A stretch of 64,000 nucleotides of DNA from positions 1-64,000 of the IMG/VR virus record IMGVR_UViG_3300013121_000023; one strand, given 5' to 3'. This DNA is from a virus (taxonomy: Duplodnaviria; Caudoviricetes). Each line of letters begins with the position of its first letter. Positions within the stretch are counted from its first letter, which is position 1. Shown piece by piece: positions 1 to 64,000 of the stretch. Made by a program: the position numbers and the translations under genes. The notes beneath the pieces are model-generated. The model did no database searches. It was not told the origin of the DNA and was given only the letters and a program-made list of their open reading frames with translations.

Positions 1-7
1 CGTGAGA

Positions 8-1021
8 TTATCCCTGCTTCGCACGGGAGATCTCTGCCCAGATTGCAGTGTCAATGTTTGGTATTGCTTTCAGTAGTTCACAAAATTTCCTGAACTCCCC
101 CTTTCTGGTATTAAGGTTTGACTGCAATGTGTTGATGAACAGCGCCAGCCATTCTTTGGCGGCTTTTTCGGCCACCCACTTGAATGCGGCTACCCCCTGC
201 TCGGGGCCCGAGGCCCGAATCCCCAGGCCTACTGCCACTGCATATTGTTTACTGGGTTCGTCGTCCTCGGGGAATTGGAGTCTCTCGCCGTTGCCTTGCA
301 GTACCGCATCCAGTGAGATCAATGTTTTGTGCATTTCGCAGAATGCTGAGAATTCTGCGCCGGCCCCTTCCCCTACCGCGTATTCTGGAGAAATGCCCGC
401 CCCCATCAGGGACGATGCCATTTCCCACGATCTCGGAGATGGCCACGCCGCACTGTCGTTTTGGAACGAGTGCAGCAGTGCTGGCTTCCACTTGAGAAAT
501 GGAACGATCATCTCGTTCAGCTTTCTGTTTATCGCATACTCTGCGAACGTGTCTAGATCTGCTTCCACGGCCAAGTGTATGAAGCGATTTGCGAGTGGTG
601 CCGGCATGTCGAACACCGATGCTCGGTCTTCTTTGCGGTTGCCGGCGGCCCAGATGTACCAGCCGTCTGGCACGGCGTAGGAGCCGACGCGGCGATCGAG
701 GATGAGCTGCTGCGCGATGCCCTGTATCGCGGGGGGCGCCATGTTGAGTTCGTCGAGGAAGAGCACGCCCTTGCCCTCGCGCGGCAAGAACTCGGGGGGA
801 TACCAGCGAGAAATGCCGTTTTCGGGTACGGGCAGACCGCGCAGATCGGTGGGAGCGAGCTGGCTGAGGCGCACGTCGATGAACGACAGGCTCGAGGCCT
901 GGGCGATCTGCGAGACGATGCTCGACTTGCCGATGCCGGGGGGGCCCCAAATCATCACCGAGTGCGATATGCGACCAGTCACCACTCGGTTGAGCACGTT
1001 GTAGAGATCCTTGGTATTCAT
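8..1021 (-). CDS. MoxR-like AAA+ ATPase
   Basis: Walker A GPPGIGKS, Walker B LFLDE, AAGN sensor, PLANRF arginine finger, PSPRSW motif; AGGAG RBS upstream. Confidence 0.85.
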   Translation of the reverse strand: MNTKDLYNVLNRVVTGRISHSVMIWGPPGIGKSSIVSQIAQASSLSFIDVRLSQLAPTDLRGLPVPENGISRWYPPEFLPREGKGVLFLDELNMAPPAIQGIAQQLILDRRVGSYAVPDGWYIWAAGNRKEDRASVFDMPAPLANRFIHLAVEADLDTFAEYAINRKLNEMIVPFLKWKPALLHSFQNDSAAWPSPRSWEMASSLMGAGISPEYAVGEGAGAEFSAFCEMHKTLISLDAVLQGNGERLQFPEDDEPSKQYAVAVGLGIRASGPEQGVAAFKWVAEKAAKEWLALFINTLQSNLNTRKGEFRKFCELLKAIPNIDTAIWAEISRAKQG

Positions 1022-1062
1022 AACCTTTCCTTCTCCTTTTTGAGAGACCGCTCTCTTGTTTC

Positions 1063-1263
1063 TTATGACTTTTCTACAGGCATAATGTCTAGGTTTGTTA
1101 CTACAATTTTTCCTGTTTTATTTCCTACGATCGTAAATGTGAGGATTCTGAAATCTAGCAATAGCTTTGTTTCTTTATGTACTATGGTACACACTTCGTT
1201 TGTCCTTGTATATACGACTTTGCTATTTATCTTCAACTTAGCTGCTTCTTGTTTTTCCATCAT
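1063..1263 (-). CDS. hypothetical protein
   Basis: ORF trimmed to the ATG just downstream of a TATAAGAA promoter-like motif. Confidence 0.45.
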   Translation of the reverse strand: MMEKQEAAKLKINSKVVYTRTNEVCTIVHKETKLLLDFRILTFTIVGNKTGKIVVTNLDIMPVEKS

Positions 1264-1311
1264 CAAGCTTCTTATAACAATTAGAATGATTATGTTGTGA
1301 TAAGAAAACAG

Positions 1312-1482
1312 ATGGAAGACATACAAGACAAGTTCGGGAGACTGAGTGAATCTATGCGAAATTCTTTTATGTGGAGGTATATAGAAGAAAGCGAATTGAC
1401 ATCTGATTTTTACGACTGGCTTAAACTACAGTATGGAGAAGGTGATGATACACATACAGATGATTATAATTCTGATACTTTA
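1312..1482 (+). CDS. hypothetical protein (TTA-terminated; standard-code ORF to 1506)
   Basis: ATG follows GATAAGAA motif; first in-frame TTA at 1480-1482. Confidence 0.45.
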
Positions 1483-1732
1483 CGTAATTATGTTTTTTGC
1501 TTATGACTCACTATACAAAGAGTTTAGATATGGCTACTTTTTCGGTTCTGTGCCAAAAATAGTAGTCCTCCCACTGTTTGAGATACCCGTATTTATCCTT
1601 ATGGGTGACGTATGGAACGATCTCTTTGCTGTCTACGTAATCACTCCATATACGCAGGTAGCCGGAATACTTACGTTCATGTTCGTGGCTAAGACCGTGA
1701 TATACAAAGTAGTAGGAAGAGAGGATGACTGA
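1445..1732 (+). CDS. small membrane protein
   Basis: About three hydrophobic segments; TGATG overlap with next gene. Confidence 0.55.
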   Translation: MIHIQMIIILILYVIMFFAYDSLYKEFRYGYFFGSVPKIVVLPLFEIPVFILMGDVWNDLFAVYVITPYTQVAGILTFMFVAKTVIYKVVGREDD

Positions 1733-2031
1733 TGACTAGGCGTCAAGAGATTGTGGCCCTGTTGGTGTATCTGGCGATATCTGCAATTTTTGTGGCTTGC
1801 ATCGTATTTTATGCGTTGTCTAGCAAGGAGGCTCTAGCTGCACCTAAAAAAGAGAACAAATGCAAACCAAGCATTCTCTACATAAATCCACAAATAGCAG
1901 CACCTATGGACTACGCTTGCCCAGATGTGGGACAGTGGACCATGACTGTTATACCCAGAATTGAATACGTAGTAATCGTTTGTGAGTGTCCAGGTACAGT
2001 ACACACCGTTAGTTACATGGGTATAGAATTA
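1732..2031 (+). CDS. membrane-anchored/secreted Cys-containing protein (TTA-terminated; standard ORF to 2085)
   Basis: N-terminal hydrophobic helix; GAA TTA TG overlaps the next ATG at 2031. Confidence 0.55.
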
Positions 2032-2240
2032 TGGCAAAACTACACAAGATTGTTTCCACTGATACTGAGTTTCTTCTGGAATTGACACCAGAAGAAGCTG
2101 CTAAAACAATTGGTCTTTTGGCCAAGCAGTTGGTTGATACAGACGGTGGGGAGTGCCCAACATTTTTGTCCCTACCGCCAGCAGACTCTTGCCAAACTTC
2201 TGTTGTTCGGTGCAGAATACATATAGTCATAGGCAAGTAG
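2031..2240 (+). CDS. hypothetical protein
   Basis: ATG coupled to the upstream TTA; 69 aa. Confidence 0.55.
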   Translation: MAKLHKIVSTDTEFLLELTPEEAAKTIGLLAKQLVDTDGGECPTFLSLPPADSCQTSVVRCRIHIVIGK

Positions 2241-2303
2241 GAGTCGAAATGGGTTGGTTTGTACTTTGTTTTCTGACAATACTAGCCGTAAGTGAGTACC
2301 TGT

Positions 2304-2720
2304 ATGACGAGTAATCTAAGAAGGAAACAAAGGGGCGCTAAGCAGAAGAACAAGAAACGAAGCGTAGTAGTTTCTGTTCGAGAATTGAAATCACAAGTTC
2401 TTTTGGAGTACAACACTGAATCCGGTATTGAGCCTATAAATAGGCCTAAAACTAGAGCTGATTGTGTGCGCGGTATCAGGCCGTGTCCTTATGTTTCTTG
2501 CAAGTACCATTTGTATTTGGAGGTGCGAAAAACCGGTAGTATAGAGTTTTTCTACCCAGACACAGACCTGGCAGAGATGAGCGCTCCTACCTGTGCTCTG
2601 GATGTGGCTGAAGGTGGAGCTAGGACGCTGCTAAAGATAGGTAAAATGTTCGGTGTATCCAGGGAGAGGATACGCCAAATAGAACAGAGAGTAGTGCGCA
2701 AGTTGAAGATGATAGAGTAG
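2304..2720 (+). CDS. sigma70 region-4-like HTH DNA-binding protein with Cys-rich N-terminal part
   Basis: TLLKIGKMFGVSRERIRQIE region-4 HTH signature; RPKTRADC..RPCPYVSCKYHL motif. Confidence 0.75.
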   Translation: MTSNLRRKQRGAKQKNKKRSVVVSVRELKSQVLLEYNTESGIEPINRPKTRADCVRGIRPCPYVSCKYHLYLEVRKTGSIEFFYPDTDLAEMSAPTCALDVAEGGARTLLKIGKMFGVSRERIRQIEQRVVRKLKMIE

Positions 2721-2726
2721 TGTAGG

Positions 2727-2760
2727 ATAGGGCGCCTATCGGCGCCTTATTCTTTAGCTA
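2727..2760 (+). terminator. hairpin terminator with TTTAGCTA tail
   Basis: ATAGGGCGCC-tatc-GGCGCCTTAT then TCTTTAGCTA. Confidence 0.7.
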
Positions 2761-2770
2761 AGGAGAGGTT

Positions 2771-3175
2771 ATGGGCGATTTTGATGGCTTTCATAAGGCT
2801 ACATTCGATCAGATACTAAATACAGAAGAATTGGCTTTGGTGTTTACTGACATAGACAGTTACACAAATTTCAGAGCTTCGTGGGCAGTCGACGGTGAGA
2901 ACAAGGAAGACCTAATAGTTCACTTCTTCCTGCCAGAAGAAGGCTCACCGGAAAAGCTATGGTTTAACTTGGGTGATACTCTTAAATTCGCAGCATCAGA
3001 AACATTCATGAACGCAAAGAATATACGAGTTGCTTATACAGATGAGATGAAGAGTTGGTGGGTTCGTATACATAAAGCAGCACACCCACTCTTTTCAACA
3101 TCTGATTTGGTCAATAAATACGTAGACCGCGTAGATACTATGTGCGATGCAATAAAAAGTACTTTGCTGGCATAA
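2771..3175 (+). CDS. hypothetical protein
   Basis: AGGAGAGG RBS, 134 aa. Confidence 0.7.
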   Translation: MGDFDGFHKATFDQILNTEELALVFTDIDSYTNFRASWAVDGENKEDLIVHFFLPEEGSPEKLWFNLGDTLKFAASETFMNAKNIRVAYTDEMKSWWVRIHKAAHPLFSTSDLVNKYVDRVDTMCDAIKSTLLA

Positions 3176-3177
3176 GA
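3169..3177 (+). promoter_or_regulatory. phage promoter-like motif GGCATAAGA
   Basis: Same motif recurs upstream of many early-region genes, followed here by ATATGAAAGGA. Confidence 0.55.
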
Positions 3178-3196
3178 AATATGAAAGGAAGGTACC

Positions 3197-3484
3197 ATGG
3201 CAGAGATGACAGATCTGACGGATCTGGTGGACCTGTGTGGGGTCCACCCGAAGTGGTCGATGTCACTGTCGATGTCATTGTCGATTTCATTGGTGGTCAA
3301 TAAACTCAATGCGCAAACCGACGAGTTCTGGACCCGCAAGGGTCCAGGCTTCAATTTTGTAAATAGGTATTTGTTTGTGAGGGGCGTGTCCGATTCTTCT
3401 AATGTCTATTTTTACGAGACGCCAGAGGGCAAGGTGGCAGTGTCCGATGTCATTCGGGCGTTGCTCTGGCTCAATAAGAAATAG
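3197..3484 (+). CDS. hypothetical protein
   Basis: AAGGAAGG RBS; contains three imperfect 12-bp repeats at 3256-3291. Confidence 0.55.
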   Translation: MAEMTDLTDLVDLCGVHPKWSMSLSMSLSISLVVNKLNAQTDEFWTRKGPGFNFVNRYLFVRGVSDSSNVYFYETPEGKVAVSDVIRALLWLNKK

Positions 3485-3495
3485 TTAGTTAGTTT

Positions 3496-3526
3496 GAAAA
3501 GGGTTCTGCACCCTTTTCTTTAGCTA
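3496..3526 (+). terminator. hairpin terminator (possibly bidirectional) with TTTAGCTA tail
   Basis: GAAAAGGGT-tctgc-ACCCTTTTC-TTTAGCTA between convergent genes. Confidence 0.65.
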
Positions 3527-3799
3527 CCTTGTTTCTATACATATCGTTAGCATGGTTCCTTTTATGCAAAATTCTTTTACAACAAAGCCGCTTTCTTTAG
3601 ATGCCTCAGTGAAATAATTTTTCATGTGCTTTTTTGATTCTTTACCTGGCTTACTGTTTAGAGCACAATAGCATTTGTATCCGTTTTTTGTTGGCAGGCC
3701 TGCGTATATGCCATTGAAGTGACCGCCAGCCCTTCTCAGGGCTTCATAAGCTTCCACAAACACGTCAGCTGGAGTCCTACATGTTTGAAGTTGATTCAT
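3524..3799 (-). CDS. hypothetical protein
   Basis: ORF ends at the terminator; start trimmed to MNQLQ. Confidence 0.5.
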   Translation of the reverse strand: MNQLQTCRTPADVFVEAYEALRRAGGHFNGIYAGLPTKNGYKCYCALNSKPGKESKKHMKNYFTEASKESGFVVKEFCIKGTMLTICIETR

Positions 3800-5622
3800 C
3801 TTACGACGCTCGTTTTTCGGCACTGTCTTACCTCACGGACGGAGCAGACGTACATACTGATGACGCTGACGATGATTCTCAGTGGAAAGAATTTACAGTA
3901 GAAACAACCGAAGACTGGTCTGTTCTACCTAAAAAAAGCAAGGTCATGGAGCTAGCTAGCTATGACCTTACTCCATCTGAATTTACAGAGGCGGCGTTTT
4001 ATTTCACCAGTCATGAGGACGGGTCTCCGGTACCTTTTTCTTTTGAAGGTAGGAAGTACCTAAGACGTGTTTATGACACACCGGCAAGAAAGGTGCTTCT
4101 GTGTTGTGCCCGTCAGGTAGAGAAATCTACAACGATAGGTAACAGGGCAATATCGTATGCGTGCCTTATACCGGGTTTCAAAATACTCTACGTATCTCCG
4201 TCTGCGCTACAAACCAAAACATTCTCTAATGATAGACTGAGAGAGCCCATCGATACCAGTGCGATACTGAAGCAGTATACGACTGGCATGTTGGCCAGAA
4301 ACATATTTGAGAAGCAGTTTGTAAATAGGTCTAAAATAACTCTTAGGTACTCATTTCTGACGGCTGACCGTGTTCGTGGTATACCGTCTTACGCTATTTT
4401 CATAGATGAGATACAGGACATCATATACGACAACATACCGGTTATAGAGCAGAGTGCTGCGCACGCTCCAGCTGAGTACAAGATGTTTCTGTACTCAGGT
4501 ACCCCAAAGACCTTGGACAACACTATAGAAGTGTTGCGCGCCAATCACTCCACCAAAGCGGAGTGGATGGTACCCTGTGATGCCTGCGGTTCTTCATCCG
4601 GTGCCGGTAGATATTGGAATGTTCTTGGGGAGAAGAACATACAGAAGAAAGGTCTTTCTTGTGAGCGCTGTGGGAAGCTCATAAGGGCCGACCATCCTGA
4701 CGCTGTTTGGGCAAATTCTGTAGCTCTGGATGGCAACGAAATACAGTTTGAGAGTTATCGAATACCTCAGCTGATGGTGCCTTGGCGCGCTTGGTCTGAA
4801 ATACTGGGCGATTACCACAGATATCCTAGAGCCCAGTTTTACAACGAGGTATTGGGAATATCATATGAAGACGGTATGAAGCCCATTACGGAGTCAGAGC
4901 TTCGTGAGCTTTGCATACCAACGTTGGAAATAGACGAAGAGAACCTGGACAACTTGCGTCGTAGATTGCTGGGCGGCACCCATGTCTACATGGGTATAGA
5001 CTGGGGCTACGGTCAGGGCTCTTTTACGGTTGTATCCCTTGGCGCTTACATGGAAAACAAGTTCACCGTTTTCTACATGAAGCGCTGCAATAACGAGCTT
5101 CTAGACCTAGAGCTACAGATGAAATTCATCATCGACCTGGCTAGAGCTTTCAATGTCAAATACATAGCGGCTGACTGGGGAGCCGGCTTCGGACAAAATG
5201 ATAAACTAACAAGAACTTTTGGGGCTGATAAGGTATTTAAGTTCCAATACGTAAACAAGCTCAGGAAAAAGCTAGCTGTTGATACTAAGATGGCCATCAT
5301 AAAGATGCATCGCTCTGAGATAATGAGCGACATATTTAGTGCCCTAAAGAGAGCGCAGCTAGCCTTCTTCAACTGGAATTCTTTTAGAACCTTTGCCAGT
5401 GACATACTGAATATATATTCCGAGTATTCGGAAACACAGAGGATGCTTCTGTACAACCACAACCCTAAAAGCCCTGATGATGCTTTTCATAGCATCTTGT
5501 ACTGCTTCATGGGGTCAATGATAGACAGACCTAGGCAGGACATCATAGTTCCGCATAAGGAAGACAAGACGAAAGGCCCAGTACACAATAACCTGTACTC
5601 AGGAAACGTGTACCAGGGCTTA
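3781..5622 (+). CDS. terL: terminase large subunit (TTA-terminated; standard ORF to 5730)
   Basis: Walker A ARQVEKST, Walker B IFIDE, SGTP coupling motif, two CxxC pairs (gpA-like), nuclease GIDWG and PDDAFHS; first TTA at 5620 removes a 105-nt overlap with the convergent gene. Confidence 0.9.
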
Positions 5623-5625
5623 TTT

Positions 5626-6318
5626 TTAGCTACTCAGCATAAGATTCTCTATGCGTCCGATGGCATCGGTACCGTTCTTTTTGTACTCTTTTATCGATGC
5701 CATTTCTTTCAAATAGCTATCTGTTGCTGAGTTTAGGTTTCTTTCGCTGACCTTTAGCAACCCATACGCTACGGCTAGGTGTGGATTTCTATTCAAATCC
5801 ACGTCTGCCTCGGTACCTTTGAGTACGCTTATTGTTTTTTTGAATAGTTCGGTTGCCGGCGTACCTAGCTTAGCCCTGTCTACTGCTAGTAGGTACCCTT
5901 CATCTATGGCTATAAAAAACTTTGCCCACTTCATAAGTTCTTGTTCGCTGTATGCAAGTTTTTCCCTTTTACACACCGCCAAACAAGCACCAACTACGTC
6001 TATAATGGCCTGCCTGTTGTCAGACAGTTTCTCATTTGCTCCCAATATGGTTTCGTATACATCGTTCATTTGGCGCTCAAGTTTGGCCAGTCTGAACATA
6101 ATGATACGGAGCATTTCTGTGTTTCTTTTGCTACTCCTTGACTCCAAACCAAGAAGGGTAAACTCTTTAAATGTTTCCAAGTCATACTTGGATACGTACT
6201 TCTTGGCTTGGTCCGCACCTTTAATAGGTATGGACCATCTCCTACACATTGTAATAAAATACTGGGTAGCAACACCCAACTCTTCTGCCGCCTGTGTTAC
6301 GCTGATCCATCCTTGCAT
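5626..6318 (-). CDS. HTH DNA-binding protein (excisionase/MerR-like N-terminus)
   Basis: WISVTQAAEELGV HTH followed by helical/coiled-coil region. Confidence 0.6.
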   Translation of the reverse strand: MQGWISVTQAAEELGVATQYFITMCRRWSIPIKGADQAKKYVSKYDLETFKEFTLLGLESRSSKRNTEMLRIIMFRLAKLERQMNDVYETILGANEKLSDNRQAIIDVVGACLAVCKREKLAYSEQELMKWAKFFIAIDEGYLLAVDRAKLGTPATELFKKTISVLKGTEADVDLNRNPHLAVAYGLLKVSERNLNSATDSYLKEMASIKEYKKNGTDAIGRIENLMLSS

Positions 6319-6368
6319 AGTCTTCAACCCGTATGTTTGCTAGATTCTTGGTAACGAGGTGTGTACCA

Positions 6369-7715
6369 ATGAGCGGTAACAACAACGATATCTACGACAG
6401 GCAGCAGCGTTTGGCACGCGCTATCAACCCATCTGAACTTGAAGTCATGGGTAAGGAGGCTGCTACGCGGTTCACCAACAAGAAGGCTGCCTCTCTAAAC
6501 GAGGCGGTTATATCAGTGGTGAAGACCGCTCACCTCTCCCCTGAGCAGGTGCGTAGGGTTGCTGAGTTCGCAAACCATAGCGCTTTCAGCACCGAGTTCA
6601 GGAAGATGGCTTCTCCGAAGGTAGTAAACTTTTCTGGAGGGCCAGCTGACCCAAATGTCATACTTCAGGAGCTTAACAGTGGCGGCGGCGGGAGTGTCAC
6701 CGACGACGGTAGCGGTGATTACGACTCTCCCCCCAAAACAGCGTCCACTGTACTTGATGCCGATGCTCTCACGAAGATGATGTTCGGCAAGACCGCAAGC
6801 GAGGTCACGACTACTGCCGGTGAGATGCCTCTCAGACCACTTTTCGAGTTGAAAGAGAAGTTGGCGCAAGCACAGCAAACTCTTTCTAACAGCTACACAT
6901 CGCATCGCATCGCACTAGACGACGCTCGTGAGCGTCTATATGCAAACGTGAAGATAGCTTCTTTGGAAAACGTACCTCTTGGCGATGTAGTAGCTGCTTG
7001 GTCTGTATTCGTTAAAGAACCCGAAGTAGTCAAGCTGGCCTTTGCTTCAATAGCTCCAAGACTTCTAAAAGACTTGGTTTTTAGAAGCGACGATCAGCTT
7101 AAGTCGTCCATGGAAAAAACGGCTGCTATAAAAGGCTCCGTGGTAAATACAGAACATCCTGTTGTAAAAGATTTTATATCTTTTCAGGATAGTCTGTACA
7201 AAGTGGCAGCTACCAAGGCAGCTATGGATGATGTAGATGACACGTTGTCGCGAACTGTAGCTGTTTTGCACAAACTGGCCTTTATTGATTCCATACCTAT
7301 GCCCAGGGTAGAGGCTTTTACTAAGGCCATGGGCGGCGCAGTTCCTAAGCTAGAACAAGTTACAGCCAGTAAGCAGGGACTTCTGCCTAAAGGTTGGGCT
7401 GCTGCCAAACATATAGGTAGCCATGTAGGTGCACACGTTGGCGATATAGTTGAGCACGGCTCTGAGCACCTACTAGGTAAAGGCGCTGTTCCTAAGTTCC
7501 TAGGAGACGCTGCCCATTTCGGCGTAAAGATATCTCCCGCAGTGGCTGCTATCCTAGCCGGTAATTACTTGTACGATCAAGCATCGGCTATGGGGAAAGC
7601 ACCTCTCGTACAAGATCTAGCCTCACTAGTACCAACCACTGACAGCCATACACTTGCTCAGATGCAGCGAGAAGGTTATTGGGCTGGTCCAACTGGTTTC
7701 TCACAGGGGTTTTGA
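6369..7715 (+). CDS. head morphogenesis/core protein rich in K-x-A motifs
   Basis: First gene of the head operon; KTAH, KTAS x2, KLAQ, KIAS, KTAA motifs. Confidence 0.6.
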   Translation: MSGNNNDIYDRQQRLARAINPSELEVMGKEAATRFTNKKAASLNEAVISVVKTAHLSPEQVRRVAEFANHSAFSTEFRKMASPKVVNFSGGPADPNVILQELNSGGGGSVTDDGSGDYDSPPKTASTVLDADALTKMMFGKTASEVTTTAGEMPLRPLFELKEKLAQAQQTLSNSYTSHRIALDDARERLYANVKIASLENVPLGDVVAAWSVFVKEPEVVKLAFASIAPRLLKDLVFRSDDQLKSSMEKTAAIKGSVVNTEHPVVKDFISFQDSLYKVAATKAAMDDVDDTLSRTVAVLHKLAFIDSIPMPRVEAFTKAMGGAVPKLEQVTASKQGLLPKGWAAAKHIGSHVGAHVGDIVEHGSEHLLGKGAVPKFLGDAAHFGVKISPAVAAILAGNYLYDQASAMGKAPLVQDLASLVPTTDSHTLAQMQREGYWAGPTGFSQGF

Positions 7716-7716
7716 T

Positions 7717-8604
7717 ATGCTGAATACAGACGCAATAGACGCCTTTCTGGAAGTTAGTGGTTTGGACAAAACCGCTAGTGCTCTAGATACGGCTAAACAA
7801 CTAGGACACGACGCCGTAGGCGCTATGCGTGCGGGAGTTATCGGCGGTGTTGGAGCCGCCGCCGCCGCAGGTATTCTTTCTGCCGGTGCTACTAGTGCAA
7901 GCGCTCTATACGATGCCGCCACAAAGCATAGAGACTATAAGAATATGATGCAGGCCTTTCCAGATCTGCAACATAGAAATCCAGATGACGTTCAGCGTGC
8001 TTTTACTACTGTCAGGTCTTTTGCTCCGAAGATCACGAAAGACCCTATGACAGCTGGGGCTGCTGTAAATGCTCTACTGCTAGACCCGCAGGCAGCGCAC
8101 GGTTTCGTCGGTGGCTTGACGGACATAGAACGCAAGATACAAAGCCCTGTGCATGAGATGCTTATGCAGGGAAGCTTGCAAGGTATGCGCTCAGGCATGG
8201 AGCATGATTTGTCGTCCAAGAGAGACGAAGCTAGAAGGAAGTTTGATACTTCCATGGCTGACAGGCAGGAAGCCTATCAAGGGTCTCGTGATATAGCTCA
8301 AGCCCTTCTTCAAAGAGAGCGTGACGATCTATCACGAACACACCAAATGGCTATGTCAAATGCACAGCTAGCTCAACAAAAGGAACTATCTCAAGCTCAG
8401 TCGCTTGGTAAGATGTGGTCTGATATAGCACAGATGCAGCATAGAGAGGATATGGCCAGAGACCAGAGGTCAGCGCAAGCAGACCAGCAGGAGGCCAACA
8501 CAAGACTCAGGGCTGCCTTGGATATGCTTTCTAAGCATACTCAAAGTACGGGCGGCAATCTGCACGACCTAGCGCGTAACATACATCGCGGACATGTGCC
8601 GTTA
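7717..8604 (+). CDS. virion (internal/ejection-type) protein (TTA-terminated; standard ORF to 8628)
   Basis: LDKTASA motif, Gly/Ala hydrophobic hairpin, coiled coil; CCG TTA TG overlap with protease ATG. Confidence 0.6.
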
Positions 8605-10286
8605 TGTTCAAATACAGTACATTCATAGGCACAGAAGAACAGCCCGCCTCTATCCCGATATTTGGTCCTAACGAAGACCATTTCGAGAAGACGGCTTCTC
8701 AGCTTGTTATTCTGCCAGCCGTAACTGACTTCATAAAGAAGCTAAAACCTCTTCCTGATTGTCAGTATGTACTGGTTTCGGCTCTGGGCGCGTCTGAGTA
8801 CTACTCGTCTAATGTGAACGGCGATGCCTTCAGTGAAGAGGCTCTTATACACTGCCCAGAAGGTTGGACAGGTAAGCCTCTTATAGACATCGATCTTGCT
8901 CGTGATTGGCCTTATGGGTTTCCTACGTTTTATGGCGGAAACCCATTTGGCTATCATAGGAACAAATCGTCAGACCTATCTTACGGTGGCGTAGAACTAG
9001 CTGTTTGGAACCCTCATATGAAGAGGGTTGAACTTGTGCTCCGCGTAGAGAAAGATAAATGTGTCGCTAGAGGCGGCTCGGGTATATGGGACAAGCTCCT
9101 ACAAGGAGTAGACGTACCTGTATCGATGGGGGCCAAAGTCCCGTGGGATAGGTGCTCCATATGTACAGATATGAAGCTGTACAAAGAAGCGCTCGCTACG
9201 TTTGATAAAAACAAGCACAAGCATCCAGGCATAGCTGTTCTAGAATTTCACAAAAAGCTAAAAGAAAAAAACGGTATCGGTATCAGAGGTATAGCTCCAA
9301 CAAGAAAAGACTACTGCGACCACGCACGCAGTCAGATGAATAAGATTCTGCCCAACGGTAAAAAGGTTTGGGTAGATAATGACTTTCCCAGATTCTTTGA
9401 TATAAGCTTTGTTATCATTCAGGCAGACAAAACAGCTTGGACTCTAGCGCATATAGCAAAAGGTGGAAACAAGACACACTTCTTTATGGGGCTATCAAGC
9501 GATGAGGCTGAAAAGAGAGGTTACGATCAAAGAGCTGATATGTTGCTCGATGTAGACTCTCTTGACAAAACAGCCGCAGATTTGTCTAAACAAGGCGCCA
9601 AGAACAAGTATGCTGAAATCACAAAGCGTGTGCTGCCGAATCCGTTGGCTGCCAAAGCAGCTCCTATCATGGGCAAATCGGAAAAAGATTTGCCGGATTC
9701 AATCATTCGAAAGATAGCCGAGCACAAAGACCTTGATAAAGCTCTGTCTACAGCTGGAAGTGCGGGCATTATATTGAAGCCAAAAGAGTTTCAGCGCGTC
9801 GTACTCATACGTATCGGCGCTGAACCATTGGCTGATGATATGCACAGGTGTTCATGCTGTTTTCATCACAACGATGCTAAGCACAAGATGGACATAGGGC
9901 CGCACAACATAGATGGTCTACTTCGCAGACTACTAGAACCACTCATGGGTATCAGGTCTGCACTAAATCCCCATGTAGATGGTAGGTCTGTAAACATCGT
10001 CCTAAAGGACAGTAGAGAAGTAGAAAAGAAAGCTAGCAGTGTACAAACACCGCTGTTTAACACCATTTCTGCTATGTATAACGGCTATAGAGAAGGTCTA
10101 TTGTCGTTTCTTGACAACGAAGAAAAGCTAGCAGAACATCACGAAACTGAAAAAAGTGCCGGTACCTACTTGTTTTCTCCACTATCTGAGGCGTACTATC
10201 AGTACACCTTCTGGGATGACATACCTGGGAGTGAGCTGGCAGCTATGCCACCGTGGAGAAGGCAACCCCTTCAGGGACCACGATAG
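8604..10286 (+). CDS. prohead (capsid maturation) protease
   Basis: NVNGDAF, GYH, VSMG(+CxxC), FFDISFV..AD motifs typical of phage assemblin-like proteases; lies upstream of scaffold and capsid genes. Confidence 0.7.
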   Translation: MFKYSTFIGTEEQPASIPIFGPNEDHFEKTASQLVILPAVTDFIKKLKPLPDCQYVLVSALGASEYYSSNVNGDAFSEEALIHCPEGWTGKPLIDIDLARDWPYGFPTFYGGNPFGYHRNKSSDLSYGGVELAVWNPHMKRVELVLRVEKDKCVARGGSGIWDKLLQGVDVPVSMGAKVPWDRCSICTDMKLYKEALATFDKNKHKHPGIAVLEFHKKLKEKNGIGIRGIAPTRKDYCDHARSQMNKILPNGKKVWVDNDFPRFFDISFVIIQADKTAWTLAHIAKGGNKTHFFMGLSSDEAEKRGYDQRADMLLDVDSLDKTAADLSKQGAKNKYAEITKRVLPNPLAAKAAPIMGKSEKDLPDSIIRKIAEHKDLDKALSTAGSAGIILKPKEFQRVVLIRIGAEPLADDMHRCSCCFHHNDAKHKMDIGPHNIDGLLRRLLEPLMGIRSALNPHVDGRSVNIVLKDSREVEKKASSVQTPLFNTISAMYNGYREGLLSFLDNEEKLAEHHETEKSAGTYLFSPLSEAYYQYTFWDDIPGSELAAMPPWRRQPLQGPR

Positions 10287-10325
10287 AAAAGAGACAGATC
10301 CGATAATCATCGGAAAGGATGCGTC

Positions 10326-11132
10326 ATGACCATGAACCCTTGGTTGGCCGAGTTGCTTGGGGATACAGAGAAGACCGCTCAGCAGGCGCAGGCGCCTGCT
10401 CCCACTCCCGAAGTGGAGAAGAACGCTGAAGCAGAGAAGGTGGCTATGTTCTTGGCCGCCGCTGAAGCCAATAACATCTCCAAAGACCAGATGTTGAAGT
10501 TGGCCCAGGAGAAGCCCGAGTTGGTCAACCAGCTGTGGGAGGCCACTTTTAGCAACGAAGAACAGAAGACTGCCTCGGCTGCTGAAGTAGAGTTGGGGCA
10601 GACCATCGGCAAGATAGCCGCTCAGACATTTGTGGCTGAGTTGCAGAAGACTGCTGCGAAAGACCCTGAGCAGCTAGAGCTGCCGTATTCAAAAGACCCT
10701 TCGGCCTTGAGCAAGGCGAAAGATAAGGCCAAAGAAGTAGGGTCTAAGGCTCTTAAGGCTATTACGGACCATCCCAAGGCTTCGGCTGGAGCTGGCCTTG
10801 CGGGTTTGGCTGCTGGCGGCGCCCTAGCTGCTAAGAGACACTACGATAAGAAGAAGAGCGAGGGCAGTGACGATAAGACAGCGCAGGATGCTGCCGCTGC
10901 TGTTGCTGACCTAAATGAAATCGCTGGCGGTGTTGCCGTAAAGATGGCCGCTGACGCCGGCTTTAACGTTGACGAGGCTATTCTCCGTATTAGCGGTGTT
11001 CTAGCCCTAGGTGGTGCAGCAGTAGACAGCTACGCAAAGACCGCATCTGCCACAGATGGCGACTCGGCTGTTTACATCCGTTCGCTAGAGCTTCTTGAGT
11101 CGGCAGGATATCCTGTTAAGTGGAACGGGTTA
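10326..11132 (+). CDS. scaffold/core-like head protein (TTA-terminated; standard ORF to 11141)
   Basis: About 10 K-x-A motifs, Ala-rich; GAAAGGA RBS. Confidence 0.6.
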
Positions 11133-11159
11133 GTTTCTTAGGTATCTGAGGAGCAGGGC

Positions 11160-12341
11160 ATGTCAAATATCCAGGGTTCTCAATTTTCGAGATATCCAGA
11201 TACTTCTGTAGTTCCTGCTCCTCAGATACCGACCACCCCTGCTACCGGTTTGACTGGTAAGGGGTCTAAATCGATGGGTCTTGCCCCCAGACAAGCAAAT
11301 GCACCTGTAAATACTGGTTTTGCTACCACTGGTACAACACCAGATCCTACAAATGCATTCAAATCTGTTACGGCAGCCATTGATACGGTTTCACCTTTTG
11401 CCAAGACAGGCTCTACGATGAACTTCGCTATGCGACCGTCACTGAACGATATTCTAACTCATGCACTAGCTGGGGCATCGGCGGGCATCAAGCTAGCTGC
11501 TGAGGAAGACAGAAAAGACAAAGACCGCCGAGGCGAGAAGGACAAGGACGATAAAGAGAAGGATGCCTGTGGTCCTGGTATGAAAACGGCTTCTGCCGAA
11601 GATACCCATCTCTTGATCGATGCTGGTCGTTCTTGTGCAGATGGTCTTAGAAAGATCGCTGCTTCGCTAGAAGTTGGTGAAGTCGGTACGGCTAAGAATG
11701 AAGCTGGTACTGTTACTACGCCATCAGCCAGCGGTCAGCAGCCGCAGCCTACTGGGCATAGTGCAGCACATGGTAAAGAGCCCATGTCGCGTACTATGGA
11801 TGCTGGTAAGCAGATGCAGAATACGGAAACAGACAGACCTGGTGGTAATGAGCCCGGTCAGCGCATTTCTGATACGCTGGCTAAGAAGGCGTCTGCTGCT
11901 CCTATTTCGATGATTGCAAAGATGGCCTCCATGAAGGCTCCTATAAGCACCATCTTGAAGATGGCGTCTGGTACAGAGCCTGTTGGTCCCGGTACTGGTG
12001 AACCTGTGAGAGACGGTTCTCAGCCTGCTGGGCCCCATCCTGGCGGAAAGCCTGCTGGAGCTACACATGTTGTAGCTAGCAATCAAGCGGCTGTTGACTA
12101 CACAAAGCGGGATGCGAAAGCACCTGAAAAGAGAGAAGCCGCAAAGACTGTAGATGAGGCTATGCAGAGCGCTTCTACAGACCCAGTTCTAAACCAGGCT
12201 TTTGCCCATACAGGTGAAGCTGGGGCTAAGATAGCGGCTGCTATCATGTCCGGTAAGTCTGTAGACACTGCTATCATGCAGGCAGCGGGCCGAGCTGTTC
12301 TTACCAAGATTGCTGCGGCTCAATCGGGTAGGAGGGCGTTA
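11160..12341 (+). CDS. low-complexity head core/scaffold protein (TTA-terminated; standard ORF to 12368)
   Basis: Repeated KLAA/KTAS/KIAA/KMAS; GGAGG RBS then GCG TTA TG coupling. Confidence 0.6.
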
Positions 12342-12688
12342 TGTCCGACAGCTCAAAGTACATGCTAAAGGTTGCCACTATTGTGGATGAGCTAACCAAC
12401 AGGTTGGAGTCCACAGTAAGCGAAAGAGATAAGCTGGCTGCTGAGTTGGCTTCCTATAAACATAGGGAGCGTATAGAGAAGCTAGCCACAGCTCTGATTG
12501 ATAGAGACATCACATCAGATGCGCGTGAGCAAGTTATTGCGCGGCTTAGCAACGAATCACCTGATAAGCTTGCTAGCATCGAGGCAGGCATAGACTACAT
12601 AAGTCCAAAAATGAATCTGGGTGAGTTGGGCAATCCAGATGCGGGTGCTCTACACCCATTCGAGGCCCAACTACTCGGTCGTCGTTTA
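12341..12688 (+). CDS. coiled-coil scaffolding-like protein (TTA then TAG)
   Basis: Heptad pattern; position just before capsid genes. Confidence 0.6.
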
Positions 12689-12708
12689 TAGGACTATAGG
12701 AGAATCAA

Positions 12709-13236
12709 ATGGCTCAAGTGACTTTCGATCTAGTAACTGACCACTTCCGTCAGTTCATGAAGCACATCCCTCTGGTAGACGGTACTCTGGTAGACCCTAC
12801 CAACGCCGCGTATCTAGAGGGCGGTGAGTGGGTTACACTGGCTAGCTCGGGCAAGGCCGAGAGAGCTTCTAACGTTGCCTCGACTGGCAACGCGGCTACT
12901 CTCAGAAGCTGGCCAGTCTTCCTAGAGCGTGGTCGTACAGACCTCCAGGCGAAGTCGTCGCGCGGTGTACCTGTTTTGTGGACAGGTGGCGAGTTTGAGG
13001 CTTGGACGCTTCTGTTCGACGCTGCTGTCACAGTGGGCAGCGGTGCTCCTATTACGACCATCTTGCAGCCTCTAAAGGTTGCCACAGTTGACCTGACTTC
13101 GACCCTTGGTCGTAAGTACACTGGTCTAGTTGGTCATGGTGGCGCGGCAGACTCGGCACCCATTGTTGGGTACGTGACAATGCTGCCCGCTAACAACAGC
13201 GGTAAACTTCAGTTCATTACTGGTGGCCGACGCTTA
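12709..13236 (+). CDS. capsid decoration/cement-like protein (TTA then TAG)
   Basis: AGGAGA RBS; beta/Gly-rich; directly upstream of the major capsid gene. Confidence 0.55.
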
Positions 13237-13272
13237 TAGCCCGTAGGCACCGAAAGAACAGGAGAAATAGAA

Positions 13273-14415
13273 ATGGCAAACGGGCTGACCCCTCAAGAGA
13301 TACAGCTAATGAACGATAGCTTTTCCGTTCAGGTTGAGACACCTGAAGGTAGAGCTAAATTCGCTGCCAGCGGTGGCGATTGGGTAAGAGACCGTCTTCG
13401 TGAAGACTCGTTTCTAGAGCAGATTGTGCCGATGGTCCCTGTGGTCAAGGCCGATTGTCAGCAGGCTCTAGATCACGACACGCTGGTGAAGATCATAGAG
13501 GTGGAGCCGAAGTCGAGAGCCCTGACTCTAGACTTCCGTTCGGGCCCCACAGTCAATTTCATCAGAGGCAAGCGTGTTGCTGCGGCCTTCTTCACTATCT
13601 CGTCCGAGATGATTCAGAAGACAGAGCAGGAGCTAGCTGCTTACAATATGCCCGTTACCAAGATCATCGAAGAGAACTCGGTGAAGGATATGGGCGAGAT
13701 TCAGGACCGTGAGTTCCTGATCAACTGTGAGGCAGCTGTGCAGGGTCTCCAGAAGGAGGCCAACGGCGGCACGATTACCACCCTAAACGCAACAGCTCTA
13801 CAGGGTGGTTCGCCTCCCGTTGAGTTCTCGGTTGTAAAGGGTGAGCTAGCCCGTGTTGCGTCTGTTGATAACGGGACCGTTTTGCCGATTCAGAGGCCTG
13901 ACTTCGTTAGGCTGATGAACCTGATCGACGGTAATCGTTTGCAGTCGAACATGGTGTTGATCACCACAGTTGACGCGAACAACACTCTTACATGGACCTT
14001 GGCCGACAACGGTGACCGTCTACAGTCGGAAACGGCTGTTGATGGGTATAAGTACAACACCTTCCTCGGCAAGCGCTTCATTAAGACCATCAAGACGGAT
14101 ATTCTCCGTCCTGGTAACGTGTATGCCTTTACGGATTCGTCCTTCTTTGCGAAGGCGTATCTGTTCAACAACACGAAGTTCTATGTTGATAAGCAGGCCA
14201 ACTGGATCACATTCCAGGCCTGGCGCGATGTGGCTATGAGCATCGTGAACGTTGCAGCTGTGCGCAAGCTAGAGCTGTACTCGGGCGATGCGACAACGAA
14301 CGATGCTGACAGCATCTTCTCGTCGATTTCGCCCAAGGAAGAGAAAGATCTGGGCGCGGTCAATAACCGCGTGGCTGAGGGTCTGCGTTATCCTCAGATC
14401 AACCCAGCCTACTTA
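13273..14415 (+). CDS. major capsid protein (TTA-terminated; standard ORF to 14427)
   Basis: About 380 aa, AGGAGA RBS, biased codon use, canonical position after protease/scaffold, followed by a terminator. Confidence 0.8.
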
Positions 14416-14435
14416 TCCTTCAAATAGAACCAACA

Positions 14436-14469
14436 AAGGGCGTCGGTGCCAGTGGCGCCGACGCTTTTT
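14436..14469 (+). terminator. intrinsic terminator after major capsid gene
   Basis: GCGTCGGTGCC-agt-GGCGCCGACGC-TTTTT. Confidence 0.8.
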
Positions 14470-14488
14470 GATTTTCACGGAGACAAAT

Positions 14489-15067
14489 ATGGCAGCAGAA
14501 GCACATGTTCTTGTTCATAATTCGTTTTACGATCCGCGTACAAAAGGTCTACGACTAAAGAACTGCGTACGTGATGAAGTTGTACTTCTAGCTGGTAGAC
14601 AGCTTCATATTGGTAGGCCCAGAATTCTTACGCTCTCAGAGCTAAAAAAGTCATTCACCGAAATATCACAGCTGCAAAGTAAGGGTCGTGTTGTCGTAAC
14701 GAACCTCACGAATCAGCCTGTTGATTTGAATACTTTGGTTGTTCCTACAGAAATGGTTTCAAAGGAACCAGAATTCCCTGCTGTTCATCCACAAGAACAG
14801 GGTTTGCTGATGGCAGCCGAACCGAATGGTATAGCCGTAAATCCATTTGGTCCTGATAAGGATTTGGGGGCTTTCAATGCCGTGCGTACGGCTGAATCTG
14901 AGTCAGCTACGCCTCTGGCTGCCGCTGTAGCTGCTTTCGGTGGCAAGGACGACGACAGCCCCGAGGAAGACAGTGAAGAGCCCGTAAAAGCTGATTCTGA
15001 TACCGGTTCAAAAACTGTGATGGTGCTGGGGCAGCCTGTGCCACAATCAAAGGGTAAGCGGAGGTAA
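14489..15067 (+). CDS. hypothetical virion-module protein
   Basis: GGAGA RBS; acidic disordered C-terminus. Confidence 0.6.
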   Translation: MAAEAHVLVHNSFYDPRTKGLRLKNCVRDEVVLLAGRQLHIGRPRILTLSELKKSFTEISQLQSKGRVVVTNLTNQPVDLNTLVVPTEMVSKEPEFPAVHPQEQGLLMAAEPNGIAVNPFGPDKDLGAFNAVRTAESESATPLAAAVAAFGGKDDDSPEEDSEEPVKADSDTGSKTVMVLGQPVPQSKGKRR

Positions 15068-15069
15068 AC

Positions 15070-15570
15070 ATGGCGGCGTACCTTGAAGGCGTACCTTTGA
15101 TGAGCGACACAGTTCGTGGGTTTATAACCTCTGTACGCATGTACATGAGAGATCATCCCGAATTGAACAGGCTTATAAAGGGACAAGAGACCAGCGACAG
15201 AATGATTGCCTTTGCGGCAATGATTGCCCTGTCTCACTTCAATGGTACGCCGCCTGTTTTGGGTGATTTTTCTTACGACTATCTTTTGCCAAGGTACTAC
15301 TACATCCTTCTGCCTCTGACAGTTACAAAGGTGATTGAGTCGGTTGGTCTATTGCAGACCAGAAATCACCTGAACTATTCAGATGGCGGCCAGTCTGTAG
15401 GTGTGAACGATAAAACACCTCTCTTGATGAACTGGCTAAATTACTTTCGTTCTTGGGTCATAGAGGAACTCGGGCGTGTGAAAGTGTCGATGAACATCGA
15501 GCAAGCGATGACTTCTTACGGTGTTCACACAGAACTCTGGTATATCAACGGCCTCTATTTTGGCTACTGA
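15070..15570 (+). CDS. putative head-tail adaptor (neck) protein
   Basis: GGAGG RBS; size, helical pattern and position. Confidence 0.55.
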   Translation: MAAYLEGVPLMSDTVRGFITSVRMYMRDHPELNRLIKGQETSDRMIAFAAMIALSHFNGTPPVLGDFSYDYLLPRYYYILLPLTVTKVIESVGLLQTRNHLNYSDGGQSVGVNDKTPLLMNWLNYFRSWVIEELGRVKVSMNIEQAMTSYGVHTELWYINGLYFGY

Positions 15571-15577
15571 GGTAGTT

Positions 15578-17788
15578 ATGGACCATCTACTAAGACCGCG
15601 TATCAATCCGCTAGCTGCCTTGGAAGCCTTGGTGTTTTTCAAGCAGGCTTCTATCAACGATCCTCCTGACACTACAGGTCGTCTAGAAGGTCAGTTTCTA
15701 GCACCTATCCCAGATGTGTTGGCAGTTATGGCAGAACTCGTGAAGAACGAGTTTATGACTATCTATGCGTACAAAACTTACGCAAACTCTCTGCGTGGCA
15801 TGGCTCACCATTCTTTGGCTGAAGAGTTTGAACAGCACGCAGATGAAGAATCGGACCACGCAGACTTTCTTCTCAGAAGAATGGCCGTTCTAGGTGGACC
15901 CGTAAACGTCCCAGAGATACCTGCCCCACCTCCCGCTACAAAACCAGAAGAGATAGTTCAGACTCTTATTAGAGTTGAACAAGAAGGTATCGCTGGTTGG
16001 CGCCAACTAAAAGAAATGGTTGGCGAAAATAATCCCATGTACGTCACCATAGAAGAGTACATGGCGAAAGAGCAGGAACATCTAGACGATCTATGGCAGC
16101 TCATGCCATATGAAGCTCAAACACAGCAGATATCGAAACAAGCGTCACCACAAACATCTTACGGTAAAAAACTGATAGATTTTTTGGGTGGTGCAGCTGC
16201 GGCCCCGATTGTGCCTGGTATAGTTGGCATGGCTGGCCTTCTTAATAAGATACCAGAGGGTTTGGATGTTCCGCGTCACGTTCTAACCGGCTACGCGGCT
16301 GGATCTCTCGGCATTCCAGCGCTTGGAATGCTTGGCGCCTATAGACACGGTAAGAGCAAGAGAGAAGATGAAGTAAAGGCTCTGCAACTAGAGCTAGACA
16401 ATATGAAGAGGATGCAGGAACAGAATGCACCTTCTTCTATGGCCACCAATGATCAAGGTGGGTTCGAGGGCCAAGGCAGTAACTTGAAGTTCGCTGAAGA
16501 ACAACCGCACGGGAATATCCTAAATAGGATAGGCGGGTTCTTTGGTAGAAATCCCACTGTACTAGGTGCTCTAGCTACAGCTGCTAGTGGCGCACAACTA
16601 GCCAATTCAGCTGTACCCAGAAGTGCCGATTGGCAAACAAAACTGATGGCTACCGTGGGAGGGGCTACGCTGGGAGCTATTACTGGCGCTGCCGCTGCCG
16701 AAGTTAGACAAGGTATGAATGCCACTCAGTTGGCTCGTACCGGATTGAAGGTGGAAACGCCTTTCGGTAGTACTAGCGAAACAGGTAAACATCTGCTTTT
16801 GCAGGGCGCTCGGTCTGCATTCGCAAAAACAGCGAATGAAGATCCTCAACAGTGGCTCCTAAATGAGCGTATGCAAAATGCTCTACAAGAAAGAAACGAA
16901 GTAGAGCTGTATAGAATTCAGAAAGAGCAAGCAGAGCAGCAGGCTGCGCAAGCATCTCAACAGGCGCAAGAGTCAGCTGCACAAGCACAGCAGCTACAGC
17001 AGCAAGTAGAGTCGCATACGCAGCAGATGCAAGGTGTTTTGCAGCAGGCACAGATGCAGCAGCAAATGGCCACACAGAACGTGCAGAGCGCCGTTCAAAT
17101 GGCCAACCAATCTGCCACTGACGCTATGCAAGCCAACCAAAAGGCTCTGCAAACACAGCAGATAGCTGTGAATGCCAGGTCCGCCGTACAAAACATGAGA
17201 CAGGCTCTCATGGATATGGCATCGCAAGATCCGATGGCGGGTATGGAGCAGCAACTACAGGCTGCCGGTCAGCCCGCGATAAGCCCGATGCCTACTGCTG
17301 GCGCAGGTAATCCAGCTGTAGACCCAGCGGCTCTTCAACAGCAACAAGCTCAGGAACAGCAGATGATGGCAGAGCAGCAGGCAGCTCCACAGCAAGGAGC
17401 CGCTAAGACTGCTTCTGTTGAAATTCCTGCTGAACTTAAGGATAAACTGAAAGAAGGACTAAAGGCCGTCATACCCCCTCTTGGTGGAGCTGCTTTTGGT
17501 TTCGCTTTGTCCAAGACTGCTCCCGTATCTCAGAAATTGAGAGAGATGGAAGCTAAATACCAAGAAGAAGGTAGCGGTACCTTGGCAAAGGCTATAGCTA
17601 ACATGGCCAGTGGCCTAGAGGCTATGCAAGCTAATCCCAAGGCAACTGTTATGAGTGGCGTGGGTCTAGGTACTGCTGTCGGTCAACTGCACCGCCAGTA
17701 CAAGGAACATAGGCACTTTGCCGATACGAGTGATAAGGCGTTCAACCTCGCAAATAACCCACCTACAGCCAGTTTCCAGATGAGGTAA
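15578..17788 (+). CDS. virion polyprotein with ferritin/bacterioferritin-like domain
   Basis: E..EESDH..EQEG..EQEH di-iron ligand pattern flanked by KQAS motifs; Gly-zipper segments; Gln-rich coiled coil. Confidence 0.7.
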   Translation: MDHLLRPRINPLAALEALVFFKQASINDPPDTTGRLEGQFLAPIPDVLAVMAELVKNEFMTIYAYKTYANSLRGMAHHSLAEEFEQHADEESDHADFLLRRMAVLGGPVNVPEIPAPPPATKPEEIVQTLIRVEQEGIAGWRQLKEMVGENNPMYVTIEEYMAKEQEHLDDLWQLMPYEAQTQQISKQASPQTSYGKKLIDFLGGAAAAPIVPGIVGMAGLLNKIPEGLDVPRHVLTGYAAGSLGIPALGMLGAYRHGKSKREDEVKALQLELDNMKRMQEQNAPSSMATNDQGGFEGQGSNLKFAEEQPHGNILNRIGGFFGRNPTVLGALATAASGAQLANSAVPRSADWQTKLMATVGGATLGAITGAAAAEVRQGMNATQLARTGLKVETPFGSTSETGKHLLLQGARSAFAKTANEDPQQWLLNERMQNALQERNEVELYRIQKEQAEQQAAQASQQAQESAAQAQQLQQQVESHTQQMQGVLQQAQMQQQMATQNVQSAVQMANQSATDAMQANQKALQTQQIAVNARSAVQNMRQALMDMASQDPMAGMEQQLQAAGQPAISPMPTAGAGNPAVDPAALQQQQAQEQQMMAEQQAAPQQGAAKTASVEIPAELKDKLKEGLKAVIPPLGGAAFGFALSKTAPVSQKLREMEAKYQEEGSGTLAKAIANMASGLEAMQANPKATVMSGVGLGTAVGQLHRQYKEHRHFADTSDKAFNLANNPPTASFQMR

Positions 17789-17790
17789 TC

Positions 17791-18252
17791 ATGCCGAAGG
17801 TAAACAAGCCCGAGGTGATTTATCCTTCACATGTGTATGCGATTACACCTAGTGGCTATCTTCTTATGAAGAAGGTAGCTGGTAGTACGAAGGTTCTTAC
17901 TACAGCGATGCTGAAGAACGCTTCTGGTAAAAGTAAAAGCATGAAAGTAAACGCAGCTATATCAGCTGTGTCAGAAGTATTGGGGGATGCACCTGATGAG
18001 CTTGTCTACGTAGGCAAAGAGACTGTATGTGTTGGCGAAATTCAGAAAGTGATAACTGGGTTTGTGCTGGGTCTGACGAAGCCGAATCCAGTTATTAACT
18101 GTGAGTGGGTTCCAATGCACTATCTGTACATGCCAGATAGTCCGTTTAAGGTCACCCCTACGTTCAGACAGACGTGGAGCACATTTGGGCCCAGCGTGAT
18201 GGAGCTTGCCCAAATTATACGTCTTAGAAGTGGGACGCACATTTTGGTTTGA
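17791..18252 (+). CDS. hypothetical protein (possibly a degenerate Nudix-like fold)
   Basis: GAGGT RBS; no intact Nudix box. Confidence 0.5.
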   Translation: MPKVNKPEVIYPSHVYAITPSGYLLMKKVAGSTKVLTTAMLKNASGKSKSMKVNAAISAVSEVLGDAPDELVYVGKETVCVGEIQKVITGFVLGLTKPNPVINCEWVPMHYLYMPDSPFKVTPTFRQTWSTFGPSVMELAQIIRLRSGTHILV

Positions 18253-18260
18253 GGTGCAAC

Positions 18261-19640
18261 ATGCTCGACTCATATATGTCTGTTCTTCTAGCTAACGCTA
18301 AGAGGGAACAAGAGCTTGATAAGCTGGCCGCAGAATTGTCCAAGTATCCGATGGACGTTCTGCAAAAGGTTGCAGATAGCAAGCTAGCCCTTTTTTGCGG
18401 TGACACGGATTGGCTAGAAAAGTACAAGAACACGCCTCTCTTGCAGAAAGCCATCGATTTGGCCAAAGCTGAAATCGAACAGGATATGCAAGATGAGAAC
18501 GCCTTTCAGGAAAGTAATCTACGTAGTAATGGCAGGCGACAGATAGAGCTTCAGAAAAGGATGCTGGATATTGAGCTAGCCTCCATGAATCTTCAGCATG
18601 ATGAAGTCCCTGTGTCGCCTGAACAGGTAGCTGGCGACATAAAGCAAGCTAGCGCCACAGCTGCTATCAGAACTGCGCTTCAAAATCCATGGGTTAGGCA
18701 AGCGGCTACAGGGGCACTAACAGGTGGTGTTGGTGCTCTAGCTACTGGTGGCTCCGTACTAGAAGGGGCTGGTATGGGAGCTGTAGGAGGATTGGTGTCT
18801 GGTGGCATAGACCATTTTACAGGTGGCAGCACACCAGCCGTTAAACCGACCCCACAGCCAGCCGGCGCAGCTAAGCCAGCAACAGGTGTTATGCCGGCAG
18901 CTAAACCTGCTACTGGCGCCATGCCTGCCGCGAGACCCCCGACTGGGGCCACGCCAGCTATAAAGAGTCCTACCGGTATGGTTCCAAGTGTAAAGGGCCC
19001 CACTTTGAATTCCGCAGGTATAGGGCCTACACCGCCACCTTCTGCGCCAGCTGTACCAAAAGTAGCTTCGATAGCTGAAAGAATGAAGGTAGCTCTACAT
19101 AAAATGGCAAATCAGCCCGTAGTAGCTGTACCGCCTAGCCAGATAGAGAGCTTTATAAGAAATAACGCAGGTGCTTTGGGAGTCGGTGCTTTGGGCGCTG
19201 GCGCTGGCCTTTACAGTTCTTTGCGTAGGAAAGAAAACCCAGAGGATGAAGACAGTCTTCTGTCTGGTGCTGCAAAGACATTGGGAGGCGGTGCTATCGG
19301 TGCGGCTCTTGGCTACGGTGGACACAAGTATTACAGCGGTATCAAAGAGCTTATGGACAAAGGTATGTCCCCTGGTGAAGCTTTTGATACACATAACAAG
19401 AACCTCTGGGAAGCTGGGTTGAGCAAGGTTACGGACCACGCTTTTGGTCTGAACAACCCCCTACCAAGTCAAGAGCACACATCAGTTGTTAAGCAGCAGG
19501 CACCGCTGCCGTCACAACCTCATCTACCATTTTCTGCTCCGCAGCCATCTGTACATAAGATGCCTGCACAACACGCAGTAGCACCTACTGTTAAGTCTAA
19601 CGTTCTTCAATCTGGTACGAGACATCTGAATATTTGGTTA
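18261..19640 (+). CDS. virion protein with Gly-zippers and Pro-rich repeats (TTA-terminated; fused to next gene in ORF track)
   Basis: K-x-A motifs, ~10-aa AAKPATG(V/A)MP repeats; first TTA at 19638, then ATG at 19653. Confidence 0.65.
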
Positions 19641-19652
19641 GGCGGAACCAAC

Positions 19653-20534
19653 ATGCTTTCTGTCTATGATTTGAAAGTACGTTCAATGAACGTGGACCTC
19701 CAAGAGGTATCTTGGTGCGTCAAAGAGACTCAGTTGGATGTGCTGGATTACAGCTTCCAGATCTATAGGTCTGAATCTGTAGAGGGCCCATTTGACGCAA
19801 TCTCTGTTCCGTTCAAGGATAAGTACCTGTTCATAGACAGAAACATATTTACTGGCAATAGGTGGAGACAGTACTACTACAAACTAGTAGTAACTAAAGA
19901 GTCCGACTCTACTTCTGTAGAGTTTGGCCCTGTTTCTAGTGAGCCAGACCCAGACCTGTATGCCATGGAAGTTCGCAGTCATGCTCAGCTTCTACTTCAC
20001 GAATTTGCTGGGCGAATCTGCTGGATACTCCCTGTCAGAACATTTGGTCAGCGGTGTTCTTGCTACGACAGGCAAATGAAGGCCAAGAAAAGATCTGGCT
20101 GCATAACCTGTTACGACACAACCTTTGTACGAGGCTATTTGCAACCTATTCAAGTAGCCATACAAATAGACCCATCTGCTAAAAGCGAACAAAAGATGGG
20201 TACTGGTTCTTCTCAGCAGTCGAACACTACCGGTAGAATCGGGTTCTATCCAGCCATAAAACCGGATGATTTGATAGTAGAGAAAGAAAACAGACGTTGG
20301 AAAGTTGTATCGGTGTCACAGACCGAGAAGGCACGCGCCAGAATACGCCAGGAATTTCAGCTACACGAGCTAGTTATGACTGACGTAGAGTTCAAGGCTC
20401 CCCTTGTTCTTGAAGACGCGATAACGGATTTGTTCGTCAGCCCAGAGAGAAACTTCATAAACCCTCACACACTTGAGAGTTTTGAAGAGTCAAACATAGA
20501 GACTGTTATGTCTCTGTTTACAGGTAAAAGATGA
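19653..20534 (+). CDS. neck/head-closure-like protein
   Basis: FN3-like N-terminus, CSC..CxxC, PAIKPDDLIVE..RWKV motif; composition differs from upstream part. Confidence 0.6.
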   Translation: MLSVYDLKVRSMNVDLQEVSWCVKETQLDVLDYSFQIYRSESVEGPFDAISVPFKDKYLFIDRNIFTGNRWRQYYYKLVVTKESDSTSVEFGPVSSEPDPDLYAMEVRSHAQLLLHEFAGRICWILPVRTFGQRCSCYDRQMKAKKRSGCITCYDTTFVRGYLQPIQVAIQIDPSAKSEQKMGTGSSQQSNTTGRIGFYPAIKPDDLIVEKENRRWKVVSVSQTEKARARIRQEFQLHELVMTDVEFKAPLVLEDAITDLFVSPERNFINPHTLESFEESNIETVMSLFTGKR

Positions 20535-20974
20535 ATACAAACGCTTTTGCTACTGGGTTTAAATCGGAATTGCTCAAAATGGCTTCCGATAGACCAAACA
20601 ACTTCTACGAATCTCTTTCTTCGCATCTTCCGGCGCACATAAAGGAAGATCTTGAAAGAGCTAGTGTAGACACGGAAAAGCCAGATTCGTTCAAGAACAA
20701 AGTCAAGGACGTATGGAATAGAATAGGCCCTACAAAGGCGACCCTTGTTTCTTTGGGTGGTTTGGGTCTTGGGGCTGGTATAGGCACCATGCTTGCCAGG
20801 TACGCTGAAATAAAGGGTCTGGACAAAAAATACGTGCCTAGAGACTGGCTAGGTCCGGGGCTAACTGCGGCTGGTTTGCTCAGTCTGGCGCTTTCTGAGA
20901 CTATAGAGTCAGACAAGGAGAAGTACCGTAATGAGCGGAATCAACACGCAAACAACAGACCCGGCGCCAAATGA
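20531..20974 (+). CDS. small virion membrane-type protein
   Basis: GFKSELLKMAS N-terminal motif; two hydrophobic helices. Confidence 0.55.
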   Translation: MNTNAFATGFKSELLKMASDRPNNFYESLSSHLPAHIKEDLERASVDTEKPDSFKNKVKDVWNRIGPTKATLVSLGGLGLGAGIGTMLARYAEIKGLDKKYVPRDWLGPGLTAAGLLSLALSETIESDKEKYRNERNQHANNRPGAK

Positions 20975-21830
20975 GCAGCTGGACTATGCGCGTTCTGCTC
21001 TGGTAGCTATACGCGGTATATACACAACGTTTGTACAGAATCTTTTTTACCTTAGAAGACCTGGGGACTATCACTGGAATCCAGATGATAGATTGACAGA
21101 CATATACATAACAAATGAAGTGCCTATAAAAGAGATATCTATACAGGTACGTCCTGGTATTACGTTTACTAGGACGCCTGTATTTTTTTATAGCCTTGGG
21201 TTCAATGACGACCTATTGGGCTACGAATTTCGCACGGGTCAAAAGAGAAAGAGCCTTTTGATCATAGGTGCGATGGTAGTGAATGTCGTTTCTAAAGCCG
21301 CTATGGAGAGCGAAGCTTTGGCTAATGACGTTGCACATCAGCTTTGGGCCAGGCGAGAAGACCTTATTAAACAGGGTTTGTTTGAGGTTGGTAGACAAGT
21401 CTCTGTGGGTTCTCCCTCCCCAGCGGGTAGTATTGTTGCTGGAGATAAACACGATGAGTATGTGGTTACGTCGTTTACCAGCCCGTTTCAGTACGTGCAA
21501 ACGACGTACACAACCCCAGTGAACGTACCAATGCTTTCCGGTATCAACGTGGACCTAGAACATGGACAAAAGCCTCGGGTTAACCCTCGTGGTTATTTGG
21601 ACATGAATTCAAAAGGTGGCGAGTTGCCGTTCGGGGTAAAGAGAACGCGACTTACCGGGGGCGATGGCTTGCCTAAAACAACACACCCTCTAAATCCAAA
21701 TGTGAAGGTTGTTGTTACGCCAATAAGAACTGGTGAGGCAAAGCTCAGACCTATTGCTGGGCGTGAACTACTCATCCCAATAGACGGCGCCCCGGAAGAC
21801 CCATCTTCCAAACAAAGCTTTAAGGTTTTA
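20931..21830 (+). CDS. tail completion/terminator-like protein (TTA-terminated; standard ORF to 21839)
   Basis: Position immediately before the sheath gene. Confidence 0.55.
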
Positions 21831-21849
21831 GGTAGCTAAGGAGATAACA

Positions 21850-24800
21850 ATGGCAGACGCTCAGATTGCGCGCCCAGGTGTAGAGGTAGTGCAGGTTTTC
21901 GAGGCCGCTTCACCAACGGTCATCGTTCCTACACTACCGGCCTGCATAGTTGGTGTAGCGCGCCAGGTTGTTGATGTAACCAAGCAGTCGGACAGTGGCT
22001 CTACGGAGCTAAATCCAGATGCTTTGGTTTCTATGGTCGCTGAGGCTGTAACAACGTCTAACAGCCCATATCCGTTTGGTGGCAGAACAATGGTTCTGTC
22101 AATCAATAACGGTTCAGATGTTTCTATCACCTTCAGCGGTTCTGGTGGTAGCAACATGACTGCCGCCAAGATTGCCGAGGAAATAAATGCGGCGCTAGCA
22201 GACCTAGAAATAGGTGATGCTGTAGCAGCCTCGTTTGATTACGGCACGTCTAATACGCGCCTGAGAATAAGGACCACGAACACAGGCGACTATGCGTCGT
22301 TGATGTTCAAGACTGGTACGCACTCGTCGATCACCACTGCTTTTGGTGTTCCGATTGATTACGAGTACACAGGGTTCTCGAACTATTCTCAGTACAAGAG
22401 AACTGTCCCTCAGAGTGACTTCCCAGATCCTAGGGGCAATCTGGACCAGCTAGTTATGGAAGCAGACAAGATAAGGGTCTTCCTTTATCTTGGTTCTGGG
22501 GCGACGTTGACAGAGCTAAAGAGAAATGAAGCTCTGTTGATGCGCGGCACGTATGCCAATGTTGTCGGCACCGTAGACATGACTACTGTCGGTCTATACG
22601 GTGGTGGCGGTACGCTGGATACGAAGGTCATCACGTTGAGCGTGAATGGCAGCGCTTCAGTATCCATCACTTTCTCGGCACCTGCGAACTCCGCTGCTGT
22701 ACTGGCTGCCTTTAACTCGCAGCAGGTTCTAGCAGACGCCGGCTTGGTAGCTTCGCTAGAGGCCACCACCAACTACCTAGTATTGTCGGCTACCAAGGCT
22801 TTTGGTGCTGATGCTACTATCAACATTACTGCCGGTAACGCAGTAACAGTGCTTGGTCTGACAGTAGCCAACAACACTGGCGATAATGCTGTGGTGGCTA
22901 GCGATGATAATAGCGGTGATAACCTAACACCCTATCTACAGTTCCTAGGCCACGACTTCACAGCGGCTGCTGGTTCTGCGATTGTTCGCGGAACAGTAGA
23001 CATGACGGGTCTCACCTTTGGTGATGTGGACGGCACTACACTTACGCTGAGCGTGAATGGTGCTCCCCCACAAACGTTGACCTTCCCGGTTGTTGCTAAC
23101 GCTGCGGCGATCAATACTGCCATCAACAACTTCTTTACCGGTGTTACTGCCTCGCTAGATGGCAACAACTACCTGCTTCTAACTTCGTCTGATTCTGGTA
23201 TTGAGAGCCAGATAGAAGTGCTGAGCGGTACTGCTGTCACCATGTTCGGTCTAACAGCAGGTACCGTCGCTTACGGAGACCCTTATCTACCTGCTTCTGG
23301 TGATGAGGTTTACGTAGGTGGTTCTTTGGTAGGCACTGTTACCCAGGTAGCTCCTGGCGGTAACGTAAACATCCTGAGAATCAACAAGCAGGTAGCTCTT
23401 ACTTACACTGGTAAGAACTTCTACATAAAGGCTAAGAACCTAGTTTCGCCGTTCACCAGCCGTCCTACACCAAACCTTCAGCTAGATGGGGCCAATAACC
23501 CCATTTTGAAGCATGATGTGGTTCAGGATGTATACGGCAATATCGTATCCACACCTGTAAAGGCTCCTGTTTACGTGTCATACAGGGCTGTCAGGCAGGA
23601 TGTGAGCCCACTAGCTAACAATCCTGGGTTGTTGGCGGTGGACAGCACGACACAACTAGGTTCGTTGCTAGACCCGATCACAACCGAGAACCCGCTAGCT
23701 CTTGGTTTGTACATGGCGCTTGTGAATGCCCCTGGCGTAACTGTGTATGGCGTTGGTGTTGATGCCATATCGGCTGATTCGCCTTATGGCACAGTTGAGG
23801 CTTATTCACGCGCTGCTGAACTTCTAGAGACAGAAGATGTTTATGCTCTGTGTCCTCTTACACATGAAGAGGATGTTGGGCTACTGTTCTTGTCTCATGT
23901 TGTTTCGCTGAGCGAACCAGAAAACAAGAGTGAGAGAATCGTTCTGTTTAACCCGGAACGGCCTACTCATAGACTGGATACTCTGGTTGCGTCCAGCGAG
24001 ACTGGTAACAGCACTGGTACAGCAGACGAGTTTGATACTGGTGTTCTAAATCTGGCTGCTCTTCTACAGGCTCTTGATATAGACCCGACCGGCGTTATTC
24101 CGGTGTCTGATGGTTTGTATCTAGACGTAGGTAGCGACGCCAAGAAGTACTCTGTGTCGGCTATAAGCGGCTCAGTTGTTACTCTTCGTACGTCGTTCTT
24201 GGCTGGGGAGAATGACGATAGCTACTATACGACAGACGCTATACCGGTGACGCTAATCAACGAAGCGTTTTCGTTGAAGGTGCGCGGCGCCGAGCTAGTA
24301 GATGTCAATGACCTCCCTGATAAGGCGGCTATGGCTTCTACTTATCAGGAGATGGCGCAGGGCTACAAGAATCGTAGGTTCTGGCACACGATGCCAGACA
24401 AGGGTTCTGCTGTTCTGTCTGGTCTAGAGCAGGAAGTAGAAGGCTTTTACACAAATGCCTGCACAGCCGGCTTGATAAGCGCGCTAGCTCCTTCGCAGTC
24501 GTTCACAAACTATCCTATCTCTGGCGTAACAAAGGTATCCGGTTCGAGAAAGTATTTCTCGGAGAAGCAGCTAAACATCATAGCTGCTGGTGGTAACTGG
24601 ATATACACGCAGGATTCGGATACTGGTCCTGTTTTCAGTCGCATGGCGCTAACTAGCGACATGACCTCGATTGAGACAAGAACAGACTCAATCACGAAGG
24701 TTGTCGACTACACGGCTAAGTTTATCAGGCTCGGTCTGAAGAACTTTATCGGCAGGTACAACATAACTGAGGCTCTAGTAGATTCTATGAGCCAGGTCTT

Positions 24801-24960
24801 GCAGGGCCTTGTCACCTTCTTGATAGACAATGCAATCTTGCTGGGCGCCAGTGTTGAGCAGATCATTCAGGATGAGGATGTTCCTGATACCGTTCTAGTA
24901 ACGGTTCGTTTGGATGTCCCCTACCCCTGCAACTACATCCGTGTAACGTTGCTGATTTTA
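21850..24960 (+). CDS. tail sheath protein (TTA-terminated; 1036 aa)
   Basis: N-terminal RPGVEV, C-terminal PYPCNYIRVTLLI typical of sheath ends; first in-frame TTA at 24958. Confidence 0.85.
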
Positions 24961-24996
24961 CAAAACCCACGGAAGTTACCTAACATAAGAGGAAAC

Positions 24997-25764
24997 ATGG
25001 CAACATCTCCAGGTGGTACGGTTTCTACGTGGGCTCCATATTACCGCTATGTTCAGGGTGGTATGGTTGACGGCAACTATGTAAACGGTGCGTTTACACT
25101 GATTGCTGCTGGCCCTCCCAGAGTGGCTAATATAGGCGGTTCAGCAGCTCTTGGTAGTCGAATATCGAATTCGAATCCATCAGCCGACCAGCTTGTATAC
25201 CCTCTGGGTATCATCCAGAACATCGGTCTTTCGCAAAATAAAAACTTCGCTCGTATCTTTGAAATAGGTAGTGAGCGAAGCTATTTCATCGGTGGCCGTA
25301 CTGTAGGCCAGCTACAGATGGGGCGCGTGCATTATCACGGGCCTTCGTTCTTGAGAGTGTTGTATGCGTATTACGCAGACAGCCTGTCGCCTACTACGTT
25401 TGAGGCTCTGTTCAATACAGATGGTGGGAAGGCTATGTCCAACCCACACAATGTTTACATACCTCCTGGGTATGAAAACATCTTCTTGAACCTAGCCTCT
25501 GACTTGTTTGGCCAGCCGATTGGTCTTCTGATTTACATCAGAGACATAAGCTTGCAAACACTCGGGGCTATATACGCTGAAGCGTGTGTTGTACCGCAGC
25601 ATAACTGGGGCACAGATAGCCAGGGCGTTCTCATTCAAGAGCAGGTAGGCATTCAGTATGAACGCCTAGTACCTGTCAAGATGAGCGCAGTTTCGCTCAT
25701 AAAGGGCGGTAATGCTGGCGGTGCATCTGTAAGCGGTACGGTCTTCCCAGGCCTCATAGAGTTA
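24997..25764 (+). CDS. tail tube protein (TTA-terminated)
   Basis: AAGAGGA RBS before ATG 24997; IFEIGSERSYF tube-type motif; follows sheath. Confidence 0.7.
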
Positions 25765-25768
25765 GCCT

Positions 25769-26155
25769 ATGGCCGTAACAACACCTACCCAAGTTGAGTG
25801 TTTGCTGAAGCTACCTGGAGATACGGGTCTTGCTCTAGACTCTATCCCTTTCAGCTTCAGCAGCACTTACACTCAGAAATCTGAGTTCGATTCGCAGCTC
25901 ACTGGTTCCGGTACATTCGCAGTTCCTTTTGGTACTGTTGTTTCTCCCGGTGCAAAGGTGGTTGCTATCAAGGTAGATGCTGGTGCTACAGCGCCAGTAA
26001 ATGCCAGATTCAACGGTGGTGGTGCTTCTGGTCAAGTTGAGATAGCCGCTGGTGGTTTTATCATCTTGACCGCACCGTCTCCTACTGCTGGAATCACCTC
26101 TATAGACATCGTTTACACAGCCGATGTAAGACTCAGGGGTTGGATTCTTGGCTAA
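25769..26155 (+). CDS. structural protein, beta-rich
   Basis: Starts 4 nt after the tube TTA. Confidence 0.6.
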   Translation: MAVTTPTQVECLLKLPGDTGLALDSIPFSFSSTYTQKSEFDSQLTGSGTFAVPFGTVVSPGAKVVAIKVDAGATAPVNARFNGGGASGQVEIAAGGFIILTAPSPTAGITSIDIVYTADVRLRGWILG

Positions 26156-27224
26156 CAAACACGCACCTCCAGTAGTCATGGTCAAAAGCGCTGAAAACGC
26201 TGCGGCTAAACTGATTTACGGGATCTTGATGGCCAGAGCTGCGCAAGATGAAGCTCGTGCAGCTGCGGCTAGAAAGGTTCAAGCAGAAGCTCTGAATCAT
26301 TATTTGCGAGAGCTAGAAGCAGAACGTATTTCACCGGCTGCTAGAGGTGCGTATCACACCAGACCACCTGCCATTGTTTTGCCTGGTACTGCAATGGCAG
26401 GTGTTCCTGCTGGTTGGGATGGTGGTGCGGTTAGGATGGATGGCGGCGCGCTGACCGGTGATGAAGAGGTATTTAAGGGAGCCTCTCAGGTGGGCAGCAT
26501 ATTGGCTAAATTGGCCGCCGCTCCACCAGCGATAGTATCTGCGCCTGCGGTGAGCGTGGCTAGGCCCGTTTCTGTACATCCTGCGACTACACAGGCACCG
26601 CAGGTACAGGGTAGACCAGCTGCACCACAAAGACAGGTGACGCAGCACGAAATAACTCAGCGTAGCCCTGCGTCTGTTTCTCCGCAGCCGTCTCAAATAG
26701 GTCTCGACTATCCAGCTTCAAGACCAGCTGCACCTACTATGTCTTCTCCCGGTGTTCAGCCACCGCCGCCTAAGAGCGCACCAGCTGCACCGCAGCCGTC
26801 TAATAATACGCCGGTTGTACCTCAACAAGATTTGAGAGCAGCAGCAATGCGTGGTGCGAACGCAGCTGAGGCAAATAACGTGGCTCACGTAAATCATGTG
26901 AGTGCGCCTTTGCTAAACGACCCGCATTTTCAACATAACGAAAACGTGGTTGTAGAGAATCAAGGCCCTGTTAGTAGACTTATGGGGCCACCTGAAGCGA
27001 CCGCCGCTGACAACAAGCCAGCGCCTCCTACATCCGGTAACTTCTGGGATCGAGTACAGGGTCAAAACGACCTCGGTAAGCAACTTTTGAATACCGCTTT
27101 GATAGGTGGCGGTATGTATTTGGGAGCCAAAACACTTCAAAAAGGTTTGGATGTTTTGGGCGGTGAGTCGAAGGAACCGGTCTACGGACCATATCAAATG
27201 ACCCCTAGTCCGTATGGATATTTA
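26148..27224 (+). CDS. Pro/Ala-rich virion protein (TTA-terminated; standard ORF to 27245)
   Basis: K-x-A motifs; C-terminal Gly-rich hydrophobic helix. Confidence 0.55.
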
Positions 27225-27257
27225 CATACGGCTGCTAAAATCTAAGAAGAGGTAATC

Positions 27258-27956
27258 ATGTCCACAGGTTCAAAAATCTTTGTTCGTCAGCAGCCGTTCA
27301 GAGGTAGAGCGGTACGCCCCAGCATGGACGTTGCTGGTGAAGTACAAGATCTCCGAAACGACATAAAGGACGAGTTCAAGCACTCTCCTCTTATGATCGT
27401 AGAAGAGTTCACAAACCTCCCAGCTAGCGATGACGACGCTATTAAGGCTTCTGTGGCTTCTGTAGCTACAGCCACAACCTATAGCGGAGCTGCACTAGAC
27501 GGCGTTATTGGTGGAGGCACCATTAGCCCTCCTAGAAACATACTCATTACCACAGCTGGTGTTACGCCTGCTGATGCTCCTGCCACAGCGGTCATCACAG
27601 GTCTTGATGTGAATGGTGACGTTCTTACCGAGAGCATCGCTGTTGCACAGACCGCTACCACTGCTGCCGGTACCAAGTGCTTCGCTAAGGTGACCAGCAT
27701 CGCTCTTACTGCGGGCGACGGTACGGCCGCTACGTTGAAGTTTGGTACAGGTGCCGTGGTCGGCTTGGCTAGAAAGGTAAAGAGCCGCACAGGGGCTGCT
27801 GCTGTCATTACAGAGTGGATGGACGGCGCTGCTGTCGGTACCGCTGGTGTTTTTGGTCTACCAGCTACAAACCTGCCAAATGGCGGCTACACCCCCAACA
27901 CCGCTCCAAACGGCACCCATGATTACTGCCTCTACTACGAGGAAGATCTAGGGTTA
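27258..27956 (+). CDS. structural/decoration-like protein (TTA-terminated; standard ORF to 27971)
   Basis: GAGGT RBS; Thr/Ala/Gly-rich beta protein. Confidence 0.6.
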
Positions 27957-27968
27957 AATACAACACAG

Positions 27969-28006
27969 TAGCTAAATGAAAAGGGCCACCGTTTTGGTGG
28001 CCCTTC
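27969..28006 (-). terminator. terminator between convergent operons, TTTAGCTA tail on minus strand
   Basis: AAGGGCCACC-gtttt-GGTGGCCCTT; lies inside the standard-code ORF 27972-28637. Confidence 0.75.
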
Positions 28007-28013
28007 TCTTTTT

Positions 28014-28637
28014 TAAGTTGCCGTCACCAGCAATCATTGCCTCGCCATCTTTTATTGGTGGTTTACTCATACTGAAAGCTTTGAGCATCCTGCTCTCGGC
28101 TTTCGCTTCTTTCTGGCACTTGCCAGTCGTATAAGCACTGAGTTTGTATCTCAGCGGCAAACTTGCACATGCCGCCATTGAACGGCGCATTATGTGCAAA
28201 CCAGCTGTAAAGCATTTGTATCTGTCTGATACAAGATCTTTACCAGTCCAGGTACTCACGATGGGGTCACTGTCTGGTACGGTGCCGGTGCCGATGTTTA
28301 TCTGCATCATGCACCACGACCTGCCTCCATCACCACGACCTAGACGGCCTATACCGAAGTCTACGTCTCTTCTGTAGCCGCTTTCAAATAGCGCTACAGA
28401 AGCTAGTAGACTAGCTGTCCTGCCTCTACCGTACTCACCGGAGAATACGGGTTTTTCTTTCTCGTTATAGGCAACATCTACGATAGCTGATGCTATCGCC
28501 ATGTACCTGCTCTCTGCTTCTTCAAGTGTTTCTTTAGCTTCTGGTACATGACTACGGGTAACCCTGCTAACAGGGTTCCATGTATTCATGTACGTAAACA
28601 GCCAAAGAACCAACTTTGCCTTTACGGCTGCGTTCAT
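28014..28637 (-). CDS. lysozyme/lytic-transglycosylase-like protein, candidate endolysin (TTA-terminated)
   Basis: ALFESG catalytic-Glu-like motif, SWCMMQI, LSAYTTG; GAGGAG RBS. Confidence 0.55.
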
Positions 28638-28736
28638 GGTGACTCCTCGTTTATGTTCTTAAGTTAAGAAACCCATTGTGTTGTCTTTTTCGCGTTTATC
28701 AAATAGATAAAAGCGAAGCAACACAAAAAATCGTAT

Positions 28737-29195
28737 CTACTTACGAAGTTTTTTGTTTTTCACCATTTTTGCCCAGCTGTTTTTACTTTGTGTTTCTACC
28801 CATTCTATATGAGCGTCATATTCTGTACACACACCATCTACAAACTTTATCATCCACATTTCACTGTCTTCACCTACAAGTGTTAGATAAGAATCTGTTT
28901 CTACGTACGGTGCCAAAAAATGCATAGTATTGATAAATGAACAAACACTTTTCCTTGAGTAGTCAGTGAATGCTGTACACTGTAGGCACTCATTTTCTTC
29001 ATCTACTTGAAAGCCAATTTCTTCTAGCACTTCTTTAAGTGACTCTACATCGCTATTTTCTGCGAAGTCAAAGTCTAGTTTTCGTTTGTTGTGCCATTTA
29101 GCGCATTCTCTAATCTTTCCTATTATTTGTATTTCTTCTGCACCGCCTTTAGGTATACGTATATAACCATCTTTTATATGGAATCCGTAACCCAT
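28737..29195 (-). CDS. hypothetical protein
   Basis: 152-aa ORF, TAATG coupling. Confidence 0.65.
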   Translation of the reverse strand: MGYGFHIKDGYIRIPKGGAEEIQIIGKIRECAKWHNKRKLDFDFAENSDVESLKEVLEEIGFQVDEENECLQCTAFTDYSRKSVCSFINTMHFLAPYVETDSYLTLVGEDSEMWMIKFVDGVCTEYDAHIEWVETQSKNSWAKMVKNKKLRK

Positions 29196-29350
29196 TATTT
29201 TACCTCTTCAATATATCCACAATCTACGCATACTTTGACTTGAGTCATTTTAGTAGGTCTACCGCTTTCTGGAGACGATATAGTTACGTTGTTGTGCCCT
29301 TTCATGGAACACACGAATCTAGCTAGCACTATCTTCAGAAATCTAATCAT
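29195..29350 (-). CDS. small Zn-ribbon-like protein (51 aa, below ORF-track cutoff)
   Basis: MIRFLKIVLARFVCSMKGH...VCVDCG; resembles 51304 and 51564 genes. Confidence 0.5.
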   Translation of the reverse strand: MIRFLKIVLARFVCSMKGHNNVTISSPESGRPTKMTQVKVCVDCGYIEEVK

Positions 29351-29366
29351 GTTGGTTCCCGGTATC

Positions 29367-29660
29367 TTATACCCACCAAAACGGCTTAATTTCTGTTGTG
29401 GGTATAGGATCTACTGACTTTTGTTTTTGTACCGTTGTCGGTACCTGTTTAATGGGCTTCTTGTTGGTAACTACCCTAGGTGCCTCCATATACGTGTACA
29501 CAGCGGAGGTAAGCAGTTGCTTCTTGGTGCTATCGAGTTCCTCAAAAGGCTTTCTGTTCCTAGGATTGACCATACTGAGCACCAGCTCTTTGGTGGGCTC
29601 ATCGTACTTGGAACCGTTAGCTATAACATCTTGTATAAGCAGATCGTATTTACCGCCCAT
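29367..29660 (-). CDS. hypothetical protein
   Basis: Start trimmed to MGGKY to avoid overlap. Confidence 0.5.
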   Translation of the reverse strand: MGGKYDLLIQDVIANGSKYDEPTKELVLSMVNPRNRKPFEELDSTKKQLLTSAVYTYMEAPRVVTNKKPIKQVPTTVQKQKSVDPIPTTEIKPFWWV

Positions 29661-29682
29661 GTAAGCATCGAATACCGATGAC

Positions 29683-29988
29683 TTACTGTTTATTGTTTTT
29701 ATTTCTGGAGACTTTTCTAGTTCTTTCTCCAGGCTCAGGTACGGCAGCGATGGCACTTTCAGATACGCCAACTCTACGGGCGAGATCTTTGGCAGCTGAT
29801 ACCCTACGCTTTTCTTCGGCATGTTTTAGCTGCTCCGCATTCTGAACTAGAAAATCAGTAACAATAGCACCCAGGAGCGATTTCAGAGTCGCCCTGGGTA
29901 TTCGTTTGTTCATGACGGCTCGGTACACATTTAGTAGCTCCCAAGCCTCTTCATGCATTTCTATGTCTAGGTGTTTAGACACTTTCAT
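29683..29988 (-). CDS. putative small DNA-binding protein
   Basis: Ribbon-helix-helix-like N-terminus, basic tail. Confidence 0.45.
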   Translation of the reverse strand: MKVSKHLDIEMHEEAWELLNVYRAVMNKRIPRATLKSLLGAIVTDFLVQNAEQLKHAEEKRRVSAAKDLARRVGVSESAIAAVPEPGERTRKVSRNKNNKQ

Positions 29989-30025
29989 GCGTTGAATATA
30001 CACGCATGAAATAGCATCTCAACCA

Positions 30026-30667
30026 TAAAGAGCCGGCTACGTACAAAGATGCCTGGGCCGTAAACGGGTAGTCTAGGAGAGACCTAGTACCGATTATTTT
30101 TCTACCACCCAGTATGTCGCCAGACACTATTCTTCTTACTATACGAGCACACTCTTTACCGTCGTCGTTCTTCTGCCCAGAATCGGCAGTGACCCAGTAG
30201 TACTTACCGTTTTCGTATTCTTGCCTTATGAACAGACATACGTGCTCTGTGTTTGTATTGTGGTCTTTGCCCCACAAACCATCAGATATGAAAACGGTAT
30301 CATACCTTTCTGGCAGCACTCCTACAGCGTACAGCTTGAATGGTGCCTTACCACCATTGAATACGAAGGACATGTTTTGGCCGGTCTTGTACGACAAACC
30401 GTACTTCTCGTCCGTTCTGTTGACGTACTCTTTCTTCCTACAACCCAGTCTCCAGTGTAGCCATGACGGTAGAAAACCACAGGTAGTCCCCTTGCCACCG
30501 TAGTCTATCGTTATCTCGGCAAACCTGGCATCGCCAGTATTTGATGGTACGTAGGCAGATATAAGTCTGTGCGCGAACTCACGAACCTTATCTGGGTTAG
30601 TATTGCCCAAAACGATCCCCTCATCTGGAACCGTAGGGAACTCCTCTGACCAAGTTTCCTCAGACAT
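30026..30667 (-). CDS. putative NlpC/P60/CHAP-like amidase (TTA-terminated; standard ORF to 29975)
   Basis: TTCGFL Cys motif and TEHVCLF His motif. Confidence 0.5.
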
Positions 30668-31466
30668 GATTGTTCCTATCTATGTTTGGGTCTGTTCTGG
30701 TAGCCACCCAGAAATCGTTACTGTATCTAGACTTGATGTAGCTTTCGTGCATCCAGCAATAACCAGAATCGCCCCAATTTCTACCCCAAGAGTTTCTTAC
30801 CAGGAACGACCTTTCATGGCCGTCTTTCACGCCCACAATAGCCATGGCGTGCTGACCTACTATCTCGCTCTCTACAGGAGACATCCATAGTAGGTCTTTT
30901 GTGCCGCCATACTCAGTAAAAGACTTGCTGACCGCGGTACCAAAAACTACCGGATGATTTGCTTTTATGGCTGTAGCTATGTCATCTATCAACGAATCGT
31001 CTTCGTCTATACGGTAGAACCCGTTTATGGTGTTGCCGTCTGCATTTGTATAGCAAATAAGCTCGGGCCTCTTATTGACCTTGGCTACATCGTAAACCCA
31101 GTCTGTTTCAGCACACACACCATGGTCTCTAATAGACAGAAAGGCGTAGTGTATGTATGTACCTTCGTCTAGCTCCGTACCAGCGTGATAGGCCCTGGCG
31201 TTGTAGTACGTAAACAACCTGGATAGCTGAACTACTACATCGTTCTGTATGCCCAACAACAGCTCGAAGCTGTCGCAAGTAGCATTGGCTACACACGAAC
31301 TAAGCGGTCCTTGGTCTGATATAGGAGTCGCTTCAGGAAGTATGTGTACTGAGTTAGAAGTAACGGCAGCTAGGTTGGCTCTGATAGCAGAGAACTTCCT
31401 TCTACCTGTTATCCTTGGATGCTTTTCATCACCCGGTGTCGGGTCTTTTTTCCATCCGAACTTCAT
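30660..31466 (-). CDS. papain-family (C1) cysteine peptidase
   Basis: DQGPLSSCVA, GQHAM, RNSWG..WGDSGY motifs. Confidence 0.9.
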   Translation of the reverse strand: MKFGWKKDPTPGDEKHPRITGRRKFSAIRANLAAVTSNSVHILPEATPISDQGPLSSCVANATCDSFELLLGIQNDVVVQLSRLFTYYNARAYHAGTELDEGTYIHYAFLSIRDHGVCAETDWVYDVAKVNKRPELICYTNADGNTINGFYRIDEDDSLIDDIATAIKANHPVVFGTAVSKSFTEYGGTKDLLWMSPVESEIVGQHAMAIVGVKDGHERSFLVRNSWGRNWGDSGYCWMHESYIKSRYSNDFWVATRTDPNIDRNNHV

Positions 31467-31798
31467 TTGTTGCACTCCTTTTCTATATCTTCGCAGCTGA
31501 CCCTACTAAGGCATTCTGGATTTATATTGACACCGGCTTTTAGCTTACGAACACAAAAATCCTTGAAACTACCGCCGCCTTTTGGGTGAGCTTCCTTACA
31601 ATTCTTGGCCGTCAGGTTGGCCTCTGCTTTAGCGCAAGCGTCTTCTGGGTTATCTGGCATAGGTACAGTAGGAGCAGGTTTAGGCGACGGCTCCAGTACC
31701 GATGAACAGCTAGAAGCTGCATGCGTAAACAGCTGCGTTACAAAGCCTATTACAGCTGTAGCAGCGACAACCTTCAGGTTACCAGTATGCTCGCTCAT
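31463..31798 (-). CDS. Cys-rich exported protein/lipoprotein
   Basis: Hydrophobic N-terminus, ASSC, Pro linker, six further Cys. Confidence 0.55.
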   Translation of the reverse strand: MSEHTGNLKVVAATAVIGFVTQLFTHAASSCSSVLEPSPKPAPTVPMPDNPEDACAKAEANLTAKNCKEAHPKGGGSFKDFCVRKLKAGVNINPECLSRVSCEDIEKECNK

Positions 31799-32214
31799 TT
31801 CCACCACTCCTTAAGGGCGTTCACAGCAGCGGTACCTACCGCTGCTCCGATAGCCACAAAAGCAGACTTTGAGTTGTTTGCCCTCTTGAACTCTTTTTTG
31901 TGCTTCTCGAAGTCTTCCTTGTGTTCACTGATGGTCTCACCGTGTTCCTTGGATTTGGCCTCAGCACGCTCAGCCATTTCCACTGCCCTCTCAACTAGCT
32001 TACTAATAACTGTGAGTATCTCCGATACATTCTTTAGAGACTCGTTTACACCGTGTATTTCCCCTCCCATTCTGTCTAGTCTCACCTGCGTATCCACGAA
32101 ATGTTCATTTTGTCGGGCATGAACATACTTCATACGCTTTTCCAAAACGGAAAGGCGAGTCTCTACATCAAGCCCATCTACTGACTCGGGGTATACATCC
32201 GGTTCATCGGTCAT
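31795..32214 (-). CDS. coiled-coil protein with C-terminal TM helix (holin/XhlA-like)
   Basis: GGAGG RBS; architecture and lysis-like context. Confidence 0.5.
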   Translation of the reverse strand: MTDEPDVYPESVDGLDVETRLSVLEKRMKYVHARQNEHFVDTQVRLDRMGGEIHGVNESLKNVSEILTVISKLVERAVEMAERAEAKSKEHGETISEHKEDFEKHKKEFKRANNSKSAFVAIGAAVGTAAVNALKEWWK

Positions 32215-32301
32215 AAAAATCCTCCAGGCTTCATTTTACCTGGGTATAGATCTTTACGGGAGCTAAAGAAGAGGTAGCGTTTCCGCTTCCTCTTCTAACG
32301 T

Positions 32302-33495
32302 TAACGCAGCCAAGTCCTCATCCACCAAGTCTGCGCCGCGCATGATAGCGCCAGCGTAATCTTGGTAGGTGAGTCTCTTGTCCAAATCCGGGGCTGACTT
32401 AGCTAGAAAAGACAAAATGTTCGACAGAGCATACCTATTGTTGCCCGAAGGTACGCTCTCCATGTCTCGCATCGGTGAATCCCAAATGTCTTTTACTCTG
32501 GCTACCTCCCCCTTGCTCATCTTGGCGCTGAGCTTCTTGCTCACTGCATTCCATGTGAGCTTTTCTTCCGCCGCTTCTCTTATTGTGCTGAGCGTTTTCT
32601 CTATGCTGGCTTCCCCCAACACATCTCGAACTACGTCACCAGCTGTGAGCAGTATCGTTTTTGTGTCTGATTGATACGTCTCTGGTGAGAGCCTGATGCC
32701 TGATGGCAGCCTCTTACCAAGATGTACTTCCTTCATGGCTGTTTCACCAATAGCCAAGTTCGTACACCAGCACCTGATGAAGAAACCCCTTATCGAGAAG
32801 GCTCCAACGCCGTAATCAGAGTGTCGCATCTCCAGCCCAAACAGCATGGGCTCCCCAGGTATTGGTGTGAAGATCTTAGGCACAATGACCCTCGCAGAAA
32901 ATCGGAGGTCCGAGAACAGAGCTTCTGAAGCCACTGCTCCGATCTTCCCTATCTCGGAGACAATGCCGGCCAGTAGCTCATCGCTATTGAACGGCTTGTA
33001 GTGGTTGGACAGGAACGCCTTTATCTCAGGATGCCCGGCGCCTGCTGACATGCGAACCAACCAGTCTTTATTCAATCCGGGGTTTTTATCGAAGTATTTA
33101 TTGAGCGTGTGACTAAGCAACTCTTTTTTCGCTGTAGTCCACTCGTCTTCCTTGTCACCCTGAAGAAGACTGTTGATGTATACCTTTGGGATTCCCGCGA
33201 CAGATGCTATCTGTTGGATAGCGTTTCTGTGCATAGGATACTCATTTGTTGAGTTTCTCTTGCTGGCCAGTATAGACTGTCCACTCACCCCAAACTGAAG
33301 TTCTGACCCCTTAACAACATGATCTCTTGGTACGTCTTTCTTAAGTTGCTCCACAAGTGAAGCAAATTGCGCTTTCCCAGTGTCGATCTGCATCTGCATC
33401 TTTGCGATGGCGTAATCCTCTGCTTTTTTGTTAGCCTGCGCATAATCTTCTGTTCCATGATGAAAACGGTTTCCAACAACGTCGTTGTTCAACAT
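32302..33495 (-). CDS. DUF932/DUF945-like phage protein (TTA-terminated; standard ORF to 32263)
   Basis: AFLSNHYK, HSDYGVGA, RCWCTNL motifs; terminator GAAGAGG..CCTCTTC-TTTAG lies after the TTA. Confidence 0.7.
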
Positions 33496-33634
33496 TTGAT
33501 CTTAGTCCTTTTTTAGCGAAGACTTCTTCGCACGGCTCTCATGCCAGTGCTGGGTGGTTTTTTGTCTTTAGAAAACTTTTGTATAAACGTGTCATGAGAG
33601 GCCCGAAGTATTTTTCAATTCTCAAAAAATAATC

Positions 33635-33662
33635 TTGACACAACCAACACGGGCTTTATAAA
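33635..33662 (+). promoter_or_regulatory. sigma70-type promoter
   Basis: TTGACA-16 nt-TATAAA in a divergent intergenic gap. Confidence 0.6.
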
Positions 33663-33680
33663 GTCCAAGGAAGATGAGAC

Positions 33681-33956
33681 GTGAGCGACGGATCATCTAA
33701 GAGACAAGTGGCTGTCACGACCAAGAGCGGTCGTGCCATAGGTGAAATACTGCTAGAAATAGTAGCGATTCGCCGAAATGATCGTACGTTTAAAGAAGTG
33801 AACGTACACCTGAACGTTGGTACAAAAAGATTGACTATCTTCAGAAGTAATCTAAGTGCTGTCATAGAAGCCCTTAAGAAAGCGTCTGAGGTAGCTGACA
33901 ATATGTACGTAGAAGCGTACACAGAGGAACTAGGAGACCAAAATGAACATCGATGA
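33681..33956 (+). CDS. hypothetical protein
   Basis: First ORF after the promoter. Confidence 0.55.
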   Translation: MSDGSSKRQVAVTTKSGRAIGEILLEIVAIRRNDRTFKEVNVHLNVGTKRLTIFRSNLSAVIEALKKASEVADNMYVEAYTEELGDQNEHR

Positions 33957-34419
33957 CTTCAAGAAGTTGCTCAAGGACGGTAGGTATCAGAATGCGGCGT
34001 CGGCTAGTAAGGCCCTTGGTCGCTCTTCTATGACAGAAGAAGACAAGACGGCTGCGAAGGCCGCGATTGCTCGCAAGTTCAAGGTCGAGAAGACGGCCGA
34101 GAAGGCTCCAGCTGCTAAGGCGGCTACCAAGACGGCTGCTAAGGCTGGTGCGAAGACTGGTGCGAAGGCTGGTATTAATCTCCCAGTTGCTAAGGCGGCT
34201 GCCAAGGTAGAGAAGGTGGTGAAGCGCGGTCCTGGCAGGCCTCCCAAGACTGATAAGAAGGCGGTAGCCCCTGCGGCACCTGTTAAGAGAGGCCCGGGGA
34301 GGCCCAAGAAGACAGTAGAGGCTGCTACCAAAAGCGCCCCCACTGCGAGCGCTCCTGCGAAGCGTCGTGGCCGCCCACCGAAGCAGAAGTCTGCCTCGTC
34401 TGAAGCTACCGCAGTCTGA
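33943..34419 (+). CDS. histone-like AT-hook protein
   Basis: AGGAGA RBS; Lys/Ala repeats; three GRP AT-hook-like motifs. Confidence 0.75.
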   Translation: MNIDDFKKLLKDGRYQNAASASKALGRSSMTEEDKTAAKAAIARKFKVEKTAEKAPAAKAATKTAAKAGAKTGAKAGINLPVAKAAAKVEKVVKRGPGRPPKTDKKAVAPAAPVKRGPGRPKKTVEAATKSAPTASAPAKRRGRPPKQKSASSEATAV

Positions 34420-34448
34420 TTTCAACACCTAGAAAGAAGGAAAAGAAC

Positions 34449-35171
34449 ATGGCAACTGTTTCTGAATGGATTGCTCTTCTGCAAAGCGGTAAGTACCAAG
34501 GCGTCGGCGGCGCCAGCAAGTCTCTCGGGAAGACAGCTAGCAGCAGCGGCTGGTCGGATAAGGAGCGGGCCAAGGCAAAGACTGCTCTTGACACCTACTT
34601 TGGCGGTGATGCCAAGGAGGCAACAGCTGTTGAAGCTGAGCCTGCCCCCGTGAAGATCATTCACGCCAAGACTTCTGAAGGTAAGGCGGTACCTGTTAAC
34701 AAGACTCTTGCCGCACCAAAGGCAAAGAGGGGCAGCTCAGGTACTATGCTAGAGCAGCAGGCTGCTAATGCCGGTGCCAATATGGTACCTGGTATCAAGG
34801 CGCTTACAGATGCAGACATGGTTGCTCGACTGAATGCGTTTTCGAGCGATCACAACCTGCATCAGACCTTGGCCGTTTTGAATATGGCCATTTCGCCAGT
34901 TGGTGCTGGTGGGAAGTCTCTGGCCGACATGTACCCGGCAATAATGGACAAGGTTAGAGAACTGGCGCACAAGGTACTGGACAGGCAGCTGTCTGTTGGC
35001 AGTACTTCTATTCCTGCGGCTTCTAGCGCAGAAGCCAGCACAGCTTCAGTAGTCGAGGCAGCTGAAGTAGAGATAGACGAGGATGCCGTGCCTGCCGTGC
35101 CTGCTACCGCTTTTAGGCGTCAGCCTAAAGAAGAGGTAGTAGACGCTGAGGACGCTGCTGGTGACCTGTTA
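34449..35171 (+). CDS. protein with N-terminal domain paralogous to 33943 (TTA-terminated; standard ORF to 35180)
   Basis: Shared LL..G.YQ....ASK.LG motif; acidic tail. Confidence 0.65.
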
Positions 35172-35178
35172 TTTAGAT

Positions 35179-35211
35179 AAAGGAGGGGCTTAGGCCCCTC
35201 CTTTTTAGCTA
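35179..35211 (+). terminator. hairpin terminator with TTTAGCTA tail
   Basis: AAGGAGGGGC-ttag-GCCCCTCCTT-TTTAGCTA. Confidence 0.8.
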
Positions 35212-35588
35212 GCCCGAATCTTCAAAAGGTTCGGGCTTTCTTCATTTATGGCTACCAAGGCTTCTCCCAAAGAAACCTCATCGCCCATGTCCACTGGTTG
35301 CATGAACCATGACACAGATGCGGTTTCGGTTTCATATGTACACTTGAGATAGTCTTTTGTTTTTTCACAAAACATAACGCTATGAGGGTTTATTTCTGCC
35401 ACCATTTCTTTAGCTTCTCTCAAGCTACGCACCTCAGATATAAGCCTCTTATAGCTAGTCACTGATCCGTCTGATGAAAGTACTTGATTCTTTGGCCAAA
35501 GGATCAATAGTAGGCCTTCTTTAGGTTCTTCAAGCCATTTTGCCTTTAGTAGTTGCACTATGTTTATAGCTTCCTTCATTATAGACAT
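35205..35588 (-). CDS. hypothetical protein
   Basis: 127-aa ORF. Confidence 0.55.
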   Translation of the reverse strand: MSIMKEAINIVQLLKAKWLEEPKEGLLLILWPKNQVLSSDGSVTSYKRLISEVRSLREAKEMVAEINPHSVMFCEKTKDYLKCTYETETASVSWFMQPVDMGDEVSLGEALVAINEESPNLLKIRAS

Positions 35589-35903
35589 ATGAACGGTGTA
35601 GCCTCCGAAATGGTCAAGGATCTCTTGGCCAAGTTTTCTTTTTATCTACCACAACTAGCCAATAACTGTAATGCTGAAGTAAAGATACGTCGAGGAGTAC
35701 CAGATGGGTCTTTTACCGTGGTCGTTACTTGGGCTAAACCAGATGGAAGCACATCAACGTTTACTCAGCCGTTTACAGCTGAGTATGTTTTTGGCGATAC
35801 TTACGATGACGACAAGCCTACTAAAGTAGGTTGTGTTAGACACTTCTGTATGGACATATACAAGAGTGTCACCATGATGAAAGCTAAGGAGTCCAAGCCA
35901 TGA
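35589..35903 (+). CDS. hypothetical protein
   Basis: First gene of a tightly coupled + strand operon. Confidence 0.55.
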   Translation: MNGVASEMVKDLLAKFSFYLPQLANNCNAEVKIRRGVPDGSFTVVVTWAKPDGSTSTFTQPFTAEYVFGDTYDDDKPTKVGCVRHFCMDIYKSVTMMKAKESKP

Positions 35904-36283
35904 GCTACACACTAACGGACGATGAGTTTGAGGCGTTTAAAGCGCTGGCCACGAAGTACGTAACAGACCAAGCAGAACTTAGAAATATAACGTCTTTTAT
36001 AGAGCACGTAGAGAAGAATAACGGCAGAGTTTCTTACTTTGCGGTTATCTTGTGGACAGAGGCTGGTACTGCATTGCCAGCCGGCGCTGTGTACCCTACC
36101 AACTGGCCTGAGTCGCTTAAAACCACAATAAAGCTAGCTAGACCTATTACTAAGAGCGACGTGGACAATACACTCAGATCCGTGGCTATAAAACCGGTTG
36201 GTATACAAATAACGACTACAGACCCAGCCGGTGTCCTAGGTCTTGTTACATATCCAGTAAAGTACGGAGTTGAATATGCATGA
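35900..36283 (+). CDS. hypothetical protein
   Basis: AAGGAG RBS, ATGA overlap. Confidence 0.65.
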   Translation: MSYTLTDDEFEAFKALATKYVTDQAELRNITSFIEHVEKNNGRVSYFAVILWTEAGTALPAGAVYPTNWPESLKTTIKLARPITKSDVDNTLRSVAIKPVGIQITTTDPAGVLGLVTYPVKYGVEYA

Positions 36284-36545
36284 TAGGCGCATAGACACTC
36301 TCCTTACTGTTCGCATCACTAGTCCTTTGGGCAGTGAGTACATACTACCTAATGTACGCGCGTTGGAACTTGATCAAACTGTTTCATTCATGAATGACCA
36401 AGCTTCTAAAATGAGCACTCTTTTGTTGGTAAATTACCAGCAAGCCACACTTTCAGTGCCCATGCGGTTGGTCATAAAAGTGGAAGAAAAAGAAGAAACG
36501 GGTGATTGGGTAGTTAGATGGAGTAGAGATGTCAAAGTGCGTTAA
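36276..36545 (+). CDS. hypothetical protein
   Basis: GGAG RBS, overlapping neighbours. Confidence 0.55.
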   Translation: MHDRRIDTLLTVRITSPLGSEYILPNVRALELDQTVSFMNDQASKMSTLLLVNYQQATLSVPMRLVIKVEEKEETGDWVVRWSRDVKVR

Positions 36546-36825
36546 TTGCGGTAATGACGGGGTTACGAAATCGTTTGTTGGCGCTATTGTATGTGAGCCA
36601 TGCTTTGCCCTGGCTTCTTCTAAATTGGAGCAGATACACAGACAACTAGAACAAATGAAGAACATGGCTATTGAGGCAATACGTGTCGGCCTAATAGAAA
36701 GCAGAATCCATGTACAAGACGCTGGTGCAAGTATGCCGGCTATAGACAAGAAAGGAGTGCTGAAAGAAATTGTCAAACAAGCAACCAGAAAGCAAAATAA
36801 TTGTGAGCCATCAAGGGGTAGATAA
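36529..36825 (+). CDS. Zn-finger protein
   Basis: CVNC..CEPC followed by coiled coil. Confidence 0.55.
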   Translation: MSKCVNCGNDGVTKSFVGAIVCEPCFALASSKLEQIHRQLEQMKNMAIEAIRVGLIESRIHVQDAGASMPAIDKKGVLKEIVKQATRKQNNCEPSRGR

Positions 36826-37195
36826 CATAGGTGAATTTACTGAGTTTGCCGGCCCAGACATACTAAAAGTGGGCCCGTCAGAACTGTTTAGTTTTTCCGG
36901 TGTGCTGTCACTTAACAATGTGGGGCACAACATATATGCCTCGCACTGCAATCTTTCTTTCTTGAGAAAATGCTCGATAAAGAGAGATTCAGTTATTGTT
37001 GACGTTGGACATATATACGTGTGTACTGTTACTAAGCTATCTCTTGATTTTGAATACGATAGATTTTTTACCAGATTTATTGCAACAAATCTGTTTCCAA
37101 ACCATAGTTCAGAAAACGACTCTGCTGTTCCACAGGCCATAGCCATGGTCTTGACCGAGTTTGGAGGCTACGTTGGCAAAGAGAGATGTCGCTAA
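36770..37195 (+). CDS. hypothetical protein (start uncertain)
   Basis: Fills the operon gap. Confidence 0.5.
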   Translation: MSNKQPESKIIVSHQGVDNIGEFTEFAGPDILKVGPSELFSFSGVLSLNNVGHNIYASHCNLSFLRKCSIKRDSVIVDVGHIYVCTVTKLSLDFEYDRFFTRFIATNLFPNHSSENDSAVPQAIAMVLTEFGGYVGKERCR

Positions 37196-38303
37196 GCAGT
37201 ATCAAGACGAGCTTGCTGCTAGGCTGCGAACACAGACCATAGCGCCTCAGAGAAGCGTTCCACCTATACCCAGGTTGAACAGCGAAGTGGTGCCAGGTAC
37301 AACCATGTCAGAACAGGCCATGATGGCGGCTGCTTCTGGCGGTGTACCTAGTAGCTCTATCTTTGATGTAAAACCTCAAGCTGGTCTTCTCCCAAACGAT
37401 GTTCTTGTTCCAGAAGCCAAGAACGATCCAGCTTACAGGCAGGGGGCTGGGGCTGATATAGCCATAAACCAACCAGACCTAGCTCGTAAGCACGGTGTTA
37501 TCAGGGGCGGCAAGAGGTTGGCCCCAGACATGCTTTTTGACAGGTCTGGTCCCCTAGATGGCCCAGTGGGAACAAGAAAGCTTAGCCAAGAGACACAAGA
37601 CAGTCTGCGGGCTTTGGCTGAGTTTAATGAGGCCGCAAAGAAAGCCAACGGACCCACTGAACTTACTGAAGTAAGTGCTAGTAACGATGGCGGCCTTAGC
37701 TCGGCGGCTACAGCTGCTAACACATCTGGTAACAACATAAAGCCTGCTGAAAAAGCACCGACTCTAGAAGAGTTGAAATCGAAGCTAGATGACTTCGATA
37801 TGGACACTCTTCGTACTGCTATGTTGAGAGATATCCTCAACAACGAAGAGCAGCGGTCAATAGTAGAGAAGCGTCTAAAGCCATTGAGCTTGGACAGCAT
37901 TATTATGACTGGGTACGTAGAGCAAGATGTACCTATCATACTCCCAAAAGAGGGAGTCACTGCTGGCTTTATACCTAGATTTAGAAGCGTAGACCCCATA
38001 AGCGACCTCACTATAAAGAGGTGGCTCATGGAAGAAATTTACGGATTGAATGTGTCAGAGCGTTACTACCTGGATAAGTACGCTTTGATGAACATTACCC
38101 TGTCAGTGGTAGCTATAAACGGGAAACATCTTCCAGATCCATACGACGCGGACAAAAAACTAGACCAAAAGCTTTTCTTCACCAAGTTCAATTTCTTGAT
38201 GAAGTACCCAATACACATGATTGCTTCTCTGGGAGTTCATATTTTCTACTTCGATATAAGGTGTAGAAAGCTCTTCGTCGCCGAAGAAATAAAAAATGGC
38301 TAG
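37173..38303 (+). CDS. putative tail assembly chaperone
   Basis: GGAGG RBS before TTG 37173; ends at slippery A AAA AAT. Confidence 0.5.
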   Translation: MAKRDVAKQYQDELAARLRTQTIAPQRSVPPIPRLNSEVVPGTTMSEQAMMAAASGGVPSSSIFDVKPQAGLLPNDVLVPEAKNDPAYRQGAGADIAINQPDLARKHGVIRGGKRLAPDMLFDRSGPLDGPVGTRKLSQETQDSLRALAEFNEAAKKANGPTELTEVSASNDGGLSSAATAANTSGNNIKPAEKAPTLEELKSKLDDFDMDTLRTAMLRDILNNEEQRSIVEKRLKPLSLDSIIMTGYVEQDVPIILPKEGVTAGFIPRFRSVDPISDLTIKRWLMEEIYGLNVSERYYLDKYALMNITLSVVAINGKHLPDPYDADKKLDQKLFFTKFNFLMKYPIHMIASLGVHIFYFDIRCRKLFVAEEIKNG

Positions 38304-38731
38304 CAACTCCTGAAGGGTGGGCTAGAGCATCCTTGCTTCTGCACACCCTGCGTGAGCCACCCCAAAGGGGGTCAGTTCAGGAGTTTGCGCTCACGCTTTT
38401 CATGTTTATGAAAGAACAGATAGAGCATGAAAAGCTGAGGGCTATCGCGCAAATCCTTCTAGATAAGGAATCAGGCGTAAAGGCCTTTGACGAGTACATC
38501 AAGACGGCATTCCCGTGGCACAAGACGGCTCAAGAGAGACACGACAGGGCGATAAAAGAGATGATGGAAAAAGAATTCTCTCGTGGCCCTATCGTCGTTA
38601 CGCCGCAGATAGTTGGGTCTCCTACCAGCAAGCTGTACAACAAAATGGTCAGTAGAGATCCACTAAAAGCACCTGTTGGTAATCCAGAAGTCTATAAGCG
38701 TATAGATAGGGTAGGGTCAAAGTTCCGATGA
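38291..38731 (+). CDS. -1 frame extension of upstream gene (G-T-like frameshift product)
   Basis: No convincing RBS/start of its own; -1 frame open from 38267 across the slippery heptamer at 38291-38297. Confidence 0.55.
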   Translation, partial: KKWLATPEGWARASLLLHTLREPPQRGSVQEFALTLFMFMKEQIEHEKLRAIAQILLDKESGVKAFDEYIKTAFPWHKTAQERHDRAIKEMMEKEFSRGPIVVTPQIVGSPTSKLYNKMVSRDPLKAPVGNPEVYKRIDRVGSKFR

Positions 38732-39150
38732 CTAACGTTATCTACATGTGTCCCAAGTGCAATAGTTCAATGGTTGAGGTATCTCCATTGATAGGCGCTA
38801 ATTCCACATGCAAAGGATGTGGTTTCGAAAGTTCGGCTTCTTCTTTTGTAGCTGTTCCAGTAGATGAAAGAACGCATGCCGAAGCTACTGAATTTTATAA
38901 AAAGGAGCTGAGGAGAAAGTTCCTTCTTTTGTTTTCAGCTAGCTGCGCTGTTCCTGTAGCCAGATTTCTTAGAGAGATAGGGCTGCTTAAAAACGGTACT
39001 AAAGAAGAGATGACGAACCAACTAGCTGGATATATTAAAGCTATGGGCGAGGCCATGTTTGTTGCCATGTTTAAACACATGGAAGAAGAAGAACGGCTAA
39101 AGTCTGAAGCAAGGGTAAAAGGTATCGACAATAAAAGAAAGGCAAACTTA
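38728..39150 (+). CDS. Zn-ribbon protein (TTA-terminated; standard ORF to 39159)
   Basis: CPKC..CKGC; AAC TTA TG coupling. Confidence 0.6.
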
Positions 39151-39824
39151 TGGAACTAAGTCTAAAGTTGATCAGCGTAGACGAGTCCTTTGTACTTAGT
39201 GAAGGGAAAGTATTGCCTGTTATAACACTGGAGTTGCCAGGCGGCATACTGATTAGGTCTTACGTATCTAAAGAAACCCAGGGCATTTTGACTGAGTTGA
39301 TACGTACGGTCTACAGTATACAAAGAGAAGAAGAAGTAGCGCATAGACAAGAAGAGCTAGATCAATATTCAGCACCACCAGAACCAAATGCGTTTTGGGG
39401 CGAGGTACAAGCTCGCAGGGCAGCCCAGGAACAACCATCCAGAAGACCAGCTCCAGCTCCGCCCCCAGTACCTGAGCAAGACACCTCGTATATGACAGCC
39501 CCTATGCCCATATCAGAGCTTATGGCTAGCAAACATAGGGAACGTCAGCAGCAAGCCGAGATGGCCCCGCCTATGGTCTTTGTACCAGGGCAATCACCAT
39601 CTGAGCCGTATTCGTACGTACCTGATGAAGAGGCCAATCAGCCTCCGCAGCCAATGGCTAGAGCCAGGGTTATACCTCAGCCAGAGAAAGCAAGAGGTCC
39701 GGGCCCTAGACCGTTTATGCCGCCCATGTCTGGAACCAGACAAATCATGACTGACGAAAAAGGTAACCCCATATTGCAGCACACTGCCGACGTAGCCAGT
39801 GTGCTGGGGGATTCAGACCTATTA
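39150..39824 (+). CDS. Pro-rich protein (TTA-terminated; standard ORF to 39869)
   Basis: CTA TTA TG coupling. Confidence 0.6.
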
Positions 39825-40297
39825 TGTATGTGTTTCCGTGTAGAGCATGTGGTGTGTGTACGCGAGTAGCTTCTGGAAGCGCTGATACTGCTTCTATTGA
39901 CTACTTGGTTGGTGAACATAGTCCATTTGCCGGTAACTATAAATGCTGCAAATGTGATTCACCGGTACATATACACAAAGAAATAGCTACTGCTGGGTCA
40001 GATCTATTGACAGGTCTTTCTTTTGTAGATCTGACGCCACAAGAGTTCTTTCAAGCGCAGCACGGTATAGGAGTACCGGCAGAGAGGGTTGTGACCAAAG
40101 AAGCCGTCGTGTCCCTCTTGACGCAAAATAAAGTCGTAGATGTAGTGGTAACGGTAGAGCAGGGCGACGTAGCTGTACACGAACTTCGACTGTCTAACGG
40201 ATACAGGTTGTATCTAGCCTCTACCATGGCCGGTCCAACTGTTTACAGAATAAGACCCCCACACAATAGGTCAGAACATGTTGCTACTCAGATATAG
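39824..40297 (+). CDS. Zn-ribbon protein
   Basis: CRAC..CCKC. Confidence 0.6.
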   Translation: MYVFPCRACGVCTRVASGSADTASIDYLVGEHSPFAGNYKCCKCDSPVHIHKEIATAGSDLLTGLSFVDLTPQEFFQAQHGIGVPAERVVTKEAVVSLLTQNKVVDVVVTVEQGDVAVHELRLSNGYRLYLASTMAGPTVYRIRPPHNRSEHVATQI

Positions 40298-40967
40298 AAG
40301 AGTAGACGGTTTTAAATGTGAAGGCGACCTGTTGTCGTCCGAAGACGGTAGCAACTTCACCACTGCCTTCGTATTTACGCATACTACGTACGAAGATATG
40401 ATCAGGTCTATCGCCAAGTACATACCTGCTGGCGGTACACCTATATTCTTCCAGAGAACAGATAAGCAGGGACTCAACCCCTACGCTCTGCCACCTGTTA
40501 TAGCTAACTACATCAAAACCGATGTGGAAAAAGCTATAAAGATGCTTTCGTTTGACAGTCCGACAGCATCTGAAATACTGGCTAAACTAAAACAAAATGG
40601 CGTAAAGCAATCGGCTCCCAAACCAAACCGTACCCGGTCACTACCTTCCGGCTACCCCAAAGAAGTAGATACCATAGGTAAAGAAGTGTACGTAAGGGTC
40701 ACTTACGATCACAGCGTAGAGTGCCCCGGTTGCGGGCATCTTATCTCTGACAGCTATAAAACTGATATTTGTTGTCCCCACTGCAACATGTCAGTTCAGG
40801 CTACCTTGCCGCCATTCATAGGGTGGCTAAAAGTTCTTGTGAAGGACTTGCTTTCTTCTGGTAGAAATGTGTTCTACCTTCCTAGAAGATGGAACCCTCA
40901 CAGAGGATTCTTGGATAGACATCAACTACTAGGCCTACTAGGCTCGTCAAAAAGGAAACAGAAATGA
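40278..40967 (+). CDS. Zn-ribbon-containing protein
   Basis: CPGC..CPHC. Confidence 0.6.
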   Translation: MLLLRYRRVDGFKCEGDLLSSEDGSNFTTAFVFTHTTYEDMIRSIAKYIPAGGTPIFFQRTDKQGLNPYALPPVIANYIKTDVEKAIKMLSFDSPTASEILAKLKQNGVKQSAPKPNRTRSLPSGYPKEVDTIGKEVYVRVTYDHSVECPGCGHLISDSYKTDICCPHCNMSVQATLPPFIGWLKVLVKDLLSSGRNVFYLPRRWNPHRGFLDRHQLLGLLGSSKRKQK

Positions 40968-41293
40968 ACCCTACTGAAGCTACAAAAGGTGTACTTGGTT
41001 CTCAGTCCGTACGGGATAGAACAGACAAGCCAGCACCCAAGAATACAGTTCTATACGCAACCCCTATCAAGTTGTATGCAGTCGTATACGGCGATTCTGA
41101 GGGTATCGAACGAAAAGGTCTGGCGGTGGTGGACGGAGAAGGTGTCGTCTACCTGGCCCCAAATGGCTCAGATTGGGTAGACAGACTAGGGTCTGTGTTT
41201 GATTGGTTCAAGCGCCAGTTCTTGACCAAGATCCCCTCTTCAATTGAAGACAAGAAGCAGTCAGCTCCACCCAAAACCGATGTTCCGCTCTGA
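40964..41293 (+). CDS. hypothetical protein
   Basis: ATGA coupling. Confidence 0.6.
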   Translation: MNPTEATKGVLGSQSVRDRTDKPAPKNTVLYATPIKLYAVVYGDSEGIERKGLAVVDGEGVVYLAPNGSDWVDRLGSVFDWFKRQFLTKIPSSIEDKKQSAPPKTDVPL

Positions 41294-41615
41294 ACAACTG
41301 AGACCGCACAATGACTCCGTTATTGTGCGGTTTATGCCGTTGGTTATGAAACGCGGGGCTATTCACCTTGTTAAAGGTGAAGACGTGTACAAAGCGACTG
41401 TACTAGCCGTTGGTCCAGGCAAGTACTACGGCGACAAAAGAGTGAAACCAGATGTGAAACCAGGTGACATAGTTGTCTTTCACAAAGACAACATGGCACA
41501 TAAATCTGGTAAGGCTCTTGTAAACGCTCTCTCTGACTTTGGTGAGGACATAATCCTTATCAAGGCCGGGGATATACTGTGCGTAGTAGACCCAGATACG
41601 GAGATAACTCTGTGA
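41280..41615 (+). CDS. groES: GroES-like co-chaperonin
   Basis: LRPHNDSVIV, VLAVGPG, VKPGDIV, DILCVV Cpn10 signature. Confidence 0.85.
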   Translation: MFRSEQLRPHNDSVIVRFMPLVMKRGAIHLVKGEDVYKATVLAVGPGKYYGDKRVKPDVKPGDIVVFHKDNMAHKSGKALVNALSDFGEDIILIKAGDILCVVDPDTEITL

Positions 41616-41866
41616 GGCTTGTAGAAAGAACGCAAGAGGGTCGTATAGAACTATGCTGGATGTGGCTACCTCATTGGTTGGCTACAAACAGAAACGCTCT
41701 GACTCAACTAGAGCAGGCTGTAGCAGCCAAGCTAGTTGGTCTAGAAATGACCGACGCTACTCTAGATCTAGCGCATGATCTAGTTGCTGACTCTCTACAA
41801 CGTCAGTACCCAGATGTAAAAGGTCTTCGTAACTATCTGGATTCTCTAAAATTTGTGAGCCTATTA
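41612..41866 (+). CDS. hypothetical protein (TTA-terminated; standard ORF to 41890)
   Basis: GTGA start overlap; CTA TTA TG coupling to next gene. Confidence 0.6.
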
Positions 41867-42414
41867 TGGAACAGCGTAGCGGTAGCCTAACTATTCCTAA
41901 AGGCGTTGGACCCAAAGGCGTTGGTGAAATAATAGCCAACCTCCTACTGTCCAACCCGTTCATATATACTTTCGATGTGAACGCTAGAGGTGTCCTTAGC
42001 TACCGCTACACTGTTAAGCCGGGTAGTGAGGAGCCTAGACCAGCTCTTAATATCGAAGGTTATACACCACAGGCAGTTGTAGCCAATGCGGATATGCGAG
42101 ATGTTCCTTATGACGAAAACGTAAGTGCCCACATAGTTCTGAAAAATGTATTTGATGCTATGAGCAGGGACAGGCTGTATGTAACTTGTTTCATAGCTGC
42201 CAGAAACTCGCCGTTCATGCTCTGGCTGTACCCTGAAGAGAAGACGCAAATACGTCCAAGTACTCTACTAGGGTACCCAGTGTATGAAGATCCCACTCTG
42301 CCCAAAGAGCGAATACTCCTGTGCGCCTCTGAGATACCTATGGGGTATATGCCTGATACGAGCGTCATCTACAACATATTCATGAATGGAGTAAGTGATG
42401 CATCGGTCTTGTAA
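41866..42414 (+). CDS. hypothetical protein
   Basis: Coupled start. Confidence 0.6.
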   Translation: MEQRSGSLTIPKGVGPKGVGEIIANLLLSNPFIYTFDVNARGVLSYRYTVKPGSEEPRPALNIEGYTPQAVVANADMRDVPYDENVSAHIVLKNVFDAMSRDRLYVTCFIAARNSPFMLWLYPEEKTQIRPSTLLGYPVYEDPTLPKERILLCASEIPMGYMPDTSVIYNIFMNGVSDASVL

Positions 42415-42895
42415 GATACTAATAGATTCTGGGGTAATTCCATCTAGTGTCGTAAGTGAGTTTACACGCTGGAAGACGCCTGGCGTCATGGTTTTCGATA
42501 CAGCAGAAGAAGTTGGGTCTGATAAAGTAGAAGACCCAGCTCTTCTCGTAGAAAAACTAAAAAGAGAAAATGAAGTAACGCCGGATATCATAGTCATGGA
42601 CTTTGATATCATGAGTCAGTTTTTCAGAACTAGAAGTTATGGAAAGCTGTTCATAGCCGGTACAGCGCCAGCTATACCTATAGAATTTGGATTGATAGCT
42701 GTAGGTAAAAAGCGTCTCTATATACTACCTAGTCCTAACCTTAGCCCAGATAACGTGGACTTTTTGGTAGAGGATATACTTGCCGACGGTCTTACTTATC
42801 TTGAGTATGGCAACGTCAAAGTGTACTTCACTGAGGTTAGTGAAGTCATGTCCGATGACAAAAAAGTGCTTGTGATATGCAAGCCATCGGAGTGA
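42395..42895 (+). CDS. hypothetical protein
   Basis: Operon ORF. Confidence 0.6.
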   Translation: MMHRSCKILIDSGVIPSSVVSEFTRWKTPGVMVFDTAEEVGSDKVEDPALLVEKLKRENEVTPDIIVMDFDIMSQFFRTRSYGKLFIAGTAPAIPIEFGLIAVGKKRLYILPSPNLSPDNVDFLVEDILADGLTYLEYGNVKVYFTEVSEVMSDDKKVLVICKPSE

Positions 42896-42898
42896 CAA

Positions 42899-43375
42899 AT
42901 GAGTCTTATACGTCAGCTGACCACAATGGGTGGGTTTGAACTAATACGCGATGACTCATCCGGCCCCGTAGCTAAGTATGTTGGTAGAGTTCTGAATAAA
43001 AAAGGAACTCCCGAATACGACAAATGGCTTTTCTGCGTTCACGCTGTGCTAAATACCTGCAACAACGTAGGTAGGGCAAACAACGTGGATATCTCTCAGC
43101 AAATATACCTAGATGACGATAACAAGCTCAGGTATGTTTGGCGGATAGTTTTGAAGGCCGACAGCGAAGAAGATCTGAGAGCGGTTCTAAATAGTTTGTC
43201 TGAGGCGGTAAAGAACATACCTATACCTAAGTCCGCTATAGAGACTACTACTGTGGCTACCGGTAGAAGAACTATGCAGGGTCAAAACGATCGCGGTAAA
43301 GGTGTCGCACTTACTGGTCAGGCTAGAGTCGGTCCCTTGCTTCAGGGACAGCTAGCAGCTTCTAGGAGAATGTTA
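42899..43375 (+). CDS. hypothetical protein (TTA then TGA)
   Basis: ATG TTA TGA with next ATG at 43375 and AGGAGA RBS. Confidence 0.6.
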
Positions 43376-44049
43376 TGAGTGGTCATATAAATGGTGCTCT
43401 AACTGTCAAAAGGGCCACGGAGGAAGAGAATTATCTCTTTGGTGAAATACTCTCACCGGAAGAGCGAGAGCGTCTAAATGGAAAGATAGAGGCTCTTCAA
43501 AAGCTGTTCTCCCTCGGTGACAAGACCAAGGTTCTGGGTACGTATAGGATTCATCTTATATTTGATGAAGAGCGCTCTATGCATCGCCCATACAGGGGTC
43601 TTGTGACCTTTTGGGTGAGCATGCGTAAGATGGATTCTGGTAGTGCCATGAGCATGTCTATTTGTCCTACAGAAGGTTGTGACAGACCATTTTTTGAGGG
43701 TCCACAAAACGGCGTATATGGATGCCCTAAATGCGGTAAGTCGTACAAGGGTACGCAGGTAAAGGACACCATATTTGCTAGGCTAACTACGCAGAACTGG
43801 GCAGATTTGGTGCTCAAGTGGTTTCTGGCTTTCAATAGCGACGCAGACGTGCAGATTACCTATTCTCCCAAAGATATTAGGGCAGCCACACAGCTAGAGA
43901 TTGCTAAAGACAGAAGGGGAGAAGAGATAAGGAAGGTTCAGAAAGAGATGACTACGCGCGAGTCTATCTTTCCGTTTGGCAGCATAGTCAAGGCTGCTTC
44001 TAATGGGGCGCCTCTACATAGACTCTTTATGAACTACATAAACGCATGA
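43375..44049 (+). CDS. Zn-ribbon-containing protein
   Basis: CPTEGC..CPKC. Confidence 0.6.
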   Translation: MSGHINGALTVKRATEEENYLFGEILSPEERERLNGKIEALQKLFSLGDKTKVLGTYRIHLIFDEERSMHRPYRGLVTFWVSMRKMDSGSAMSMSICPTEGCDRPFFEGPQNGVYGCPKCGKSYKGTQVKDTIFARLTTQNWADLVLKWFLAFNSDADVQITYSPKDIRAATQLEIAKDRRGEEIRKVQKEMTTRESIFPFGSIVKAASNGAPLHRLFMNYINA

Positions 44050-44288
44050 ACGAAGACAAAAAGAAAGCCGCGTATAAGGTTGCTGTGTACGAGGCCGTAA
44101 TGAAGTATCTAGCCAGCAACTACGTAAAGCGCGATGTAACGGCCCCGTTCACACTTATATGTGAAGATGTCATTTACAAAGATCGCGTTGTACCGCAGGA
44201 TACGTTCTTGGAAGTGTTGGCTGTGATTTCTTCGTTGAAAGACCAGTCCAAAAAAGAATACGAAGCGTATGTGGAGATAAAGGAGTAA
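44046..44288 (+). CDS. hypothetical protein
   Basis: ATGA coupling. Confidence 0.55.
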   Translation: MNEDKKKAAYKVAVYEAVMKYLASNYVKRDVTAPFTLICEDVIYKDRVVPQDTFLEVLAVISSLKDQSKKEYEAYVEIKE

Positions 44289-44290
44289 TC

Positions 44291-44812
44291 ATGGCTAACA
44301 GACATGAGAGGCGTAAGCAGGAAGCTGTGGGTAGGAAGTCTCAGGCAGACAAGGATGGTCTGTCGGCTGACGTTAAGATGAGCATGATAGCTGCTCGTCT
44401 GAAATCGTTTGAAGCAGCGCTGGTGGAATCAAATAGGTCGGTAGTCAGTATGTTTCAGCGTATTGACTCATCGCTTATTGTTCACGCAAAGATGCTGGGA
44501 GACCTCAGCCTTGGTGTTGTGGGGGCACATACATCCAAGAAGCCGTGGAACCCTAGCGATGTATCTGGTCCCATGGCTCAGTATTTGCCGTATCATCACG
44601 ATGAATCCGGCCGCATAGACATGTTTGCCTATTTCAAAGAAATCCAGCTGGTGCTTGCTTATTTGGATTTCTTTGTAGTGCTAAAAGAAGAGTTGGCAAA
44701 AGACAGTAAGTCTCTGGAAACAGAGAAAAAGGCCGTAGAGGAAGAGTTGAGTTCTTTCGATATGGTTTATGATGGAGGTGACCATGGAGCCGTCAACGAA
44801 GCGTCGCCCTAA
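44291..44812 (+). CDS. hypothetical protein
   Basis: AAGGAG RBS. Confidence 0.6.
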   Translation: MANRHERRKQEAVGRKSQADKDGLSADVKMSMIAARLKSFEAALVESNRSVVSMFQRIDSSLIVHAKMLGDLSLGVVGAHTSKKPWNPSDVSGPMAQYLPYHHDESGRIDMFAYFKEIQLVLAYLDFFVVLKEELAKDSKSLETEKKAVEEELSSFDMVYDGGDHGAVNEASP

Positions 44813-44978
44813 GCGCATCACCTCAACAGGTGTAAAGGTTCTCAAGGAGCCAGACAGCGGTATGGACACTTTCACCTGTGAATGTGGTGCTGCTGCCCTA
44901 CCGTTTTATGATTCAACCGGCAAGAAGATGTATCATTGCGGCAGGTGTCAGAAGAAGTACAAACCTCTAAACTTCTGA
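44784..44978 (+). CDS. small Zn-ribbon protein
   Basis: GGAGGT RBS; CECG..CGRC. Confidence 0.55.
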   Translation: MEPSTKRRPKRITSTGVKVLKEPDSGMDTFTCECGAAALPFYDSTGKKMYHCGRCQKKYKPLNF

Positions 44979-44988
44979 GGGTTTTGTT

Positions 44989-47166
44989 ATGCCGAACGTA
45001 CCTGTTGATTCGTTTCTAGATGGATTTGAGTCCGAGTTGCTCGGCATAACTAAAGCAGCTTCAGGAGAAGACTCGACTGACGCTGCTCCAAAAGTAAGTC
45101 CTTATCTAGAAGACTATGGTGGGTCTAAACCTACTTCTTCTAGAGTGGATATACCTGATATATACGGTGTGCCAGGCAGGAAGAATACTCGTCTGAGAAA
45201 ACATACAATAAATAAAAGCATCATAAGTGACATACTTGAAAACAAAAGAGAAGAATTGTCTGGTAGAGAAGATCAGGAAAGAATAAATAAACTAAAGAAG
45301 GGTGCTTATCATGCGGCGCTAGCTTCTCCTTTTGCAAGTCTTCCAAAAGGGGTTATTGACTGGCTGGATAAAACTCCAGAAGGAGTAGACCCTCTTGAGT
45401 TGACCGGTATAGATAAGCTAAAGGCTTTGCATGGCGGTAAGTATCACGAGGCATTGATAAAAAAGATAAATGAAACTGCTGACCATGCAGAAAAAGTTAA
45501 GCTGTTTCAAGAGCTAGGTAGAGCAGAAGAAAAAGCACATAATCTTCAAAAGATAACAGCTCTTACGGGGCACCTAGCAACAAAAATACCGGGTAAAGTT
45601 ATTCCGTATGCACTTGCTAGTGCCGGTATAGGAGCCTTGGGTAAAGGTGGGGCTGGTGCGCAAAAACAAGCTCTCAGAGATAAATATCTTAAGTCTTTTG
45701 AAAAAGACAACCTGAGTGAAGAAGATCAGGATAAGCTGCTAGCCAGCCGGTCTAATGTAGCCGCTAGACTACATGTAGACAGCGGTTTGACGGACAAAGT
45801 AACGGCTGGTGACGCTACAAAGGCTTTGTTGGGTGGTGGTGCCTTGGCTGGTGCTACGGCTGGATCTGCTAAGGGTACGCTAGAGAGGTTGCTAGGCGCT
45901 CAACGCTTTTGGCACGGCACAACTAGCGAATCTGGCAAGAACATACTGGAGACAGGTCTAGATCCTGGTTACGGCGGTCGTGTTGGAGGCGCTGCCTGGA
46001 GAGAAACAGCCAGACACAACTTCGCTAATGATCTAGAAAAGCTAATGAATATTGATGTAGCTAAAGATTATTATGGAGAGGGTGCTAAGTACAAACAAAT
46101 AACTGAAAAGAAAATGGATCTCTTGTCTAAACTACAGTCTCTAGGTCTACCGGCTGACCAAGAGAGTGCGCTTATTGGTCATCTAGATCCGACGACGCCA
46201 CATCTCGGACACCTAGACGGTCTAGCTGAGGTAATAAAAAAAGTACGTCCAGGCGTTCGCTCTGATGCTGCTACTCAAGCTGCCCTAAGAAAGGGCAGCT
46301 CTGGGTCAGTTCTTAAGTACCTTGCGAATATGCCAAGTATGCTAGCGAATTTGAACGACCCTGAAAAAATGGACGAGGCAGTTCGCAGGGTATTTGACGC
46401 AGATAAAATGAGAGAAGCTATTGCTTTTCTAGATGATACTCCACTTGCAAACATAGACGCCTCTAATTTCCAAAGAGATGCAGAAGGAAGGGCTTACGTA
46501 GGTATATCTAAATCCGGGCCTAAAGCGTACGCTCGAATGCAAGATCCAGAGGCGTATGCGCGTATGGCCGACAAAGCTCTGAAACCAGATGAGAACGCAT
46601 CTTTGCTGGATAGGCTCAAGGCTGGCCTGAACTATTTTACAGGCTCTACAGAAGAGCCTACACTCATCGGCGGCGTCATGCCGCATGACAAGTTCAGAGC
46701 CACGTTTGAGTCTGATAAAGACGATACCCGGCAGCTAGGCACTGCGTGGCGTACCAACGACGCTAACAGGGTTATTCCTTACCCAGAGGGAAGACCTACA
46801 GCGTATCACACACCTACGGGCGTTATCGGTCCTGAGAACCTAGCTAAAGAGGATGTATCTCTAGCGCAGATACTAAAGAACCGCGCTACCAATATGGGTG
46901 ACTATATAAGAGGTTCTTACCTACCGGCAGAGGAGAGGATGCTTGGTCTCAACAAACGATTCCTATCTGGTCTTGGTAGGGTTGGTGCTCTTGCTGGTAC
47001 TGGCGCAGCGGCTTATCAGTTCGGCGCTAAACCGATGCTAGACAAGCTGAGAGGTAAGCATGTTGTGACTCCAGTCGCAGATACTTCTGCGATGGCGGCA
47101 GAGCAGCTTCGCAAATATCAAGAGGAAGAAGCTGCTAGAAAAGCAGCACAGCCTCAGCCAGCTTGA
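44989..47166 (+). CDS. putative virion protein with ADP-ribosyltransferase-like domain
   Basis: FWHGT..NILETGL and AYVG....PKAYA motifs; N-terminal GFESEL..KAAS; Gly-zipper helices. Confidence 0.6.
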   Translation: MPNVPVDSFLDGFESELLGITKAASGEDSTDAAPKVSPYLEDYGGSKPTSSRVDIPDIYGVPGRKNTRLRKHTINKSIISDILENKREELSGREDQERINKLKKGAYHAALASPFASLPKGVIDWLDKTPEGVDPLELTGIDKLKALHGGKYHEALIKKINETADHAEKVKLFQELGRAEEKAHNLQKITALTGHLATKIPGKVIPYALASAGIGALGKGGAGAQKQALRDKYLKSFEKDNLSEEDQDKLLASRSNVAARLHVDSGLTDKVTAGDATKALLGGGALAGATAGSAKGTLERLLGAQRFWHGTTSESGKNILETGLDPGYGGRVGGAAWRETARHNFANDLEKLMNIDVAKDYYGEGAKYKQITEKKMDLLSKLQSLGLPADQESALIGHLDPTTPHLGHLDGLAEVIKKVRPGVRSDAATQAALRKGSSGSVLKYLANMPSMLANLNDPEKMDEAVRRVFDADKMREAIAFLDDTPLANIDASNFQRDAEGRAYVGISKSGPKAYARMQDPEAYARMADKALKPDENASLLDRLKAGLNYFTGSTEEPTLIGGVMPHDKFRATFESDKDDTRQLGTAWRTNDANRVIPYPEGRPTAYHTPTGVIGPENLAKEDVSLAQILKNRATNMGDYIRGSYLPAEERMLGLNKRFLSGLGRVGALAGTGAAAYQFGAKPMLDKLRGKHVVTPVADTSAMAAEQLRKYQEEEAARKAAQPQPA

Positions 47167-47167
47167 G

Positions 47168-47220
47168 TAGCTAAAGAAGAACACTAAATGGCAGGCTCTC
47201 TCAGCCTGCCATTTTGTTTT
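47168..47220. terminator. bidirectional terminator
   Basis: AAATGGCAGGCT-ctctc-AGCCTGCCATTT between convergent genes; TAGCTAAA at 47168. Confidence 0.8.
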
Positions 47221-48111
47221 TCACGTTAGCTTCTTAACTATCAATTCATTGTTTATGAAATCCTGTATATACGCAGGGTATTTCACTAGTGTGTACTTCA
47301 GGTCTCTAACAATTGATTGCCTATCGGCATATTTATGACTACAGATATAGCGTATTTTGTATATACAGATAAGAACCTCTATGTTGTCGTCCATCCACAT
47401 GATTGGAAGTACCGGGTTTCTGAACAGTGCCATTAGCATACTGCCCCAATATATTTTATAATTGTTAATGCTAACAGTACTGTCTACTTTACGGGTACAT
47501 ATGCTTTTAAGATCTTCCAAGGTTGAAACATTTTCAAGATCGTTGATTACACTCAGTATTGTTGAATCATTGGGTTGTACGTACCACCAAGGTTCACTTA
47601 CGCCACTCAGTGCGTAGGTGCCTCTTATGTACGATCTGTACGCTTCTATCGTTGAAGCATCTGTTTTCTCTTTGGAAGAAAACCTCTTCGGAACACAGGC
47701 TACAAAGGTAGTTCTACTACCAAAAGGTGGCTTAGTACCGTGTTTCATAACATGCCTTAGCATGCGCAGCCGACTCGAAAGATGCGCACTATCCAAAACG
47801 TCTCTGTGTATCGGTACTTTTCCGCCTACAATCTCTGTTATGTAGGACACAAACCAATCCCAATTACCACTGCTACGACCCAGCCACCGAACACATGGAT
47901 GGTTAGGTATCGATGTTATAAATGGTTTCTTTGTTGTCTGGCTTATTGGAGTGATTCCTCCGTTTTCCTTTGATATTTCTCCAAACATACCGATTGCGTC
48001 TTTGATTATGTCGCTCCTTTTATTCATTGGTACACAACGAGCTGACAGTATCGGGTCTTCGTCTGAAACAAGTATGTTCATACTCAACACCTGCCTAGGT
48101 CGGTACTTCAT
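47221..48111 (-). CDS. pyrimidine-dimer glycosylase-like domain fused to NPxLP-family domain
   Basis: MNILVSDEDP, NHPCVRW..SGNWDW, EAYRSY pattern; C-terminal RNPVLPIMW. Confidence 0.6.
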   Translation of the reverse strand: MKYRPRQVLSMNILVSDEDPILSARCVPMNKRSDIIKDAIGMFGEISKENGGITPISQTTKKPFITSIPNHPCVRWLGRSSGNWDWFVSYITEIVGGKVPIHRDVLDSAHLSSRLRMLRHVMKHGTKPPFGSRTTFVACVPKRFSSKEKTDASTIEAYRSYIRGTYALSGVSEPWWYVQPNDSTILSVINDLENVSTLEDLKSICTRKVDSTVSINNYKIYWGSMLMALFRNPVLPIMWMDDNIEVLICIYKIRYICSHKYADRQSIVRDLKYTLVKYPAYIQDFINNELIVKKLT

Positions 48112-48515
48112 CTTTTTGCTCTTTTTCTGAGATGGTCTTTTACGTAGTTAGGTATCACTTCGCTATAGTTGCTATCCAGCCAAGCTACTACATCTTTCAA
48201 TACCAATTCTATTCCATGATCTACATCATGATCCAAGTTATCTATCAGTGTTTTTATAGCACCCACCATACACGATGCGATAATGTCGGCTTCCTTTTCA
48301 TTTGTAAATAGTACCGGTAGCACAGGATTACTTAGTAGGGCGTTCATGTACTCAGACAAAACTTCCTGGCTGGAAAACGCATTGATAATAAACATATCGT
48401 TAAACAACCGGCTTATGCTTTCCGCACTATCAGCTTCGTTTGTTCTCTGTATATACCTCCTTATTACTATTTTTCTCATTACGTGGTTTATTTTACTGTT
48501 TTCTATCACTATCAT
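48108..48515 (-). CDS. NPxLP-family protein
   Basis: SNPVLPVLF. Confidence 0.65.
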   Translation of the reverse strand: MIVIENSKINHVMRKIVIRRYIQRTNEADSAESISRLFNDMFIINAFSSQEVLSEYMNALLSNPVLPVLFTNEKEADIIASCMVGAIKTLIDNLDHDVDHGIELVLKDVVAWLDSNYSEVIPNYVKDHLRKRAKR

Positions 48516-48910
48516 GGGCTTATCCAAGTCATTGGAAACCTATCTTGCCTAGCCCTAGCGTAATCAACTATATATTGCGGTGCTCCTATAGATTTAAGGC
48601 AGTCAGCATCCATATAGTACCTTTTTTTAGCATCGGTATAGTACGTACCGGGTATTTCCGTTTTTTTCACGTAATTGTCGACCAAGGCATATCTAGTGCG
48701 TTTCACTATAGCTATCAGCGCCCTAAAGGTTTCATCCTCTCCCAGAAACCAGGCGATATGCAGCATCGGCATATTCATAATCCTTTTTAGTAGTTCTACT
48801 ATTTCTTCGCAGCTTAGCTTTGTGCTGATTGTTCTAGCGGTCAGTAGAAACCATTTTGGATTTTCTTCCTCAGCTAGTTTGTCTATTGCTTCCGCAAAAT
48901 AACTTGTCAT
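48512..48910 (-). CDS. NPxLP-family protein (divergent)
   Basis: NMPMLHIAW. Confidence 0.6.
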   Translation of the reverse strand: MTSYFAEAIDKLAEEENPKWFLLTARTISTKLSCEEIVELLKRIMNMPMLHIAWFLGEDETFRALIAIVKRTRYALVDNYVKKTEIPGTYYTDAKKRYYMDADCLKSIGAPQYIVDYARARQDRFPMTWISP

Positions 48911-49403
48911 AGCTGGCACTGTATGCGTCTAGCACTTCTTTGTATAGATTGATCGAGGCTTTAAACACCTTTTTGTTTACCTCTTCAAATGTTTTCTTCA
49001 TGTACATAGGTATGTTGATATGCGGACTACTTCTGTTTGTATCGCACAGTCGTATCCTTTGACTACTGGTATGTTCATACGTAAGTACTTTGACTTCAAT
49101 GAGTATGTACAATGCAGATGAGATCATATCCATGACCATACTGTGATGTTTTTGCATGCATATTCGTTCATAACCGATTGTTACGTAGGTACACTCCTCT
49201 GTGTATTCCATCCATATGACTGGTAGTACTGGGTTGTGGAGTAGCGCCACTACGTAGTCCCGGGAATATGTGTAATCCTGGGAATCATGAACTGTGTACG
49301 AGCGGCCACCGCCCTTCCCAAGTATCGATTCTATGGCATCGATAAGCTCCAGTGCTGTGTGGGCGTTATGTAGTGCATTTATATTGTCTTTTCTGTGCGT
49401 CAT
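48900..49403 (-). CDS. NPxLP-family protein (TTA-terminated; standard ORF to 48870)
   Basis: HNPVLPVIW; TTA at 48902-48900. Confidence 0.6.
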
Positions 49404-50128
49404 ATCAACGTATCCTCCAGATCGTCCAACATTTCTTTCAGGTTTTTTATTTCGTCTTTATTGATCTGAACGAAATGGTCTATTATGTACTTGGGAGCAC
49501 CTACTTCATGCAGTATTCTAACTGCGTAAAATTTGTGTACACTAACATTATTCATGTGTATTTTGATGCAGTCTATAAAAGAGGTGTCCAGTATGTCACT
49601 TATAATTGACTCCATTGAGTCCATATGATCGTGCCAAATAATGGGTAGGCACGGATTTTCTATTATTGCTCGCAGTAGCAGTATTAGTCGCAGTGAGGTT
49701 CCTCTCTGAACAGCTTTATTTATATTGATTTGTTTTTTGGCATTTTGTACCGCTATATTTATGCTAGGCGCTGAATCGGCTTCTACTATGGCTTGTAGTG
49801 CATCTGCTTCTTGTTCCGATTTAACTAGCTCTTTTATCGCTACTACCGGTATTGGTGTACTCGATTTATCCCAAGGTATGCTCCAGTGTACATTCAGATT
49901 TCTGTTCGTATTGTGAGCCTTTATACATCTTTCGCAAGTCACTACCCGTATGTCATTAGCGTACCTAAGTCCGTTTTGATTAATGTATATAGGAGGTTCT
50001 TCTATTGAATCGTTACACGGAGTACCTTTTCTTATAGTGGAAATGTCTTTCATGTTTGTGCAAGCCAGGTATATATCGTCATCCATAGCATTTACGCACA
50101 GATGTATGTATTCCGGTTGTTTCGTCAT
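49400..50128 (-). CDS. NPxLP-family protein with N-terminal H/C Zn-like module
   Basis: H..C..VTCERC; ENPCLPIIW. Confidence 0.65.
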   Translation of the reverse strand: MTKQPEYIHLCVNAMDDDIYLACTNMKDISTIRKGTPCNDSIEEPPIYINQNGLRYANDIRVVTCERCIKAHNTNRNLNVHWSIPWDKSSTPIPVVAIKELVKSEQEADALQAIVEADSAPSINIAVQNAKKQININKAVQRGTSLRLILLLRAIIENPCLPIIWHDHMDSMESIISDILDTSFIDCIKIHMNNVSVHKFYAVRILHEVGAPKYIIDHFVQINKDEIKNLKEMLDDLEDTLI

Positions 50129-50901
50129 TTATTCATATATTTTGTCAGCGCCTTTATGGCAGTTGTTATTTTAGCTTCCGTTGATTCGTTAAACTTAATG
50201 AAATTGTGTTTTAGTTGCGGTGGAATACCCAACTTGTCCAATGTGTACATATTATACAAATAGAAGCAGTCTCTTATGGACTTGCTACAGCCCCAACGTG
50301 TGCCAGTTCTTAGTAGTGCTTCCTCTATATATGATAGTAGACACATTATGCTGTAATTGCCTGGATTGATGTACGCATCTCCAGTAACAGCTACTATTGG
50401 ATGTGTAAAAACTACCTTCATTACGTAAATAGCCACTGCCCTAGCTATTCTAGCCGCTGTATCTATATCTTTGATGTACTCGTTTGTGTATTCCAGTTCA
50501 CCGGCTACAGTCGATATAAGTACTATAATATCGTTTATGCTATCGGCCTCGGATAGTCCTCGGTCAAAAGAACTAATAGCGAAATTAAGCCGTTTCCCGA
50601 AATTATGACTATCGATAGTTCTAAATACAAGATAGTCCAACTCTTTTTTTACGTGGACAACATCAAACTCGTCGTAATTTTTTGGTGTGTTTACCCAGAC
50701 ATCGTTAGTAAAAGAGAATCCATCTACAAGCTCTATGCATTCTTCACATGTTACTTCTAGTTTGTTAACCGTCGCCAATACGTCTCTTTTATCTATACTA
50801 TATACGTATTTACCTGACACAAGCCTTATTGCAAGTGTTTCATTTGTACAAGGTATACGTGCTATCGACCCAGCGACGACGAACAAATGGATAGGTTCCA
50901 C
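50125..50901 (-). CDS. NPxLP-family protein with N-terminal H/C Zn-like module
   Basis: VTCEEC; THPIV; start GTG 50901 after GAGGAAAGG. Confidence 0.6.
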   Translation of the reverse strand: MEPIHLFVVAGSIARIPCTNETLAIRLVSGKYVYSIDKRDVLATVNKLEVTCEECIELVDGFSFTNDVWVNTPKNYDEFDVVHVKKELDYLVFRTIDSHNFGKRLNFAISSFDRGLSEADSINDIIVLISTVAGELEYTNEYIKDIDTAARIARAVAIYVMKVVFTHPIVAVTGDAYINPGNYSIMCLLSYIEEALLRTGTRWGCSKSIRDCFYLYNMYTLDKLGIPPQLKHNFIKFNESTEAKITTAIKALTKYMNK

Positions 50902-50903
50902 GA

Positions 50904-51320
50904 TTAAAACCTTTCCTCGTAGAAACGAGACCACTCTTTCAGACTTCTGTCTTCCCGTATGTAATCATGGGTACCCAAATATATTAGGTAATCAGTGTCT
51001 TTGTCCAAAATAATCAAGTAATGCAGAATGTACTGTATGGTGTGAAGCACTATTCTCTTATCTTGTAGCCAGAGTATAGGTAGCACAGGTAGACGTATTA
51101 CGTGCTGCAACGCTTCTGTTGCTGATTTGATGACGTTACGCCTATCATCCTCTGTTAGTTTACTTATGTTACTGTCTACCCAAAGCCTATGCTGAAATCT
51201 ATTGGATCTGTCTTGTGTCGTCCACATTTTCAATTCTTGTATACTAGCAACATCATCCAGTATTTTTAGGTCTCCAAACATGTTTACAGTAGACCAATCA
51301 GTACTAACCGTCCTGCTCAT
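50904..51320 (-). CDS. NPxLP-family protein
   Basis: RLPVLPILW. Confidence 0.6.
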   Translation of the reverse strand: MSRTVSTDWSTVNMFGDLKILDDVASIQELKMWTTQDRSNRFQHRLWVDSNISKLTEDDRRNVIKSATEALQHVIRLPVLPILWLQDKRIVLHTIQYILHYLIILDKDTDYLIYLGTHDYIREDRSLKEWSRFYEERF

Positions 51321-51567
51321 AGTTTTCAATCCAGTTCCACAAACATACTTCTGCGTTTACAGGTTTTGTTTTATGCTTACCGCAGTGAATACACTCATAT
51401 ATAAATAGATAATAGTGTTGTTCTTTTTTGCATATCGAACATGGTCTTATCTGTATTTCTACACGCTCCTTGAAATGAAATACGTGCCTTGAGAAGAAGC
51501 ATTTGATCTTGTCCATGTAGGTGCTTTTGTGCTTTTCTTCTTCATGATGCTCTCTATATGGGTTCAT
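51304..51567 (-). CDS. small Zn-ribbon protein (MNPYR paralogue)
   Basis: CSIC..CIHCG. Confidence 0.6.
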   Translation of the reverse strand: MNPYREHHEEEKHKSTYMDKIKCFFSRHVFHFKERVEIQIRPCSICKKEQHYYLFIYECIHCGKHKTKPVNAEVCLWNWIENYEQDG

Positions 51568-51845
51568 AAGTCCAGCATACCTCCTGGCATGTGCTCCCAG
51601 CATTTGTCATGCGAATATGGTTGAAGTGTTACTACGATTCCGCATCTGCTACATATTCGCGCAGTACGTGTATGCGTCTGTTGTGCTCCGCATACGTAAC
51701 AGCTAGCATCCTTGAACACTATCAGTTTTATCTTTTCGTGGTTGTGGCCAATCAGATTACATACCAGTTTTCGTATCCAGTCTACGGTAGTAGGTTTTTT
51801 CTCAGTAACATCCTCGTCTTTGTGTGCTTTTCTGTATGGGTTCAT
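51564..51845 (-). CDS. small Zn-ribbon protein (MNPYR paralogue)
   Basis: CNLIGH, CYVC..CSRCG. Confidence 0.6.
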   Translation of the reverse strand: MNPYRKAHKDEDVTEKKPTTVDWIRKLVCNLIGHNHEKIKLIVFKDASCYVCGAQQTHTRTARICSRCGIVVTLQPYSHDKCWEHMPGGMLDL

Positions 51846-52684
51846 ATGACGCCAGCCAACTTAAACACATCAAGCACTGAATCTTTGCATTGTTGATAGT
51901 CTTTTAGGTGAGACTTAAGTAGCTCTTCTTTTATGTATGACGGTATTTCCAATTTTTCCAACATCTTTATGTTGTACAGTGTCGCTACATCTTCATCTAT
52001 TTCTTTTGCCGTACTTGTTTTTCCTACTGCTATGTGAAATACACAGTCTGGTATCATTTCTATGATAATGCTCATTTTTCTAATCATTATTTCTTCTGGG
52101 TTGCTCACCCATATGATGGGTAGCATCGGGTTTCGGAATATACTGATAAGTGCTGTGGTGGCTATCCTAGATATGACGAAATACACATCTGCGTGTTTGT
52201 TATTTTCTTTCGTTATTTCTTTGAATTCTGCCACCTCTTTTCTAAGAAGATTTATGAGTGATTCTAGCTCAGGCAGTGTAGCTGCCGTACACATGCACTC
52301 TTGCAAATTGTGCATTGCTTGTATTTTGAGCTTAATGCGGTCTTTATTATCAGGACCAAATACGTTCCGCATTTCTATTTGTTCCATAAACACTTCTCTA
52401 GGGTATGTAGTTTGTATGTTTCTAGAAGCGCAAGTAAATAGTTTAGCTACATTTACACCACGATTGTTTAGCCTGGCAGCAGATTGGCAGTATGTACATG
52501 TCACTTCGCTGTACAGGTAAGAATGCATCTGTACTATCAGTTTTTCACCCTGTGGAGATGTAGCCTCCTTCGGTTTTACAGAGAAGAAGTTTTCTTTTCG
52601 GTCGTATTCGTATTGGTACTCTTTACACCATATGGCTATTTTTTCGCCCACCACAAACCCGTAATGAACCATCTCGTCGCTCAT
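51842..52684 (-). CDS. NPxLP-family protein with N-terminal H/C Zn-like module
   Basis: VTCTYC; RNPMLPIIW; GGCATAAGA motif and AGAGG RBS upstream. Confidence 0.65.
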   Translation of the reverse strand: MSDEMVHYGFVVGEKIAIWCKEYQYEYDRKENFFSVKPKEATSPQGEKLIVQMHSYLYSEVTCTYCQSAARLNNRGVNVAKLFTCASRNIQTTYPREVFMEQIEMRNVFGPDNKDRIKLKIQAMHNLQECMCTAATLPELESLINLLRKEVAEFKEITKENNKHADVYFVISRIATTALISIFRNPMLPIIWVSNPEEIMIRKMSIIIEMIPDCVFHIAVGKTSTAKEIDEDVATLYNIKMLEKLEIPSYIKEELLKSHLKDYQQCKDSVLDVFKLAGVI

Positions 52685-52716
52685 GGTACCTCTTGGTTCT
52701 TATGCCAGCTATCCAA

Positions 52717-52753
52717 AGCAAAAAGCCCAAGCATCTTGAAGATGCCTGGGCTT
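52717..52753 (-). terminator. intrinsic terminator
   Basis: Minus strand AAGCCCAGGCATC-ttcaa-GATGCTTGGGCTT-TTT, with one G.U pair. Confidence 0.7.
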
Positions 52754-52771
52754 CGTGCTTACCTCTTGCCT

Positions 52772-52966
52772 ATGCAACTGAAGGTAACACTGGTCGATGG
52801 GTGTACGATCCTTGACTCTGCCAAGCCGGCTGACGTAAAGACAGCCGTTGAGCAGAAGCTAAGGGAGTTCGACGAGAAGATGCAGCAAACTGGATGGGAA
52901 CCATTGATTCCATCCGAGCAGGCTCTTCTCCGAACCTTCTTGCTGTGGTCTCTAAACGAGCACTGA
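52772..52966 (+). CDS. small hypothetical protein
   Basis: 64-aa tail of the tracked ORF with protein-like composition. Confidence 0.5.
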   Translation: MQLKVTLVDGCTILDSAKPADVKTAVEQKLREFDEKMQQTGWEPLIPSEQALLRTFLLWSLNEH

Positions 52967-53174
52967 GCAGCTTGTTCTGGGAGTGAGCAAAGGCATGGGC
53001 TTCGTCCTCTTCAGAGAAGAGAAGCACCAGGATGCCGCCGCAGTCAGCAGCGTCTTCCTTTTCTCTGCCTACTCGCACCCTTATTACTTCGTACTCAGCG
53101 ATCCCTAGCGGCTCTATAACAGCGAACATCGCGCACCTCTCTGTTTCTGGCTCCCTCCTGCGGTAGCCGTACAT
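52953..53174 (-). CDS. hypothetical protein (TTA-terminated; standard ORF to 52770)
   Basis: TTA shrinks a ~195-nt antisense overlap to 14 nt. Confidence 0.5.
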
Positions 53175-53214
53175 ATGTACGTAAGAATATAAGCTATTTG
53201 GACATAAGCAAGAG

Positions 53215-53652
53215 TCATCCGTACGTTTTTAGTATCGCTTTCTTAATTTTCTCAAAAGCTCTGGCAAACCATTGATCGTCCATAGCCCGGTTTACGATCG
53301 ATATGTCTGGGTAGGGAGTTACGTACATCTCAGATGCCCTGTCCTTTCGTTGCCCTATGAACAAGATGTAGGGTGCTGTGTACAAAAACGACTCACCTGA
53401 TGGCTTATCGGGCGACGGCATACCCCTTACGTAAGTGGTACGTACGTCTTCGGAACGAAGATCGTACAGTTCGACCAACTTATCGAAGGAATGCCTTTTC
53501 AGCAGGCCTTTGTAACTTCTGTGCTTTTGAAAGCCCTCGGGTGCTTGTTCGTCCCCAGCTATTTTTTTTAGATAGGAGGACAAGCTTTTTGGAAGGCCTA
53601 TGATTCTACCGCCTCTTGGTACATCTTCGGTCAAAAGAACCCCAAATTTCAT
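53215..53652 (-). CDS. hypothetical protein
   Basis: GAGGTG RBS. Confidence 0.65.
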   Translation of the reverse strand: MKFGVLLTEDVPRGGRIIGLPKSLSSYLKKIAGDEQAPEGFQKHRSYKGLLKRHSFDKLVELYDLRSEDVRTTYVRGMPSPDKPSGESFLYTAPYILFIGQRKDRASEMYVTPYPDISIVNRAMDDQWFARAFEKIKKAILKTYG

Positions 53653-53699
53653 GGGTACACCTCTCTATATATCTAATGACATATTGTTCTGTTTTTGAG

Positions 53700-53737
53700 T
53701 AGCTAAAAATGAAAGAAGCCCCGGATGACGGGGCTTC
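53700..53737 (-). terminator. hairpin terminator with TTTAGCTA tail
   Basis: GAAGCCCCG..CGGGGCTTC inside the standard-code ORF 53665-54138. Confidence 0.75.
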
Positions 53738-53742
53738 AAAAA

Positions 53743-54138
53743 TAAAATGTATTTCTCTGCTTTCTTTGTGAATTTTTCCCAGAACTCGTCAATGTAGTTT
53801 TGTGTGCCCTCTATATCGTACCACATGGAGTAATCATATTCATCCGAATTAATGCCTGCCAGATTGACGAATGCAATGATGTCTGCGAGAATGCTCAACT
53901 CTAGATTGAACTGTTTACCAATGTTGAGTTCCAACAGGTCATTGCACAATGTCAACTCACGCTCATCCTCAATGTAGTGCAGCAGTGCCTCCTTGTAGTT
54001 CCCCGCGCAGGCGGACAACATTATCACATCTCCGAAATCTTCAATGTTCACATCGCTCTCAAAGCCCTCTTTGGGCAGAGTTGCCCAGACTCTCTTGGCC
54101 ACACTGTGCAGTACCCCGTTAACTTCTTCTGCTTTCAT
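53743..54138 (-). CDS. acidic hypothetical protein (TTA-terminated; standard ORF to 53665)
   Basis: Own promoter motif and AAGGAG RBS; TTA 5 nt before the terminator stem. Confidence 0.65.
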
Positions 54139-54230
54139 GGAAGAAAACTCCTTTCATATTTCTTATGTCGTTAAATATTGAGTATTTGCTGGTAGCTAAA
54201 ATAGAGGCGGCTGCGCCTCTAAAGACTAGA

Positions 54231-54581
54231 TTAGAGATTAAAGATTAGACAGTAAATTGCAAACACTGGTGTGCCTTTAATGAAATGCCTAGTCCGCCCC
54301 CGCCTCCCCCGCCTCAAATTTTCCTGAAACTCATTGTTTTTCTTTGAAGAAAAGTGTCTGTATACCGATTGTTCCTGCCCATCTTCATCATATGAGGTTA
54401 CTGTGAGTCGTCTCCCCCATAGAGAGGGACCGTATGATACGACAGTGCCGTCATTGAAAATGATTTCTGTCGATTGTGAGTGCCACAACTGTTTAATGAC
54501 GTAGCACCTAGCATCAATGCACAATTTCTGTTTAATGCCTTCCACCATCTCAAACACCTTACCATTTTCGGTATAATTCAT
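54231..54581 (-). CDS. hypothetical protein
   Basis: GGCATAAGA motif, AAGGAG RBS, terminator near 54193-54221. Confidence 0.6.
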   Translation of the reverse strand: MNYTENGKVFEMVEGIKQKLCIDARCYVIKQLWHSQSTEIIFNDGTVVSYGPSLWGRRLTVTSYDEDGQEQSVYRHFSSKKNNEFQENLRRGRRGRTRHFIKGTPVFAIYCLIFNL

Positions 54582-54678
54582 AACGAACTCTCCTTTCATA
54601 TATCTTATGCCACTTTTTTATTGTATTTGTTTATTTCCGGTAGCTAAAAAGAAAGATTGGTTTGTTCTATGCGGTGAC

Positions 54679-54965
54679 AAAAAAAAACGCTTGCATGACT
54701 GGTAGTGGTTCGCGCGCACCACCACCAGCCTCTCAATCACACTGTACTAGCTGTGACTGATTCGAACGGCCGCAAGCATTTGCCGTCCTACACCTGCTAC
54801 TAACGAACGGACCTACAGGTATTGGTCCGTTCCCGACTTAGCTCGTCAGTCTCGTCGGGTAGACTGACTGTCCTGATGACTTTTACAGTCATCTGCAATC
54901 TCGGTCAGATAAAATTGACCTTTTCAGGCTCGGACATGCCCTAGGATGGAACTTCCTTCCACCAT
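54679..54965 (-). ncRNA. candidate multi-pseudoknot ncRNA 1
   Basis: No long ORF; about 7 stems with three loop-to-downstream pairings; G.U pairs favour minus strand; promoter motif upstream and T9 run downstream. Confidence 0.65.
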
Positions 54966-55008
54966 TATTCTTATAGCACCAATTACTGTATTTTTTCCTT
55001 ACCTCAAG

Positions 55009-55044
55009 TAGCTAAAAAGAAAGCACCGTATGTGGTGCTTTCTT
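55009..55044 (-). terminator. hairpin terminator with TTTAGCTA tail
   Basis: AAGAAAGCACC..GGTGCTTTCTT-TTTAGCTA. Confidence 0.75.
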
Positions 55045-55350
55045 ATTGCCTCAGCATGTCTGCGCACGTACGCATAAACGCTGTCTGTGAGAGGGCAACG
55101 CTCTCATTCATTGCAGCCCATTCTGCAATACTCGCCTCACCCAAGACTTATACGTGCGTCTTGGTTAATTCGTCGCTACCGGCGCTCAGCGACGCGATGT
55201 GGCGGTCAAACACCACCATCCGTGGCATCGAGCCACGGTTTTCCCTTTACAAGGTTGGCTGGTACAACCTTGTACACGTGACCCCTTGCCTGGTTTTGCC
55301 CAGGCTTTGGGAATTAGACGTTTCGGCCGGTCGGGCATTCCGGCCTAGGT
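55045..55350 (-). ncRNA. candidate multi-hairpin kissing-loop ncRNA 2
   Basis: About 10 consecutive hairpins; complementary loops CACGTA/TACGTG; GC-rich island in an AT-rich region. Confidence 0.6.
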
Positions 55351-55848
55351 ATGTTTTCTTTTCATACCTTTTTTCTTATTACGTTTTATGTTCATGAATT
55401 TCTTTCTTGATTTATTCTTTCTTTTTGCCGTTACTGCTTTGGCCAACCATGGTGGCAAAAGTGTGTCGTCTGATTTGGCCATTCTTGCAAGCCACTGTGG
55501 ACTGTCTTTTATCATTGTAAGTACTGAACTTACTTTTTGTATAATTGTAGATGAGAAAAGCACCACCTTTGTTATTGGGTGGTCCAAAAACAACTTCAAT
55601 GCCATCTTTTTCATAGGTCGAGTGACCCTTACTATGTCATATATGTGAGGATGGTATCTGTTGTTTTTAAAATGCGCCCGCGTTATTACGTGACACGATT
55701 TGCCATACGCTATCTCCAATATTATTGAGCTTATTGCTATTCCCGGGTTGCATTCGTTACATGCGTAAGTGTAGTCTATAAATTCTTTCATGTATTTTTC
55801 ATATGCGTGCATCTCGTATCGTTTGTTACATTCCTTCATATGCCACAC
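55345..55848 (-). CDS. NPxLP-family protein (divergent)
   Basis: DHPITKVV; Lys-rich tail. Confidence 0.55.
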   Translation of the reverse strand: MWHMKECNKRYEMHAYEKYMKEFIDYTYACNECNPGIAISSIILEIAYGKSCHVITRAHFKNNRYHPHIYDIVRVTRPMKKMALKLFLDHPITKVVLFSSTIIQKVSSVLTMIKDSPQWLARMAKSDDTLLPPWLAKAVTAKRKNKSRKKFMNIKRNKKKGMKRKHT

Positions 55849-56359
55849 TCCTCAAATATCTGCACATCGTGCTTGTGAACGACTCGCTGACATTAAACTT
55901 TGTGAATGTGGATTCTATTAGGTCTACTTCTTTTTTGGCTACTGTTACACCAGCCATTACTGTTCTTGGAGTTGCGTATTTATCTGCTAGAAATAGGTAT
56001 ACACAGGCCGATATGACTCTACTAAGATGGCCGTCCTGCATCAATACTGTCAATGCTGGGTTTGCCTTCACTGCTCTTGCAATGCGCCTCTGCCTTATCT
56101 TAATGATTTCCTTTTTGTACTCTACGTCGTCTATCGCCCCAGTTGTAAAGCATTTACTATCCATCAGATATTCTATTTGATGGACATGTTCAGGCGATTC
56201 CGCTATGAGAATAAGGGCCAGTAGATAGTCAGAAATGTATTCCATTTCTTCTATATTCACTACTACGTATTCTTGGCTCAATTCAAGTGGCGTATCAGTT
56301 ACATTGTTTGCCCATTTTATTGAATATTTACCCTTTTCATATTTTGATTTTTTCGCCAT
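55826..56359 (-). CDS. NPxLP-family protein
   Basis: ANPALTVLM. Confidence 0.6.
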   Translation of the reverse strand: MAKKSKYEKGKYSIKWANNVTDTPLELSQEYVVVNIEEMEYISDYLLALILIAESPEHVHQIEYLMDSKCFTTGAIDDVEYKKEIIKIRQRRIARAVKANPALTVLMQDGHLSRVISACVYLFLADKYATPRTVMAGVTVAKKEVDLIESTFTKFNVSESFTSTMCRYLRSVAYEGM

Positions 56360-56865
56360 ATATCTCCATCTCCCTACTATCCAATGCAAAACACAAACCC
56401 TGCATCTTTTTCACGTCTTTGTATGCGTATTTCTTTATTTGCCTATATATGTACTTTGGAAACCTACCTGCTACTACCAAGTAAGCTGCATCCATAGCAT
56501 TAAATTCGTAAGTGCTGCCTATTTGAGGCTGCTCGAAGTCCTGGTTCTGATAGTAGTGCAGCGGTCTCGTCCTGTCACAAAAATGAAGTGCAAAGACGGT
56601 TATCAGGTGGGAACTACCTGTTTCCCACAATACTGGAATACATGGGTTTGTTCCCATGTTCTTGAATATCTCTGCGTAGTACCCAGATTCTGATGTTGAT
56701 GCATCTGGGATTCTATATTTTGTCAGTAGTGTGGCCGCTTTGTACAGTTCCTCTCGCGTACTCCATTTGTGCATAAGTGCGTATAGAAACTGTATCTGAG
56801 CCCCCTCTACTTCTATACCGGCACACGCCTCTTCAAACGAGTATGTCAACGAGTATGTCATCATA
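56337..56865 (-). CDS. NPxLP-family protein
   Basis: TNPCIPVLW; ATG directly after GGCATAAGA. Confidence 0.6.
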
Positions 56866-56934
56866 TATCTTATGCCTACTTTTAATTCCGAGTAGCTAAA
56901 GAAAGGAGACCCGCGGGGGTCTCCTTTCAAGCGC

Positions 56935-57177
56935 TAACTTTCCGGTGCCGGTGCCGGTGGCGGCGTTGGGGGCGGCGTTGTGGGCGGCGTGGTGGAGCAC
57001 CACCACATCCGGGGCGATGCCAAGTCTCCTAGCCACCGCTATCACCGCCAGGGCACCCGCTGCCGCGAGAGCACCCTTCGCCAGGGATGCCGCCCCGGCC
57101 GCCGCCCCGGCCTTTGCCAGGGCGCCGTAGTCGATACCACCGTTGTTGTTGTTGGCGTTGCCGTTGTTTTCGGACAT
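56935..57177 (-). CDS. small Ala-rich membrane protein (TTA-terminated; standard ORF to 56896)
   Basis: GC-rich codons; terminator GAAAGGAGACCC..GGGTCTCCTTTC-TTTAGCTA follows the TTA. Confidence 0.65.
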
Positions 57178-57258
57178 GATATGATACCTTCCTTTCATTA
57201 TTCTTATGACAGGAACATACATATTTTTTCCATATGTATGCCTGTCAAAATAATTAAC

Positions 57259-57663
57259 TTAGTCAACAGTATAGTTAGTCAACAGTATAGTGCGTTTATA
57301 TGCAATGTGTGCCTCGATTGCCAGTTCCTCGTCATCGAGGCCATTGATCATTGCCATAAACTGGTAATGCGACTTTGCTACGAAGTACAATGTGAAATAA
57401 CTGTCACTAACAGGGGCCATTGTTATCGCCCCCCTAATAGATTTGCCGACTAGATTGCGTACATGCTTATCCAATGACTGTACGTTGTTCAATGTCTCAA
57501 TGAAGTCCTTGTCCAGTACACATTTCACTGGAATGATGACTGCTGCGCCCTCGTCCAGCAGCCTGTGTTCATTGAGGAACCTCCTCGCCATTGCGGTCTC
57601 ATTCGCATTTACCGCAATGGTATTTTTTACGACGGTTACCGCCAGTGATAGCCACTCTAGCAT
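57259..57663 (-). CDS. hypothetical protein
   Basis: AAGGAGGT RBS plus promoter motif. Confidence 0.7.
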   Translation of the reverse strand: MLEWLSLAVTVVKNTIAVNANETAMARRFLNEHRLLDEGAAVIIPVKCVLDKDFIETLNNVQSLDKHVRNLVGKSIRGAITMAPVSDSYFTLYFVAKSHYQFMAMINGLDDEELAIEAHIAYKRTILLTNYTVD

Positions 57664-57731
57664 GGGAACCTCCTTTCTTTTCGATGATTCCCATATTCTT
57701 ATGCCAGAAAAAGGCTTATTTTTGCCTGTAT

Positions 57732-58214
57732 TTACACTACTACAGTTACCCCTTCTGATAGGCTATTAGCCGCCTCTATCCCCATGTCATAGGCTGTCTT
57801 ACTACGTTTGTTATCACCTTTTGTTACAAACTCCGCACCTTTGTCCAATGACTGTACATCTTCTACGGAAGCGACGAAGAACAGAGTTCTTCGCACATCA
57901 AAGATAATTGTACTTATAGACGTATTTCCCCTGTCTATGTACATATATAGTACATTGCCCCATATGGAGCTGTTTGACTCCTCTGACAATATGGCTTGTA
58001 CCGAACCGTCCAATAGTTCAGCAATGGCCATCATTATGATGGACCATGTTTTAGGTTCTGCCGAACAGTTGTTTATCCTCTCGTATGTTTTTGGGAATAC
58101 ACTGGGCTCCTCGCTCGGGTCTATTGTTTCCTTTATCAACTCTCTGACCAAAATTGTCTGCGCAGGTGTAATGTTAAGCTTGAACAACCAGAATTTCTTG
58201 TCGTCGATATTCAT
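57732..58214 (-). CDS. hypothetical protein
   Basis: AAGGAG RBS. Confidence 0.65.
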   Translation of the reverse strand: MNIDDKKFWLFKLNITPAQTILVRELIKETIDPSEEPSVFPKTYERINNCSAEPKTWSIIMMAIAELLDGSVQAILSEESNSSIWGNVLYMYIDRGNTSISTIIFDVRRTLFFVASVEDVQSLDKGAEFVTKGDNKRSKTAYDMGIEAANSLSEGVTVVV

Positions 58215-58216
58215 GA

Positions 58217-58657
58217 TCAGCTCCTTTTGAATCGCAGCAATTCTTCGGCCAGCATCAACAATACGTTTTCTTCTTTTGTGTTCAGTGCCATCCTTCTTAT
58301 TACTTCTTTTATGGCAGTTACGTCTCTCTCTAGATTTTCTGTTTTTACTTTATCTAGGTATCTAGCTATCTCATTATATGTGTACACACCCTTTAGGCAC
58401 GCTATCATTAGTATGATACTTATTTGTCTTGGAGATGACATATTGAGTATGCTGAAACATGGGTTTCCTATCAGGTTTTTAAGTATGACTGTTCTATTAA
58501 GTGTTATAGTGTCCGGGCTAGCATAATCTAGCATCATGCAAATATTATCTAGGTCTTCTACGCATTCCGCATTACTTACTTTCATTTTTATTTCATTGGA
58601 CAGATTTTCTTGTGTTAGGCGTGAATAGCTATTAGTAGTCATAGGAAGTTTCATCAT
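58217..58657 (-). CDS. NPxLP-family protein
   Basis: AECVEDL..GNPCFSIL. Confidence 0.6.
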   Translation of the reverse strand: MMKLPMTTNSYSRLTQENLSNEIKMKVSNAECVEDLDNICMMLDYASPDTITLNRTVILKNLIGNPCFSILNMSSPRQISIILMIACLKGVYTYNEIARYLDKVKTENLERDVTAIKEVIRRMALNTKEENVLLMLAEELLRFKRS

Positions 58658-59114
58658 TATCGTCATTATTTGTCGTATGACTCTCAAGTTGAGCCACACA
58701 TAGCAAGAACTTGTTTGTTATTTTACCTAGCTGTGCTTCTTTTATTATTCTTATAGCCATCTGTAGCCTACCTATTGATAGTGTTTTCCCTTCGTAGCTA
58801 TCGTATACGTCTCTAACCGAGAGATGTGGATACGCTGTAACTATTAGTAGTAGACTTTTTATGTGCCCTTCGTTAGTGAAAAGTAGCATGTCTATACAAG
58901 GGTTTTTTGCCAAGGCTTTCAGATAGTATCTCGCGTTGTCGCGTATAGATTCAGACGGCTGGTAGTCAAATACCCTCAGTATCATATCCATATCTCTAGT
59001 ACATTCCATATTTTCTATTGCATAAACTATATTTTCTACATTACTATGGGTTTGGTCATCAAAAATTTTCAAGGCCTCTTCGCGCGTTATATCGTAGTTT
59101 TTTGGTGCGCACAT
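58632..59114 (-). CDS. NPxLP-family protein
   Basis: KALAKNPCI. Confidence 0.6.
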   Translation of the reverse strand: MCAPKNYDITREEALKIFDDQTHSNVENIVYAIENMECTRDMDMILRVFDYQPSESIRDNARYYLKALAKNPCIDMLLFTNEGHIKSLLLIVTAYPHLSVRDVYDSYEGKTLSIGRLQMAIRIIKEAQLGKITNKFLLCVAQLESHTTNNDDNDETSYDY

Positions 59115-59116
59115 TT

Positions 59117-59539
59117 TTACACCTTTCTTATCAATGGGTCTGACAGCAGCTCGTATACGCAATCGGTAAGCATCCTAATAGCTACTCCGTCTTCGTTTTT
59201 AAGCTCCCATTCTACCATTTCCACAGCTTCGTGTACGCTAACAGATCTAACACGTCCGTTTGTATATTCGTAGTGTTGCCCCGTTAGACTTATAGTAGGG
59301 TTGGCTAGCAACATAACTATTGTCTGAATATGTTTGAGGTAGTTCAGTATGAGCACGGGCAAACACGGATTTCTTACAAGTGCTACCAGAATACTGTGTT
59401 TATTATCGGTTATGACCGATGATGGTAGGTAATCTATGCGGTCTATGATTTGTTCCAGACCTTCTCTGTCTTCGACGTTGCTTACAGAGTAAATGATATC
59501 TATGTTTGGATTAAGTCTATGATTAGGAACTATAATCAT
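59117..59539 (-). CDS. NPxLP-family protein
   Basis: ALVRNPCLPVL. Confidence 0.65.
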   Translation of the reverse strand: MIIVPNHRLNPNIDIIYSVSNVEDREGLEQIIDRIDYLPSSVITDNKHSILVALVRNPCLPVLILNYLKHIQTIVMLLANPTISLTGQHYEYTNGRVRSVSVHEAVEMVEWELKNEDGVAIRMLTDCVYELLSDPLIRKV

Positions 59540-59939
59540 TCAGTACTTCTCGCAATAGATTTGCTACTGTATTCATTAGGTACTTATCCATTTTTATGTT
59601 CGTAGCAATCATATCGAACGTAGTGATTGTTTTAATCACTTCACTTCTAGCAACTCCGAGTTTATTGTTAATAGTGTCTTCAATGTCTGCTGATGTGTTA
59701 TCGACGAAATTTAGAATTATCAACAGTATTGTTTGTATAACTTTTCTATCATTTAGAATGAATATGTGTATGCACGGGTTACTTGCTAGCGCTTTTATAT
59801 ATAGCGTTCTGTAGTTTTCTATTTTCCACCCCTCCATCCCGTCCAACTCCCAGATGATATTAGCCAGATCTTCCCTGCTACTGGCTTCTGATATGAGTTT
59901 TAGCATGTACTCTGCGTTATCAACTTTGTTATCTACCAT
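59523..59939 (-). CDS. NPxLP-family protein
   Basis: ASSREDL..KALASNPCI; AAGGAGG RBS. Confidence 0.65.
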   Translation of the reverse strand: MVDNKVDNAEYMLKLISEASSREDLANIIWELDGMEGWKIENYRTLYIKALASNPCIHIFILNDRKVIQTILLIILNFVDNTSADIEDTINNKLGVARSEVIKTITTFDMIATNIKMDKYLMNTVANLLREVLNDYSS

Positions 59940-59981
59940 TTAGCCCTCCTTGCGTATCACATACCATCAAGTACGCAGAAG

Positions 59982-60788
59982 TTAGGATTGTGGATCATAA
60001 AACAACTCCCTTATGCACGCTTCCATCAGGGCTTCTTCTTTTGTTTCTAGTGTGCTACTTTCAAAATGATATCTGAGATTATTGATAGCTTCGTCTATCT
60101 CCGACTCAGAAAAGTCTTTATGATCACATCTACTAAACATTGAATTGCTGTAGAATGTGAGCAGTATCATCATCAGTAGCTCTTGAACGTAAGTTGTATT
60201 TGTAGTAATTAGCTTAGGCAAACATGGATTAGATGACAGTGCCCTTATGTAGTGACCCCTATTAAGTACAGTAAGTTCAATATCCATGCGATTCATACTG
60301 TATAGTATTTCTCGTATTCCGTCTATTCTATTTACACTTCGTAGCATTTCTACTACATCTTGTGCATGTACTTCTGTAATTGAATCGTTTGAGTTGTCGG
60401 TGTGGTTCACATAGTTTTCTATTTCACTAAGGCATTCTATGACCGCATTTGATACAGCACAATCAACACTTACTTTTCTACTAATGGCCCTAAGTAGGCT
60501 AATTGCCTGTTTTACCTTCAGCTTATTAAGCTCACGACGTTCTATCATGGCATGGATATCTACTGAGTGTGTGTCTTGGTATCTTGTTATTATCAGCAGT
60601 ATTTTCTGTATGTATAGTCTATTGAGTACCATAAATACGGGTGTACATGGATTTTTAAGAAGCGCCTGTACATACTTAAATCTGTTCCTTAGTATTATTA
60701 CTTCATTAGTAACATTCAGTATTCCCAGCACGTTCTTTAGTTCATCCTCGCAGCTAGCTTCGAGTAGCGCTGTTTCTACCTTGTCCAT
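59982..60788 (-). CDS. NPxLP-family protein with two tandem domains
   Basis: ALLKNPCTP and ALSSNPCLP; AGGAG RBS. Confidence 0.7.
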   Translation of the reverse strand: MDKVETALLEASCEDELKNVLGILNVTNEVIILRNRFKYVQALLKNPCTPVFMVLNRLYIQKILLIITRYQDTHSVDIHAMIERRELNKLKVKQAISLLRAISRKVSVDCAVSNAVIECLSEIENYVNHTDNSNDSITEVHAQDVVEMLRSVNRIDGIREILYSMNRMDIELTVLNRGHYIRALSSNPCLPKLITTNTTYVQELLMMILLTFYSNSMFSRCDHKDFSESEIDEAINNLRYHFESSTLETKEEALMEACIRELFYDPQS

Positions 60789-60861
60789 AAATACACTCCT
60801 GCGAACATATCACTTGTTAAAGGCTCATAGCTCTTATGTCAAAAAGTGGTAGTATTTGGGC

Positions 60862-63800
60862 ATGTTGGGACCGAATAATGCTGCCGGTATGATCTCATCC
60901 ATGAGCCCTTTGCGCGGTGCTCCCATGGACACTTCGCAGTCGGCTCAAGGCCTCGTAAATGCCGGTATGAGCGGTTTGGCTGCATTTGGCGGACCTGCTT
61001 TGCAGGGAGGTATGGCCCTCATGGGGTTTGACCCACTTACAATGGGTGTAAACGCGGCCATGAGTTCATTTATGGGAGGCGCATCCATATCCAGAGCAGC
61101 TATGGCAGGTATGGGCGCTGGTGCCCTTCCAGGTATGGCCGTGATGGGCGCAACATACGTAGGCGAGAAGATGTATTCAGGTATGCAGCAACAAAACTCC
61201 CTGAATAACACACTTCGAGCAAACTATACCTTTCCAACATCTCGTGGATACGGATTCAGTAGCCAGGATATGTCCCAAATAGGCTCCGATATGAGAGCCA
61301 TGACACATCAATTCGGCCCTCAAGGAGAAATGACCTCCATGAGAGAGCTTACAGCTATAGCCGGTAAGATGGGTCAAATGGGTATGACGACTGGTGTGCG
61401 AGACGCACAGCAGTTCTCGGACAAGCTGAAGAAAACGGTAGACACGCTGAAGCAAGTAGCCACAACACTAAACACTTCACTAGAAGGTGCGCTCGACTTC
61501 GTAAATTCGACCAAATCTTCGGGTATGTTTAGAGCTGCGGACCAAGCAAAGTTCGCATCTACAGCTAGAAACACAGCCGTAGGAGCCGGTGTTGCCATGA
61601 GCGAAGTCACCGCTATGGCAAATATAGGGTCTCAGATATCTAGGTCTGTTGGCGGCTTGGGTAGACAGGGCGCATTCGGCGGAATGCAGGCCATGAACCA
61701 AGTAGGTTCTTCACTTCAATCAGGTGCCATATCTGAAGAGGACGTATACAACGCCACAGGCCTTACAGGCGCAGAAGGTAGACAGGCTCTTGCTACAGGC
61801 ATGATGCAACAGTCGGCAAGATTCTATTCTTCTGGTAGAGGTAGAAGATTCCTCGCCTCCATAGCCGGTAAAGACGGTTCTCTAAATGAACAGGCTGTGG
61901 CTGAGTACATGACTGGCGGCGTAACTACCGGACGTACCATGGAATTGGCACACCAAAACCTAGGTAAGGTAGGTAGAGCTAACTTCATCAGAAACGAAGG
62001 CAGACTTCGTGGCGCTGCCCTTGAGAAATTCGGCGCTCTAGGCCAAACGATGGCTTACAAAGAATGGCTGGAATCAAGGGGATATGACCCAAATGACATG
62101 GATGACAAAGCTATGTTGGCGTTCCAGCGCTTTAGCGGAATGAGCCGAGACGAAGCCGATGTTGCGGTGAAGATGGTCAGCAACCTCCCCCAAACAATGA
62201 GGGAGGAAAGAGAGCGTACACGTAACGATCAGTATCTTCAGAAACAGGCCGCCTATCGTAAAACTCAGGGTATAGAAGGCGCAAAGCTACGATTTCAACA
62301 TGCCAGAGAAAAGATAAACTCCAAGATAGAGTCTGTTGGCCAAGAGGTTTATAACGATCTCACTGGCTACGCAGAGACCCTCATCAATAAGCTCTTGGAC
62401 CAAACCGTTAGCAGAGCCACTGAAGACGTAGATAAGACTTTCAAAGCCGCTTCTATGGGCGGCGCTGGTGGTAAACAACTCTACCAAGCACATTTCGGTG
62501 GCAAGAAGCTAATAGGGGACACAACCACTGCAAAGGGCGGTGTGGGTAGTATGTCCTTTGGCGGCTATGGCAGCACAACTAACCAGATGGAAGGCGGAAG
62601 TATGGGCGCCACGGTTGGTAAGTTTGCTGCGGCTGGAGCTGCCTTCGGTATAGGAGGCATGGCATTGGCTGGAGCCGCTAAGTGGGCTCTTGGCCCTAGT
62701 GGCGCCGATAAATACAAAGAAGCCGGATTTGACCTCAGTGGTGCTACTGGCACTGCTGAGCAGCGTGGCCTGTACTACGAGAAGAGAATGGGCGAGGTTC
62801 AGAAGTTTATAGAATCTGCCCAAAAAGGTGATGATAGACAGTCCATGCAATTCGGTACTCGTGCTGCCGATATGCTCAGGACCGCTTATTCTCAAGGCGG
62901 TACTATAAGCGGTAGTGGTGAGAATAGAGTCGCTGCTTATCAGAAGATGCTTGAGTCCGAAGCTAAAAAGGGAAACAAAGAAGCAGCTGCTGAACTAGAG
63001 AGATTCTCTAAAGCAGATATGGCTGGTCGAGCTGGAATGATGTCAGCTGCCGAGGCTGGTGCCGGTATCAATGAAAAGGCCAGGCTCGCTAATTTTGCAA
63101 AGGCTCCCTCGGCATTTAACGTTGATAGAGGTAAATATTCTAGTCTTGCTGAGGGCGATGAAGCTGTAGGTGAAGCTCTCGGTGTTGGTAGTGCTTCAAG
63201 AGCCAAATATATAGGCGCAGCTGTTGGTGGTGTGGCTGCCGGTATATTCACTCTCGGTGCTGGCTCAGTAATGGGGGCAGCAGCTGGCAGCGCTATAGCT
63301 GAAAAGTACTTTGGCGGTGATGGAGGCAGTACGGCTAGAAGATCAGCCGGTGCATATATGCGTTCTAAGGAAGGCATTTCCATGGCATCCGGTCTCTTTG
63401 CTGCTGACGATAAAGAAAGAATGTCTGCCAGAAAGAGGGCCGAAGAACAAATGGCTGGCTTCGTTGCTGACGAAGAGAAGCACAAGCTATCTGATTCAGA
63501 CCGTGGTCGCATGGAAGCCATGAGATCTATGATGATAGGTAGCTCTTATGCTGAAGCTGTCCGATTGGGTAGGTCTGGAGACATAGATAAGTATGTCGAA
63601 AGCGTAAAGAAGATGGGCGGCAAGTACAAGGATATGTCTCGGGAAGACATAATGGCTCTCGGCCAGAAGTCTTACGAAGCAGGTACTAGTGAGTTGGCGG
63701 CCCAGCAGCGAGAAGAACATGCTGCTATGATAGGCCGTGTAAAGTCAGATGCCGCTGGTGATATAAAGAGCCTCACTGGTACCGGACTACTTACTAGAGA

Positions 63801-64000
63801 TGAAAAGACAGGCAGACTCAGCGTTTCTGCCGCCAGAATGAAGGGAGCTAGTGCAGGCACAGCTTATTTGGCATCTTATTTGGCTGAGGGACTTGAAGCA
63901 GGTGAACGCGGCGATTTGGAAGGTGTCTACAAGACTGGTGGTAGAGAGTACAAACAGCTAATGAAGATGTCTGCCGCCGATAAAAGAGATGCCGCTAGAA
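60862..64000 (+). CDS. tape-measure-like protein (partial, runs off window; absent from ORF track)
   Basis: Stop-free frame of more than 1040 codons from ATG 60862; Gly/Ala/Met-rich helical repeats; no in-frame TTA found. Confidence 0.75.
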   Translation, partial: MLGPNNAAGMISSMSPLRGAPMDTSQSAQGLVNAGMSGLAAFGGPALQGGMALMGFDPLTMGVNAAMSSFMGGASISRAAMAGMGAGALPGMAVMGATYVGEKMYSGMQQQNSLNNTLRANYTFPTSRGYGFSSQDMSQIGSDMRAMTHQFGPQGEMTSMRELTAIAGKMGQMGMTTGVRDAQQFSDKLKKTVDTLKQVATTLNTSLEGALDFVNSTKSSGMFRAADQAKFASTARNTAVGAGVAMSEVTAMANIGSQISRSVGGLGRQGAFGGMQAMNQVGSSLQSGAISEEDVYNATGLTGAEGRQALATGMMQQSARFYSSGRGRRFLASIAGKDGSLNEQAVAEYMTGGVTTGRTMELAHQNLGKVGRANFIRNEGRLRGAALEKFGALGQTMAYKEWLESRGYDPNDMDDKAMLAFQRFSGMSRDEADVAVKMVSNLPQTMREERERTRNDQYLQKQAAYRKTQGIEGAKLRFQHAREKINSKIESVGQEVYNDLTGYAETLINKLLDQTVSRATEDVDKTFKAASMGGAGGKQLYQAHFGGKKLIGDTTTAKGGVGSMSFGGYGSTTNQMEGGSMGATVGKFAAAGAAFGIGGMALAGAAKWALGPSGADKYKEAGFDLSGATGTAEQRGLYYEKRMGEVQKFIESAQKGDDRQSMQFGTRAADMLRTAYSQGGTISGSGENRVAAYQKMLESEAKKGNKEAAAELERFSKADMAGRAGMMSAAEAGAGINEKARLANFAKAPSAFNVDRGKYSSLAEGDEAVGEALGVGSASRAKYIGAAVGGVAAGIFTLGAGSVMGAAAGSAIAEKYFGGDGGSTARRSAGAYMRSKEGISMASGLFAADDKERMSARKRAEEQMAGFVADEEKHKLSDSDRGRMEAMRSMMIGSSYAEAVRLGRSGDIDKYVESVKKMGGKYKDMSREDIMALGQKSYEAGTSELAAQQREEHAAMIGRVKSDAAGDIKSLTGTGLLTRDEKTGRLSVSAARMKGASAGTAYLASYLAEGLEAGERGDLEGVYKTGGREYKQLMKMSAADKRDAAR

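Follow-up and report, generated by a model that had tools for sequence, protein, structure and literature searches.

Changes of a sense codon to a stop codon have been published only for mitochondria and plastids, in which the new stop is presumably read by altered RF2- or RF1-type factors. UUA is a stop codon in labyrinthulean (Thraustochytrium) mitochondria and in peDinoflagellate plastids, where an RF2-type factor has Ala, Gly or Cys in place of the invariant Ser204 (PMC12574857). The phage described here, the first 64,000 nucleotides of which (positions 1-64000) are referred to as the window, shares with these organelles the confinement of UUA to gene ends, the lack of a cognate tRNA gene and a bacterial type of translation, and, as in the RF2-linked cases, UUG is still leucine. 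However, the organelle RF2s are nucleus-encoded and can be inspected, whereas the phage has no recognisable release factor gene and the searches yielded no altered RF2 linked to TTA stops. Both UUA and UUG are stops in the mitochondria of Marsupiomonadales and Pseudoscourfieldia, a change linked to an altered mtRF1a (PMC12574857). This too is a leucine-to-stop change made by a modified bacterial-type release factor, as we infer for the phage, but termination at both codons reflects RF1-type reading of the third base, whereas TTG is a sense codon in the phage.

Stop-codon-recoded phages (crAss-like and Lak phages, PMC7886860 and PMC8346664, with TAG or TGA as an amino acid codon) carry suppressor tRNAs and sometimes release factors. 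The present phage is like them in having a non-standard code and a suppressor tRNA, here with a CUA anticodon, but their change is from stop to sense and this one is the opposite, from sense to stop, with no phage-borne factor to explain it. Reading TAG or TGA as sense gives no gain in coding density (0.931 and 0.917, respectively, against 0.936 with code 11). In Streptomyces the bldA system controls decoding of UUA, and UUA-dependent bypassing has been described in the terminase of phage phiHau3 (PMC10732093). Here too a UUA decoder can be missing and phages exploit it, but those hosts, of ~70% GC, use UUA sparingly, as a regulated sense codon or, in a few genes, as a take-off site, whereas the leucine codon TTA closes ~30% of the genes throughout the present genome, the GC content of which is 46%. 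Finally, tmRNA-SmpB, ArfA-RF2 and ArfB free peptides from ribosomes that have no stop codon in the A site and act on truncated mRNAs, and tmRNA marks its products for degradation. The phage encodes none of these systems, and both the need for a truncated mRNA and the tagging are at odds with its TTA stops inside operons and its TTATG coupling.

The 177,132-bp record covers the whole genome and has direct terminal repeats (completeness 100%). The original prediction presupposes termination at UUA, and this premise is confirmed: TTA is depleted in frame, clusters at gene ends and coincides exactly with the TAA, TAG or TGA of relatives in the terminase and capsid-module genes. When the window is read with a four-stop code, TTA ends 29 of 91 ORFs. 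In-frame TTA is depleted about tenfold (144 in frame compared to out-of-frame counts of 1033 and 467), and TTG is an abundant sense codon (1092 in frame). Among code-11 ORFs of at least 150 aa the last 15 codons hold 17 of the 31 in-frame TTAs in the window and 37 of 79 (47%) genome-wide, where 4.2% is expected (binomial p 9e-30); the next-highest codon has a last-15-codon share of 8.4%. Coding density is unaltered when TTA is added as a stop (0.936 vs 0.937), and all of the standard stops are still used alongside it. As expected of a code like NCBI table 23, TTA is missing from conserved in-frame positions and is placed where homologues carry standard stops. Cross-genome alignments include 25 TTAs, each of them in an antisense frame of a longer gene, ahead of the RNA polymerase start or at the junction of two genes.

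TTA stops in the window include those of the following genes and junctions.

3781..5622, plus strand: terminase large subunit (Pfam GpA_ATPase), ending YQG and then TTA at 5620-5622
10326..14415, plus strand: five consecutive virion-module genes, all ended by TTA (10326-11132, 11160-12341, 12341-12688, 12709-13236 and 13273-14415)
12339..12343, plus strand: TTATG stop-start overlap, formed by the TTA of 11160-12341 and the ATG of 12341-12688
39148-39152, 39822-39826, 41864-41868 and 43373-43377: further TTATG overlaps
19638..19640, plus strand: TTA dividing genes 18249-19640 and 19653-20534, which code 11 merges into one 761-aa ORF
24958-24960: TTA likewise dividing genes 21850-24960 and 24997-25764
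28014..33495, minus strand: small-gene block outside the virion module, with TTA stops (28014-28637, 30026-30667 and 32302-33495)

In nine related loci a TAA or TAG coincides exactly with the terminase TTA, and the eight of these included in the alignment all end in ...QG; the 36-codon tail that code 11 would add (to 5730) has no counterpart in the relatives. In the virion-module run the stops of relatives are 0-2 codons from the TTA, and TTA matches homologue stops in the genes at 10326, 12709, 13273, 167223 and others. The last gene of this run (13273-14412) is a homologue of the Salmonella phage Arash protein annotated as major capsid protein (E 1e-17); it has no PDB or PHROG match and its AlphaFold model has a pLDDT of 32. 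At the 24958-24960 junction the stop codon of relative G004 aligns to the TTA. Genome-wide there are 14 TTATG overlaps and only 2 of TAATG (Fisher p 0.006), and the TTATG number is comparable to the 28 ATGA overlaps of TGA. There is no sign of selection for back-up stops, with the next in-frame standard stop at a median of 9.5 codons after TTA and 10 after ordinary stops. Because TTA stops are present in all modules, including those of the terminase and the capsid homologue, lack extra back-ups and overlap start codons, release at UUA looks like an orderly, factor-mediated event rather than tag-and-destroy rescue.

The window contains no tRNA or tmRNA by ARAGORN, no Rfam family at gathering score and no release-factor-like ORF, which confirms the original observation. 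In the whole 177,132-bp record, six-frame HMM searches returned no match at E<=10 to the RF-1/GGQ domain (PF00472), the PCRF codon-recognition domain (PF03462), eRF1_2 (PF03464; eRF1/aRF1/Pelota-like) or ArfA (PF03889, a short profile that divergent analogues would escape), and control genomes gave matches in each of these searches. Pfam and NCBIfam identify no translation factor among the 92 window ORFs, and the Pfam scan of all 219 ORFs in the genome includes no anticodon nuclease family and a single translation-linked match, the PTH2-domain protein Pth2 (genome 113083-113382). No tmRNA was found by ARAGORN in the genome or by Rfam in the window, at 64-101 kb (both at gathering score) or at 98-152 kb (E<=1); the same ARAGORN method detects tmRNAs in relatives G002 and G003. 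At 126-130 kb lies a conserved block that shares 76-97% identity with a 168-kb relative and matches no Pfam family. GGQ tripeptides are present in six ORFs, and the only candidate for a GGQ motif, a 244-aa protein adjoining Pth2, was set aside as its homologues delete the motif. A search for Pth2 joined to an upstream domain by TAG readthrough returned only the phage's own protein, and this arrangement was also rejected.

The genome has ten tRNAs, among them Leu-CAA and Leu-UAG, and ARAGORN finds no tRNA-Leu(UAA) in it, nor any in the tRNA cluster even at relaxed thresholds. A single low-threshold match to tRNA-Leu(UAA) at 82.9 kb is inside an ORF where Rfam finds nothing, and was discounted.

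UUA is not read by the product of a recognisable phage gene, and neither tmRNA-type rescue nor a +1 slip into an overlapping stop is a likely general route. Since the genome has no gene recognisable as a release factor, a rescue factor or a tRNA that reads TTA, the reader is either host machinery or an unfamiliar kind of phage factor. There would thus be either free-living bacteria with a four-stop code that standard annotation has missed or a new phage route to release at a sense codon. Both alternatives would alter gene calling in phages and hosts, with spurious tails and gene fusions now in databases, and both would give a new host-range barrier and a natural setting in which to examine second-base discrimination by release factors.

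We tentatively favor the first alternative, at somewhat short of an even chance: host machinery, probably an RF2-type factor, releases at UUA and the phage brings no machinery of its own. Among the three options raised in the original prediction, a host that itself reads UUA as stop is the candidate reading that fits best, given the patchy distribution of the trait among relatives and the organelle precedents with an altered RF2. The host would either lack tRNA-Leu(UAA) or not use it, such that UUA would have no decoder in the infected cell, and the phage tRNA-Leu(CAA) and tRNA-Leu(UAG) would serve UUG and CUA, respectively. The host apparatus would then free the peptide at UUA, and the most likely agent would be a bacterial RF2-type class-I release factor that tolerates U at codon position 2, giving UAA, UGA and UUA as its stops and leaving UUG as leucine. 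An RF2-type reader, which accepts only A as the third base, would be expected to affect TTA and spare TTG, as is seen here.

The TTA-stop trait is also present in two related phages, the 168-kb relative (52% GC) and G004 (60% GC; 107 kb of sequence, free of tRNA genes). On the terminase tree the trait is not monophyletic and at least two changes are needed; with this patchy spread, different hosts are an easier explanation than a complex phage-borne system. Against a host reader, sister phages without tRNA genes use TTA as leucine (229 in-frame TTAs in G001; TTA at conserved positions), and some hosts of this phage group must therefore decode UUA. A search for an altered RF2, by means of a DNA pattern in which Ala or Gly replaces the serine of the motif, yielded only four metagenome contigs ('APF'), at least three of which have TTA inside conserved genes and were rejected as TTA-stop hosts. 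With a profile of the Cys variant ('CPF') no such RF2 turned up in the 120 best-scoring of 8000 RF2s, and the literature search found no published free-living bacterium in which TTA is a stop.

Rather unlikely, but the leading alternative to a host reader, is a phage factor of an unrecognised kind acting at UUA. It might be an ORFan, either protein or RNA, that frees the peptide itself, brings a host release factor to the ribosome stalled at UUA, or covalently modifies the host RF2 or tRNA-Leu(UAA). Some three in four phage ORFs belong to no assigned family, and most ORFs match nothing in Pfam, PHROG or NCBIfam, so a novel factor could hide there, and the sister phages with TTA as leucine show that the trait can differ between close phages. 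The genes shared with G004 and not found in three standard-code relatives comprise only a dCTP-deaminase-like gene and small ORFans, among them the following.

31463..31807, minus strand: 114-aa ORFan with a homologue in TTA-stop G004 and none detected in the three standard-code relatives; no Pfam family
44046-44288: 80-aa ORFan with the same distribution; no Pfam family
107338-107712 (genome coordinates): small ORFan common to G004 and not found in the three standard-code relatives

The first of these is only a weak candidate for a novel factor, none of the candidates bears any release-factor feature, and the gene-content comparison is underpowered, setting a single, incomplete TTA-stop relative against three with the standard code, such that the sharing of ORFans may be chance. 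A phage factor must also account for the two or more changes on the terminase tree. Moreover, the trait is not limited to late genes, as TTA stops are found in the minus-strand block at 28014..33495 and in every 15-kb bin of the genome, and no gene retains internal TTAs for an early phase. Small proteins of this general type are known, as ArfA, ArfT and BrfA are mutually non-homologous adaptors that recruit RF2 to the stalled ribosome. We consider it unlikely that a phage factor unrelated to known release or rescue factors, such as a small RF2 adaptor or an RF2-retuning enzyme, performs or triggers release at UUA; if it did, the phage itself would switch the cell to a four-stop code.

It is quite unlikely that UUA is simply a hungry codon, at which an absent or destroyed tRNA-Leu(UAA) leads to stalling followed by codon-independent rescue (ArfA, ArfB or tmRNA after mRNA cleavage) or by drop-off and Pth/Pth2 action. 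The original prediction included loss or destruction of this tRNA with subsequent rescue, and its first part agrees with the phage tRNA set, which has Leu-CAA and Leu-UAG without tRNA-Leu(UAA), but the second does not, as no recognisable anticodon nuclease, ArfA, ArfB or tmRNA is encoded. UUA drop-off plus Pth has been discussed for Streptomyces (PMC10732093), and the phage does encode a PTH2-domain protein; however, Pth2 does not track the trait, with a homologue in standard-code G002 and none in the 107 kb of G004, and was rejected as a trait-specific factor. The presence of tmRNA genes in two standard-code relatives (G002 and G003) suggests that stalling is relevant in this phage group, but tmRNA tagging would send the terminase, the capsid homologue and ~30% of products to degradation. 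Rescue factors also require a cut mRNA, yet TTA closes five genes in succession within an operon and in 14 cases overlaps the ATG that follows; together with the TTA ends of the terminase and the major capsid homologue, these overlaps make tmRNA-type rescue a poor fit.

Indirect termination, by a +1 slip at a slow UUA into an overlapping UAA or UAG (U-UAA, U-UAG) or by a hop, followed by action of an ordinary release factor, is very improbable. Such slippage has been suggested for Streptomyces adpA leaders in which A or G comes after UUA (PMC10732093), and A or G does follow 32% of the TTA stops, but this is rarer than after ordinary stops (48-57%), and the next base is T or C in 68% (T in 52%), where there is no overlapping +1 stop; as a general route it was rejected on these next-base counts. 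A variant release factor elsewhere in the phage genome, which the original prediction also proposed and for which the release-factor genes of stop-codon-recoded phages are a precedent, is scarcely tenable, and a recognisable RF1/RF2 homologue is close to refuted: the completeness of the record, with its terminal repeats, allowed the proposal to be tested in full, no RF1/RF2/ArfB/eRF1-like domain is present in any of the six frames, the RF-1 domain is also absent from relatives G001-G004, and 2.9 million viral contigs contain 0 matches to a tighter RF2 pattern in which the motif serine is Ala or Gly.

The only cultured kin of the phage infect Salmonella and Vibrio, and the one contig obtained from a scan of genome contigs for hosts, 4.3 kb long and part of a Burkholderiales MAG, itself has TTA as leucine.

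The premise of the original prediction, that TTA serves as a stop codon in this phage, is borne out by its in-frame depletion, its clustering at gene ends, and its match to the stops of relatives. In ORFs called greedily with the standard bacterial code (code 11), TTA occurs 144 times in frame versus 1033 and 467 times in the two remaining frames; TTG (1092) and CTA (1119) are frequent in frame, and the phage has 46% GC. Among ORFs of at least 150 aa, the last 15 codons hold 37 of the 79 in-frame TTAs where 4.2% is expected (p 9e-30), and the next-highest codon places only 8.4% of its occurrences there. Coding density is the same with or without TTA as a stop, and when it is added to code 11 as a fourth stop, ORFs genome-wide end in TTA (65), TGA (75), TAA (51), or TAG (28), with TTA closing 29 of the 91 window ORFs. 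The terminase ends in YQG-TTA at the exact position of TAA or TAG in nine relatives, and the 36-codon tail that code 11 would append is without counterpart in them. Comparison with relatives also places the TTA end 0–2 codons from their stops in the following genes:

10326–11132
12709–13236
13273–14415, product matching the major capsid protein annotated in Salmonella phage Arash

Cross-genome alignments span 25 phage TTAs, each of which is in an antisense frame of a longer gene, upstream of the RNA polymerase start, or at the gene junction at 24958, where a relative has a stop.

Some relatives share the trait. A 168-kb Logan contig (52% GC) is also TTA-stop and has many proteins in common with the phage at 50–97% identity; G004, a relative of 60% GC of which 107 kb was examined, has a terminase ending in QG-TTA, unchanged density with TTA as a stop, and TTA at the end of 19 of its 113 ORFs. 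Conserved leucine positions carry TTA in the standard-code relatives G001, G002, and G003. In a terminase tree the partner of the phage is a TTA-sense contig and that of G004 is another lineage, and the trait therefore requires at least two changes, subject to the caveat of recombination of the terminase gene. In several relatives the terminase frames (L018, 9881–13021; L021; L022) are ~970–1050 aa, ~400 codons longer than that of the phage, and match in pieces, which suggests inteins or other insertions.

The behavior of the TTA ends bears on how they are read. The next in-frame standard stop is no closer after TTA ends (median 9.5 codons) than after ordinary stops (10 codons), and selection for back-up stops is absent. 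A or G comes next after only 32% of TTA ends, a smaller share than for ordinary stops, so that slipping by +1 into an overlapping UAA or UAG is ruled out as the general route. TTATG stop-start overlaps number 14 (of 65 TTA ends) versus 2 TAATG overlaps (of 51 TAA ends; p 0.006), about seven times the frequency even though TTA-ended and TAA-ended genes are similarly numerous; TGA has 28 ATGA overlaps beside these. TTATG overlaps lie in the window at:

12339–12343
39148–39152
39822–39826
41864–41868
43373–43377

Every 15-kb bin contains TTA ends, which close five virion genes in a row and also occur in a minus-strand block of small genes. Taken together, the back-up stops, following base, TTATG overlaps, and genome-wide spread look like orderly release in which the mRNA stays intact and re-initiation is allowed, unlike stalling with mRNA cleavage and tagging.

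Ten phage tRNAs are encoded at 123–126 kb and 135 kb of the genome: Lys-UUU, Val-UAC, Met, Thr-UGU, Ile-UAU, Arg-UCU, Leu-CAA, Leu-UAG, Tyr, and a suppressor with a CUA anticodon. There is no Leu-UAA tRNA among them, nor in the tRNA cluster at relaxed thresholds, and the set thus supplies decoders for heavily used A-ending codons and UUG but none for UUA. Its fit to the favored A-ending codons extends to isoleucine, for which ATA is by far the commonest codon genome-wide (1951, versus 694 ATC and 678 ATT) and a tRNA-Ile(UAU) is encoded at genome 125083–125155. The amber suppressor tRNA lies outside the window (genome 135413–135485, minus strand); despite its presence TAG, the least used stop (13%), still closes its 28 ORFs. 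Neither G001 nor the examined part of G004 has tRNA genes, and G002 has a tRNA-like gene adjoining a tRNA-Val(AAC) (L032, 1500–1575, minus strand) to which ARAGORN assigns a four-base anticodon (gcaa).

The best-supported reading is that the host itself uses this code or, more cautiously, that it supplies release at a codon without a decoder, although we place this slightly below an even chance. Literature searches turned up no description of UUA acting as a stop in phages or bacteria. Organellar UUA=stop is linked to RF2-type factors with an Ala, Gly, or Cys substitution at Ser204, and an altered mtRF1a is linked to UUR=stop (PMC12574857). Because TTA is affected in the phage and TTG is spared, an RF2-type reader fits best. 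An RF2 pattern in which Ala or Gly replaces the serine of the invariant SPF motif matched four metagenome contigs (L068, L069, L070, and L071), all reading APFD, and a stricter form of it matched no viral contigs. At least three of these four metagenome contigs carry TTA within conserved genes (RNase E, PBP1A, lysS, or RF2 itself), so either APF is not by itself enough to turn TTA into a stop in those organisms or the variants are sequencing errors. With a Cys-variant profile, CPF was absent from the 120 best RF2s, and these searches thus yielded no candidate host factor.

As to the host, the standard-code relatives G002 and G003 encode one-piece tmRNAs with ANDN... tags and ordinary stops:

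G002 117402–117751 (L057), minus strand, tmRNA, tag ANDNATAALPIAA closed by TGA
G003 8522–8890 (L062), plus strand, tmRNA, tag ANDNANQAAA closed by TAA

Tags of this type are typical of proteobacterial or myxobacterial lineages. The sole cultured kin infect Salmonella and Vibrio, and a scan of genome contigs gave one match, to a small contig in the bin of a Burkholderiales MAG. All three are weak host hints.

That an unrecognized phage factor effects release at UUA is considerably less probable than release supplied by the host. About three quarters of the phage ORFs are without any family, and ten virion-module genes have no PHROG match. The sole termination-linked Pfam match among all 219 ORFs is a PTH2 domain (genome 113083–113382), with a homolog in G002 and none in the examined part of G004; a GGQ-containing neighbor of this gene was rejected as a release factor, the motif being gone in homologs. 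In Streptomyces, where UUA is a hungry codon, bypassing, frameshifting, and drop-off with Pth have been discussed (PMC10732093).

The proposal that tRNA-Leu(UAA) is lost or destroyed and ribosomes are freed by codon-independent rescue stands in part, in that the phage supplies no UUA decoder, but its rescue half fits poorly with ends that resemble orderly release. The phage has no tmRNA, unlike G002 and G003, and there are no anticodon-nuclease, RNA-ligase, or rescue families among the family matches of its ORFs.

The observation that the window has no tRNA or release-factor-like ORF is upheld: ARAGORN finds no tRNA or tmRNA there and Rfam no match at gathering score, Pfam, run on every ORF of the window, matches only AAA ATPase, terminase, ferritin-like domain, sigma-70 regions, papain-like peptidase, GroES, dNMP kinase, and similar, and NCBIfam adds nothing translation-related. 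The 177,132-bp record has direct terminal repeats and is rated 100% complete, so the remainder of the genome could be searched in full. A variant release factor encoded elsewhere in it is close to refuted for recognizable homologs, as six-frame profile searches across the entire record, each of which matched control genomes, gave no RF-1/GGQ domain, PCRF domain, eRF1 domain 2, or ArfA at E≤10, and the check for RF1, RF2, and ArfB homologs and anticodon nucleases returned none recognizable. G001–G004 likewise encode no RF-1 domain.

Several other genes were noted:

15521–17788, plus strand, 755-aa virion-module protein with a ferritin/rubrerythrin-like domain (E 1e-17)
30660–31475, minus strand, papain-family (C1) cysteine peptidase of a large, mostly viral family, with counterparts in G004 and G002
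genome 135521–136186, minus strand, outside the window, dCTP-deaminase-like gene adjoining the suppressor tRNA, present in G004 and not detected in G001–G003
genome 126351–130337, minus strand, outside the window, block of six ORFans adjoining the tRNA cluster

No family was found for the ORFan block. Its proteins are 63–97% identical to those of the 168-kb relative (76–97% for four of them) versus ~30–55% for most other shared proteins, which suggests recent exchange or strong constraint.

Follow-up and report, generated by a model that had tools for sequence, protein, structure and literature searches.

UUA serves as a stop codon in labyrinthulean (Thraustochytrium) mitochondria (NCBI table 23) and in peDinoflagellate plastids, where non-standard stops end over half of the genes, and a widened release factor, an RF2 changed at Ser204, has been proposed to act in these organelles (PMC12574857). 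In the mitochondria of Marsupiomonadales and Pseudoscourfieldia (Pycnococcus), both UUA and UUG are stops, and the mtRF1a is altered (PMC12574857). Here, we analyzed the complete genome (177,132 bp) of an uncultured tailed phage, IMGVR_UViG_3300013121_000023, whose first 64,000 nucleotides (hereafter, the window) harbor 27 TTA codons proposed as gene ends in an initial annotation. Judged from the sequence, UUA is probably a termination signal, and not leucine, in the cells translating this phage. As in the organelles, the same codon would have changed from leucine to stop alongside the standard stops, and it is never found in gene interiors but occurs at the positions where homologues terminate. 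In contrast to organelles, with their small genomes, the setting is a 177-kb phage that uses bacterial ribosomes and lacks a release-factor gene. The Marsupiomonadales and Pseudoscourfieldia mitochondria likewise have a UUR leucine codon that changed from sense to stop; however, UUG is still leucine in the phage, with a phage tRNA. The initial annotation knew of no bacterial or phage UUA stop, and none was found in the literature that we searched.

Other systems offer partial parallels. In crAss-like and Lak phages, TAG or TGA is read as an amino acid. Like those phages, this one has genes that are miscalled under table 11 and carries a tRNA(CUA), but the direction is the opposite, from a sense codon to a stop. 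In the case of unassigned codons, such as CGG in Mycoplasma capricolum and AGA and AUA in Micrococcus luteus, a sense codon disappears from coding sequence along with its tRNA; those codons are simply absent, whereas TTA is placed here at the ends of genes. Finally, UUA-triggered bypassing has been proposed for terminase genes of Streptomyces phages (PMC10732093), and, as with bldA and bypassing in Streptomyces, the codon is special here in a phage-host system. There, UUA is leucine or a take-off site within one gene, whereas here it closes 64 complete genes.

TTA in gene bodies and at gene ends

To describe the coding sequence, we used our own gene call with four stops (TAA, TAG, TGA, and TTA), an ORF threshold of 60 amino acids, and a crude choice of starts; the resulting set covers 92.8% of the genome. 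Not one in-frame TTA was found inside the gene bodies (0 of 54,861 codons), against approximately 667 expected from position-specific base frequencies, and the earlier observation of real genes free of internal TTA is confirmed. CGG, the rarest of the sense codons, is used 101 times, and the two other frames contain 1,016 and 455 TTAs. The genome has a strong bias toward A-ending codons (ATA, AGA, GTA, and CTA are favored), and UUG is a normal, frequent leucine codon with 1,076 uses. In a low-GC relative (L099, 44% GC), TTA appears 50 times in 2,648 aligned codons. When TTA was counted against relative position in standard-code ORFs of at least 200 amino acids across all 177,132 bp, 37 of the 66 in-frame occurrences fell in the final tenth of the ORF length and 2 between 0.2 and 0.6. 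Every in-frame TTA was located at a gene end, 5' of the real start, or in an ORF on the wrong strand. No genome module uses TTA as a sense codon, and no split in code use between early and late genes is visible; the small AT-rich minus-strand genes at 47 to 61 kb also have TTA ends.

The four-stop call assigns a TTA end to 64 of 214 genes genome-wide (approximately 30%) and to 28 of about 89 genes in the window. The remaining genes end in TAA, TAG, or TGA, as had been claimed. In the re-call proposed in the initial annotation, adding TTA as a fourth stop left the coding density practically unchanged (0.917 before, 0.928 after) and turned overlaps of 25 to 110 nucleotides into TTATG or short-spacer junctions; adding CTA, TTG, or ATA instead lowered the density to 0.36 to 0.51. 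Models in which a standard stop becomes sense gave no gain over the four-stop value (0.925 for TAG, 0.907 for TGA, and 0.892 for TAA), and TAG-ended genes, such as 8604-10286, agree with the ends of their homologues. TAG or TGA read as sense was rejected, as its gene models are no better. Since TTA never lies inside genes and sits where approximately 30% of them end, it behaves as a fourth stop.

TTA sites and the ends of homologous genes

All 27 sites are present at the listed coordinates: the 20 on the plus strand read TTA, and the 7 on the minus strand appear as TAA on the plus strand. In the four-stop call, 25 of them are gene ends. The site at 8602-8604 (plus), which closes the gene preceding 8604-10286 in a TTATG overlap and is kept in the assembly L007, was missed because the crude start choice overlapped the upstream gene. 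The site at 1480-1482 (plus) is the weakest of the 27 and a candidate end; it closes a 56-amino-acid ORF (1312-1482), shorter than the 60-amino-acid threshold and outside the gene call, and an ATG in the frame of the next gene lies at 1490, 8 nucleotides past it. The frame annotated as a tape measure runs to 64515, beyond the end of the window.

Independent assemblies from six other samples (one JGI and five SRA runs; L005-L008 and L114-L116), with 98 to 100% identity, cover 14 of the 27 sites. All 14 read TTA; TAA or TGA, which the initial annotation had named as a refuting observation, was not seen at any of them. The conservation of these 14 sites therefore argues that they are no sequencing artifact. 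Among approximately 150 SNPs, none creates an in-frame TTA.

Several plus-strand sites could be compared with homologues of known extent. The large terminase gene (3781-5622; PF05876 and phrog_675) ends at TTA 5620-5622, and homologues in L081, L038, L094, and L002 stop at the aligned final residue (613 of 613), followed directly by TGA; read with table 11, the gene would extend 36 codons further, into the convergent gene 5626-6327. For gene 12709-13236 (TTA 13234-13236, kept in four assemblies), homologues reach residue 175 of 175 and are followed by TAA in L097 and by TTA in L081. The end of gene 20931-21830 (TTA 21828-21830, kept in L114) corresponds to residue 299 of 299 in the homologues of L002 and L093, with TGA next. 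The tail sheath gene (21850-24960; phrog_279 over residues 861 to 1034 of 1036) ends at TTA 24958-24960, kept in L114 and L116, and its homologues in L009, L011, L095, and L099 reach residue 1036 of 1036 before TGA. The major capsid protein (MCP) gene (13273-14415) ends at TTA 14413-14415, kept in L005-L008 and followed by a terminator-like hairpin; 14 homologues with 59 to 63% identity stop within 2 to 3 residues of the TTA, near ...INPAY, and the additional residues LSFK are found only in the table-11 call. Thus, the alignments proposed earlier place homologue stops exactly at TTA for the terminase, sheath, 12709, and 20931 genes and within 2 to 3 residues for the MCP.

The standard code would fuse three frames, each split at a TTA, and in two of these cases the parts are separate genes in relatives. 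One is the sheath, whose TTA is followed by an AAGAGGA ribosome-binding site and the ATG of a putative tail tube gene (24997-25764), named from its position only and in frame with the sheath. The tube gene itself ends at TTA 25762-25764 (plus); nearly all of its 430 homologues are stand-alone proteins of 225 to 265 amino acids, and at the aligned position its orthologs in L009, L011, and L012 have a TTA end as well. In the second, TTA 19638-19640 (plus) divides genes 18249-19640 and 19653-20534, which lie in one frame, uninterrupted by any standard stop, and are separate in L001 and L002; the ortholog of the first gene in L038 has a TTA end and then cATG, and the read-through part matches a separate gene. 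In the third, the TTA precedes a sigma-factor domain. No Pfam domain spans the TTA in the seven read-through frames scanned, and homology continuing past a TTA, another of the refuting observations named at the outset, was not found for any TTA.

The remaining plus-strand sites follow the same pattern. TTA 2029-2031 ends gene 1732-2031 in a TTATG overlap with gene 2031-2240. TTA 11130-11132 ends gene 10326-11132 and is kept in L007 and L008; homologue alignments stop at residue 266 of 268, and the L038 and L094 ortholog ends in TTA. Gene 11160-12341 ends at TTA 12339-12341, kept in the same two assemblies, with TTATG leading into gene 12341-12688; its homologue ends agree (385 + 8 = 393), and L081 has TTATG at a junction judged equivalent by position. 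Gene 12341-12688, in turn, ends at TTA 12686-12688 with TAG immediately after (kept in L005, L007, and L008), and TTA also closes its orthologs in L038 and L081. TTA 27222-27224, kept in L114 and L115, ends gene 26148-27224, and a junction in L012 that matches by position has a TTA end and then a ribosome-binding site and ATG. TTA 27954-27956 ends gene 27258-27956 before a terminator-like hairpin and is kept in L114; the orthologs end in TTA in L012 and L009 and in TGA in L011. A similar hairpin follows TTA 35169-35171, the end of gene 34449-35171. Finally, TTATG overlaps mark TTA 39148-39150 (gene 38728-39150), 39822-39824 (gene 39150-39824), 41864-41866 (gene 41579-41866), and 43373-43375 (gene 42899-43375).

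On the minus strand, TTA ends genes 28014-28637 (TTA 28014-28016), 30026-30667 (TTA 30026-30028), and 32302-33495 (TTA 32302-32304), all three kept in L114. For the second of these, orthologs in L012 and L009 have TAA or TGA approximately 28 codons beyond the end of the alignment. The other ends are 48900-48902 (gene 48900-49403), 52953-52955 (gene 52953-53174), 53743-53745 (gene 53743-54138), and 56935-56937 (gene 56935-57222). A further candidate site, unlisted in the initial annotation and found only in the four-stop call, is TTA 51567-51569 (gene 51567-51845, minus strand, 92 amino acids).

Among the relatives, TTA is leucine in most, and a GC-rich group has TTA at the ends of some orthologous genes (L009-L012, L081, L038, L039, and L094). 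In some of these GC-rich relatives, the next gene begins 1 to 14 nucleotides after the TTA, in another frame. The TTA-stop trait is seen in a phage lineage spanning 46 to 67% GC. On the MCP tree, the nearest relative is L001, in which TTA is a sense codon; the trait is therefore polyphyletic or the long-branch placement is wrong.

Proposed agents of termination and alternative explanations

The original proposal that UUA terminates translation is thus supported by gene models, homologues, and independent assemblies, and all the computational checks suggested in the initial annotation favored TTA as a terminator. We think that the most likely agent is a host release factor with widened specificity. 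Release would be catalyzed by a class-I release factor tolerant at the second codon position and supplied by the host, which would therefore share the code. The phage itself would have adapted by lacking tRNA-Leu(UAA) and carrying two other leucine tRNAs: no tRNA-Leu(UAA) was detected in it even at low ARAGORN thresholds, and it has tRNA-Leu(CAA), reading UUG only, and tRNA-Leu(UAG). A suppressor-type tRNA(CUA) is predicted at L103:514-586 on the minus strand (67.5 bits to RF00005). A search of the phage for release-factor domains PF00472 and PF03462 gave no candidates. In two metagenome-assembled genomes that contain contigs of related phages, the RF1 (PVT) and RF2 (SPF) motifs are ordinary, although binning is a weak link to a host. 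If the small AT-rich genes are early, as we assume, the capacity would have to exist from the start of infection, favoring an agent supplied by the host.

The phage might instead impose the code itself, through an unrecognized factor of its own and possibly with loss of the host tRNA-Leu(UAA). This version, which we consider rather unlikely, is a special case of UUA as a stop, distinguished only by the source of the agent. It would fit a trait that tracks a phage lineage across 46 to 67% GC, which may mean different hosts, and a phage with its own UUG-only tRNA-Leu(CAA), needed if the host UUR reader were removed; moreover, most phage genes are without known function. Translation of UUA-containing host mRNAs would then stop early, with phage genes immune, which would be a form of host shut-off, but UUA is too rare in GC-rich hosts for this to pay. 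In addition, a Pfam scan of 37 phage proteins revealed neither a release-factor domain nor a nuclease or other candidate, and the TTA ends of the small AT-rich genes, assumed to be early, together with the lack of a module in the standard code, would speak for a host factor.

Termination by a release factor also has to be weighed against an unassigned UUA with no host decoder, at which ribosomes stall and the chain is freed by rescue or by drop-off and peptidyl-tRNA hydrolysis. The lack of a phage tRNA(UAA) agrees with this, and the phage's own Pth2-domain protein could hydrolyze peptidyl-tRNA; its gene has its own ribosome-binding site, a GTG start, and a TTA end. However, Pth genes are common in large phages, and the most abundant virion proteins (MCP, sheath, and tube) end in TTA, whereas stalling at internal codons is a slow process, rescue by tmRNA would mark the products for degradation, and the unassigned codons of Micrococcus and Mycoplasma keep peptidyl-tRNA on the ribosome. 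We regard this explanation as improbable.

Far less probable still is the standard code, with TTA encoding leucine very rarely and only close to C termini, where it is tolerated, yielding extended or fused proteins. A standard stop does lie 0 to 12 codons after many TTAs, but the distance to the next standard stop has a median of 9 codons after TTA and also after ordinary stops (Mann-Whitney P = 0.58); the sequence past TTA behaves as that past an ordinary stop. Under the standard code, the sheath would be fused to the tube, 18249 to 19653, and the sigma-factor gene to the frame before it, although the first two pairs are separate in relatives, and some GC-rich relatives, which have no standard stop for 350 to 450 codons after TTA, would be read through downstream genes in the wrong frame. 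The exact alignment of homologue stops with TTA also speaks against this reading.

We give equally little credence to programmed recoding, that is, a frameshift or bypass at a hungry UUA that joins adjacent frames. Experiments on a Streptomyces phage support bypassing triggered by UUA (PMC10732093), and at TTATG junctions (14 of 49 same-strand junctions after a TTA) the next frame is 2 nucleotides away. Nevertheless, TTA here falls between complete genes, each independent in relatives, and not within one conserved protein, terminator-like hairpins or spacers of 20 to 200 nucleotides follow many TTAs, and the sites share no context beyond a T at +4. Regulation of the bldA type or bypassing was rejected, with no in-frame TTA inside continuous conserved coding sequence. 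Least probable of all is an artifact (sequencing or assembly error, a misread base modification, or UUA edited to UAA in the RNA). At the DNA level, this is largely refuted by the 14 of 14 covered sites kept in other samples and by the orthologous TTA ends of distant relatives, and it would require errors that strike in-frame terminal codons only.

Returning to termination by an altered release factor, its broadest form, in which UUA would be a true fourth stop for a lineage of large environmental tailed phages of 46 to 67% GC and for its bacterial hosts, is put forward tentatively, at somewhat short of an even chance. Leucine-to-stop changes of this kind have hitherto been described only for a few mitochondria and plastids; if true, a free-living cellular translation system and its viruses would here provide their first example of a sense-to-stop code.

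TTA within genes and at gene ends

All 27 of the TTA codons that the initial annotation had placed at gene ends were present at the positions claimed. Its statement that real genes contain no internal in-frame TTA also held, with 0 TTA observed in 54,861 gene-body codons against an expectation of about 667. CGG, the rarest sense codon, is still used 101 times, the two remaining frames contain 1,016 and 455 TTA, and in a relative of 44% GC TTA makes up 1.9% of aligned codons. When in-frame TTA was counted against relative gene position in standard-code ORFs of at least 200 aa across the whole genome, 37 of 66 fell in the last tenth and 2 between 0.2 and 0.6. In the standard-code gene set, every interior TTA belonged to a fused frame (three cases), a wrong-strand ORF, a frame truncated by a terminal TTA, or a stretch upstream of the true start. 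Calling genes again with TTA as a stop kept coding density at the same level (0.917 to 0.928) and gave 214 genes, with TTA as the last codon of 64; in control calls with CTA, TTG or ATA as the stop, density collapsed to 0.36-0.51. TTA gene ends were spread over the whole genome and extended to the small AT-rich genes at 47-61 kb; no genome module uses TTA as a sense codon.

TTATG overlaps account for 14 of the 49 same-strand junctions after TTA ends; among the remaining junctions, some have a ribosome-binding site and ATG, and some a terminator-like hairpin. The next standard stop lies a median of 9 codons beyond TTA, which equals the median distance that follows an ordinary stop (Mann-Whitney p=0.58), so the downstream sequence behaves as untranslated. 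This comparison gave no sign of selected back-up stops downstream of TTA, and no context was shared around TTA ends except T at +4.

The TTA gene ends are not an artefact. Contigs of near-identical phages, assembled independently from six other samples (one JGI, five SRA runs; 98-100% identity), read TTA, rather than TAA or TGA, at 14 of 14 covered sites. None of the approximately 150 SNPs among these assemblies created an in-frame TTA, while synonymous SNPs do occur between other leucine codons.

Homologues and relatives of the phage

The IMG/VR record, whose first 64 kb make up the window, is 177,132 bp long, with direct terminal repeats and a CheckV completeness of 100%; GC is 46.6%. Since the window encodes a large terminase (TerL, 3781-5622; PF05876, phrog_675), a tail sheath (21850-24960; phrog_279) and a capsid protein (MCP, 13273-14415; 27% identity to the protein annotated as major capsid protein in Salmonella phage Arash), this is a contractile-tailed uncultured phage. 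For the capsid protein there are more than 1,500 homologues in metagenomes, none with an identity between 64% and 98%. Single-protein scans of IMG/VR found no close relatives, and the phage collection held distant isolates only (MCP identity, 24-27%).

Alignment of homologues placed the gene ends at TTA. For the MCP, 14 homologues stop at the residue aligned with ...INPAY, and four extra C-terminal residues are found only in the table-11 product of the phage studied here. Homologues of TerL and the sheath, and of the genes starting at 20931 and 12709, likewise reach the last residue before TTA and then end in TGA or TAA. Moreover, relatives have two distinct neighbouring genes in place of the frame 18249-20534 (761 aa), and the frame 21850-25797 (1315 aa) joins the sheath to a protein with 430 homologues, nearly all stand-alone and 225-265 aa long. 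A third fused frame, outside the window (L108:405-2825, genome 72404-74827; 807 codons), is interrupted by a TTA near codon 541, shortly before Sigma70 region 3 in its downstream part. This separates the sigma factor, which is probably a stand-alone protein of about 266 aa and not the end of a polyprotein. TTA marks gene ends, which is more than mere codon avoidance.

In most relatives (52-60% GC), TTA lies within aligned regions, chiefly at positions where the phage's proteins have L, I, V or M, indicating that they use its standard meaning. A GC-rich set of contigs (L009/L010, L011, L012, L081 and L038/L039/L094; 62-67% GC) has TTA at homology-anchored gene ends and none inside aligned regions. 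Ends orthologous to those of the phage include the putative tube (24997-25764 in the window, named by position; PGLEAA-TTA-gATG) and the genes starting at 27258, 12709, 10326, 12341 and 18249; L081 has TTATG where, judged by position, the junction between the genes starting at 11160 and 12341 should be. In these contigs, TTA gene ends lie at L038:7831, 9377, 14082 and about 18460, at L081:8820, 9176 and 9734, and at L012:489, 6358, 7435 and 8171. Beyond TTA, the standard frame in this set meets no stop for 350-450 codons and runs through downstream genes that lie in other frames, resulting in the 600-700-aa "tube" proteins of the databases; because standard stops are rare in GC-rich genomes, public gene calls overrun by hundreds of codons. 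With standard-code relatives as queries, 10 of about 450 anchored ends were TTA-first, 8 of them in the GC-rich set. Homology-anchored ends were used instead of a noisy GC3 frame-shift classifier, which was fooled by antisense frames and classed about half of all control codons as "terminal." The MCP tree supports a clade of L081 and L038/39; the phage studied here did not group with it and sits on a long branch (0.52) of unsure placement, so that the trait may have arisen once or more than once.

Two genes of the window were observed in addition. Homologues of the putative portal gene (8604-10286; 560 aa) in relatives (L001:3729-6665 and L002:4113-6902) are lengthened to 929-978 aa by a Hint plus LAGLIDADG (intein) insertion, and the relatives' terminase genes carry a similar intein-type insert; the phage studied here has neither. 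A papain-like cysteine protease (30660-31475, minus strand, 271 aa; PF00112 Peptidase_C1, from a precomputed match on the near-identical L114 gene) adjoins the tail module, a position kept in L009 and L012.

tRNAs, release factors and the probable agent of termination

The comparative evidence supports the proposal of the initial annotation that TTA would act as a fourth stop codon. Of the ten tRNAs of the phage (Lys-UUU, Val-UAC, Met-CAU, Thr-UGU, Ile-UAU, Arg-UCU, Leu-CAA, Leu-UAG, Tyr-GUA and one of CUA suppressor type), none reads UUA, and low-threshold ARAGORN matches to tmRNA and tRNA(UAA) were noise. A-ending codons are generally preferred (ATA makes up 60% of Ile codons, AGA leads among the Arg codons, and the genome also favours GTA and CTA), and most of the ten tRNAs match them. 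This strong leaning to the codons of the phage's own tRNAs, noted for L102:1407-4254 (genome 123406-126253) and for the whole genome, suggests a host poor in those decoders, possibly a GC-rich one. The 73-nt amber-suppressor-type tRNA lies outside the window and apart from the tRNA cluster (L103:514-586, minus strand; genome 135413-135485) and is well formed, with a UU-CUA-AA loop and apparently a G discriminator. TAG still ends 27 genes in this genome, and reading it as sense did not improve the gene models.

Among the 20 genes around the tRNA cluster, the only products recognised were AAA ATPases, deaminase-like proteins, an SNF2-InPase helicase and a RecA-like protein. The SNF2-type helicase fused to an InPase domain (L113:5379-7952), a dCTP-deaminase-like gene (L113:9524-10186) and a weakly dCMP-deaminase-like gene (L112:10989-12047) hint at remodelling of the nucleotide pool or at modification of DNA bases. 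A 99-aa gene with a peptidyl-tRNA hydrolase 2 (Pth2) domain, itself ending in TTA (L004:1507-1806, genome 113083-113382), lies in frame three codons downstream of a 188-aa ORF ended by TAG. Amber gating of Pth2 was considered and is not needed, since GAGGG and an in-frame GTG after the TAG allow an independent start. The adjoining gene had no Pfam or ESM Atlas match.

Termination at UUA would most likely be carried out by a host release factor of widened specificity. This agent is favoured by the spread of TTA ends, by the lack of any RF-1 or PCRF domain found in the phage, and by the altered RF2 or mtRF1a to which organellar UUA stops have been linked (PMC12574857). A factor supplied by the phage ranks second; a GGQ motif scan of its genome gave seven chance-like matches, none resembling a release factor. 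Stalling at UUA followed by rescue comes third. Related phage contigs were binned into MAGs of widely differing lineages; the two MAGs examined carry ordinary RF1 and RF2 motifs and contain too few TTAs for a judgement, and such binning is not host evidence. If the small AT-rich genes at 47-61 kb are early genes, as we assume, UUA termination would have to operate from the start of infection.

Meaning of a probable sense-to-stop change

To our knowledge, the code changes described in bacteria and phages turn a stop into sense or exchange one amino acid for another. The initial annotation knew of no bacterial or phage TTA stop, and a full-text literature search agreed, returning no phage or bacterial sense-to-stop code and UUA-to-stop changes in organelles only (PMC12574857). 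For Streptomyces phages, the literature describes UUA as a rare codon or as one that is bypassed.

In public databases, about 30% of the proteins of this phage would carry wrong ends, as in the 1315-aa sheath-tube "fusion" and the 600-700-aa proteins of the GC-rich relatives. Standard gene callers cannot flag such a change. Codetta-style screens use profile alignments to assign an amino acid to each codon (PMC9825746). They would probably overlook the change as well, because TTA simply disappears from conserved columns.

If true, a sense-to-stop change on bacterial ribosomes would mean that a supposed oddity of organelles reaches bacteria and their viruses. It bears on the evolution of the code, for example through a codon lost under GC pressure and then captured by a release factor. 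A naturally evolved release-factor specificity is indicated, which is of interest for building recoded organisms. The change would also form a barrier to gene flow, with incoming TTA-containing genes truncated here and TTA-ended genes read through elsewhere.

Follow-up and report, generated by a model that had tools for sequence, protein, structure and literature searches.

Probable use of UUA as a fourth stop codon, with TTATG stop-start overlaps, in a complete bacteriophage genome

Changes of the genetic code that turn a sense codon into a stop have been reported for mitochondria and plastids only (PMC6821328, PMC12574857). UUA is a stop in labyrinthulean/Thraustochytrium mitochondria (NCBI table 23), alongside UCA in peDinoflagellate plastids, and alongside UUG in the mitochondria of Marsupiomonadales and Pseudoscourfieldia (PMC12574857, PMC6821328). 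We found no published report of UUA as a stop outside organelles, and Codetta-type screening, the main approach for alternative codes, is blind to sense-to-stop changes (PMC9825746). The complete phage genome studied here (177 kb, 46% GC) resembles the organelle cases in the codon concerned, in the change from leucine to stop and in the bacterial-type translation system. As in organelles, the codon is absent inside genes, present at the stops of homologues and used by many genes, and, among the phage's own genes, trnL(caa) is present without trnL(uaa). The organelle changes are tied to a mutated RF2 (Ser204) or RF1a, whereas the phage encodes no recognisable release factor. The phage case also differs in that it concerns a bacteriophage, that UUG is still a frequent leucine codon, and that the trait is patchily distributed in a single phage family.

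Phages that read TAG or TGA as an amino acid (codes 15 and 4) likewise depart from the standard code, but they do so in the opposite direction, from stop to sense, whereas here a sense codon would have become a stop. In Streptomyces phages, which face a bldA-limited tRNA, UUA is also absent from gene bodies, and in both systems there is a likely link to a host tRNA for UUA that is scarce or absent (PMC10732093). Those phages simply lack UUA, whereas here 64 genes carry it, at their ends only, in a genome of 46% GC. The ATGA, TAATG and TGATG overlaps that couple genes in bacteria and phages are like TTATG in sharing one nucleotide, in often having no separate Shine-Dalgarno motif and in forming operon-like strings; the difference is that the stop half of TTATG is a sense codon in the standard code.

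We propose that in this phage UUA is a fourth stop besides UAA, UAG and UGA rather than a leucine codon, and that TTATG motifs are stop-start overlaps. We put the probability of this at roughly 0.85. The idea came from a sequence-only reading of a 64,000-nucleotide stretch of the genome (the window), in which TTA was taken as the stop of a stop-start overlap, and it was supported by every test that we applied at the level of sequence. Gene ends fall at TTA in 64 of 217 cases genome-wide and in 28 of 90 in the window (about 30%); the remaining ends in the genome are TAA (53), TGA (74) and TAG (26). TTA stops are found in all gene blocks, the AT-rich block of small genes included.

The distribution of TTA along genes is distinctive. 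Homology-supported gene cores (26,580 codons, 2,280 of them for leucine) hold no TTA, and about 220 would be expected in the same codons at the usage of locus L002 (33 TTA among 341 leucine codons, 49% GC); in L048 (44% GC) TTA makes up about 2% of codons. Where TTA does occur in alignment-covered codons, it lies only at alignment ends, 5' of a start that is conserved, or aligned with a TTA in the relative. It alone among the 61 sense codons has a terminal bias (median relative position 0.93), with 51% of its occurrences within 20 codons of a standard stop, as against 3-11% for each other codon, and it is missing from 130 of 212 standard-code ORFs (33,904 codons). Plain avoidance of a rare codon, as in the Streptomyces phages, was rejected: TTA is common, though at gene ends only, while CGG, which is as rare, is evenly spread along genes. 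It had been argued from the sequence that such avoidance would not predict the overlap geometry; nor can it alone account for TTA sitting exactly where relatives have TAA, TAG or TGA.

An error of sequencing, assembly or editing that turned TAA into TTA would require a single change, but we find it scarcely credible. A strand-symmetric error of this kind would also have made sense TTAs into premature TAAs, and no broken genes were seen; nor could it have erased the roughly 1,000 sense TTAs expected. Moreover, G001 and L010, from independent samples in other metagenomes, repeat the pattern at homologous sites.

Homologues mark the ends of several genes precisely. The gene for the large terminase (3781-5622, plus strand, 613 aa) ends at TTA 5620-5622. 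Homologues in L001, L002, L003, L005, L006, L012, L013 and L014 have (Y/W)QG and then a standard stop exactly at this TTA, and in G001 and L010 the QG is followed by TTA. The family is about 600-620 aa long, and read-through would give 649; ending at TTA 5620 also frees the gene of the 105 nt that it would share with ORF 5626-6327 on the minus strand. A conserved 380-aa protein of the head block (13273-14415, plus strand), which is probably the major capsid protein, ends at TTA 14413-14415; it is 57-60% identical in relatives, whose ends lie within 1-2 residues of the TTA. The tail sheath gene (21850-24960, plus strand) ends at TTA 24958-24960, and the next gene opens in the same frame at ATG 24997. 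The match to the phrog_279 sheath profile ends at TTA 24958, G001 has an exactly aligned standard stop, and in G002 and G003 the sheath and the next protein are separate genes, 0.6-1.2 kb apart. On the same strand, TTA 19638-19640 also separates genes that share a frame (18249-19640 and 19653-20534); in relatives, the second gene's homologues begin at the residue aligned with M469 (ATG 19653), and the first part is a separate match. Several other TTA ends are within 1-5 residues of relatives' ends.

These ends bear on the view that TTA is an ordinary, very rare leucine codon tolerated near C-termini, so that the overlaps of 10-55 nt are real and TTATG arises by chance. A standard stop does follow the TTA in every TTA-ended ORF, a median of 9 codons on. 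However, this view demands a sheath fused to the next protein, a terminase that exceeds the length of its entire family by 36 residues, terminators within ORFs and a loss of coding signal after TTA. Nor does it account for a bias in position that other rare codons, CGG included, do not show, or for an enrichment of TTATG with P=5e-6. We give it next to no weight.

Beyond TTA, the sequence looks like that beyond a gene. Per codon, the coding signal falls from +0.34 ahead of TTA to -0.22 beyond it (-0.06 after ordinary stops), and the next standard stop follows at a median of 9 codons, the same distance as after ordinary stops. The next gene is in the same frame at similar rates for TTA (3 of 64), TAA (4 of 53), TGA (3 of 74) and TAG (3 of 26). 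On the minus strand, TTA 53745-53743 is followed 5 nt on by an intrinsic terminator (53737-53715, then a T tract; whole feature 53715-53745); because the standard stop of this gene is 25 codons past the TTA, the terminator would lie inside the ORF under the standard code. A terminator-like hairpin called on the plus strand (27981-28005, within the feature 27981-28016) lies between convergent genes ended by TTAs at 27954 (plus) and 28016-28014 (minus), and a standard-code reading would carry the minus-strand gene across it, to 27972. Terminator hairpins also directly follow TTA at 113380 and 123830, outside the window. Position bias, homologue ends, coding potential, terminators, the same-frame rate and a relative all support the conclusion that functional products would end at TTA.

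The tails also speak to the suggestion that UUA is a conditional stop governed by a regulated, bldA-like host tRNA-Leu(UAA), through which the phage would sense the state of its host: genes would end at UUA when the tRNA is absent and would yield extended or fused, non-functional proteins when it is present. Precedents exist in Streptomyces, where the UUA tRNA is developmentally limited and phages are usually without UUA, and UUA-dependent recoding was proposed for the terminase of phage Hau3 (PMC10732093). Against it, nothing ties the phage to an actinomycete, the equal distances to the next stop reveal no selected back-up stops or extensions, and the coding signal is negative in the tails. 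We regard a conditional stop as very improbable.

The seven TTATG motifs noticed in the window are all present, each with a TTA in the frame of the upstream ORF. The downstream ATGs had been taken as true starts, and in all seven cases the ATG is the first possible start and the coding signal is positive from it onward. All seven lie on the plus strand. At 2029-2033, ORF 1732-2031 ends and ORF 2031-2240 opens; the standard stop is 17 codons past the TTA, within the next gene, where the coding signal tracks the downstream frame. At 8602-8606, ORF 7654-8604 ends and a 560-aa gene (8604-10286) opens, with whose protein 11 relatives align starting at residue 1. The same junction is an in-frame TTATG in G001 and L010, TAATG in L003, and a standard stop followed by a short spacer in G002 and G003. 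At 12339-12343, ORF 11160-12341 ends and ORF 12341-12688, itself TTA-ended (TTA 12686), opens. Conserved homology of the 11160-12341 protein ends at about residue 386, short of the TTA at codon 394; a weak alignment to L001 and L012 passes this codon in the longer ORF 11160-12368 through a low-complexity, Cys-rich tail, and this counts against our reading.

At 39148-39152, ORF 38728-39150 gives way to ORF 39150-39824, which in turn ends at the junction 39822-39826, where ORF 39824-40297 opens. The TTA of the latter junction is in frame, with a standard stop 14 codons further on, and relatives align with the 39824-40297 protein from its residue 1. Homologues therefore confirm the starts at 8604 and 39824. 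At 41864-41868, ORF 41579-41866 ends and ORF 41866-42414 opens; in G001 the upstream gene's homologue likewise closes with an in-frame TTATG, aligned with this one, which there opens another gene (a 70-aa ORF), and the homologue in G002 ends at TAA. The last junction, 43373-43378, where ORF 42899-43375 ends and ORF 43375-44049 opens, is ambiguous: TGA directly follows the TTA (TTATGA), so an ATGA overlap under the standard code fits as well and no new code is needed. At the other six sites there is a 1-nt overlap only if TTA is a stop; the standard code would give gene overlaps of 10-55 nt instead. The ribosome-binding sites described before, GGAGG (12331-12335) and AGGAGA (43364-43369), were found in place, and the remaining five junctions have no clear Shine-Dalgarno motif. 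The ordinary overlaps cited as parallels are equally real: TGATG at 1730 and, on the minus strand, TAATG at 29197-29193, which links a 51-aa ORF (29195-29350) to 28737-29195.

The sequence-only reading would have failed if the overlap were no commoner than chance, and its frequency is well above that. Across the genome, 19 of 64 gene-terminal TTAs have TG after them, whereas among all TTA trinucleotides the share is 9.5% (binomial P=5e-6); in 15 of the 19, the gene called next has this ATG as its first start. Restricting the count to the window gives TTATG at 9 of 28 gene ends in TTA (P=8e-4), or at 7 of 28 (P=0.014) under the stricter criterion that the ATG is the next gene's first start. In standard-code calls TTA, at only about 0.2% of codons, ranks first in how often its third base doubles as the A of the next gene's ATG (13 cases, versus at most 6 for any other codon). 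TTATG is much commoner among TTA stops (19 of 64) than TAATG among TAA (3 of 53) or TGATG among TGA (5 of 74); the same genome has about 30 ATGA overlaps. In a comparison of the same junctions in relatives, in-frame TTATG was kept in G001 at two of the seven (8602 and 41864), despite protein identities of 28-46%.

If UUA is a stop, the ribosome would end the upstream protein there and may start the next at the AUG that shares its A, so that translation of the two genes would be coupled, mostly without a separate Shine-Dalgarno motif. At five of the seven window junctions it is the geometry that suggests such reinitiation. We suspect that release at UUA is efficient and factor-mediated, and the integration of the new stop into coupling through TTATG argues for efficient termination over stalling. 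If the small-gene block is expressed early, the stop activity should pre-exist at the start of infection.

The phage tRNAs include tRNA-Leu(CAA) and tRNA-Leu(UAG), and no tRNA with anticodon UAA was found in the genome, even at relaxed thresholds; the phage would thus read UUG and CUN but never UUA. A suppressor-type tRNA(CUA) is present, a further parallel to phages that recode stops, but TAG still ends 26 genes. The tRNA set (AAA, GUA, ACA, AUA, AGA, CUA, UUG) suggests a high-GC host in which UUA would be the rarest codon. No RF-1 or PCRF domain was found in the complete phage genome or in G001. Since the complete genome holds no recognisable class I release factor, the likeliest agent, by analogy with organelles, would be a bacterial-type RF2 provided by the host, with a widened second-base specificity. 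A MAG with a contig from a related phage carries an RF2 variant (RRQTAF), without accompanying terminal use of TTA.

The lack of both a tRNA-Leu(UAA) and a release factor gene would also fit UUA as an unassigned "hungry" codon, at which ribosomes stall until rescue or drop-off frees the peptide, perhaps with the aid of a PTH2-domain protein that the phage encodes in a gene itself ended by TTA. Products would end at the same place, by stalling and rescue, and the hint of a high-GC host points the same way. We nevertheless consider this improbable. Some 30% of genes use TTA, including those for the abundant sheath and the probable capsid protein, for which slow stalling or tmRNA tagging would carry a heavy cost; the overlapping AUG would be hidden beneath a ribosome parked on UUA, yet TTATG is not avoided but enriched; and the known ribosome rescue systems act on truncated mRNAs.

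Returning to UUA as a true stop, two settings for it can be imagined, which even jointly we hold to be unlikely: infection may remove UUA decoding as a weapon, or the host itself may use UUA as a stop. In the former, the phage would, for example, inactivate the host tRNA-Leu(UAA) and bring tRNA-Leu(CAA) and tRNA-Leu(UAG) of its own; truncation would then hit any host message with UUA in it, while phage messages, free of internal UUA, would use it only as an efficient stop and coupling signal. In the latter, if true, the host would be a free-living organism with a sense-to-stop code.

The trait appears to be narrow, given that TTA is leucine in most relatives whose terminase is about 50% identical. 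G001 and L010 have the same genome-wide pattern (in G001, at 60% GC, TTA occurs at gene ends only), and L001 has no TTA in 21.6 kb. These relatives fit codon capture, in which a high-GC ancestor may have lost TTA and a later descendant reused it as a stop. If so, the contrast among them, with TTA as leucine, absent or at gene ends only, would offer a rare view of codon capture in progress.

Standard gene callers would mis-annotate such genomes, with C-terminal extensions, long overlaps that are not real and, here, the sheath wrongly fused to the protein after it. The finding also raises the question of which factor reads UUA as a stop in a bacterial cell. A phage lineage in which about 30% of genes end at UUA would extend the sense-to-stop change from organelles to a virus translated by a bacterial cell.

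The seven TTATG junctions reflect a rule for the placement of TTA that holds across the genome. Of 212 ORFs called with the standard code, 130 (33,904 codons) are free of TTA, and 103 of the 138 in-frame TTAs lie no more than 60 codons from the stop. Alone among the 61 sense codons, TTA is terminal (median relative position 0.93): 51% of its occurrences are in the last 20 codons before the stop, against 3-11% for every other codon, the equally rare CGG included. If TTA were a stop, only 1.5% of coding length would be lost, and stop usage would become TGA 74, TTA 64, TAA 53 and TAG 26. TAG, the least used stop, gave no sign of broad recoding. Genes ended by TTA occur in every block of the window, including 14 of 31 in the structural block and 6 of 27 in the AT-rich block of small genes. 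Among 26,580 homology-supported codons, of which 2,280 encode leucine, TTA is found only at alignment ends, before the conserved start of an RNA-polymerase-like protein, or opposite a relative's own TTA. Relatives of similar GC content use TTA freely for leucine (33 of 341 leucine codons in locus L002; about 2% of all codons in L048). Our literature searches found UUA stops in organelles only, and none, as UUA or as TTA, in a phage or bacterium. Phages of Streptomyces usually lack UUA (PMC10732093) and are not known to end genes with it.

Comparison with relatives establishes, at the level of sequence, that predicted gene products end at TTA. In eight relatives the terminase finishes with (Y/W)QG directly followed by a stop; in the window YQG is followed by TTA, with the standard stop 35 codons further on. 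The family length is about 600-620 aa, compared with 649 by the standard code. The sheath protein ends in PCNYIRVTLLI and then TTA, and in G001, a relative sharing the trait, a standard stop aligns with this TTA. In G002 and G003, relatives that use the standard code, 0.6-1.2 kb separates the sheath gene from that of the following protein, so the 1,315-aa ORF called by the standard code is a false fusion. The ORF at 18249-20534 likewise splits, with TTA at 19638 and ATG at 19653 in the same frame. The RNA-polymerase-like gene (2,100 aa; 158542-165207, plus strand, of the whole record) truly starts at the conserved MAHLNPQEA, about 85 codons inside the ORF called by the standard code, and the stretch before this start is noncoding and holds three in-frame TTAs. 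Between the terminase and the plus-strand gene that follows sits a TTA-free ORF of 233 aa without a family match (5626-6327, minus strand); its overlap with the terminase vanishes when TTA 5620 is taken as the terminase end.

Properties of the flanking sequence support this reading. Coding signal per codon falls from +0.34 before TTA to -0.22 after it (-0.06 after ordinary stops), and the gap to the next standard stop has a median of 9 codons both after TTA and after ordinary stops (P=0.62). A next gene in the same frame is as frequent after TTA as after TAA, TGA or TAG. Terminator hairpins start a few bases past TTA, as at 53737-53715 on the minus strand after TTA 53745; another hairpin, at 27981-28005, sits between two convergent TTA-ended genes. 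By the standard code, both would fall inside ORFs.

The sequence-only reading had proposed that TTA acts as a stop that shares its last base with the next start, and the sequence-level tests support it; ribosomes may reinitiate at the overlapping AUG. All seven TTATG sites (2029, 8602, 12339, 39148, 39822, 41864 and 43373) are present, with TTA in the upstream frame. Their ATGs are in all seven cases the first possible start of the downstream ORF, with positive coding signal from there on, and relatives' homologues align from residue 1 at 8604 and 39824. The ribosome-binding sites described at two junctions were both found (GGAGG at 12331 and AGGAGA at 43364); the remaining five lack a clear Shine-Dalgarno motif. 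The site at 43373 reads TTATGA and is equally an ordinary ATGA overlap. The ordinary overlaps cited as parallels are also real (TGATG at 1730 and, on the minus strand, TAATG at 29197-29193). Enrichment over background was evident genome-wide, where TG follows 19 of 64 terminal TTAs compared with 9.5% of TTAs overall (P=5e-6), and for 15 of those 19 the ATG is the next gene's first start. The window alone has TTATG at 9 of 28 terminal TTAs (P=8e-4). Read by the standard code, no other codon would share its last base with a following ATG nearly as often as TTA, though TTA makes up 0.2% of codons. Beyond TTATG, the sequence context of TTA stops showed nothing special. The comparison with related phages pointed the same way: G001 has in-frame TTATG at the junctions homologous to 8602 and 41864. 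Another relative, locus L003, has TAATG at the former; standard stops occur in G002 and G003.

Regarding the agent of termination, the complete phage genome encodes neither a tRNA for UUA nor any RF-1 or PCRF domain. Its ten tRNAs include Leu(CAA), Leu(UAG) and a suppressor type with anticodon CUA, which reads UAG. The CUA tRNA lies outside the window (135413-135485, minus strand, of the whole record), just 3' of a dCTP-deaminase-like gene (135521-136186, minus strand). Five proteins are common to the phage and G001 and missing from G002 and G003. Four were scanned against Pfam and the only match was the dCTP-deaminase-like enzyme, the other three having none; this enzyme is not a translation factor, and we rejected it as a phage-encoded determinant.

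One alternative is that UUA is an unassigned codon at which ribosomes stall and are then rescued. A gene with a peptidyl-tRNA hydrolase 2 (PTH2) domain that itself ends at TTA keeps this explanation alive. The ORF (112507-113380, plus strand, of the whole record; locus L055:7508-8380) ends at TTA 113380, with a terminator directly after it. Just 5' of it, in the same frame, is a 188-aa ORF that ends at TAG, so that TAG read-through would fuse the two. A stalled ribosome, however, would hide the overlapping AUG, and the enrichment of TTATG thus speaks for efficient release. Because abundant virion proteins use TTA, and TTATG is favoured rather than avoided, we infer that release at UUA is efficient. 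The host probably provides the termination activity. Changes in bacterial-type RF2 (Ser204) or RF1a accompany UUA stops in organelles (PMC12574857; PMC6821328), and a release factor altered in this way is the best available model.

The search for such a host gave one lead, which failed. Terminase relatives are spread over metagenome-assembled genomes (MAGs) of many phyla, and binning was therefore uninformative. A G001-like phage contig is present in the 'Myxococcales' MAG G005, whose RF2 (L063/L078; G005:C185:50292-50864) reads RRQTAF next to the SPF loop where RRHTSF is usual, with the normal SPF motif kept. Few TTAs occur in the roughly 90 kb of G005 examined. Of 401 genomes sampled from that phylum, 41 have the RRQTAF variant; in the complete variant genome G377 (400 kb examined) TTA is mid-gene (median position 0.44), which rules out RRQTAF as a marker of TTA stops. 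Across the phage genome, ATA makes up about 60% of isoleucine codons, AGA and AGG are the main arginine codons and CTA is the top leucine codon. A tRNA cluster lies at 123406-126253 of the whole record, and phage tRNAs UAU, UCU, UAG, UAC, UGU, UUU and CAA match the favoured codons. This codon usage and the matching tRNAs suggest a host with very different, probably GC-rich, codon usage.

From the perspective of evolution, it is useful to consider where the phage stands. The complete virus record is 177,132 bp with direct terminal repeats (GC 46%), the window being its first 64 kb, and carries terminase, head and contractile-tail genes there. In the head/tail block, a 755-aa protein (15521-17788, plus strand) matches Pfam PF00210 (E=1e-17), a domain of ferritin/rubrerythrin-like type. 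The phage is a member of a large family of environmental phages of roughly 100-200 kb, within which it occupies an isolated position on a very long branch. Megablast found no near-identical phage in the phage collection, and the nearest terminase is 56% identical, with none higher among 5.8 billion protein clusters, so that comparisons drew on more distant relatives. In several family members (L009/L010/L050; P0068, P0102, P0104) the terminase gene is interrupted near residue 409-411, and some of these genes carry intein/LAGLIDADG domains (PF14890, PF14528). No interruption occurs in the window's terminase.

TTA is read as leucine in most relatives whose terminase is about 50% identical. G001 (107 kb, 60% GC) and the locus L010, from other samples, share the trait: their long ORFs lack TTA, their terminase ends QG-TTA, and their homologue of a 738-aa protein also ends at TTA. 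In the RNA-polymerase tree the phage clusters with G001 and L001 (support 98/95), and L001 has no TTA in 21.6 kb. This pattern fits codon capture, in which TTA would have been lost in a high-GC ancestor and later reused as a stop.

Follow-up and report, generated by a model that had tools for sequence, protein, structure and literature searches.

Within the window analysed, a stretch of 64,000 nucleotides from a 177-kb sludge phage, the tail sheath and tail tube genes are separated by no standard stop codon, only by the leucine codon TTA. Under table 11, positions 21850..25797 (+) form a single ORF of 1315 aa, in which in-frame TTA codons lie at 24958, 24976 and 25762. The first 1036 codons (21850..24957, +) are assigned to a tail sheath protein that ends in PCNYIRVTLLI; they contain no in-frame TTA, although 27 TTA occur out of frame. 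The sheath sequence is followed by TTA at 24958-24960 (+) and by a 36-nt spacer (24961-24996), which holds a second in-frame TTA six codons downstream (24976-24978, +), two TAA triplets (24981-24983 and 24986-24988, +) that close the other two reading frames, and a Shine-Dalgarno-like AAGAGGA (24987-24993, +). The ATG of the tube gene lies at 24997, in the same frame as the sheath; the spacing between its ribosome-binding site and ATG is short (3 nt after GAGGA). The tube coding sequence comprises 255 codons (24997..25761, +) and is followed by a third in-frame TTA (25762-25764, +), 4 nt before the ATG of the next gene (25769..26155, +), which encodes 128 aa, ends in TAA and is conserved downstream of the tube in 41 relatives, its C-terminus aligning at offset 0 in 39 of them. 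The first standard stop in the sheath frame is the TGA at 25795-25797 (+), which defines the 1315-aa ORF. The observation behind the original prediction, that no standard stop lies between the two genes and that TTA stands at the end of the sheath, was confirmed; the closure of the other two frames in the spacer and the TTA at the end of the tube gene were not part of it. The letters themselves are real, since contigs from four independent studies cover positions 24958, 24976 and 25762 without any difference; one of these is from an RNA library, although this contig does not prove transcription and cannot fully exclude editing.

The sheath was assigned by a match to PHROG 279 (tail sheath, E=7e-9) on residues 861-1034, in the C-terminal domain, and by its position directly upstream of a gene with a predicted tube fold; searches against PDB chains gave no sequence or profile hit for either protein. 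About 380 sheath homologues of 940-1245 aa end at the position of TTA 24958, and of 381 homologues only the protein of this genome spans sheath plus tube. All 79 related sheath ORFs compared have their standard stop at exactly this aligned position; the relative L002 reads PCNFIRVTLLI followed by TAG, and another relative, G003, has TAG at offset 0. For the tube, 1862 stand-alone homologues of about 250 aa were found, and the alignment ends within 1-3 residues of the C-termini of the homologues. No Pfam or PHROG hit was obtained for the tube protein or for 93 homologues, the only sequence-based lead being an Atlas neighbour cluster in which 11% of the members carry PF26461; PHROGs likewise gave nothing for ten neighbouring genes. 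The original prediction had named structure prediction of each half as a check. For the tube, a first AF2 model built from 30 close homologues was unusable (pLDDT 38.9), whereas a diverse alignment of 93 sequences gave a model with pLDDT 87.1 and pTM 0.81. Foldseek comparison of this model returned 62 hits at E<=0.001, the best being the phage 812 tube (8r5g_C, E=4e-7), together with monocin MttP, PVC, AFP, diffocin and lambda gpV (TM by target 0.6-0.77), supporting the assignment as a tail tube.

The pattern at the sheath-tube junction recurs throughout the genome far beyond chance. In 46,561 codons of gene bodies TTA occurs 0 times in frame, against 829 and 393 times in frames 2 and 3, while TTG and CTA occur in frame 886 and 983 times, respectively. 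Of all in-frame TTA in table-11 ORFs, 41% lie in the last 15 codons, against 5.9% for codons overall. When TTA is treated as a fourth stop, 64 of 223 genes end in TTA and coding coverage stays at 95.1%, against 96.2%. TTA-terminated genes lie in every 20-kb bin of the genome, and 17 stop-start overlaps of the TTATG/TTAGTG kind were counted. At 53745, 113380 and 123830 TTA is followed directly by terminator-like GC-rich hairpins with T runs (read by eye), and at 19638, 74024 and 119926 by a ribosome-binding site and a start codon. The TTA at 19638-19640 (+) is another that fuses two genes under table 11 (ORF 18249..20534); the second of these starts at ATG 19653 and is a separate ORF of about 300 aa in 77 relatives, whereas the C-terminus of the first is too poorly conserved to place the stops of its homologues.

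Relatives of the phage were not recovered by blastn of the junction against GenBank phages, nor by scanning IMG/VR with a single protein, and were found in IMG/VR only when an alignment was used. At orthologous gene ends, TTA in the present genome (G000) corresponds to TGA, TAA or TAG in G003 and in a further genome, G001, with the same offsets as standard stops, and the reverse also occurs; 8 of 11 TTA ends lie within -2..+1 of the stops in G003, and 8 of 8 within -2..+5 in G001. Low-GC relatives use TTA as Leu; relatives of GC content similar to that of this phage do so with 54-167 internal TTA per 20-kb locus, so that composition does not explain its absence here. Six other contigs from other samples (L003, L087/88, L089, L090 and G001), of 61-66% GC, end the tube and other genes with TTA and no standard stop; at the position homologous to 25762 they carry TTA, whereas L002 and G003 carry TGA or TAG. 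A quick tree of the tube proteins leaves G000, L002 and G001 and the L003 group at an unresolved central node, and does not distinguish a single from a multiple origin of the trait.

With respect to its own translation components, the phage carries 10 tRNAs, including tRNA-Leu(CAA) and tRNA-Leu(UAG); no tRNA-Leu(UAA) was found among these or among 35 relaxed ARAGORN candidates (85% thresholds), a result that covers the phage set but not that of the host, and no tRNA mimic with this anticodon was seen. No RF-1 or PCRF domain was found in the phage. Eight hits in genome contigs proved to be phage contigs binned into MAGs of unrelated phyla and therefore give no host. With regard to a possible reading of TAG as an amino acid, a CUA suppressor tRNA is encoded at 135413-135485; a few TAG sites would give long in-frame extensions, and the match to the PTH2 peptidyl-tRNA hydrolase domain in G001 holds one TAG, but elsewhere TAG aligns with true C-termini, as for 37161-38303 in 9 of 9 cases. 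No recoding signal was seen at the sheath-tube junction, as the RNA folds no better than shuffled sequences (z = +1.16) and promoter- and terminator-like sites are no more frequent than in shuffles.

We propose that UUA is a translation terminator in this phage. In this view, the ribosome ends the 1036-aa sheath at TTA 24958, with the TTA six codons later as a possible back-up, and the 255-aa tube is started independently from its own ribosome-binding site and ATG and is itself ended by TTA 25762, the 1315-aa fusion being an artefact of reading the genome with table 11. The junction would be one site of a genome-wide sense-to-stop change, in which TTA is never used for leucine and closes about 29% of the genes. 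The analysis shows the position of TTA relative to homologous stops, its absence from gene bodies, the lack of a phage tRNA for UUA and, as a structural prediction, the tube fold; that peptide release at UUA is an efficient, factor-mediated event, and that polypeptides end at this codon, is inferred from sequence alone. We hold this explanation with high confidence, although the releasing factor remains hypothetical, the spacing between ribosome-binding site and ATG of the tube gene is short, and no bacterium with UUA as a stop has been described. As to the mechanism, we slightly favour a host class-I release factor with widened second-base recognition, as in organelles where changes in RF2 (the Ser of its codon-recognition motif SPF) or mtRF1a go with UUA stops (PMC12574857), which would imply that the unknown, probably high-GC host itself does not decode UUA as Leu. 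The original interpretation is thus supported in part. Its claim that sheath and tube are separate proteins and that termination at TTA, or at least an end of translation there, is required is supported, since the two stand as separate genes in every relative seen and TTA sits exactly at the homologous stop position; they are almost certainly separate proteins here. Its further suggestion that UUA is read as Leu early and as stop late, gating virion assembly as proposed for TAG-recoded late genes, is not supported.

Among the alternatives, the one that deserves most consideration, though we think it unlikely, is that UUA is merely unassigned in the infected cell, so that translation ends by stalling followed by rescue (tmRNA, ArfA/ArfB-type factors, or drop-off plus peptidyl-tRNA hydrolase), with sheath and tube still separate. 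The absence of a phage tRNA for UUA and of a phage release factor is consistent with this, as are the PTH2 domain encoded at 113077-113361, also present in G001, and the finding that recoded E. coli resolves unassigned codons by rescue and mistranslation (PMC6207430). However, about 29% of genes, including the very abundant sheath and tube, would then depend on slow rescue that often adds a degradation tag, whereas the TTATG/TTAGTG overlaps look like ordinary termination-reinitiation coupling. Moreover, PTH2 was rejected as a specific releasing enzyme because it is also present in G003, which uses TTA as Leu, and back-up stops are no closer after TTA than after standard stops.

The temporal switch appears very unlikely, though it is not excluded. 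It rests only on analogy with proposals for TAG-recoded late genes (bioRxiv 10.1101/2021.08.26.457843) and with growth-phase-dependent UUA decoding by bldA in Streptomyces (PMC10732093), and the CUA suppressor tRNA indicates at most that some timed recoding may exist for TAG. No gene body in any region of the genome contains an in-frame TTA, the phage carries no tRNA for UUA, we saw no gene in which UUA needs to be read as Leu at any time, TTA ends are not confined to the virion module, and early reading as Leu would extend or fuse early genes as well. It is equally improbable that UUA is a hungry codon driving a +1 shift or a hop, with the sheath ending a few codons later at the out-of-frame TAA of the spacer. 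Both alternative frames are indeed closed there, and rare UUA has been linked to candidate bypassing in a Streptomyces phage (PMC10732093), but there is no stimulatory structure, only 19 of 60 TTA ends are followed by the A or G that would give an immediate +1 stop, homologous C-termini match the TTA itself at offset 0, and the TTATG overlaps argue for release at the codon. A genuine sheath-tube fusion with UUA read as Leu, possibly cleaved later, or a sequencing error or pseudogene, is the most remote possibility. The frame is open under table 11 and the tube ATG lies in it, but no fused homologue exists among the 381 examined, all 79 related sheath ORFs compared stop exactly here, and the same TTA pattern ends about 64 genes; a sequencing error is refuted by the agreement of the four assemblies.

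The closest known systems are organellar, namely NCBI table 23 of Thraustochytrium/labyrinthulean mitochondria, the peDinoflagellate plastids (UUA/UCA), and the mitochondria of Marsupiomonadales and Pseudoscourfieldia (UUA/UUG) (PMC12574857). There the same codon changes from Leu to stop with the same diagnostic signs: no in-frame UUA in gene bodies, UUA where homologues have standard stops, fused ORFs under the standard code, no tRNA with anticodon UAA (here as far as the phage's own tRNA set goes), and a trnL(CAA) retained for UUG. In the present case the code is used by a tailed dsDNA phage that depends on a bacterial cytoplasmic translation system and itself encodes no release factor in which an alteration could be identified, and all three standard stops are kept as well. 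Stop-codon recoding in Lak, crAss-like and other gut phages (TAG to Gln, TGA to Trp; bioRxiv 10.1101/2021.08.26.457843) also yields genomes that cannot be read correctly with table 11, that carry their own tRNAs, including a CUA suppressor, and in which gene callers produce wrong ORFs, but the direction is opposite: here a sense codon becomes a stop, so that table 11 fuses or lengthens genes instead of splitting them, and TTA ends are not confined to late genes. In Streptomyces (PMC10732093), UUA is nearly absent, as in high-GC genomes generally, and its decoding can be limiting, which phages of such hosts may exploit; however, UUA still means Leu there and sits inside genes, whereas here it never does and replaces stop codons at orthologous gene ends. 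In recoded or high-GC bacteria with unassigned codons, such as UAG in RF1-deleted E. coli (PMC6207430), a codon without a decoder halts ribosomes, a possible intermediate stage of the reassignment seen here, but unassigned codons are avoided, not placed at the end of a quarter of all genes and in stop-start overlaps.

In the literature, all phage genetic-code changes that we found turn stops into amino acids, and we found no published report of a sense-to-stop change in a phage or in any bacterial translation system, the same codon change being published only for mitochondria and plastids. Public protein sets already contain artefacts of this code, including the 1315-aa sheath-tube protein and 600-900-aa tube proteins in relatives (P0122, P0241, P0242 and P0247), indicating that gene calling, protein clustering and structure prediction on such phages are systematically wrong at about a quarter of the gene ends. 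The sheath-tube junction is the cleanest site at which to examine the code, because two abundant virion proteins have no standard stop between them. UUA termination here would show that bacterial ribosomes can be made to terminate at this codon, and predicts either an unknown bacterial code or an unknown phage way of ending translation. A tentative extension is that the change is not made by the phage but belongs to its host, an undescribed, probably high-GC bacterial lineage of soil and activated sludge that would lack UUA decoding and terminate at UUA through an altered release factor. This would be the first sense-to-stop genetic code in free-living cells, and would have stayed invisible in the host because TTA is almost absent there, showing up only in this 47%-GC phage; phage lineages of this family would then adopt or lose TTA stops according to host.

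The original prediction that the standard code would yield one fused 1315-aa protein from the tail sheath and tail tube genes is confirmed, since 21850..25797 (+) is a single 1315-aa ORF under table 11. The sequence runs through the codons CGT GTA ACG TTG CTG ATT to an in-frame TTA at 24958, then through CAA AAC CCA CGG AAG to a second in-frame TTA at 24976, and finally through CCT AAC ATA AGA GGA AAC to the ATG at 24997. The spacer between the first TTA and this ATG is 36 nt, AAGAGGA lies at 24987-24993, and the two other frames are closed by TAA at 24981 and 24986. A third in-frame TTA at 25762 lies 4 nt before the ATG of the next ORF at 25769. The window makes up the first 64 kb of a 177,132-bp IMG/VR virus record with direct terminal repeats (hereafter G000). 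Near-identical DNA of 24000-26000 is present in public runs from 14 studies (2019-2025), mostly of activated sludge and digesters plus two runs labelled soil, and the phage seems widespread in wastewater systems. Contigs from four of these studies, comprising soil 2021, sludge 2019, digester 2023 and one RNA library, cover 24958, 24976 and 25762 without a difference, indicating that the letters are real.

The designations of the two halves as sheath and tube in the original prediction hold. Residues 861-1034 match PHROG 279 (tail sheath) at E=7e-9. The second half has 1862 stand-alone homologues of about 250 aa, but searches of Pfam, PHROG and PDB sequences returned no match for it. An AlphaFold2 model built from close homologues was unusable (pLDDT 38.9), whereas a model built with 93 diverse homologues from a search of representative sequences reached pLDDT 87.1 and pTM 0.81. 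A Foldseek search with this predicted structure returned tail tube proteins only, with 62 hits at E<=0.001, including those of phage 812 (8r5g_C, E=4e-7), monocin MttP, PVC, AFP, diffocin, phiCD508 and lambda gpV.

The two genes are kept apart in the relatives. In L002, a relative that groups with this genome in the tube tree, the sheath ends ...PCNFIRVTLLI followed by TAG, and a 250-aa tube gene follows. In a comparison against 80 IMG/VR loci and others, 79 of 79 sheath ORFs whose alignment reaches the C-terminus place their stop at exactly the position of TTA 24958. A search across 5.8 billion proteins for any protein covering both halves returned only the window's own ORF, while about 380 sheaths end at residue 1036. 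When cut at TTA 25762, the tube aligns to within 1-3 residues of the ends of its homologues. The junction RNA has no notable structure.

The pattern is genome-wide. In genes of at least 150 aa (46,561 codons), TTA occurs 0 times in frame but 829 and 393 times in the other frames, although the other A/T-rich Leu codons are common in frame (TTG 886, CTA 983 and CTT 834). In table-11 ORFs, 41% of in-frame TTA lie in the last 15 codons, against 5.9% for all codons. The 62 apparently internal TTA fall into four groups: those in short, probably spurious ORFs; those upstream of the likely start; those at fusion points followed by an RBS and start (19638, 24958, 74024 and 119926); and those lying directly before GC-rich hairpins with T runs (53745, 113380 and 123830), which were judged terminator-like by eye and would represent a stop codon plus terminator arrangement at operon ends. 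Besides the sheath-tube ORF, three table-11 ORFs are fusions of two genes, namely 18249-20534 (TTA at 19638) and, in G000 outside the window, 72404-74827 (TTA at 74024) and 119821-120558 (TTA at 119926), and the second half of 18249-20534 is a separate gene of about 300 aa in 77 relatives. With TTA as a fourth stop the gene count stays at 223 and coverage is 95.1% against 96.2%; stop usage is then TGA 78, TTA 64, TAA 54 and TAG 27. Seventeen TTA ends overlap the next start in the TTATG/TTAGTG manner, and TTA ends are found in every 20-kb bin. At orthologous gene ends, TTA in this genome corresponds to TGA, TAA or TAG in the relative G003 (8 of 11 within -2..+1) and in the relative G001, and three G001 genes have TTA where this genome has a standard stop. 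Composition does not explain the pattern, because relatives of 42-49% GC use TTA freely inside genes, with 54-167 internal TTA per 20-kb locus.

Other genomes show the same behaviour. The nearest cluster representatives of the tube are annotated as proteins of 603-895 aa (P0122, P0241, P0242 and P0247), which derive from contig L003 from Logan, L087 and L088 from ENA, L089 from Logan and L090 from JGI, all of about 65% GC. In each contig the tube ends ...EAA or ...LGS, followed by TTA and then by the ATG of the next gene 1-4 nt later, with no standard stop; the high-GC frame then stays open for hundreds of codons over the next genes, which therefore go uncalled, so that these entries in public protein collections are artefacts. 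All other in-frame TTA in these contigs also lie at gene ends. G001 (143 kb, 61% GC) has TTAGATG at the tube end and also has TTA at points where homology to this genome stops. Some other family members, the loci L055 (52% GC), L083 (59% GC) and L053 (58% GC), have almost no in-frame TTA (0-4 per about 6000 codons) although CTA and TTG are common, and may be codon-loss intermediates or further TTA-stop lineages. In a quick tube tree this genome groups with L002 and G001, and the L003 group is separate; both join an unresolved central node, so that one or several origins are possible.

The phage encodes ten tRNAs, namely Lys(UUU), Val(UAC), Met, Thr(UGU), Ile(UAU), Arg(UCU), Leu(CAA), Leu(UAG), Tyr(GUA) and one with anticodon CUA, an amber suppressor, at 135413-135485 (-) of G000. 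No Leu(UAA) was found in the phage genome, even among candidates retained at relaxed thresholds. ATA is the most used Ile-box codon (about 33 per 1000 codons), and the phage carries tRNA-Ile(UAU); the whole tRNA set targets A-ending or rare codons, suggesting a host of much higher GC than the phage (47%). The set fits a lower-GC phage in a high-GC host that supplies A-ending codons, with the pointed exception of UUA. A search for RF-1 and PCRF domains in the phage found neither. A PTH2 domain is present at 113077-113361, but it also occurs in a relative that uses TTA as Leu; in this genome it starts just after a TAG that ends ORF 112507-113073 and it ends at a TTA followed by a hairpin and T run (113380). 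G001 likewise carries a tRNA with anticodon CUA (109393-109464), which lies beside a PTH2 gene whose Pfam match contains one in-frame TAG. Within 8604-11132, ORF 8604-10286 ends in TAG and is in frame with the next gene (10326-11132, ending in TTA), with no stop in the 13 codons between, so that read-through of TAG would add 281 residues. Similar long extensions exist after the TAG at 111276 and at 113073; all three cases could reflect either chance or suppressor-dependent read-through.

Taken at the level of sequence and comparative evidence, TTA 24958 is where the sheath ends, and sheath and tube are almost certainly made separately. The interpretation offered in the original prediction is only partly supported. 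Its call for TTA termination between the two genes is supported, but its proposed temporal switch, in which UUA is read as Leu early and as stop late, has no support, because no gene was seen to need UUA as Leu and TTA ends are not limited to late genes. Literature searches found UUA as a stop only in organelles and no sense-to-stop case in phages. While the placement of TTA at gene ends and its absence from gene bodies are shown by the analysis, how the peptide is released, and by what, is inferred. Organelles that use UUA as a stop do so with altered RF2 or mtRF1a (PMC12574857). In this phage 29% of the genes, including the most abundant virion proteins and many coupled gene pairs, depend on TTA, and we therefore favour an efficient, factor-mediated release, probably by a host factor, over stalling followed by rescue, which remains possible but less likely.

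Follow-up and report, generated by a model that had tools for sequence, protein, structure and literature searches.

The window, i.e. the whole stretch of 64,000 nt analysed here, belongs to a phage genome of 177,132 bp that is complete, with direct terminal repeats and with terminase and tail sheath genes. Four genes of its minus strand (sites 1 to 4) carry an in-frame TTA shortly before a hairpin:

28014..28637, minus strand: site-1 gene, 207 aa up to TTA 28016-28014, 221 aa up to TAG 27974-27972 in the standard code
27981-28005: core of the site-1 hairpin (11 bp, 7 GC), extended by RNAfold to 27978-28008; dG -25.5, z -6.4
27968..27982, minus strand: site-1 U-tract and AGCTAC motif, containing the standard in-frame TAG 27974-27972
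32302..33495, minus strand: site-2 gene, 397 aa up to TTA 32304-32302, 410 aa up to TAG 32265-32263 in the standard code; an extra in-frame TTA at 32298-32296, two codons past the first
32268..32295, minus strand: site-2 hairpin, stem of 7 bp + 4 bp with a GAAA loop; dG -19.6, z -4.5; then TTTAGCTC
53743..54138, minus strand: site-3 gene, 131 aa up to TTA 53745-53743, 157 aa up to TAG 53667-53665 in the standard code
53715..53737, minus strand: site-3 hairpin (9 bp, 7 GC); dG -17.6, z -5.0
53699..53714, minus strand: site-3 U-tract and AGCTAC motif, its TAG out of frame, TTA 53706-53704 in frame
56935..57222, minus strand: site-4 gene, 95 aa up to TTA 56937-56935, 108 aa up to TAG in the standard code
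56901..56928, minus strand: site-4 hairpin (12 bp); dG -26.6, z -5.9
56892..56900, minus strand: site-4 TTTAGCTAC motif, with the standard in-frame TAG 56898-56896

The four ORFs all look like coding sequence in the frame given, with codon log-odds of 0.30–0.44 per codon (0.30 at site 1, 0.32 at site 3, 0.44 at site 4) for a genome median of 0.35, the other frames falling to -0.6 to -1.25. No function was assigned to the site-1 product, which bears the conserved motifs ESGxRRDV and GDGGRSWC, nor to the site-2 product, a member of PHROG 1362. The site-4 product has a weak match to DUF7860, below the cut-off.

The four hairpins were found where the first-pass annotation had placed them, with dG from -17.6 to -26.6 kcal/mol and z from -4.5 to -6.4, only 0–1 of 200 shuffles being as stable for any of them. 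The consensus terminator scanner also recovered those of sites 1 and 3; a mismatch within the stem made it miss that of site 2. Read directly on the minus strand, each hairpin starts 5–6 nt past the in-frame TTA and is directly followed by a T-run and AGCTAC, and 6–8 U lie within the 9–10 nt after the GC core at sites 1, 3 and 4. These elements show two hallmarks of intrinsic terminators, a stable GC-rich stem-loop and, immediately 3' to it, a U-rich tract. The U-tract of site 2 is the weakest of the four (3 U only) and the next downstream gene begins 50 nt further on, so that termination at site 2 may be weak or partial. The site-1 hairpin separates the convergent genes 27258-27956 (plus strand) and 28014-28637 (minus strand), both of which end with TTA, and is predicted to work as an intrinsic terminator in both directions.

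Under the standard code all four hairpins fall within ORFs; only with TTA as the end of translation do they come after the translated region, at gaps of 5–6 nt. As had been proposed, the standard in-frame stop comes after the hairpin, 1–4 nt past it at three sites and 47 nt past it at site 3. TTA occupies 1.6% of trinucleotide positions in the non-ORF DNA of the genome, and the probability of finding it by chance in frame within 3 codons of the hairpin at four sites out of four is about 5e-6. The proposal that these mRNAs would be “nearly or fully non-stop” in the standard code, which we infer from the usual termination point at 7–9 nt, is clear for site 3 and borderline for sites 1 and 4, and it would probably not hold at site 2, where the TAG should still be on the RNA. 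The terminators had also been presented as evidence independent of codon statistics; they are so only in part, since the choice of TTA as the codon that matters still depends on its frame.

In the complete genome, 24 compact terminators were located no more than 60 nt beyond the end of a gene on the same strand, preceded by TTA in 15 cases (14 genes), TAG in 4, TAA in 4 and TGA in 1. Eight of the 15 that follow TTA lie inside standard-code ORF tails, the standard stop coming 1–68 nt past the hairpin; an in-frame TTA stands at most 16 nt upstream in all eight, and its presence within 7 codons at 8/8 sites has a chance probability of about 2e-8. The gap between TTA and hairpin at these eight sites ranges from -1 to 16 nt, mostly 5–6, for 0–9 nt after canonical stops: the spacing after TTA matches that after TAA, TAG and TGA. 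TTA ends 14 of the 24 genes with a terminator, against 63 of 207 overall, an over-representation (Fisher p = 0.0036) that persists when only free-standing stops are counted (p = 0.03). Three other terminators of the window serve for comparison:

35179..35204: bidirectional terminator, 7 nt after TTA 35169-35171 of gene 34449-35171 (plus strand) and 0 nt after the TAA of gene 35205-35588 (minus strand)
2724..2753, plus strand: canonical control terminator, 3 nt after the TAG of gene 2292-2720; then TTTAGCTA
54202..54221, minus strand: canonical control terminator, 9 nt after the TAA of gene 54231-54599 (minus strand); then TTTTAGCTAC

The first of these serves a TTA gene and a TAA gene, so that both ends can be compared at one and the same hairpin. 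The AGCTAC extension right after the U-run occurs at 24 sites, and the T-run with AGCTAC is found after canonical-stop terminators and at convergent junctions as well. The standard TAG that closes the ORFs is a piece of this conserved motif and is therefore in frame only by chance (4 of the 8 ORF-tail sites, about 1/3 being expected); it is no spare stop.

Codon statistics point in the same direction. In standard ORFs, TTA was counted 54 times among 50,031 body codons versus 56 times among 3,740 tail codons, a tail-to-body ratio of 13.9, to be compared with 12.1 for TAA, 13.6 for TGA, 4.0 for TAG and 1.8 for the next sense codon. The in-body TTAs that were inspected belong to spurious ORFs or to in-frame gene fusions, and TTA is absent from conserved positions inside genes, while relatives of matched GC use it as leucine in gene bodies at 11.6–12.7 per 1000 codons. 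TTA ends 63 of the 207 genes, about 30%; 23 of these ends have the start of the next gene within 15 nt, inside operons, and 16 of them are TTATG stop-start overlaps. TAG for its part ends 26 ORFs, several with a terminator directly after, and no sign was found of canonical stops standing in frame inside genes, as in a stop-to-sense recoding of the code 15 or code 4 type. The post-TTA tails score -0.23 log-odds per codon, versus +0.29 just before TTA: by codon usage they are non-coding.

The ends of homologues bring another line of evidence, of which the clearest case is the tail sheath gene:

24958..24960, plus strand: TTA, sole separator of the tail sheath gene (21850-24957) and of the next gene (24997-25764)

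The second gene, for which no family match was found, is from its position probably the tail tube gene. In the sheath itself an invariant conserved C-terminal motif ends at the TTA, the homologue of Vibrio phage D181 ends exactly at the preceding residue, and 119 of 119 homologues stop at residue 1036; in 24 IMG/VR contigs the same C-terminal motif is followed by TRR (TAA, TAG, TGA or TGG). This TTA is the strongest homology anchor for TTA as a stop within the window. More widely, when TTA-ended genes were compared with three relatives, the end of the orthologue projected at -4 to 0 residues from the TTA in 17 of 24 comparisons, and the 149 homologue representatives of the site-2 family end, in projection, at a median of residue 392, TTA being codon 398. 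TTA thus stands at the stop position of homologues.

These data bear on the simplest alternative, that the code is standard, that the ORFs run through the hairpins to TAG or beyond and that TTA is a rare leucine codon clustering near 3' ends by chance. The frames are indeed open under the standard code, and public gene calls contain the longer ORFs (P0001, 649 aa; P0121, 1315 aa; P0241, 221 aa). However, TTA behaves statistically like TAA and TGA; the sheath and the next gene would be fused, which occurs in 0 of 119 homologues; homologue ends coincide with TTA and the tails are non-coding; strong terminators would sit in translated sequence at eight sites; and some 105 nt of the terminase ORF would be shared with a convergent gene. 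We consider this explanation very improbable.

The tails nevertheless deserve attention at site 2, where the 13 aa following the TTA resemble the genuine C-terminus of the orthologue in the relative L006 (shuffle p = 0.003, family-wise 0.0125), a likeness that could reflect occasional read-through. At site 1, the 13-aa post-TTA tail is without any match among 37 homologues (best 54% identity). The likeness at site 2 might mean that UUA ends translation in most cases but is leaky or conditional, some decoding as leucine, either weak or restricted to one stage of infection, giving C-terminally extended isoforms in the manner of a bldA-type control or of programmed read-through; the suppressor tRNA with a CUA anticodon carried by the phage would fit, as it suggests a possible manipulation of stop-codon decoding. 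Against this, the site-2 tail has its second in-frame TTA two codons on, the tails as a class are non-coding, and orthologues end within 4 residues of the TTA in those 17 of 24 comparisons. Besides, read-through at the four sites of the window and at four others of the genome would send ribosomes through the hairpins and off the RNA. We give little credence to such a control.

The TTA-stop trait is absent from all sampled relatives, so that the terminators and TTA ends are not checkable by conservation. This absence might also suggest that the TTAs are artefactual, real stops having been altered by faulty assembly or base calling, or by engineering. Yet errors would have to strike in-frame stop positions only, on both strands, and to erase the roughly 600 TTAs expected as sense codons; besides, the virus genome on record is complete and bears direct terminal repeats, and a public protein collection holds the standard-code products of exactly this DNA. 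An artefact is hardly credible.

Altogether, hairpin anatomy, tail enrichment, homologue ends, non-coding tails and the use of TTA as leucine by the relatives agree, and for this reason the four genes very probably do end at their TTA. The first-pass annotation had taken TTA for their functional end; the spacing between stop and hairpin, the homologue ends, the non-coding tails and the absence of TTA from gene bodies bear it out. At a rough probability of 0.85, we propose that the four hairpins are ordinary intrinsic (Rho-independent) terminators placed 5–6 nt past TTA gene ends, and that UUA stops translation beside UAA, UAG and UGA. The terminator module would consist of a stop codon, 0–9 nt, a GC-rich hairpin, a U-run and AGCUAC, transcription ending presumably in the U-run. 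A ribosome decoding UUA as leucine would pass through the hairpin, and the terminator would therefore be defeated.

How UUA would stop translation is a separate question. Among the 10 tRNAs of the phage are tRNA-Leu(CAA) and tRNA-Leu(UAG), and tRNA-Leu(UAA) is absent from them though many other A-ending codons are supplied; the complete genome codes for no RF-1 or PCRF domain. A Pth2 gene (genome positions 113077-113361) ends with TTA, with a terminator 1 nt later. In the host search, two MAG matches look like binned phage contigs. The missing tRNA, the Pth2 gene, the lack of a phage release factor and the excess of TTA before terminators could all indicate that UUA is an unassigned “hungry” codon, a functional end without release factor: the ribosome would stall, then peptidyl-tRNA drop-off and hydrolysis by Pth2, or a ribosome-rescue factor, would free the product, the terminator 5–6 nt on placing the stalled ribosome near the mRNA 3' end and favouring rescue. 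But the 23 TTA ends inside operons, 16 of them TTATG, have no mRNA 3' end nearby; about 30% of genes, major structural ones included, would rely on slow rescue; rescue by tmRNA would mark the products for degradation; and the substrate of Pth2 is free peptidyl-tRNA, which also counts against it. We regard the hungry codon as a possible but rather unlikely mechanism. We lean instead towards a true fourth stop, UUA being recognised in the infected cell by a release factor, with transcription units built around that code. By analogy with organelles, the likeliest agent of release would be a host class-I release factor of widened specificity, an RF2 type whose SPF region is altered and which meets no competing tRNA-Leu(UAA) at UUA.

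If this is true, sense-to-stop changes of the genetic code are not confined to organelles, and the UUA stop of this phage is the first outside them. It would point to a host whose release factor or tRNA set departs from the standard, either an unrecognised bacterial lineage or a phage-induced state with altered release factor specificity, and one missed by tools that infer amino-acid meanings only, such as Codetta. Table 11 gene callers would also mis-annotate about 30% of the phage genes, creating sheath/downstream fusions, false C-terminal tails and false overlaps. The terminators add to this a transcription signal concordant with the translation signal.

The terminators of this phage resemble other bacterial and phage intrinsic terminators, with a GC-rich stem-loop and a U-tract a few bases past the stop, some being bidirectional at convergent junctions; they differ by the lineage-specific AGCTAC extension, and more than half follow a non-canonical stop. 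As to gene ends marked by a sense codon without a decoding tRNA, a comparable situation is that of human mitochondrial COX1 and ND6, where a hungry AGA or AGG leads to a -1 frameshift onto UAG. Such a frameshift onto an overlapping canonical stop needs A or G after TTA (T-TAA, T-TAG), which is the case of only 22 of the 63 TTA ends, and it was rejected here. In Streptomyces, the TTA codons dependent on bldA are very rare too, their tRNA being limiting; they stand however inside genes at leucine positions and are translated, whereas those of the phage are at gene ends only.

In published work TTA as a stop is reported for mitochondria and plastids only. UUA is a stop in NCBI table 23 (mitochondria of Thraustochytrium and other labyrinthuleans), with UCA in peDinoflagellate plastids, and with UUG in mitochondria of Marsupiomonadales and Pseudoscourfieldia; these organelles have their own nuclear-encoded RF2 or RF1 with explanatory mutations, e.g. 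a Ser204 substitution (PMC12574857). The likeness is close, a leucine codon turned into a stop, missing from gene bodies and placed at the stop positions of homologues; UUA ends over half of the genes in two peDinoflagellate plastomes, and about 30% in the phage. On the other hand those genomes are small and organellar, while ours is that of a 177-kb tailed phage without release factor in which the three canonical stops are still used. Membership of table 23 was thus discarded: the code works alike, but the genome is that of a complete tailed phage and not of a labyrinthulean or green-algal organelle. Finally, stop-recoded phages, crAss-like and Lak phages, read TAG or TGA as an amino acid (PMC7886860, PMC8346664). 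They share with this phage the mis-calling of genes by table 11 and a suppressor-type CUA tRNA; the direction is opposite, from stop to sense in theirs and from sense to stop here, where TAG, TGA and TAA keep their role as stops, in several cases with a terminator behind them.

The hairpins that the first-pass annotation had placed behind an in-frame TTA, in four minus-strand genes, are confirmed by reading and folding of the sequence. At each site the TTA lies in the frame of a long ORF, the hairpin beginning 5-6 nt later:

Site 1, minus strand: TTA 28016-28014; hairpin 27981-28005 (extended 27978-28008), dG -25.5 kcal/mol; TAG 27974-27972
Site 2, minus strand: TTA 32304-32302; hairpin 32268-32295, dG -19.6 kcal/mol; TAG 32265-32263
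Site 3, minus strand: TTA 53745-53743; hairpin 53715-53737, dG -17.6 kcal/mol; TAG 53667-53665
Site 4, minus strand: TTA 56937-56935; hairpin 56901-56928, dG -26.6 kcal/mol; TAG 56898-56896

The z-scores of these hairpins range from -4.5 to -6.4, at most 1 of 200 shuffles folding as well. Sites 1 and 3 were also picked up independently by a consensus terminator scanner, whose rigid rules are missed by site 2 (a stem mismatch) and site 4 (a T-run partly paired in the stem). Behind every hairpin come a T-run and then AGCTAC (AGCTCC at site 2). The TAG contained in this motif is the standard stop at sites 1, 2 and 4; at site 3 that stop is reached only 47 nt beyond the hairpin. Codon usage marks the four ORFs as real genes, at 0.30-0.44 log-odds per codon for a genome median of 0.35; both other frames score strongly negative. 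A Pfam search of the four genes gave nothing above cut-off, and an Rfam search of the window no match.

Transcription would end 7-9 nt past the GC core of each hairpin. At sites 1 and 4 this would be at or before the U of the motif UAG; at site 3, far short of any standard stop; at site 2, probably just past the TAG. If UUA were read as leucine, the hairpin would be melted by the ribosome, which would then leave the RNA end, so that working terminators would need translation to end at UUA.

The whole genome was scanned for compact hairpins (at least 6 pairs, a loop of 3-8, at most 2 unpaired stem bases, dG <= -11 and a T-rich tail), a filter that replaced a permissive scan on dG only, whose matches were mostly false and inside genes. 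Compact terminators lie at most 60 nt past the end of a same-strand gene in 24 cases: 15 after TTA (14 genes), 4 after TAG, 4 after TAA and 1 after TGA. The standard ORF reads through the hairpin at eight sites, the four of the window and those at genome positions 65161, 113384, 123801 and 144062, with the standard stop 1-68 nt past the hairpin. In each of the eight an in-frame TTA precedes the hairpin, at a distance of -1 to 16 nt (mostly 5-6); the gap between stop and hairpin after canonical stops is 0-9 nt. With TTA at its non-ORF frequency (1.6%), the chance of an in-frame TTA within 7 codons at 8/8 sites is p about 2e-8, and that of the initial 4/4 sites within 3 codons p about 5e-6. Terminator placement is supported as a genuine second argument for TTA as the end of genes in this phage; the independence from codon statistics first claimed for it stands to that extent, but it is not full, as regards the reading frame.

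TTA ends 14/24 of the terminator-bearing genes, versus a 30% share overall (Fisher p = 0.0036). That the hairpin might be a signal required for UUA termination was considered and rejected: it is present at only 14/63 TTA-ended genes.

The codon statistics were drawn from 187 non-overlapping standard ORFs, the tail being the last 20 codons. TTA is counted 54 times among 50,031 body codons and 56 times among 3,740 tail codons, a ratio of 13.9, the next-highest for a sense codon being 1.8; with the canonical stops treated as sense one at a time, the ratio is 12.1 for TAA, 13.6 for TGA and 4.0 for TAG. Taking TTA as a stop makes it the end of 63 of 207 ORFs, and one-base stop-start overlaps comprise 16 TTATG versus 2 TAATG and 6 TGATG; both at these overlaps and ahead of terminators, TTA is the preferred stop. 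Per codon, the segments behind TTA (25 segments, 524 codons) have a log-odds of -0.23, and equal lengths before it +0.29. A +1 shift to reach an overlapping TAA or TAG was rejected, since A or G follows only 22 of the 63 TTA ends; so was a pyrimidine-to-purine RNA editing of UUA to UAA, a kind of editing that is not known to occur.

Two tailed-phage genes of the window are concerned as well:

3781-5622: large terminase subunit gene
21850-24960: tail sheath gene

Under the standard code the terminase ORF overlaps the convergent gene 5626-6327 by ~105 nt, an overlap that vanishes altogether when the ORF is ended at TTA 5620-5622. For the sheath, the coverage of all 119 closest homologues stops at residue 1036 of the 1315-aa standard ORF, where the conserved C-terminal motif also ends; the PHROG profile ends at residue 1034 of 1036, and in Vibrio phage D181 the last residue of the homologous CDS aligns with the codon directly before TTA 24958-24960. 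More widely, in 17 of 24 orthologue comparisons of TTA-ended genes (three relatives) the projected end falls -4 to 0 residues from the TTA, a behaviour that canonical-stop genes share. None of 37 homologues of the site-1 gene matches its 13-aa tail. The proposal that TTA is the functional gene end is therefore supported by codon statistics, homologue ends, tails and terminator spacing together.

The site-2 gene is a particular case. Its 149 homologue representatives have a median projected end at residue 392, the TTA being codon 398 and the standard end residue 410. Its tail (LTLEEEAETLPLL; window 32263-32301) nevertheless resembles the genuine C-terminus (LTAEEDETLPPA; L006:20780-20830) of a distant orthologue in the related genome L006; by shuffling, p is 0.003 for this pair and 0.0125 across all of the 149 homologue tails. 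This likeness keeps alive a leaky stop at TTA, with read-through into the tail. The tail holds a second in-frame TTA and the remaining tails of the family are unrelated and variable; we rate the likeness as chance or as the relic of an older C-terminus.

The sequence behind the hairpins and a second element near gene starts recur as follows:

T-run + AGCTAC(T/C): window 27968-27982, 53699-53714, 56892-56900, 54193-54201 and 2750-2760; ~20 more genome-wide
(G)GCATAAGA: window starts 3171, 24984, 52698, 54161, 54603, 56868, 57697 and 60832; 20 non-ORF sites genome-wide

TAGCTAC occurs 72 times in the genome, 24 of them within the 8.9% of non-ORF DNA and nearly all of these directly after a hairpin and T-run. 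The AGCTAC motif also follows terminators of canonical stops (e.g. 2724-2753, 54202-54221), stands at convergent junctions and, a few times, lacks a hairpin, e.g. at 5620-5633 after the terminase TTA. Of the 8 sites where the standard ORF reads through the hairpin, 4 have the motif's TAG in the frame of the upstream gene, near the one-third expected, so that this TAG was not placed there as a stop codon. As the convergent gene is often only 3-18 nt away, a promoter role was rejected and the motif is better seen as part of the terminator. None was seen in the 23-kb structural regions of ~60 relatives. Gene starts lie 10-50 nt downstream of (G)GCATAAGA, which is often followed by TATGAAAGGAG and often stands 25-40 nt past AGCTAC; it is a candidate phage promoter or leader element. 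CATAAGA is found outside ORFs in 20 of 47 cases.

The virus record (177,132 bp, GC ~46%, the window being its first 64 kb) has direct terminal repeats and is rated complete. It belongs to a large group of uncultured 170-200-kb phages, with at most 56% identity to its relatives for the terminase and 65% for the sheath. The structural region gave no Megablast match in the phage collection, nor did a related-locus search with the sheath protein alone; the alignment as query later gave matches. Upstream of the terminase, relatives have a gene of 2100-2500 aa for a fused beta/beta'-like RNA polymerase. The host search of genome contigs returned only two GTDB MAG contigs of the phage family, L068 and L069, labelled Myxococcales and Anaerolineales, which look like phage binned with bacteria; one of them, of 176 kb, resembles a whole phage genome in a bacterial bin.

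In the closest relative (sample SRR11476867; sheath 65% identical) the gene junctions as called look canonical, and no enrichment of TTA in ORF tails appears in 60 IMG/VR relatives and three further contigs. Most of these (L008-L067, L003, L005, L006) are GC-rich, 56-68%, with very few TTA codons. The GC-matched relatives L061 (46%) and L022 (49%) have 11.6-12.7 TTA per 1000 body codons, a rate at which ~600 sense TTAs would be expected here; in effect none is observed. The sheath C-terminal motif followed by TTA has no match in IMG/VR or JGI metagenome contigs; the control pattern, the same motif followed by TRR (TAA, TAG, TGA, TGG), is found in 24 IMG/VR contigs. The trait is therefore lineage-specific among the genomes sampled. 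A codon capture, in which TTA would have been lost under GC pressure and come back later as a stop, agrees with the GC-richness of the relatives.

How would UUA be read? The phage has 10 tRNA genes, all outside the window (Lys-UUU, Val-UAC, Met, Thr-UGU, Ile-UAU, Arg-UCU, Leu-CAA, Leu-UAG, Tyr and a CUA-anticodon suppressor), none of them a tRNA-Leu(UAA), and its genome encodes no RF-1 or PCRF domain. The CUA-anticodon tRNA, an amber suppressor called 'Pyl' by ARAGORN, lies at G000:C1:135413-135485 of the whole phage genome; despite it, 26 ORFs end in TAG, several with a terminator directly 3'. Where UUA is a stop in organelles, this is put down to recurrent mutations of RF2 (Ser204) or RF1 (PMC12574857). 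By analogy we favour release at UUA by a host release factor of widened specificity, acting free of competition from a tRNA-Leu(UAA). The main alternative is a stall at an unassigned UUA, followed by rescue or by hydrolysis of the dropped-off peptidyl-tRNA. In the stretch G000:C1:113077-113407, outside the window, the phage does carry a Pth2-type peptidyl-tRNA hydrolase gene, itself TTA-ended, with a hairpin starting 1 nt after the TTA and the standard stop 68 nt past the hairpin; however, 23 TTA ends have the next gene start within 15 nt, inside operons, which opposes a rescue needing the mRNA 3' end.

In the full-text literature, sense-to-stop reassignment was found for mitochondria and plastids only, and for no phage or bacterium. 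Known recoded phages turn a stop into a sense codon; here the direction is the opposite, from sense to stop. NCBI table 23 works alike, with UUA as a stop, yet the present case is a phage retaining all three canonical stops, and for these reasons it is not a member of that table.
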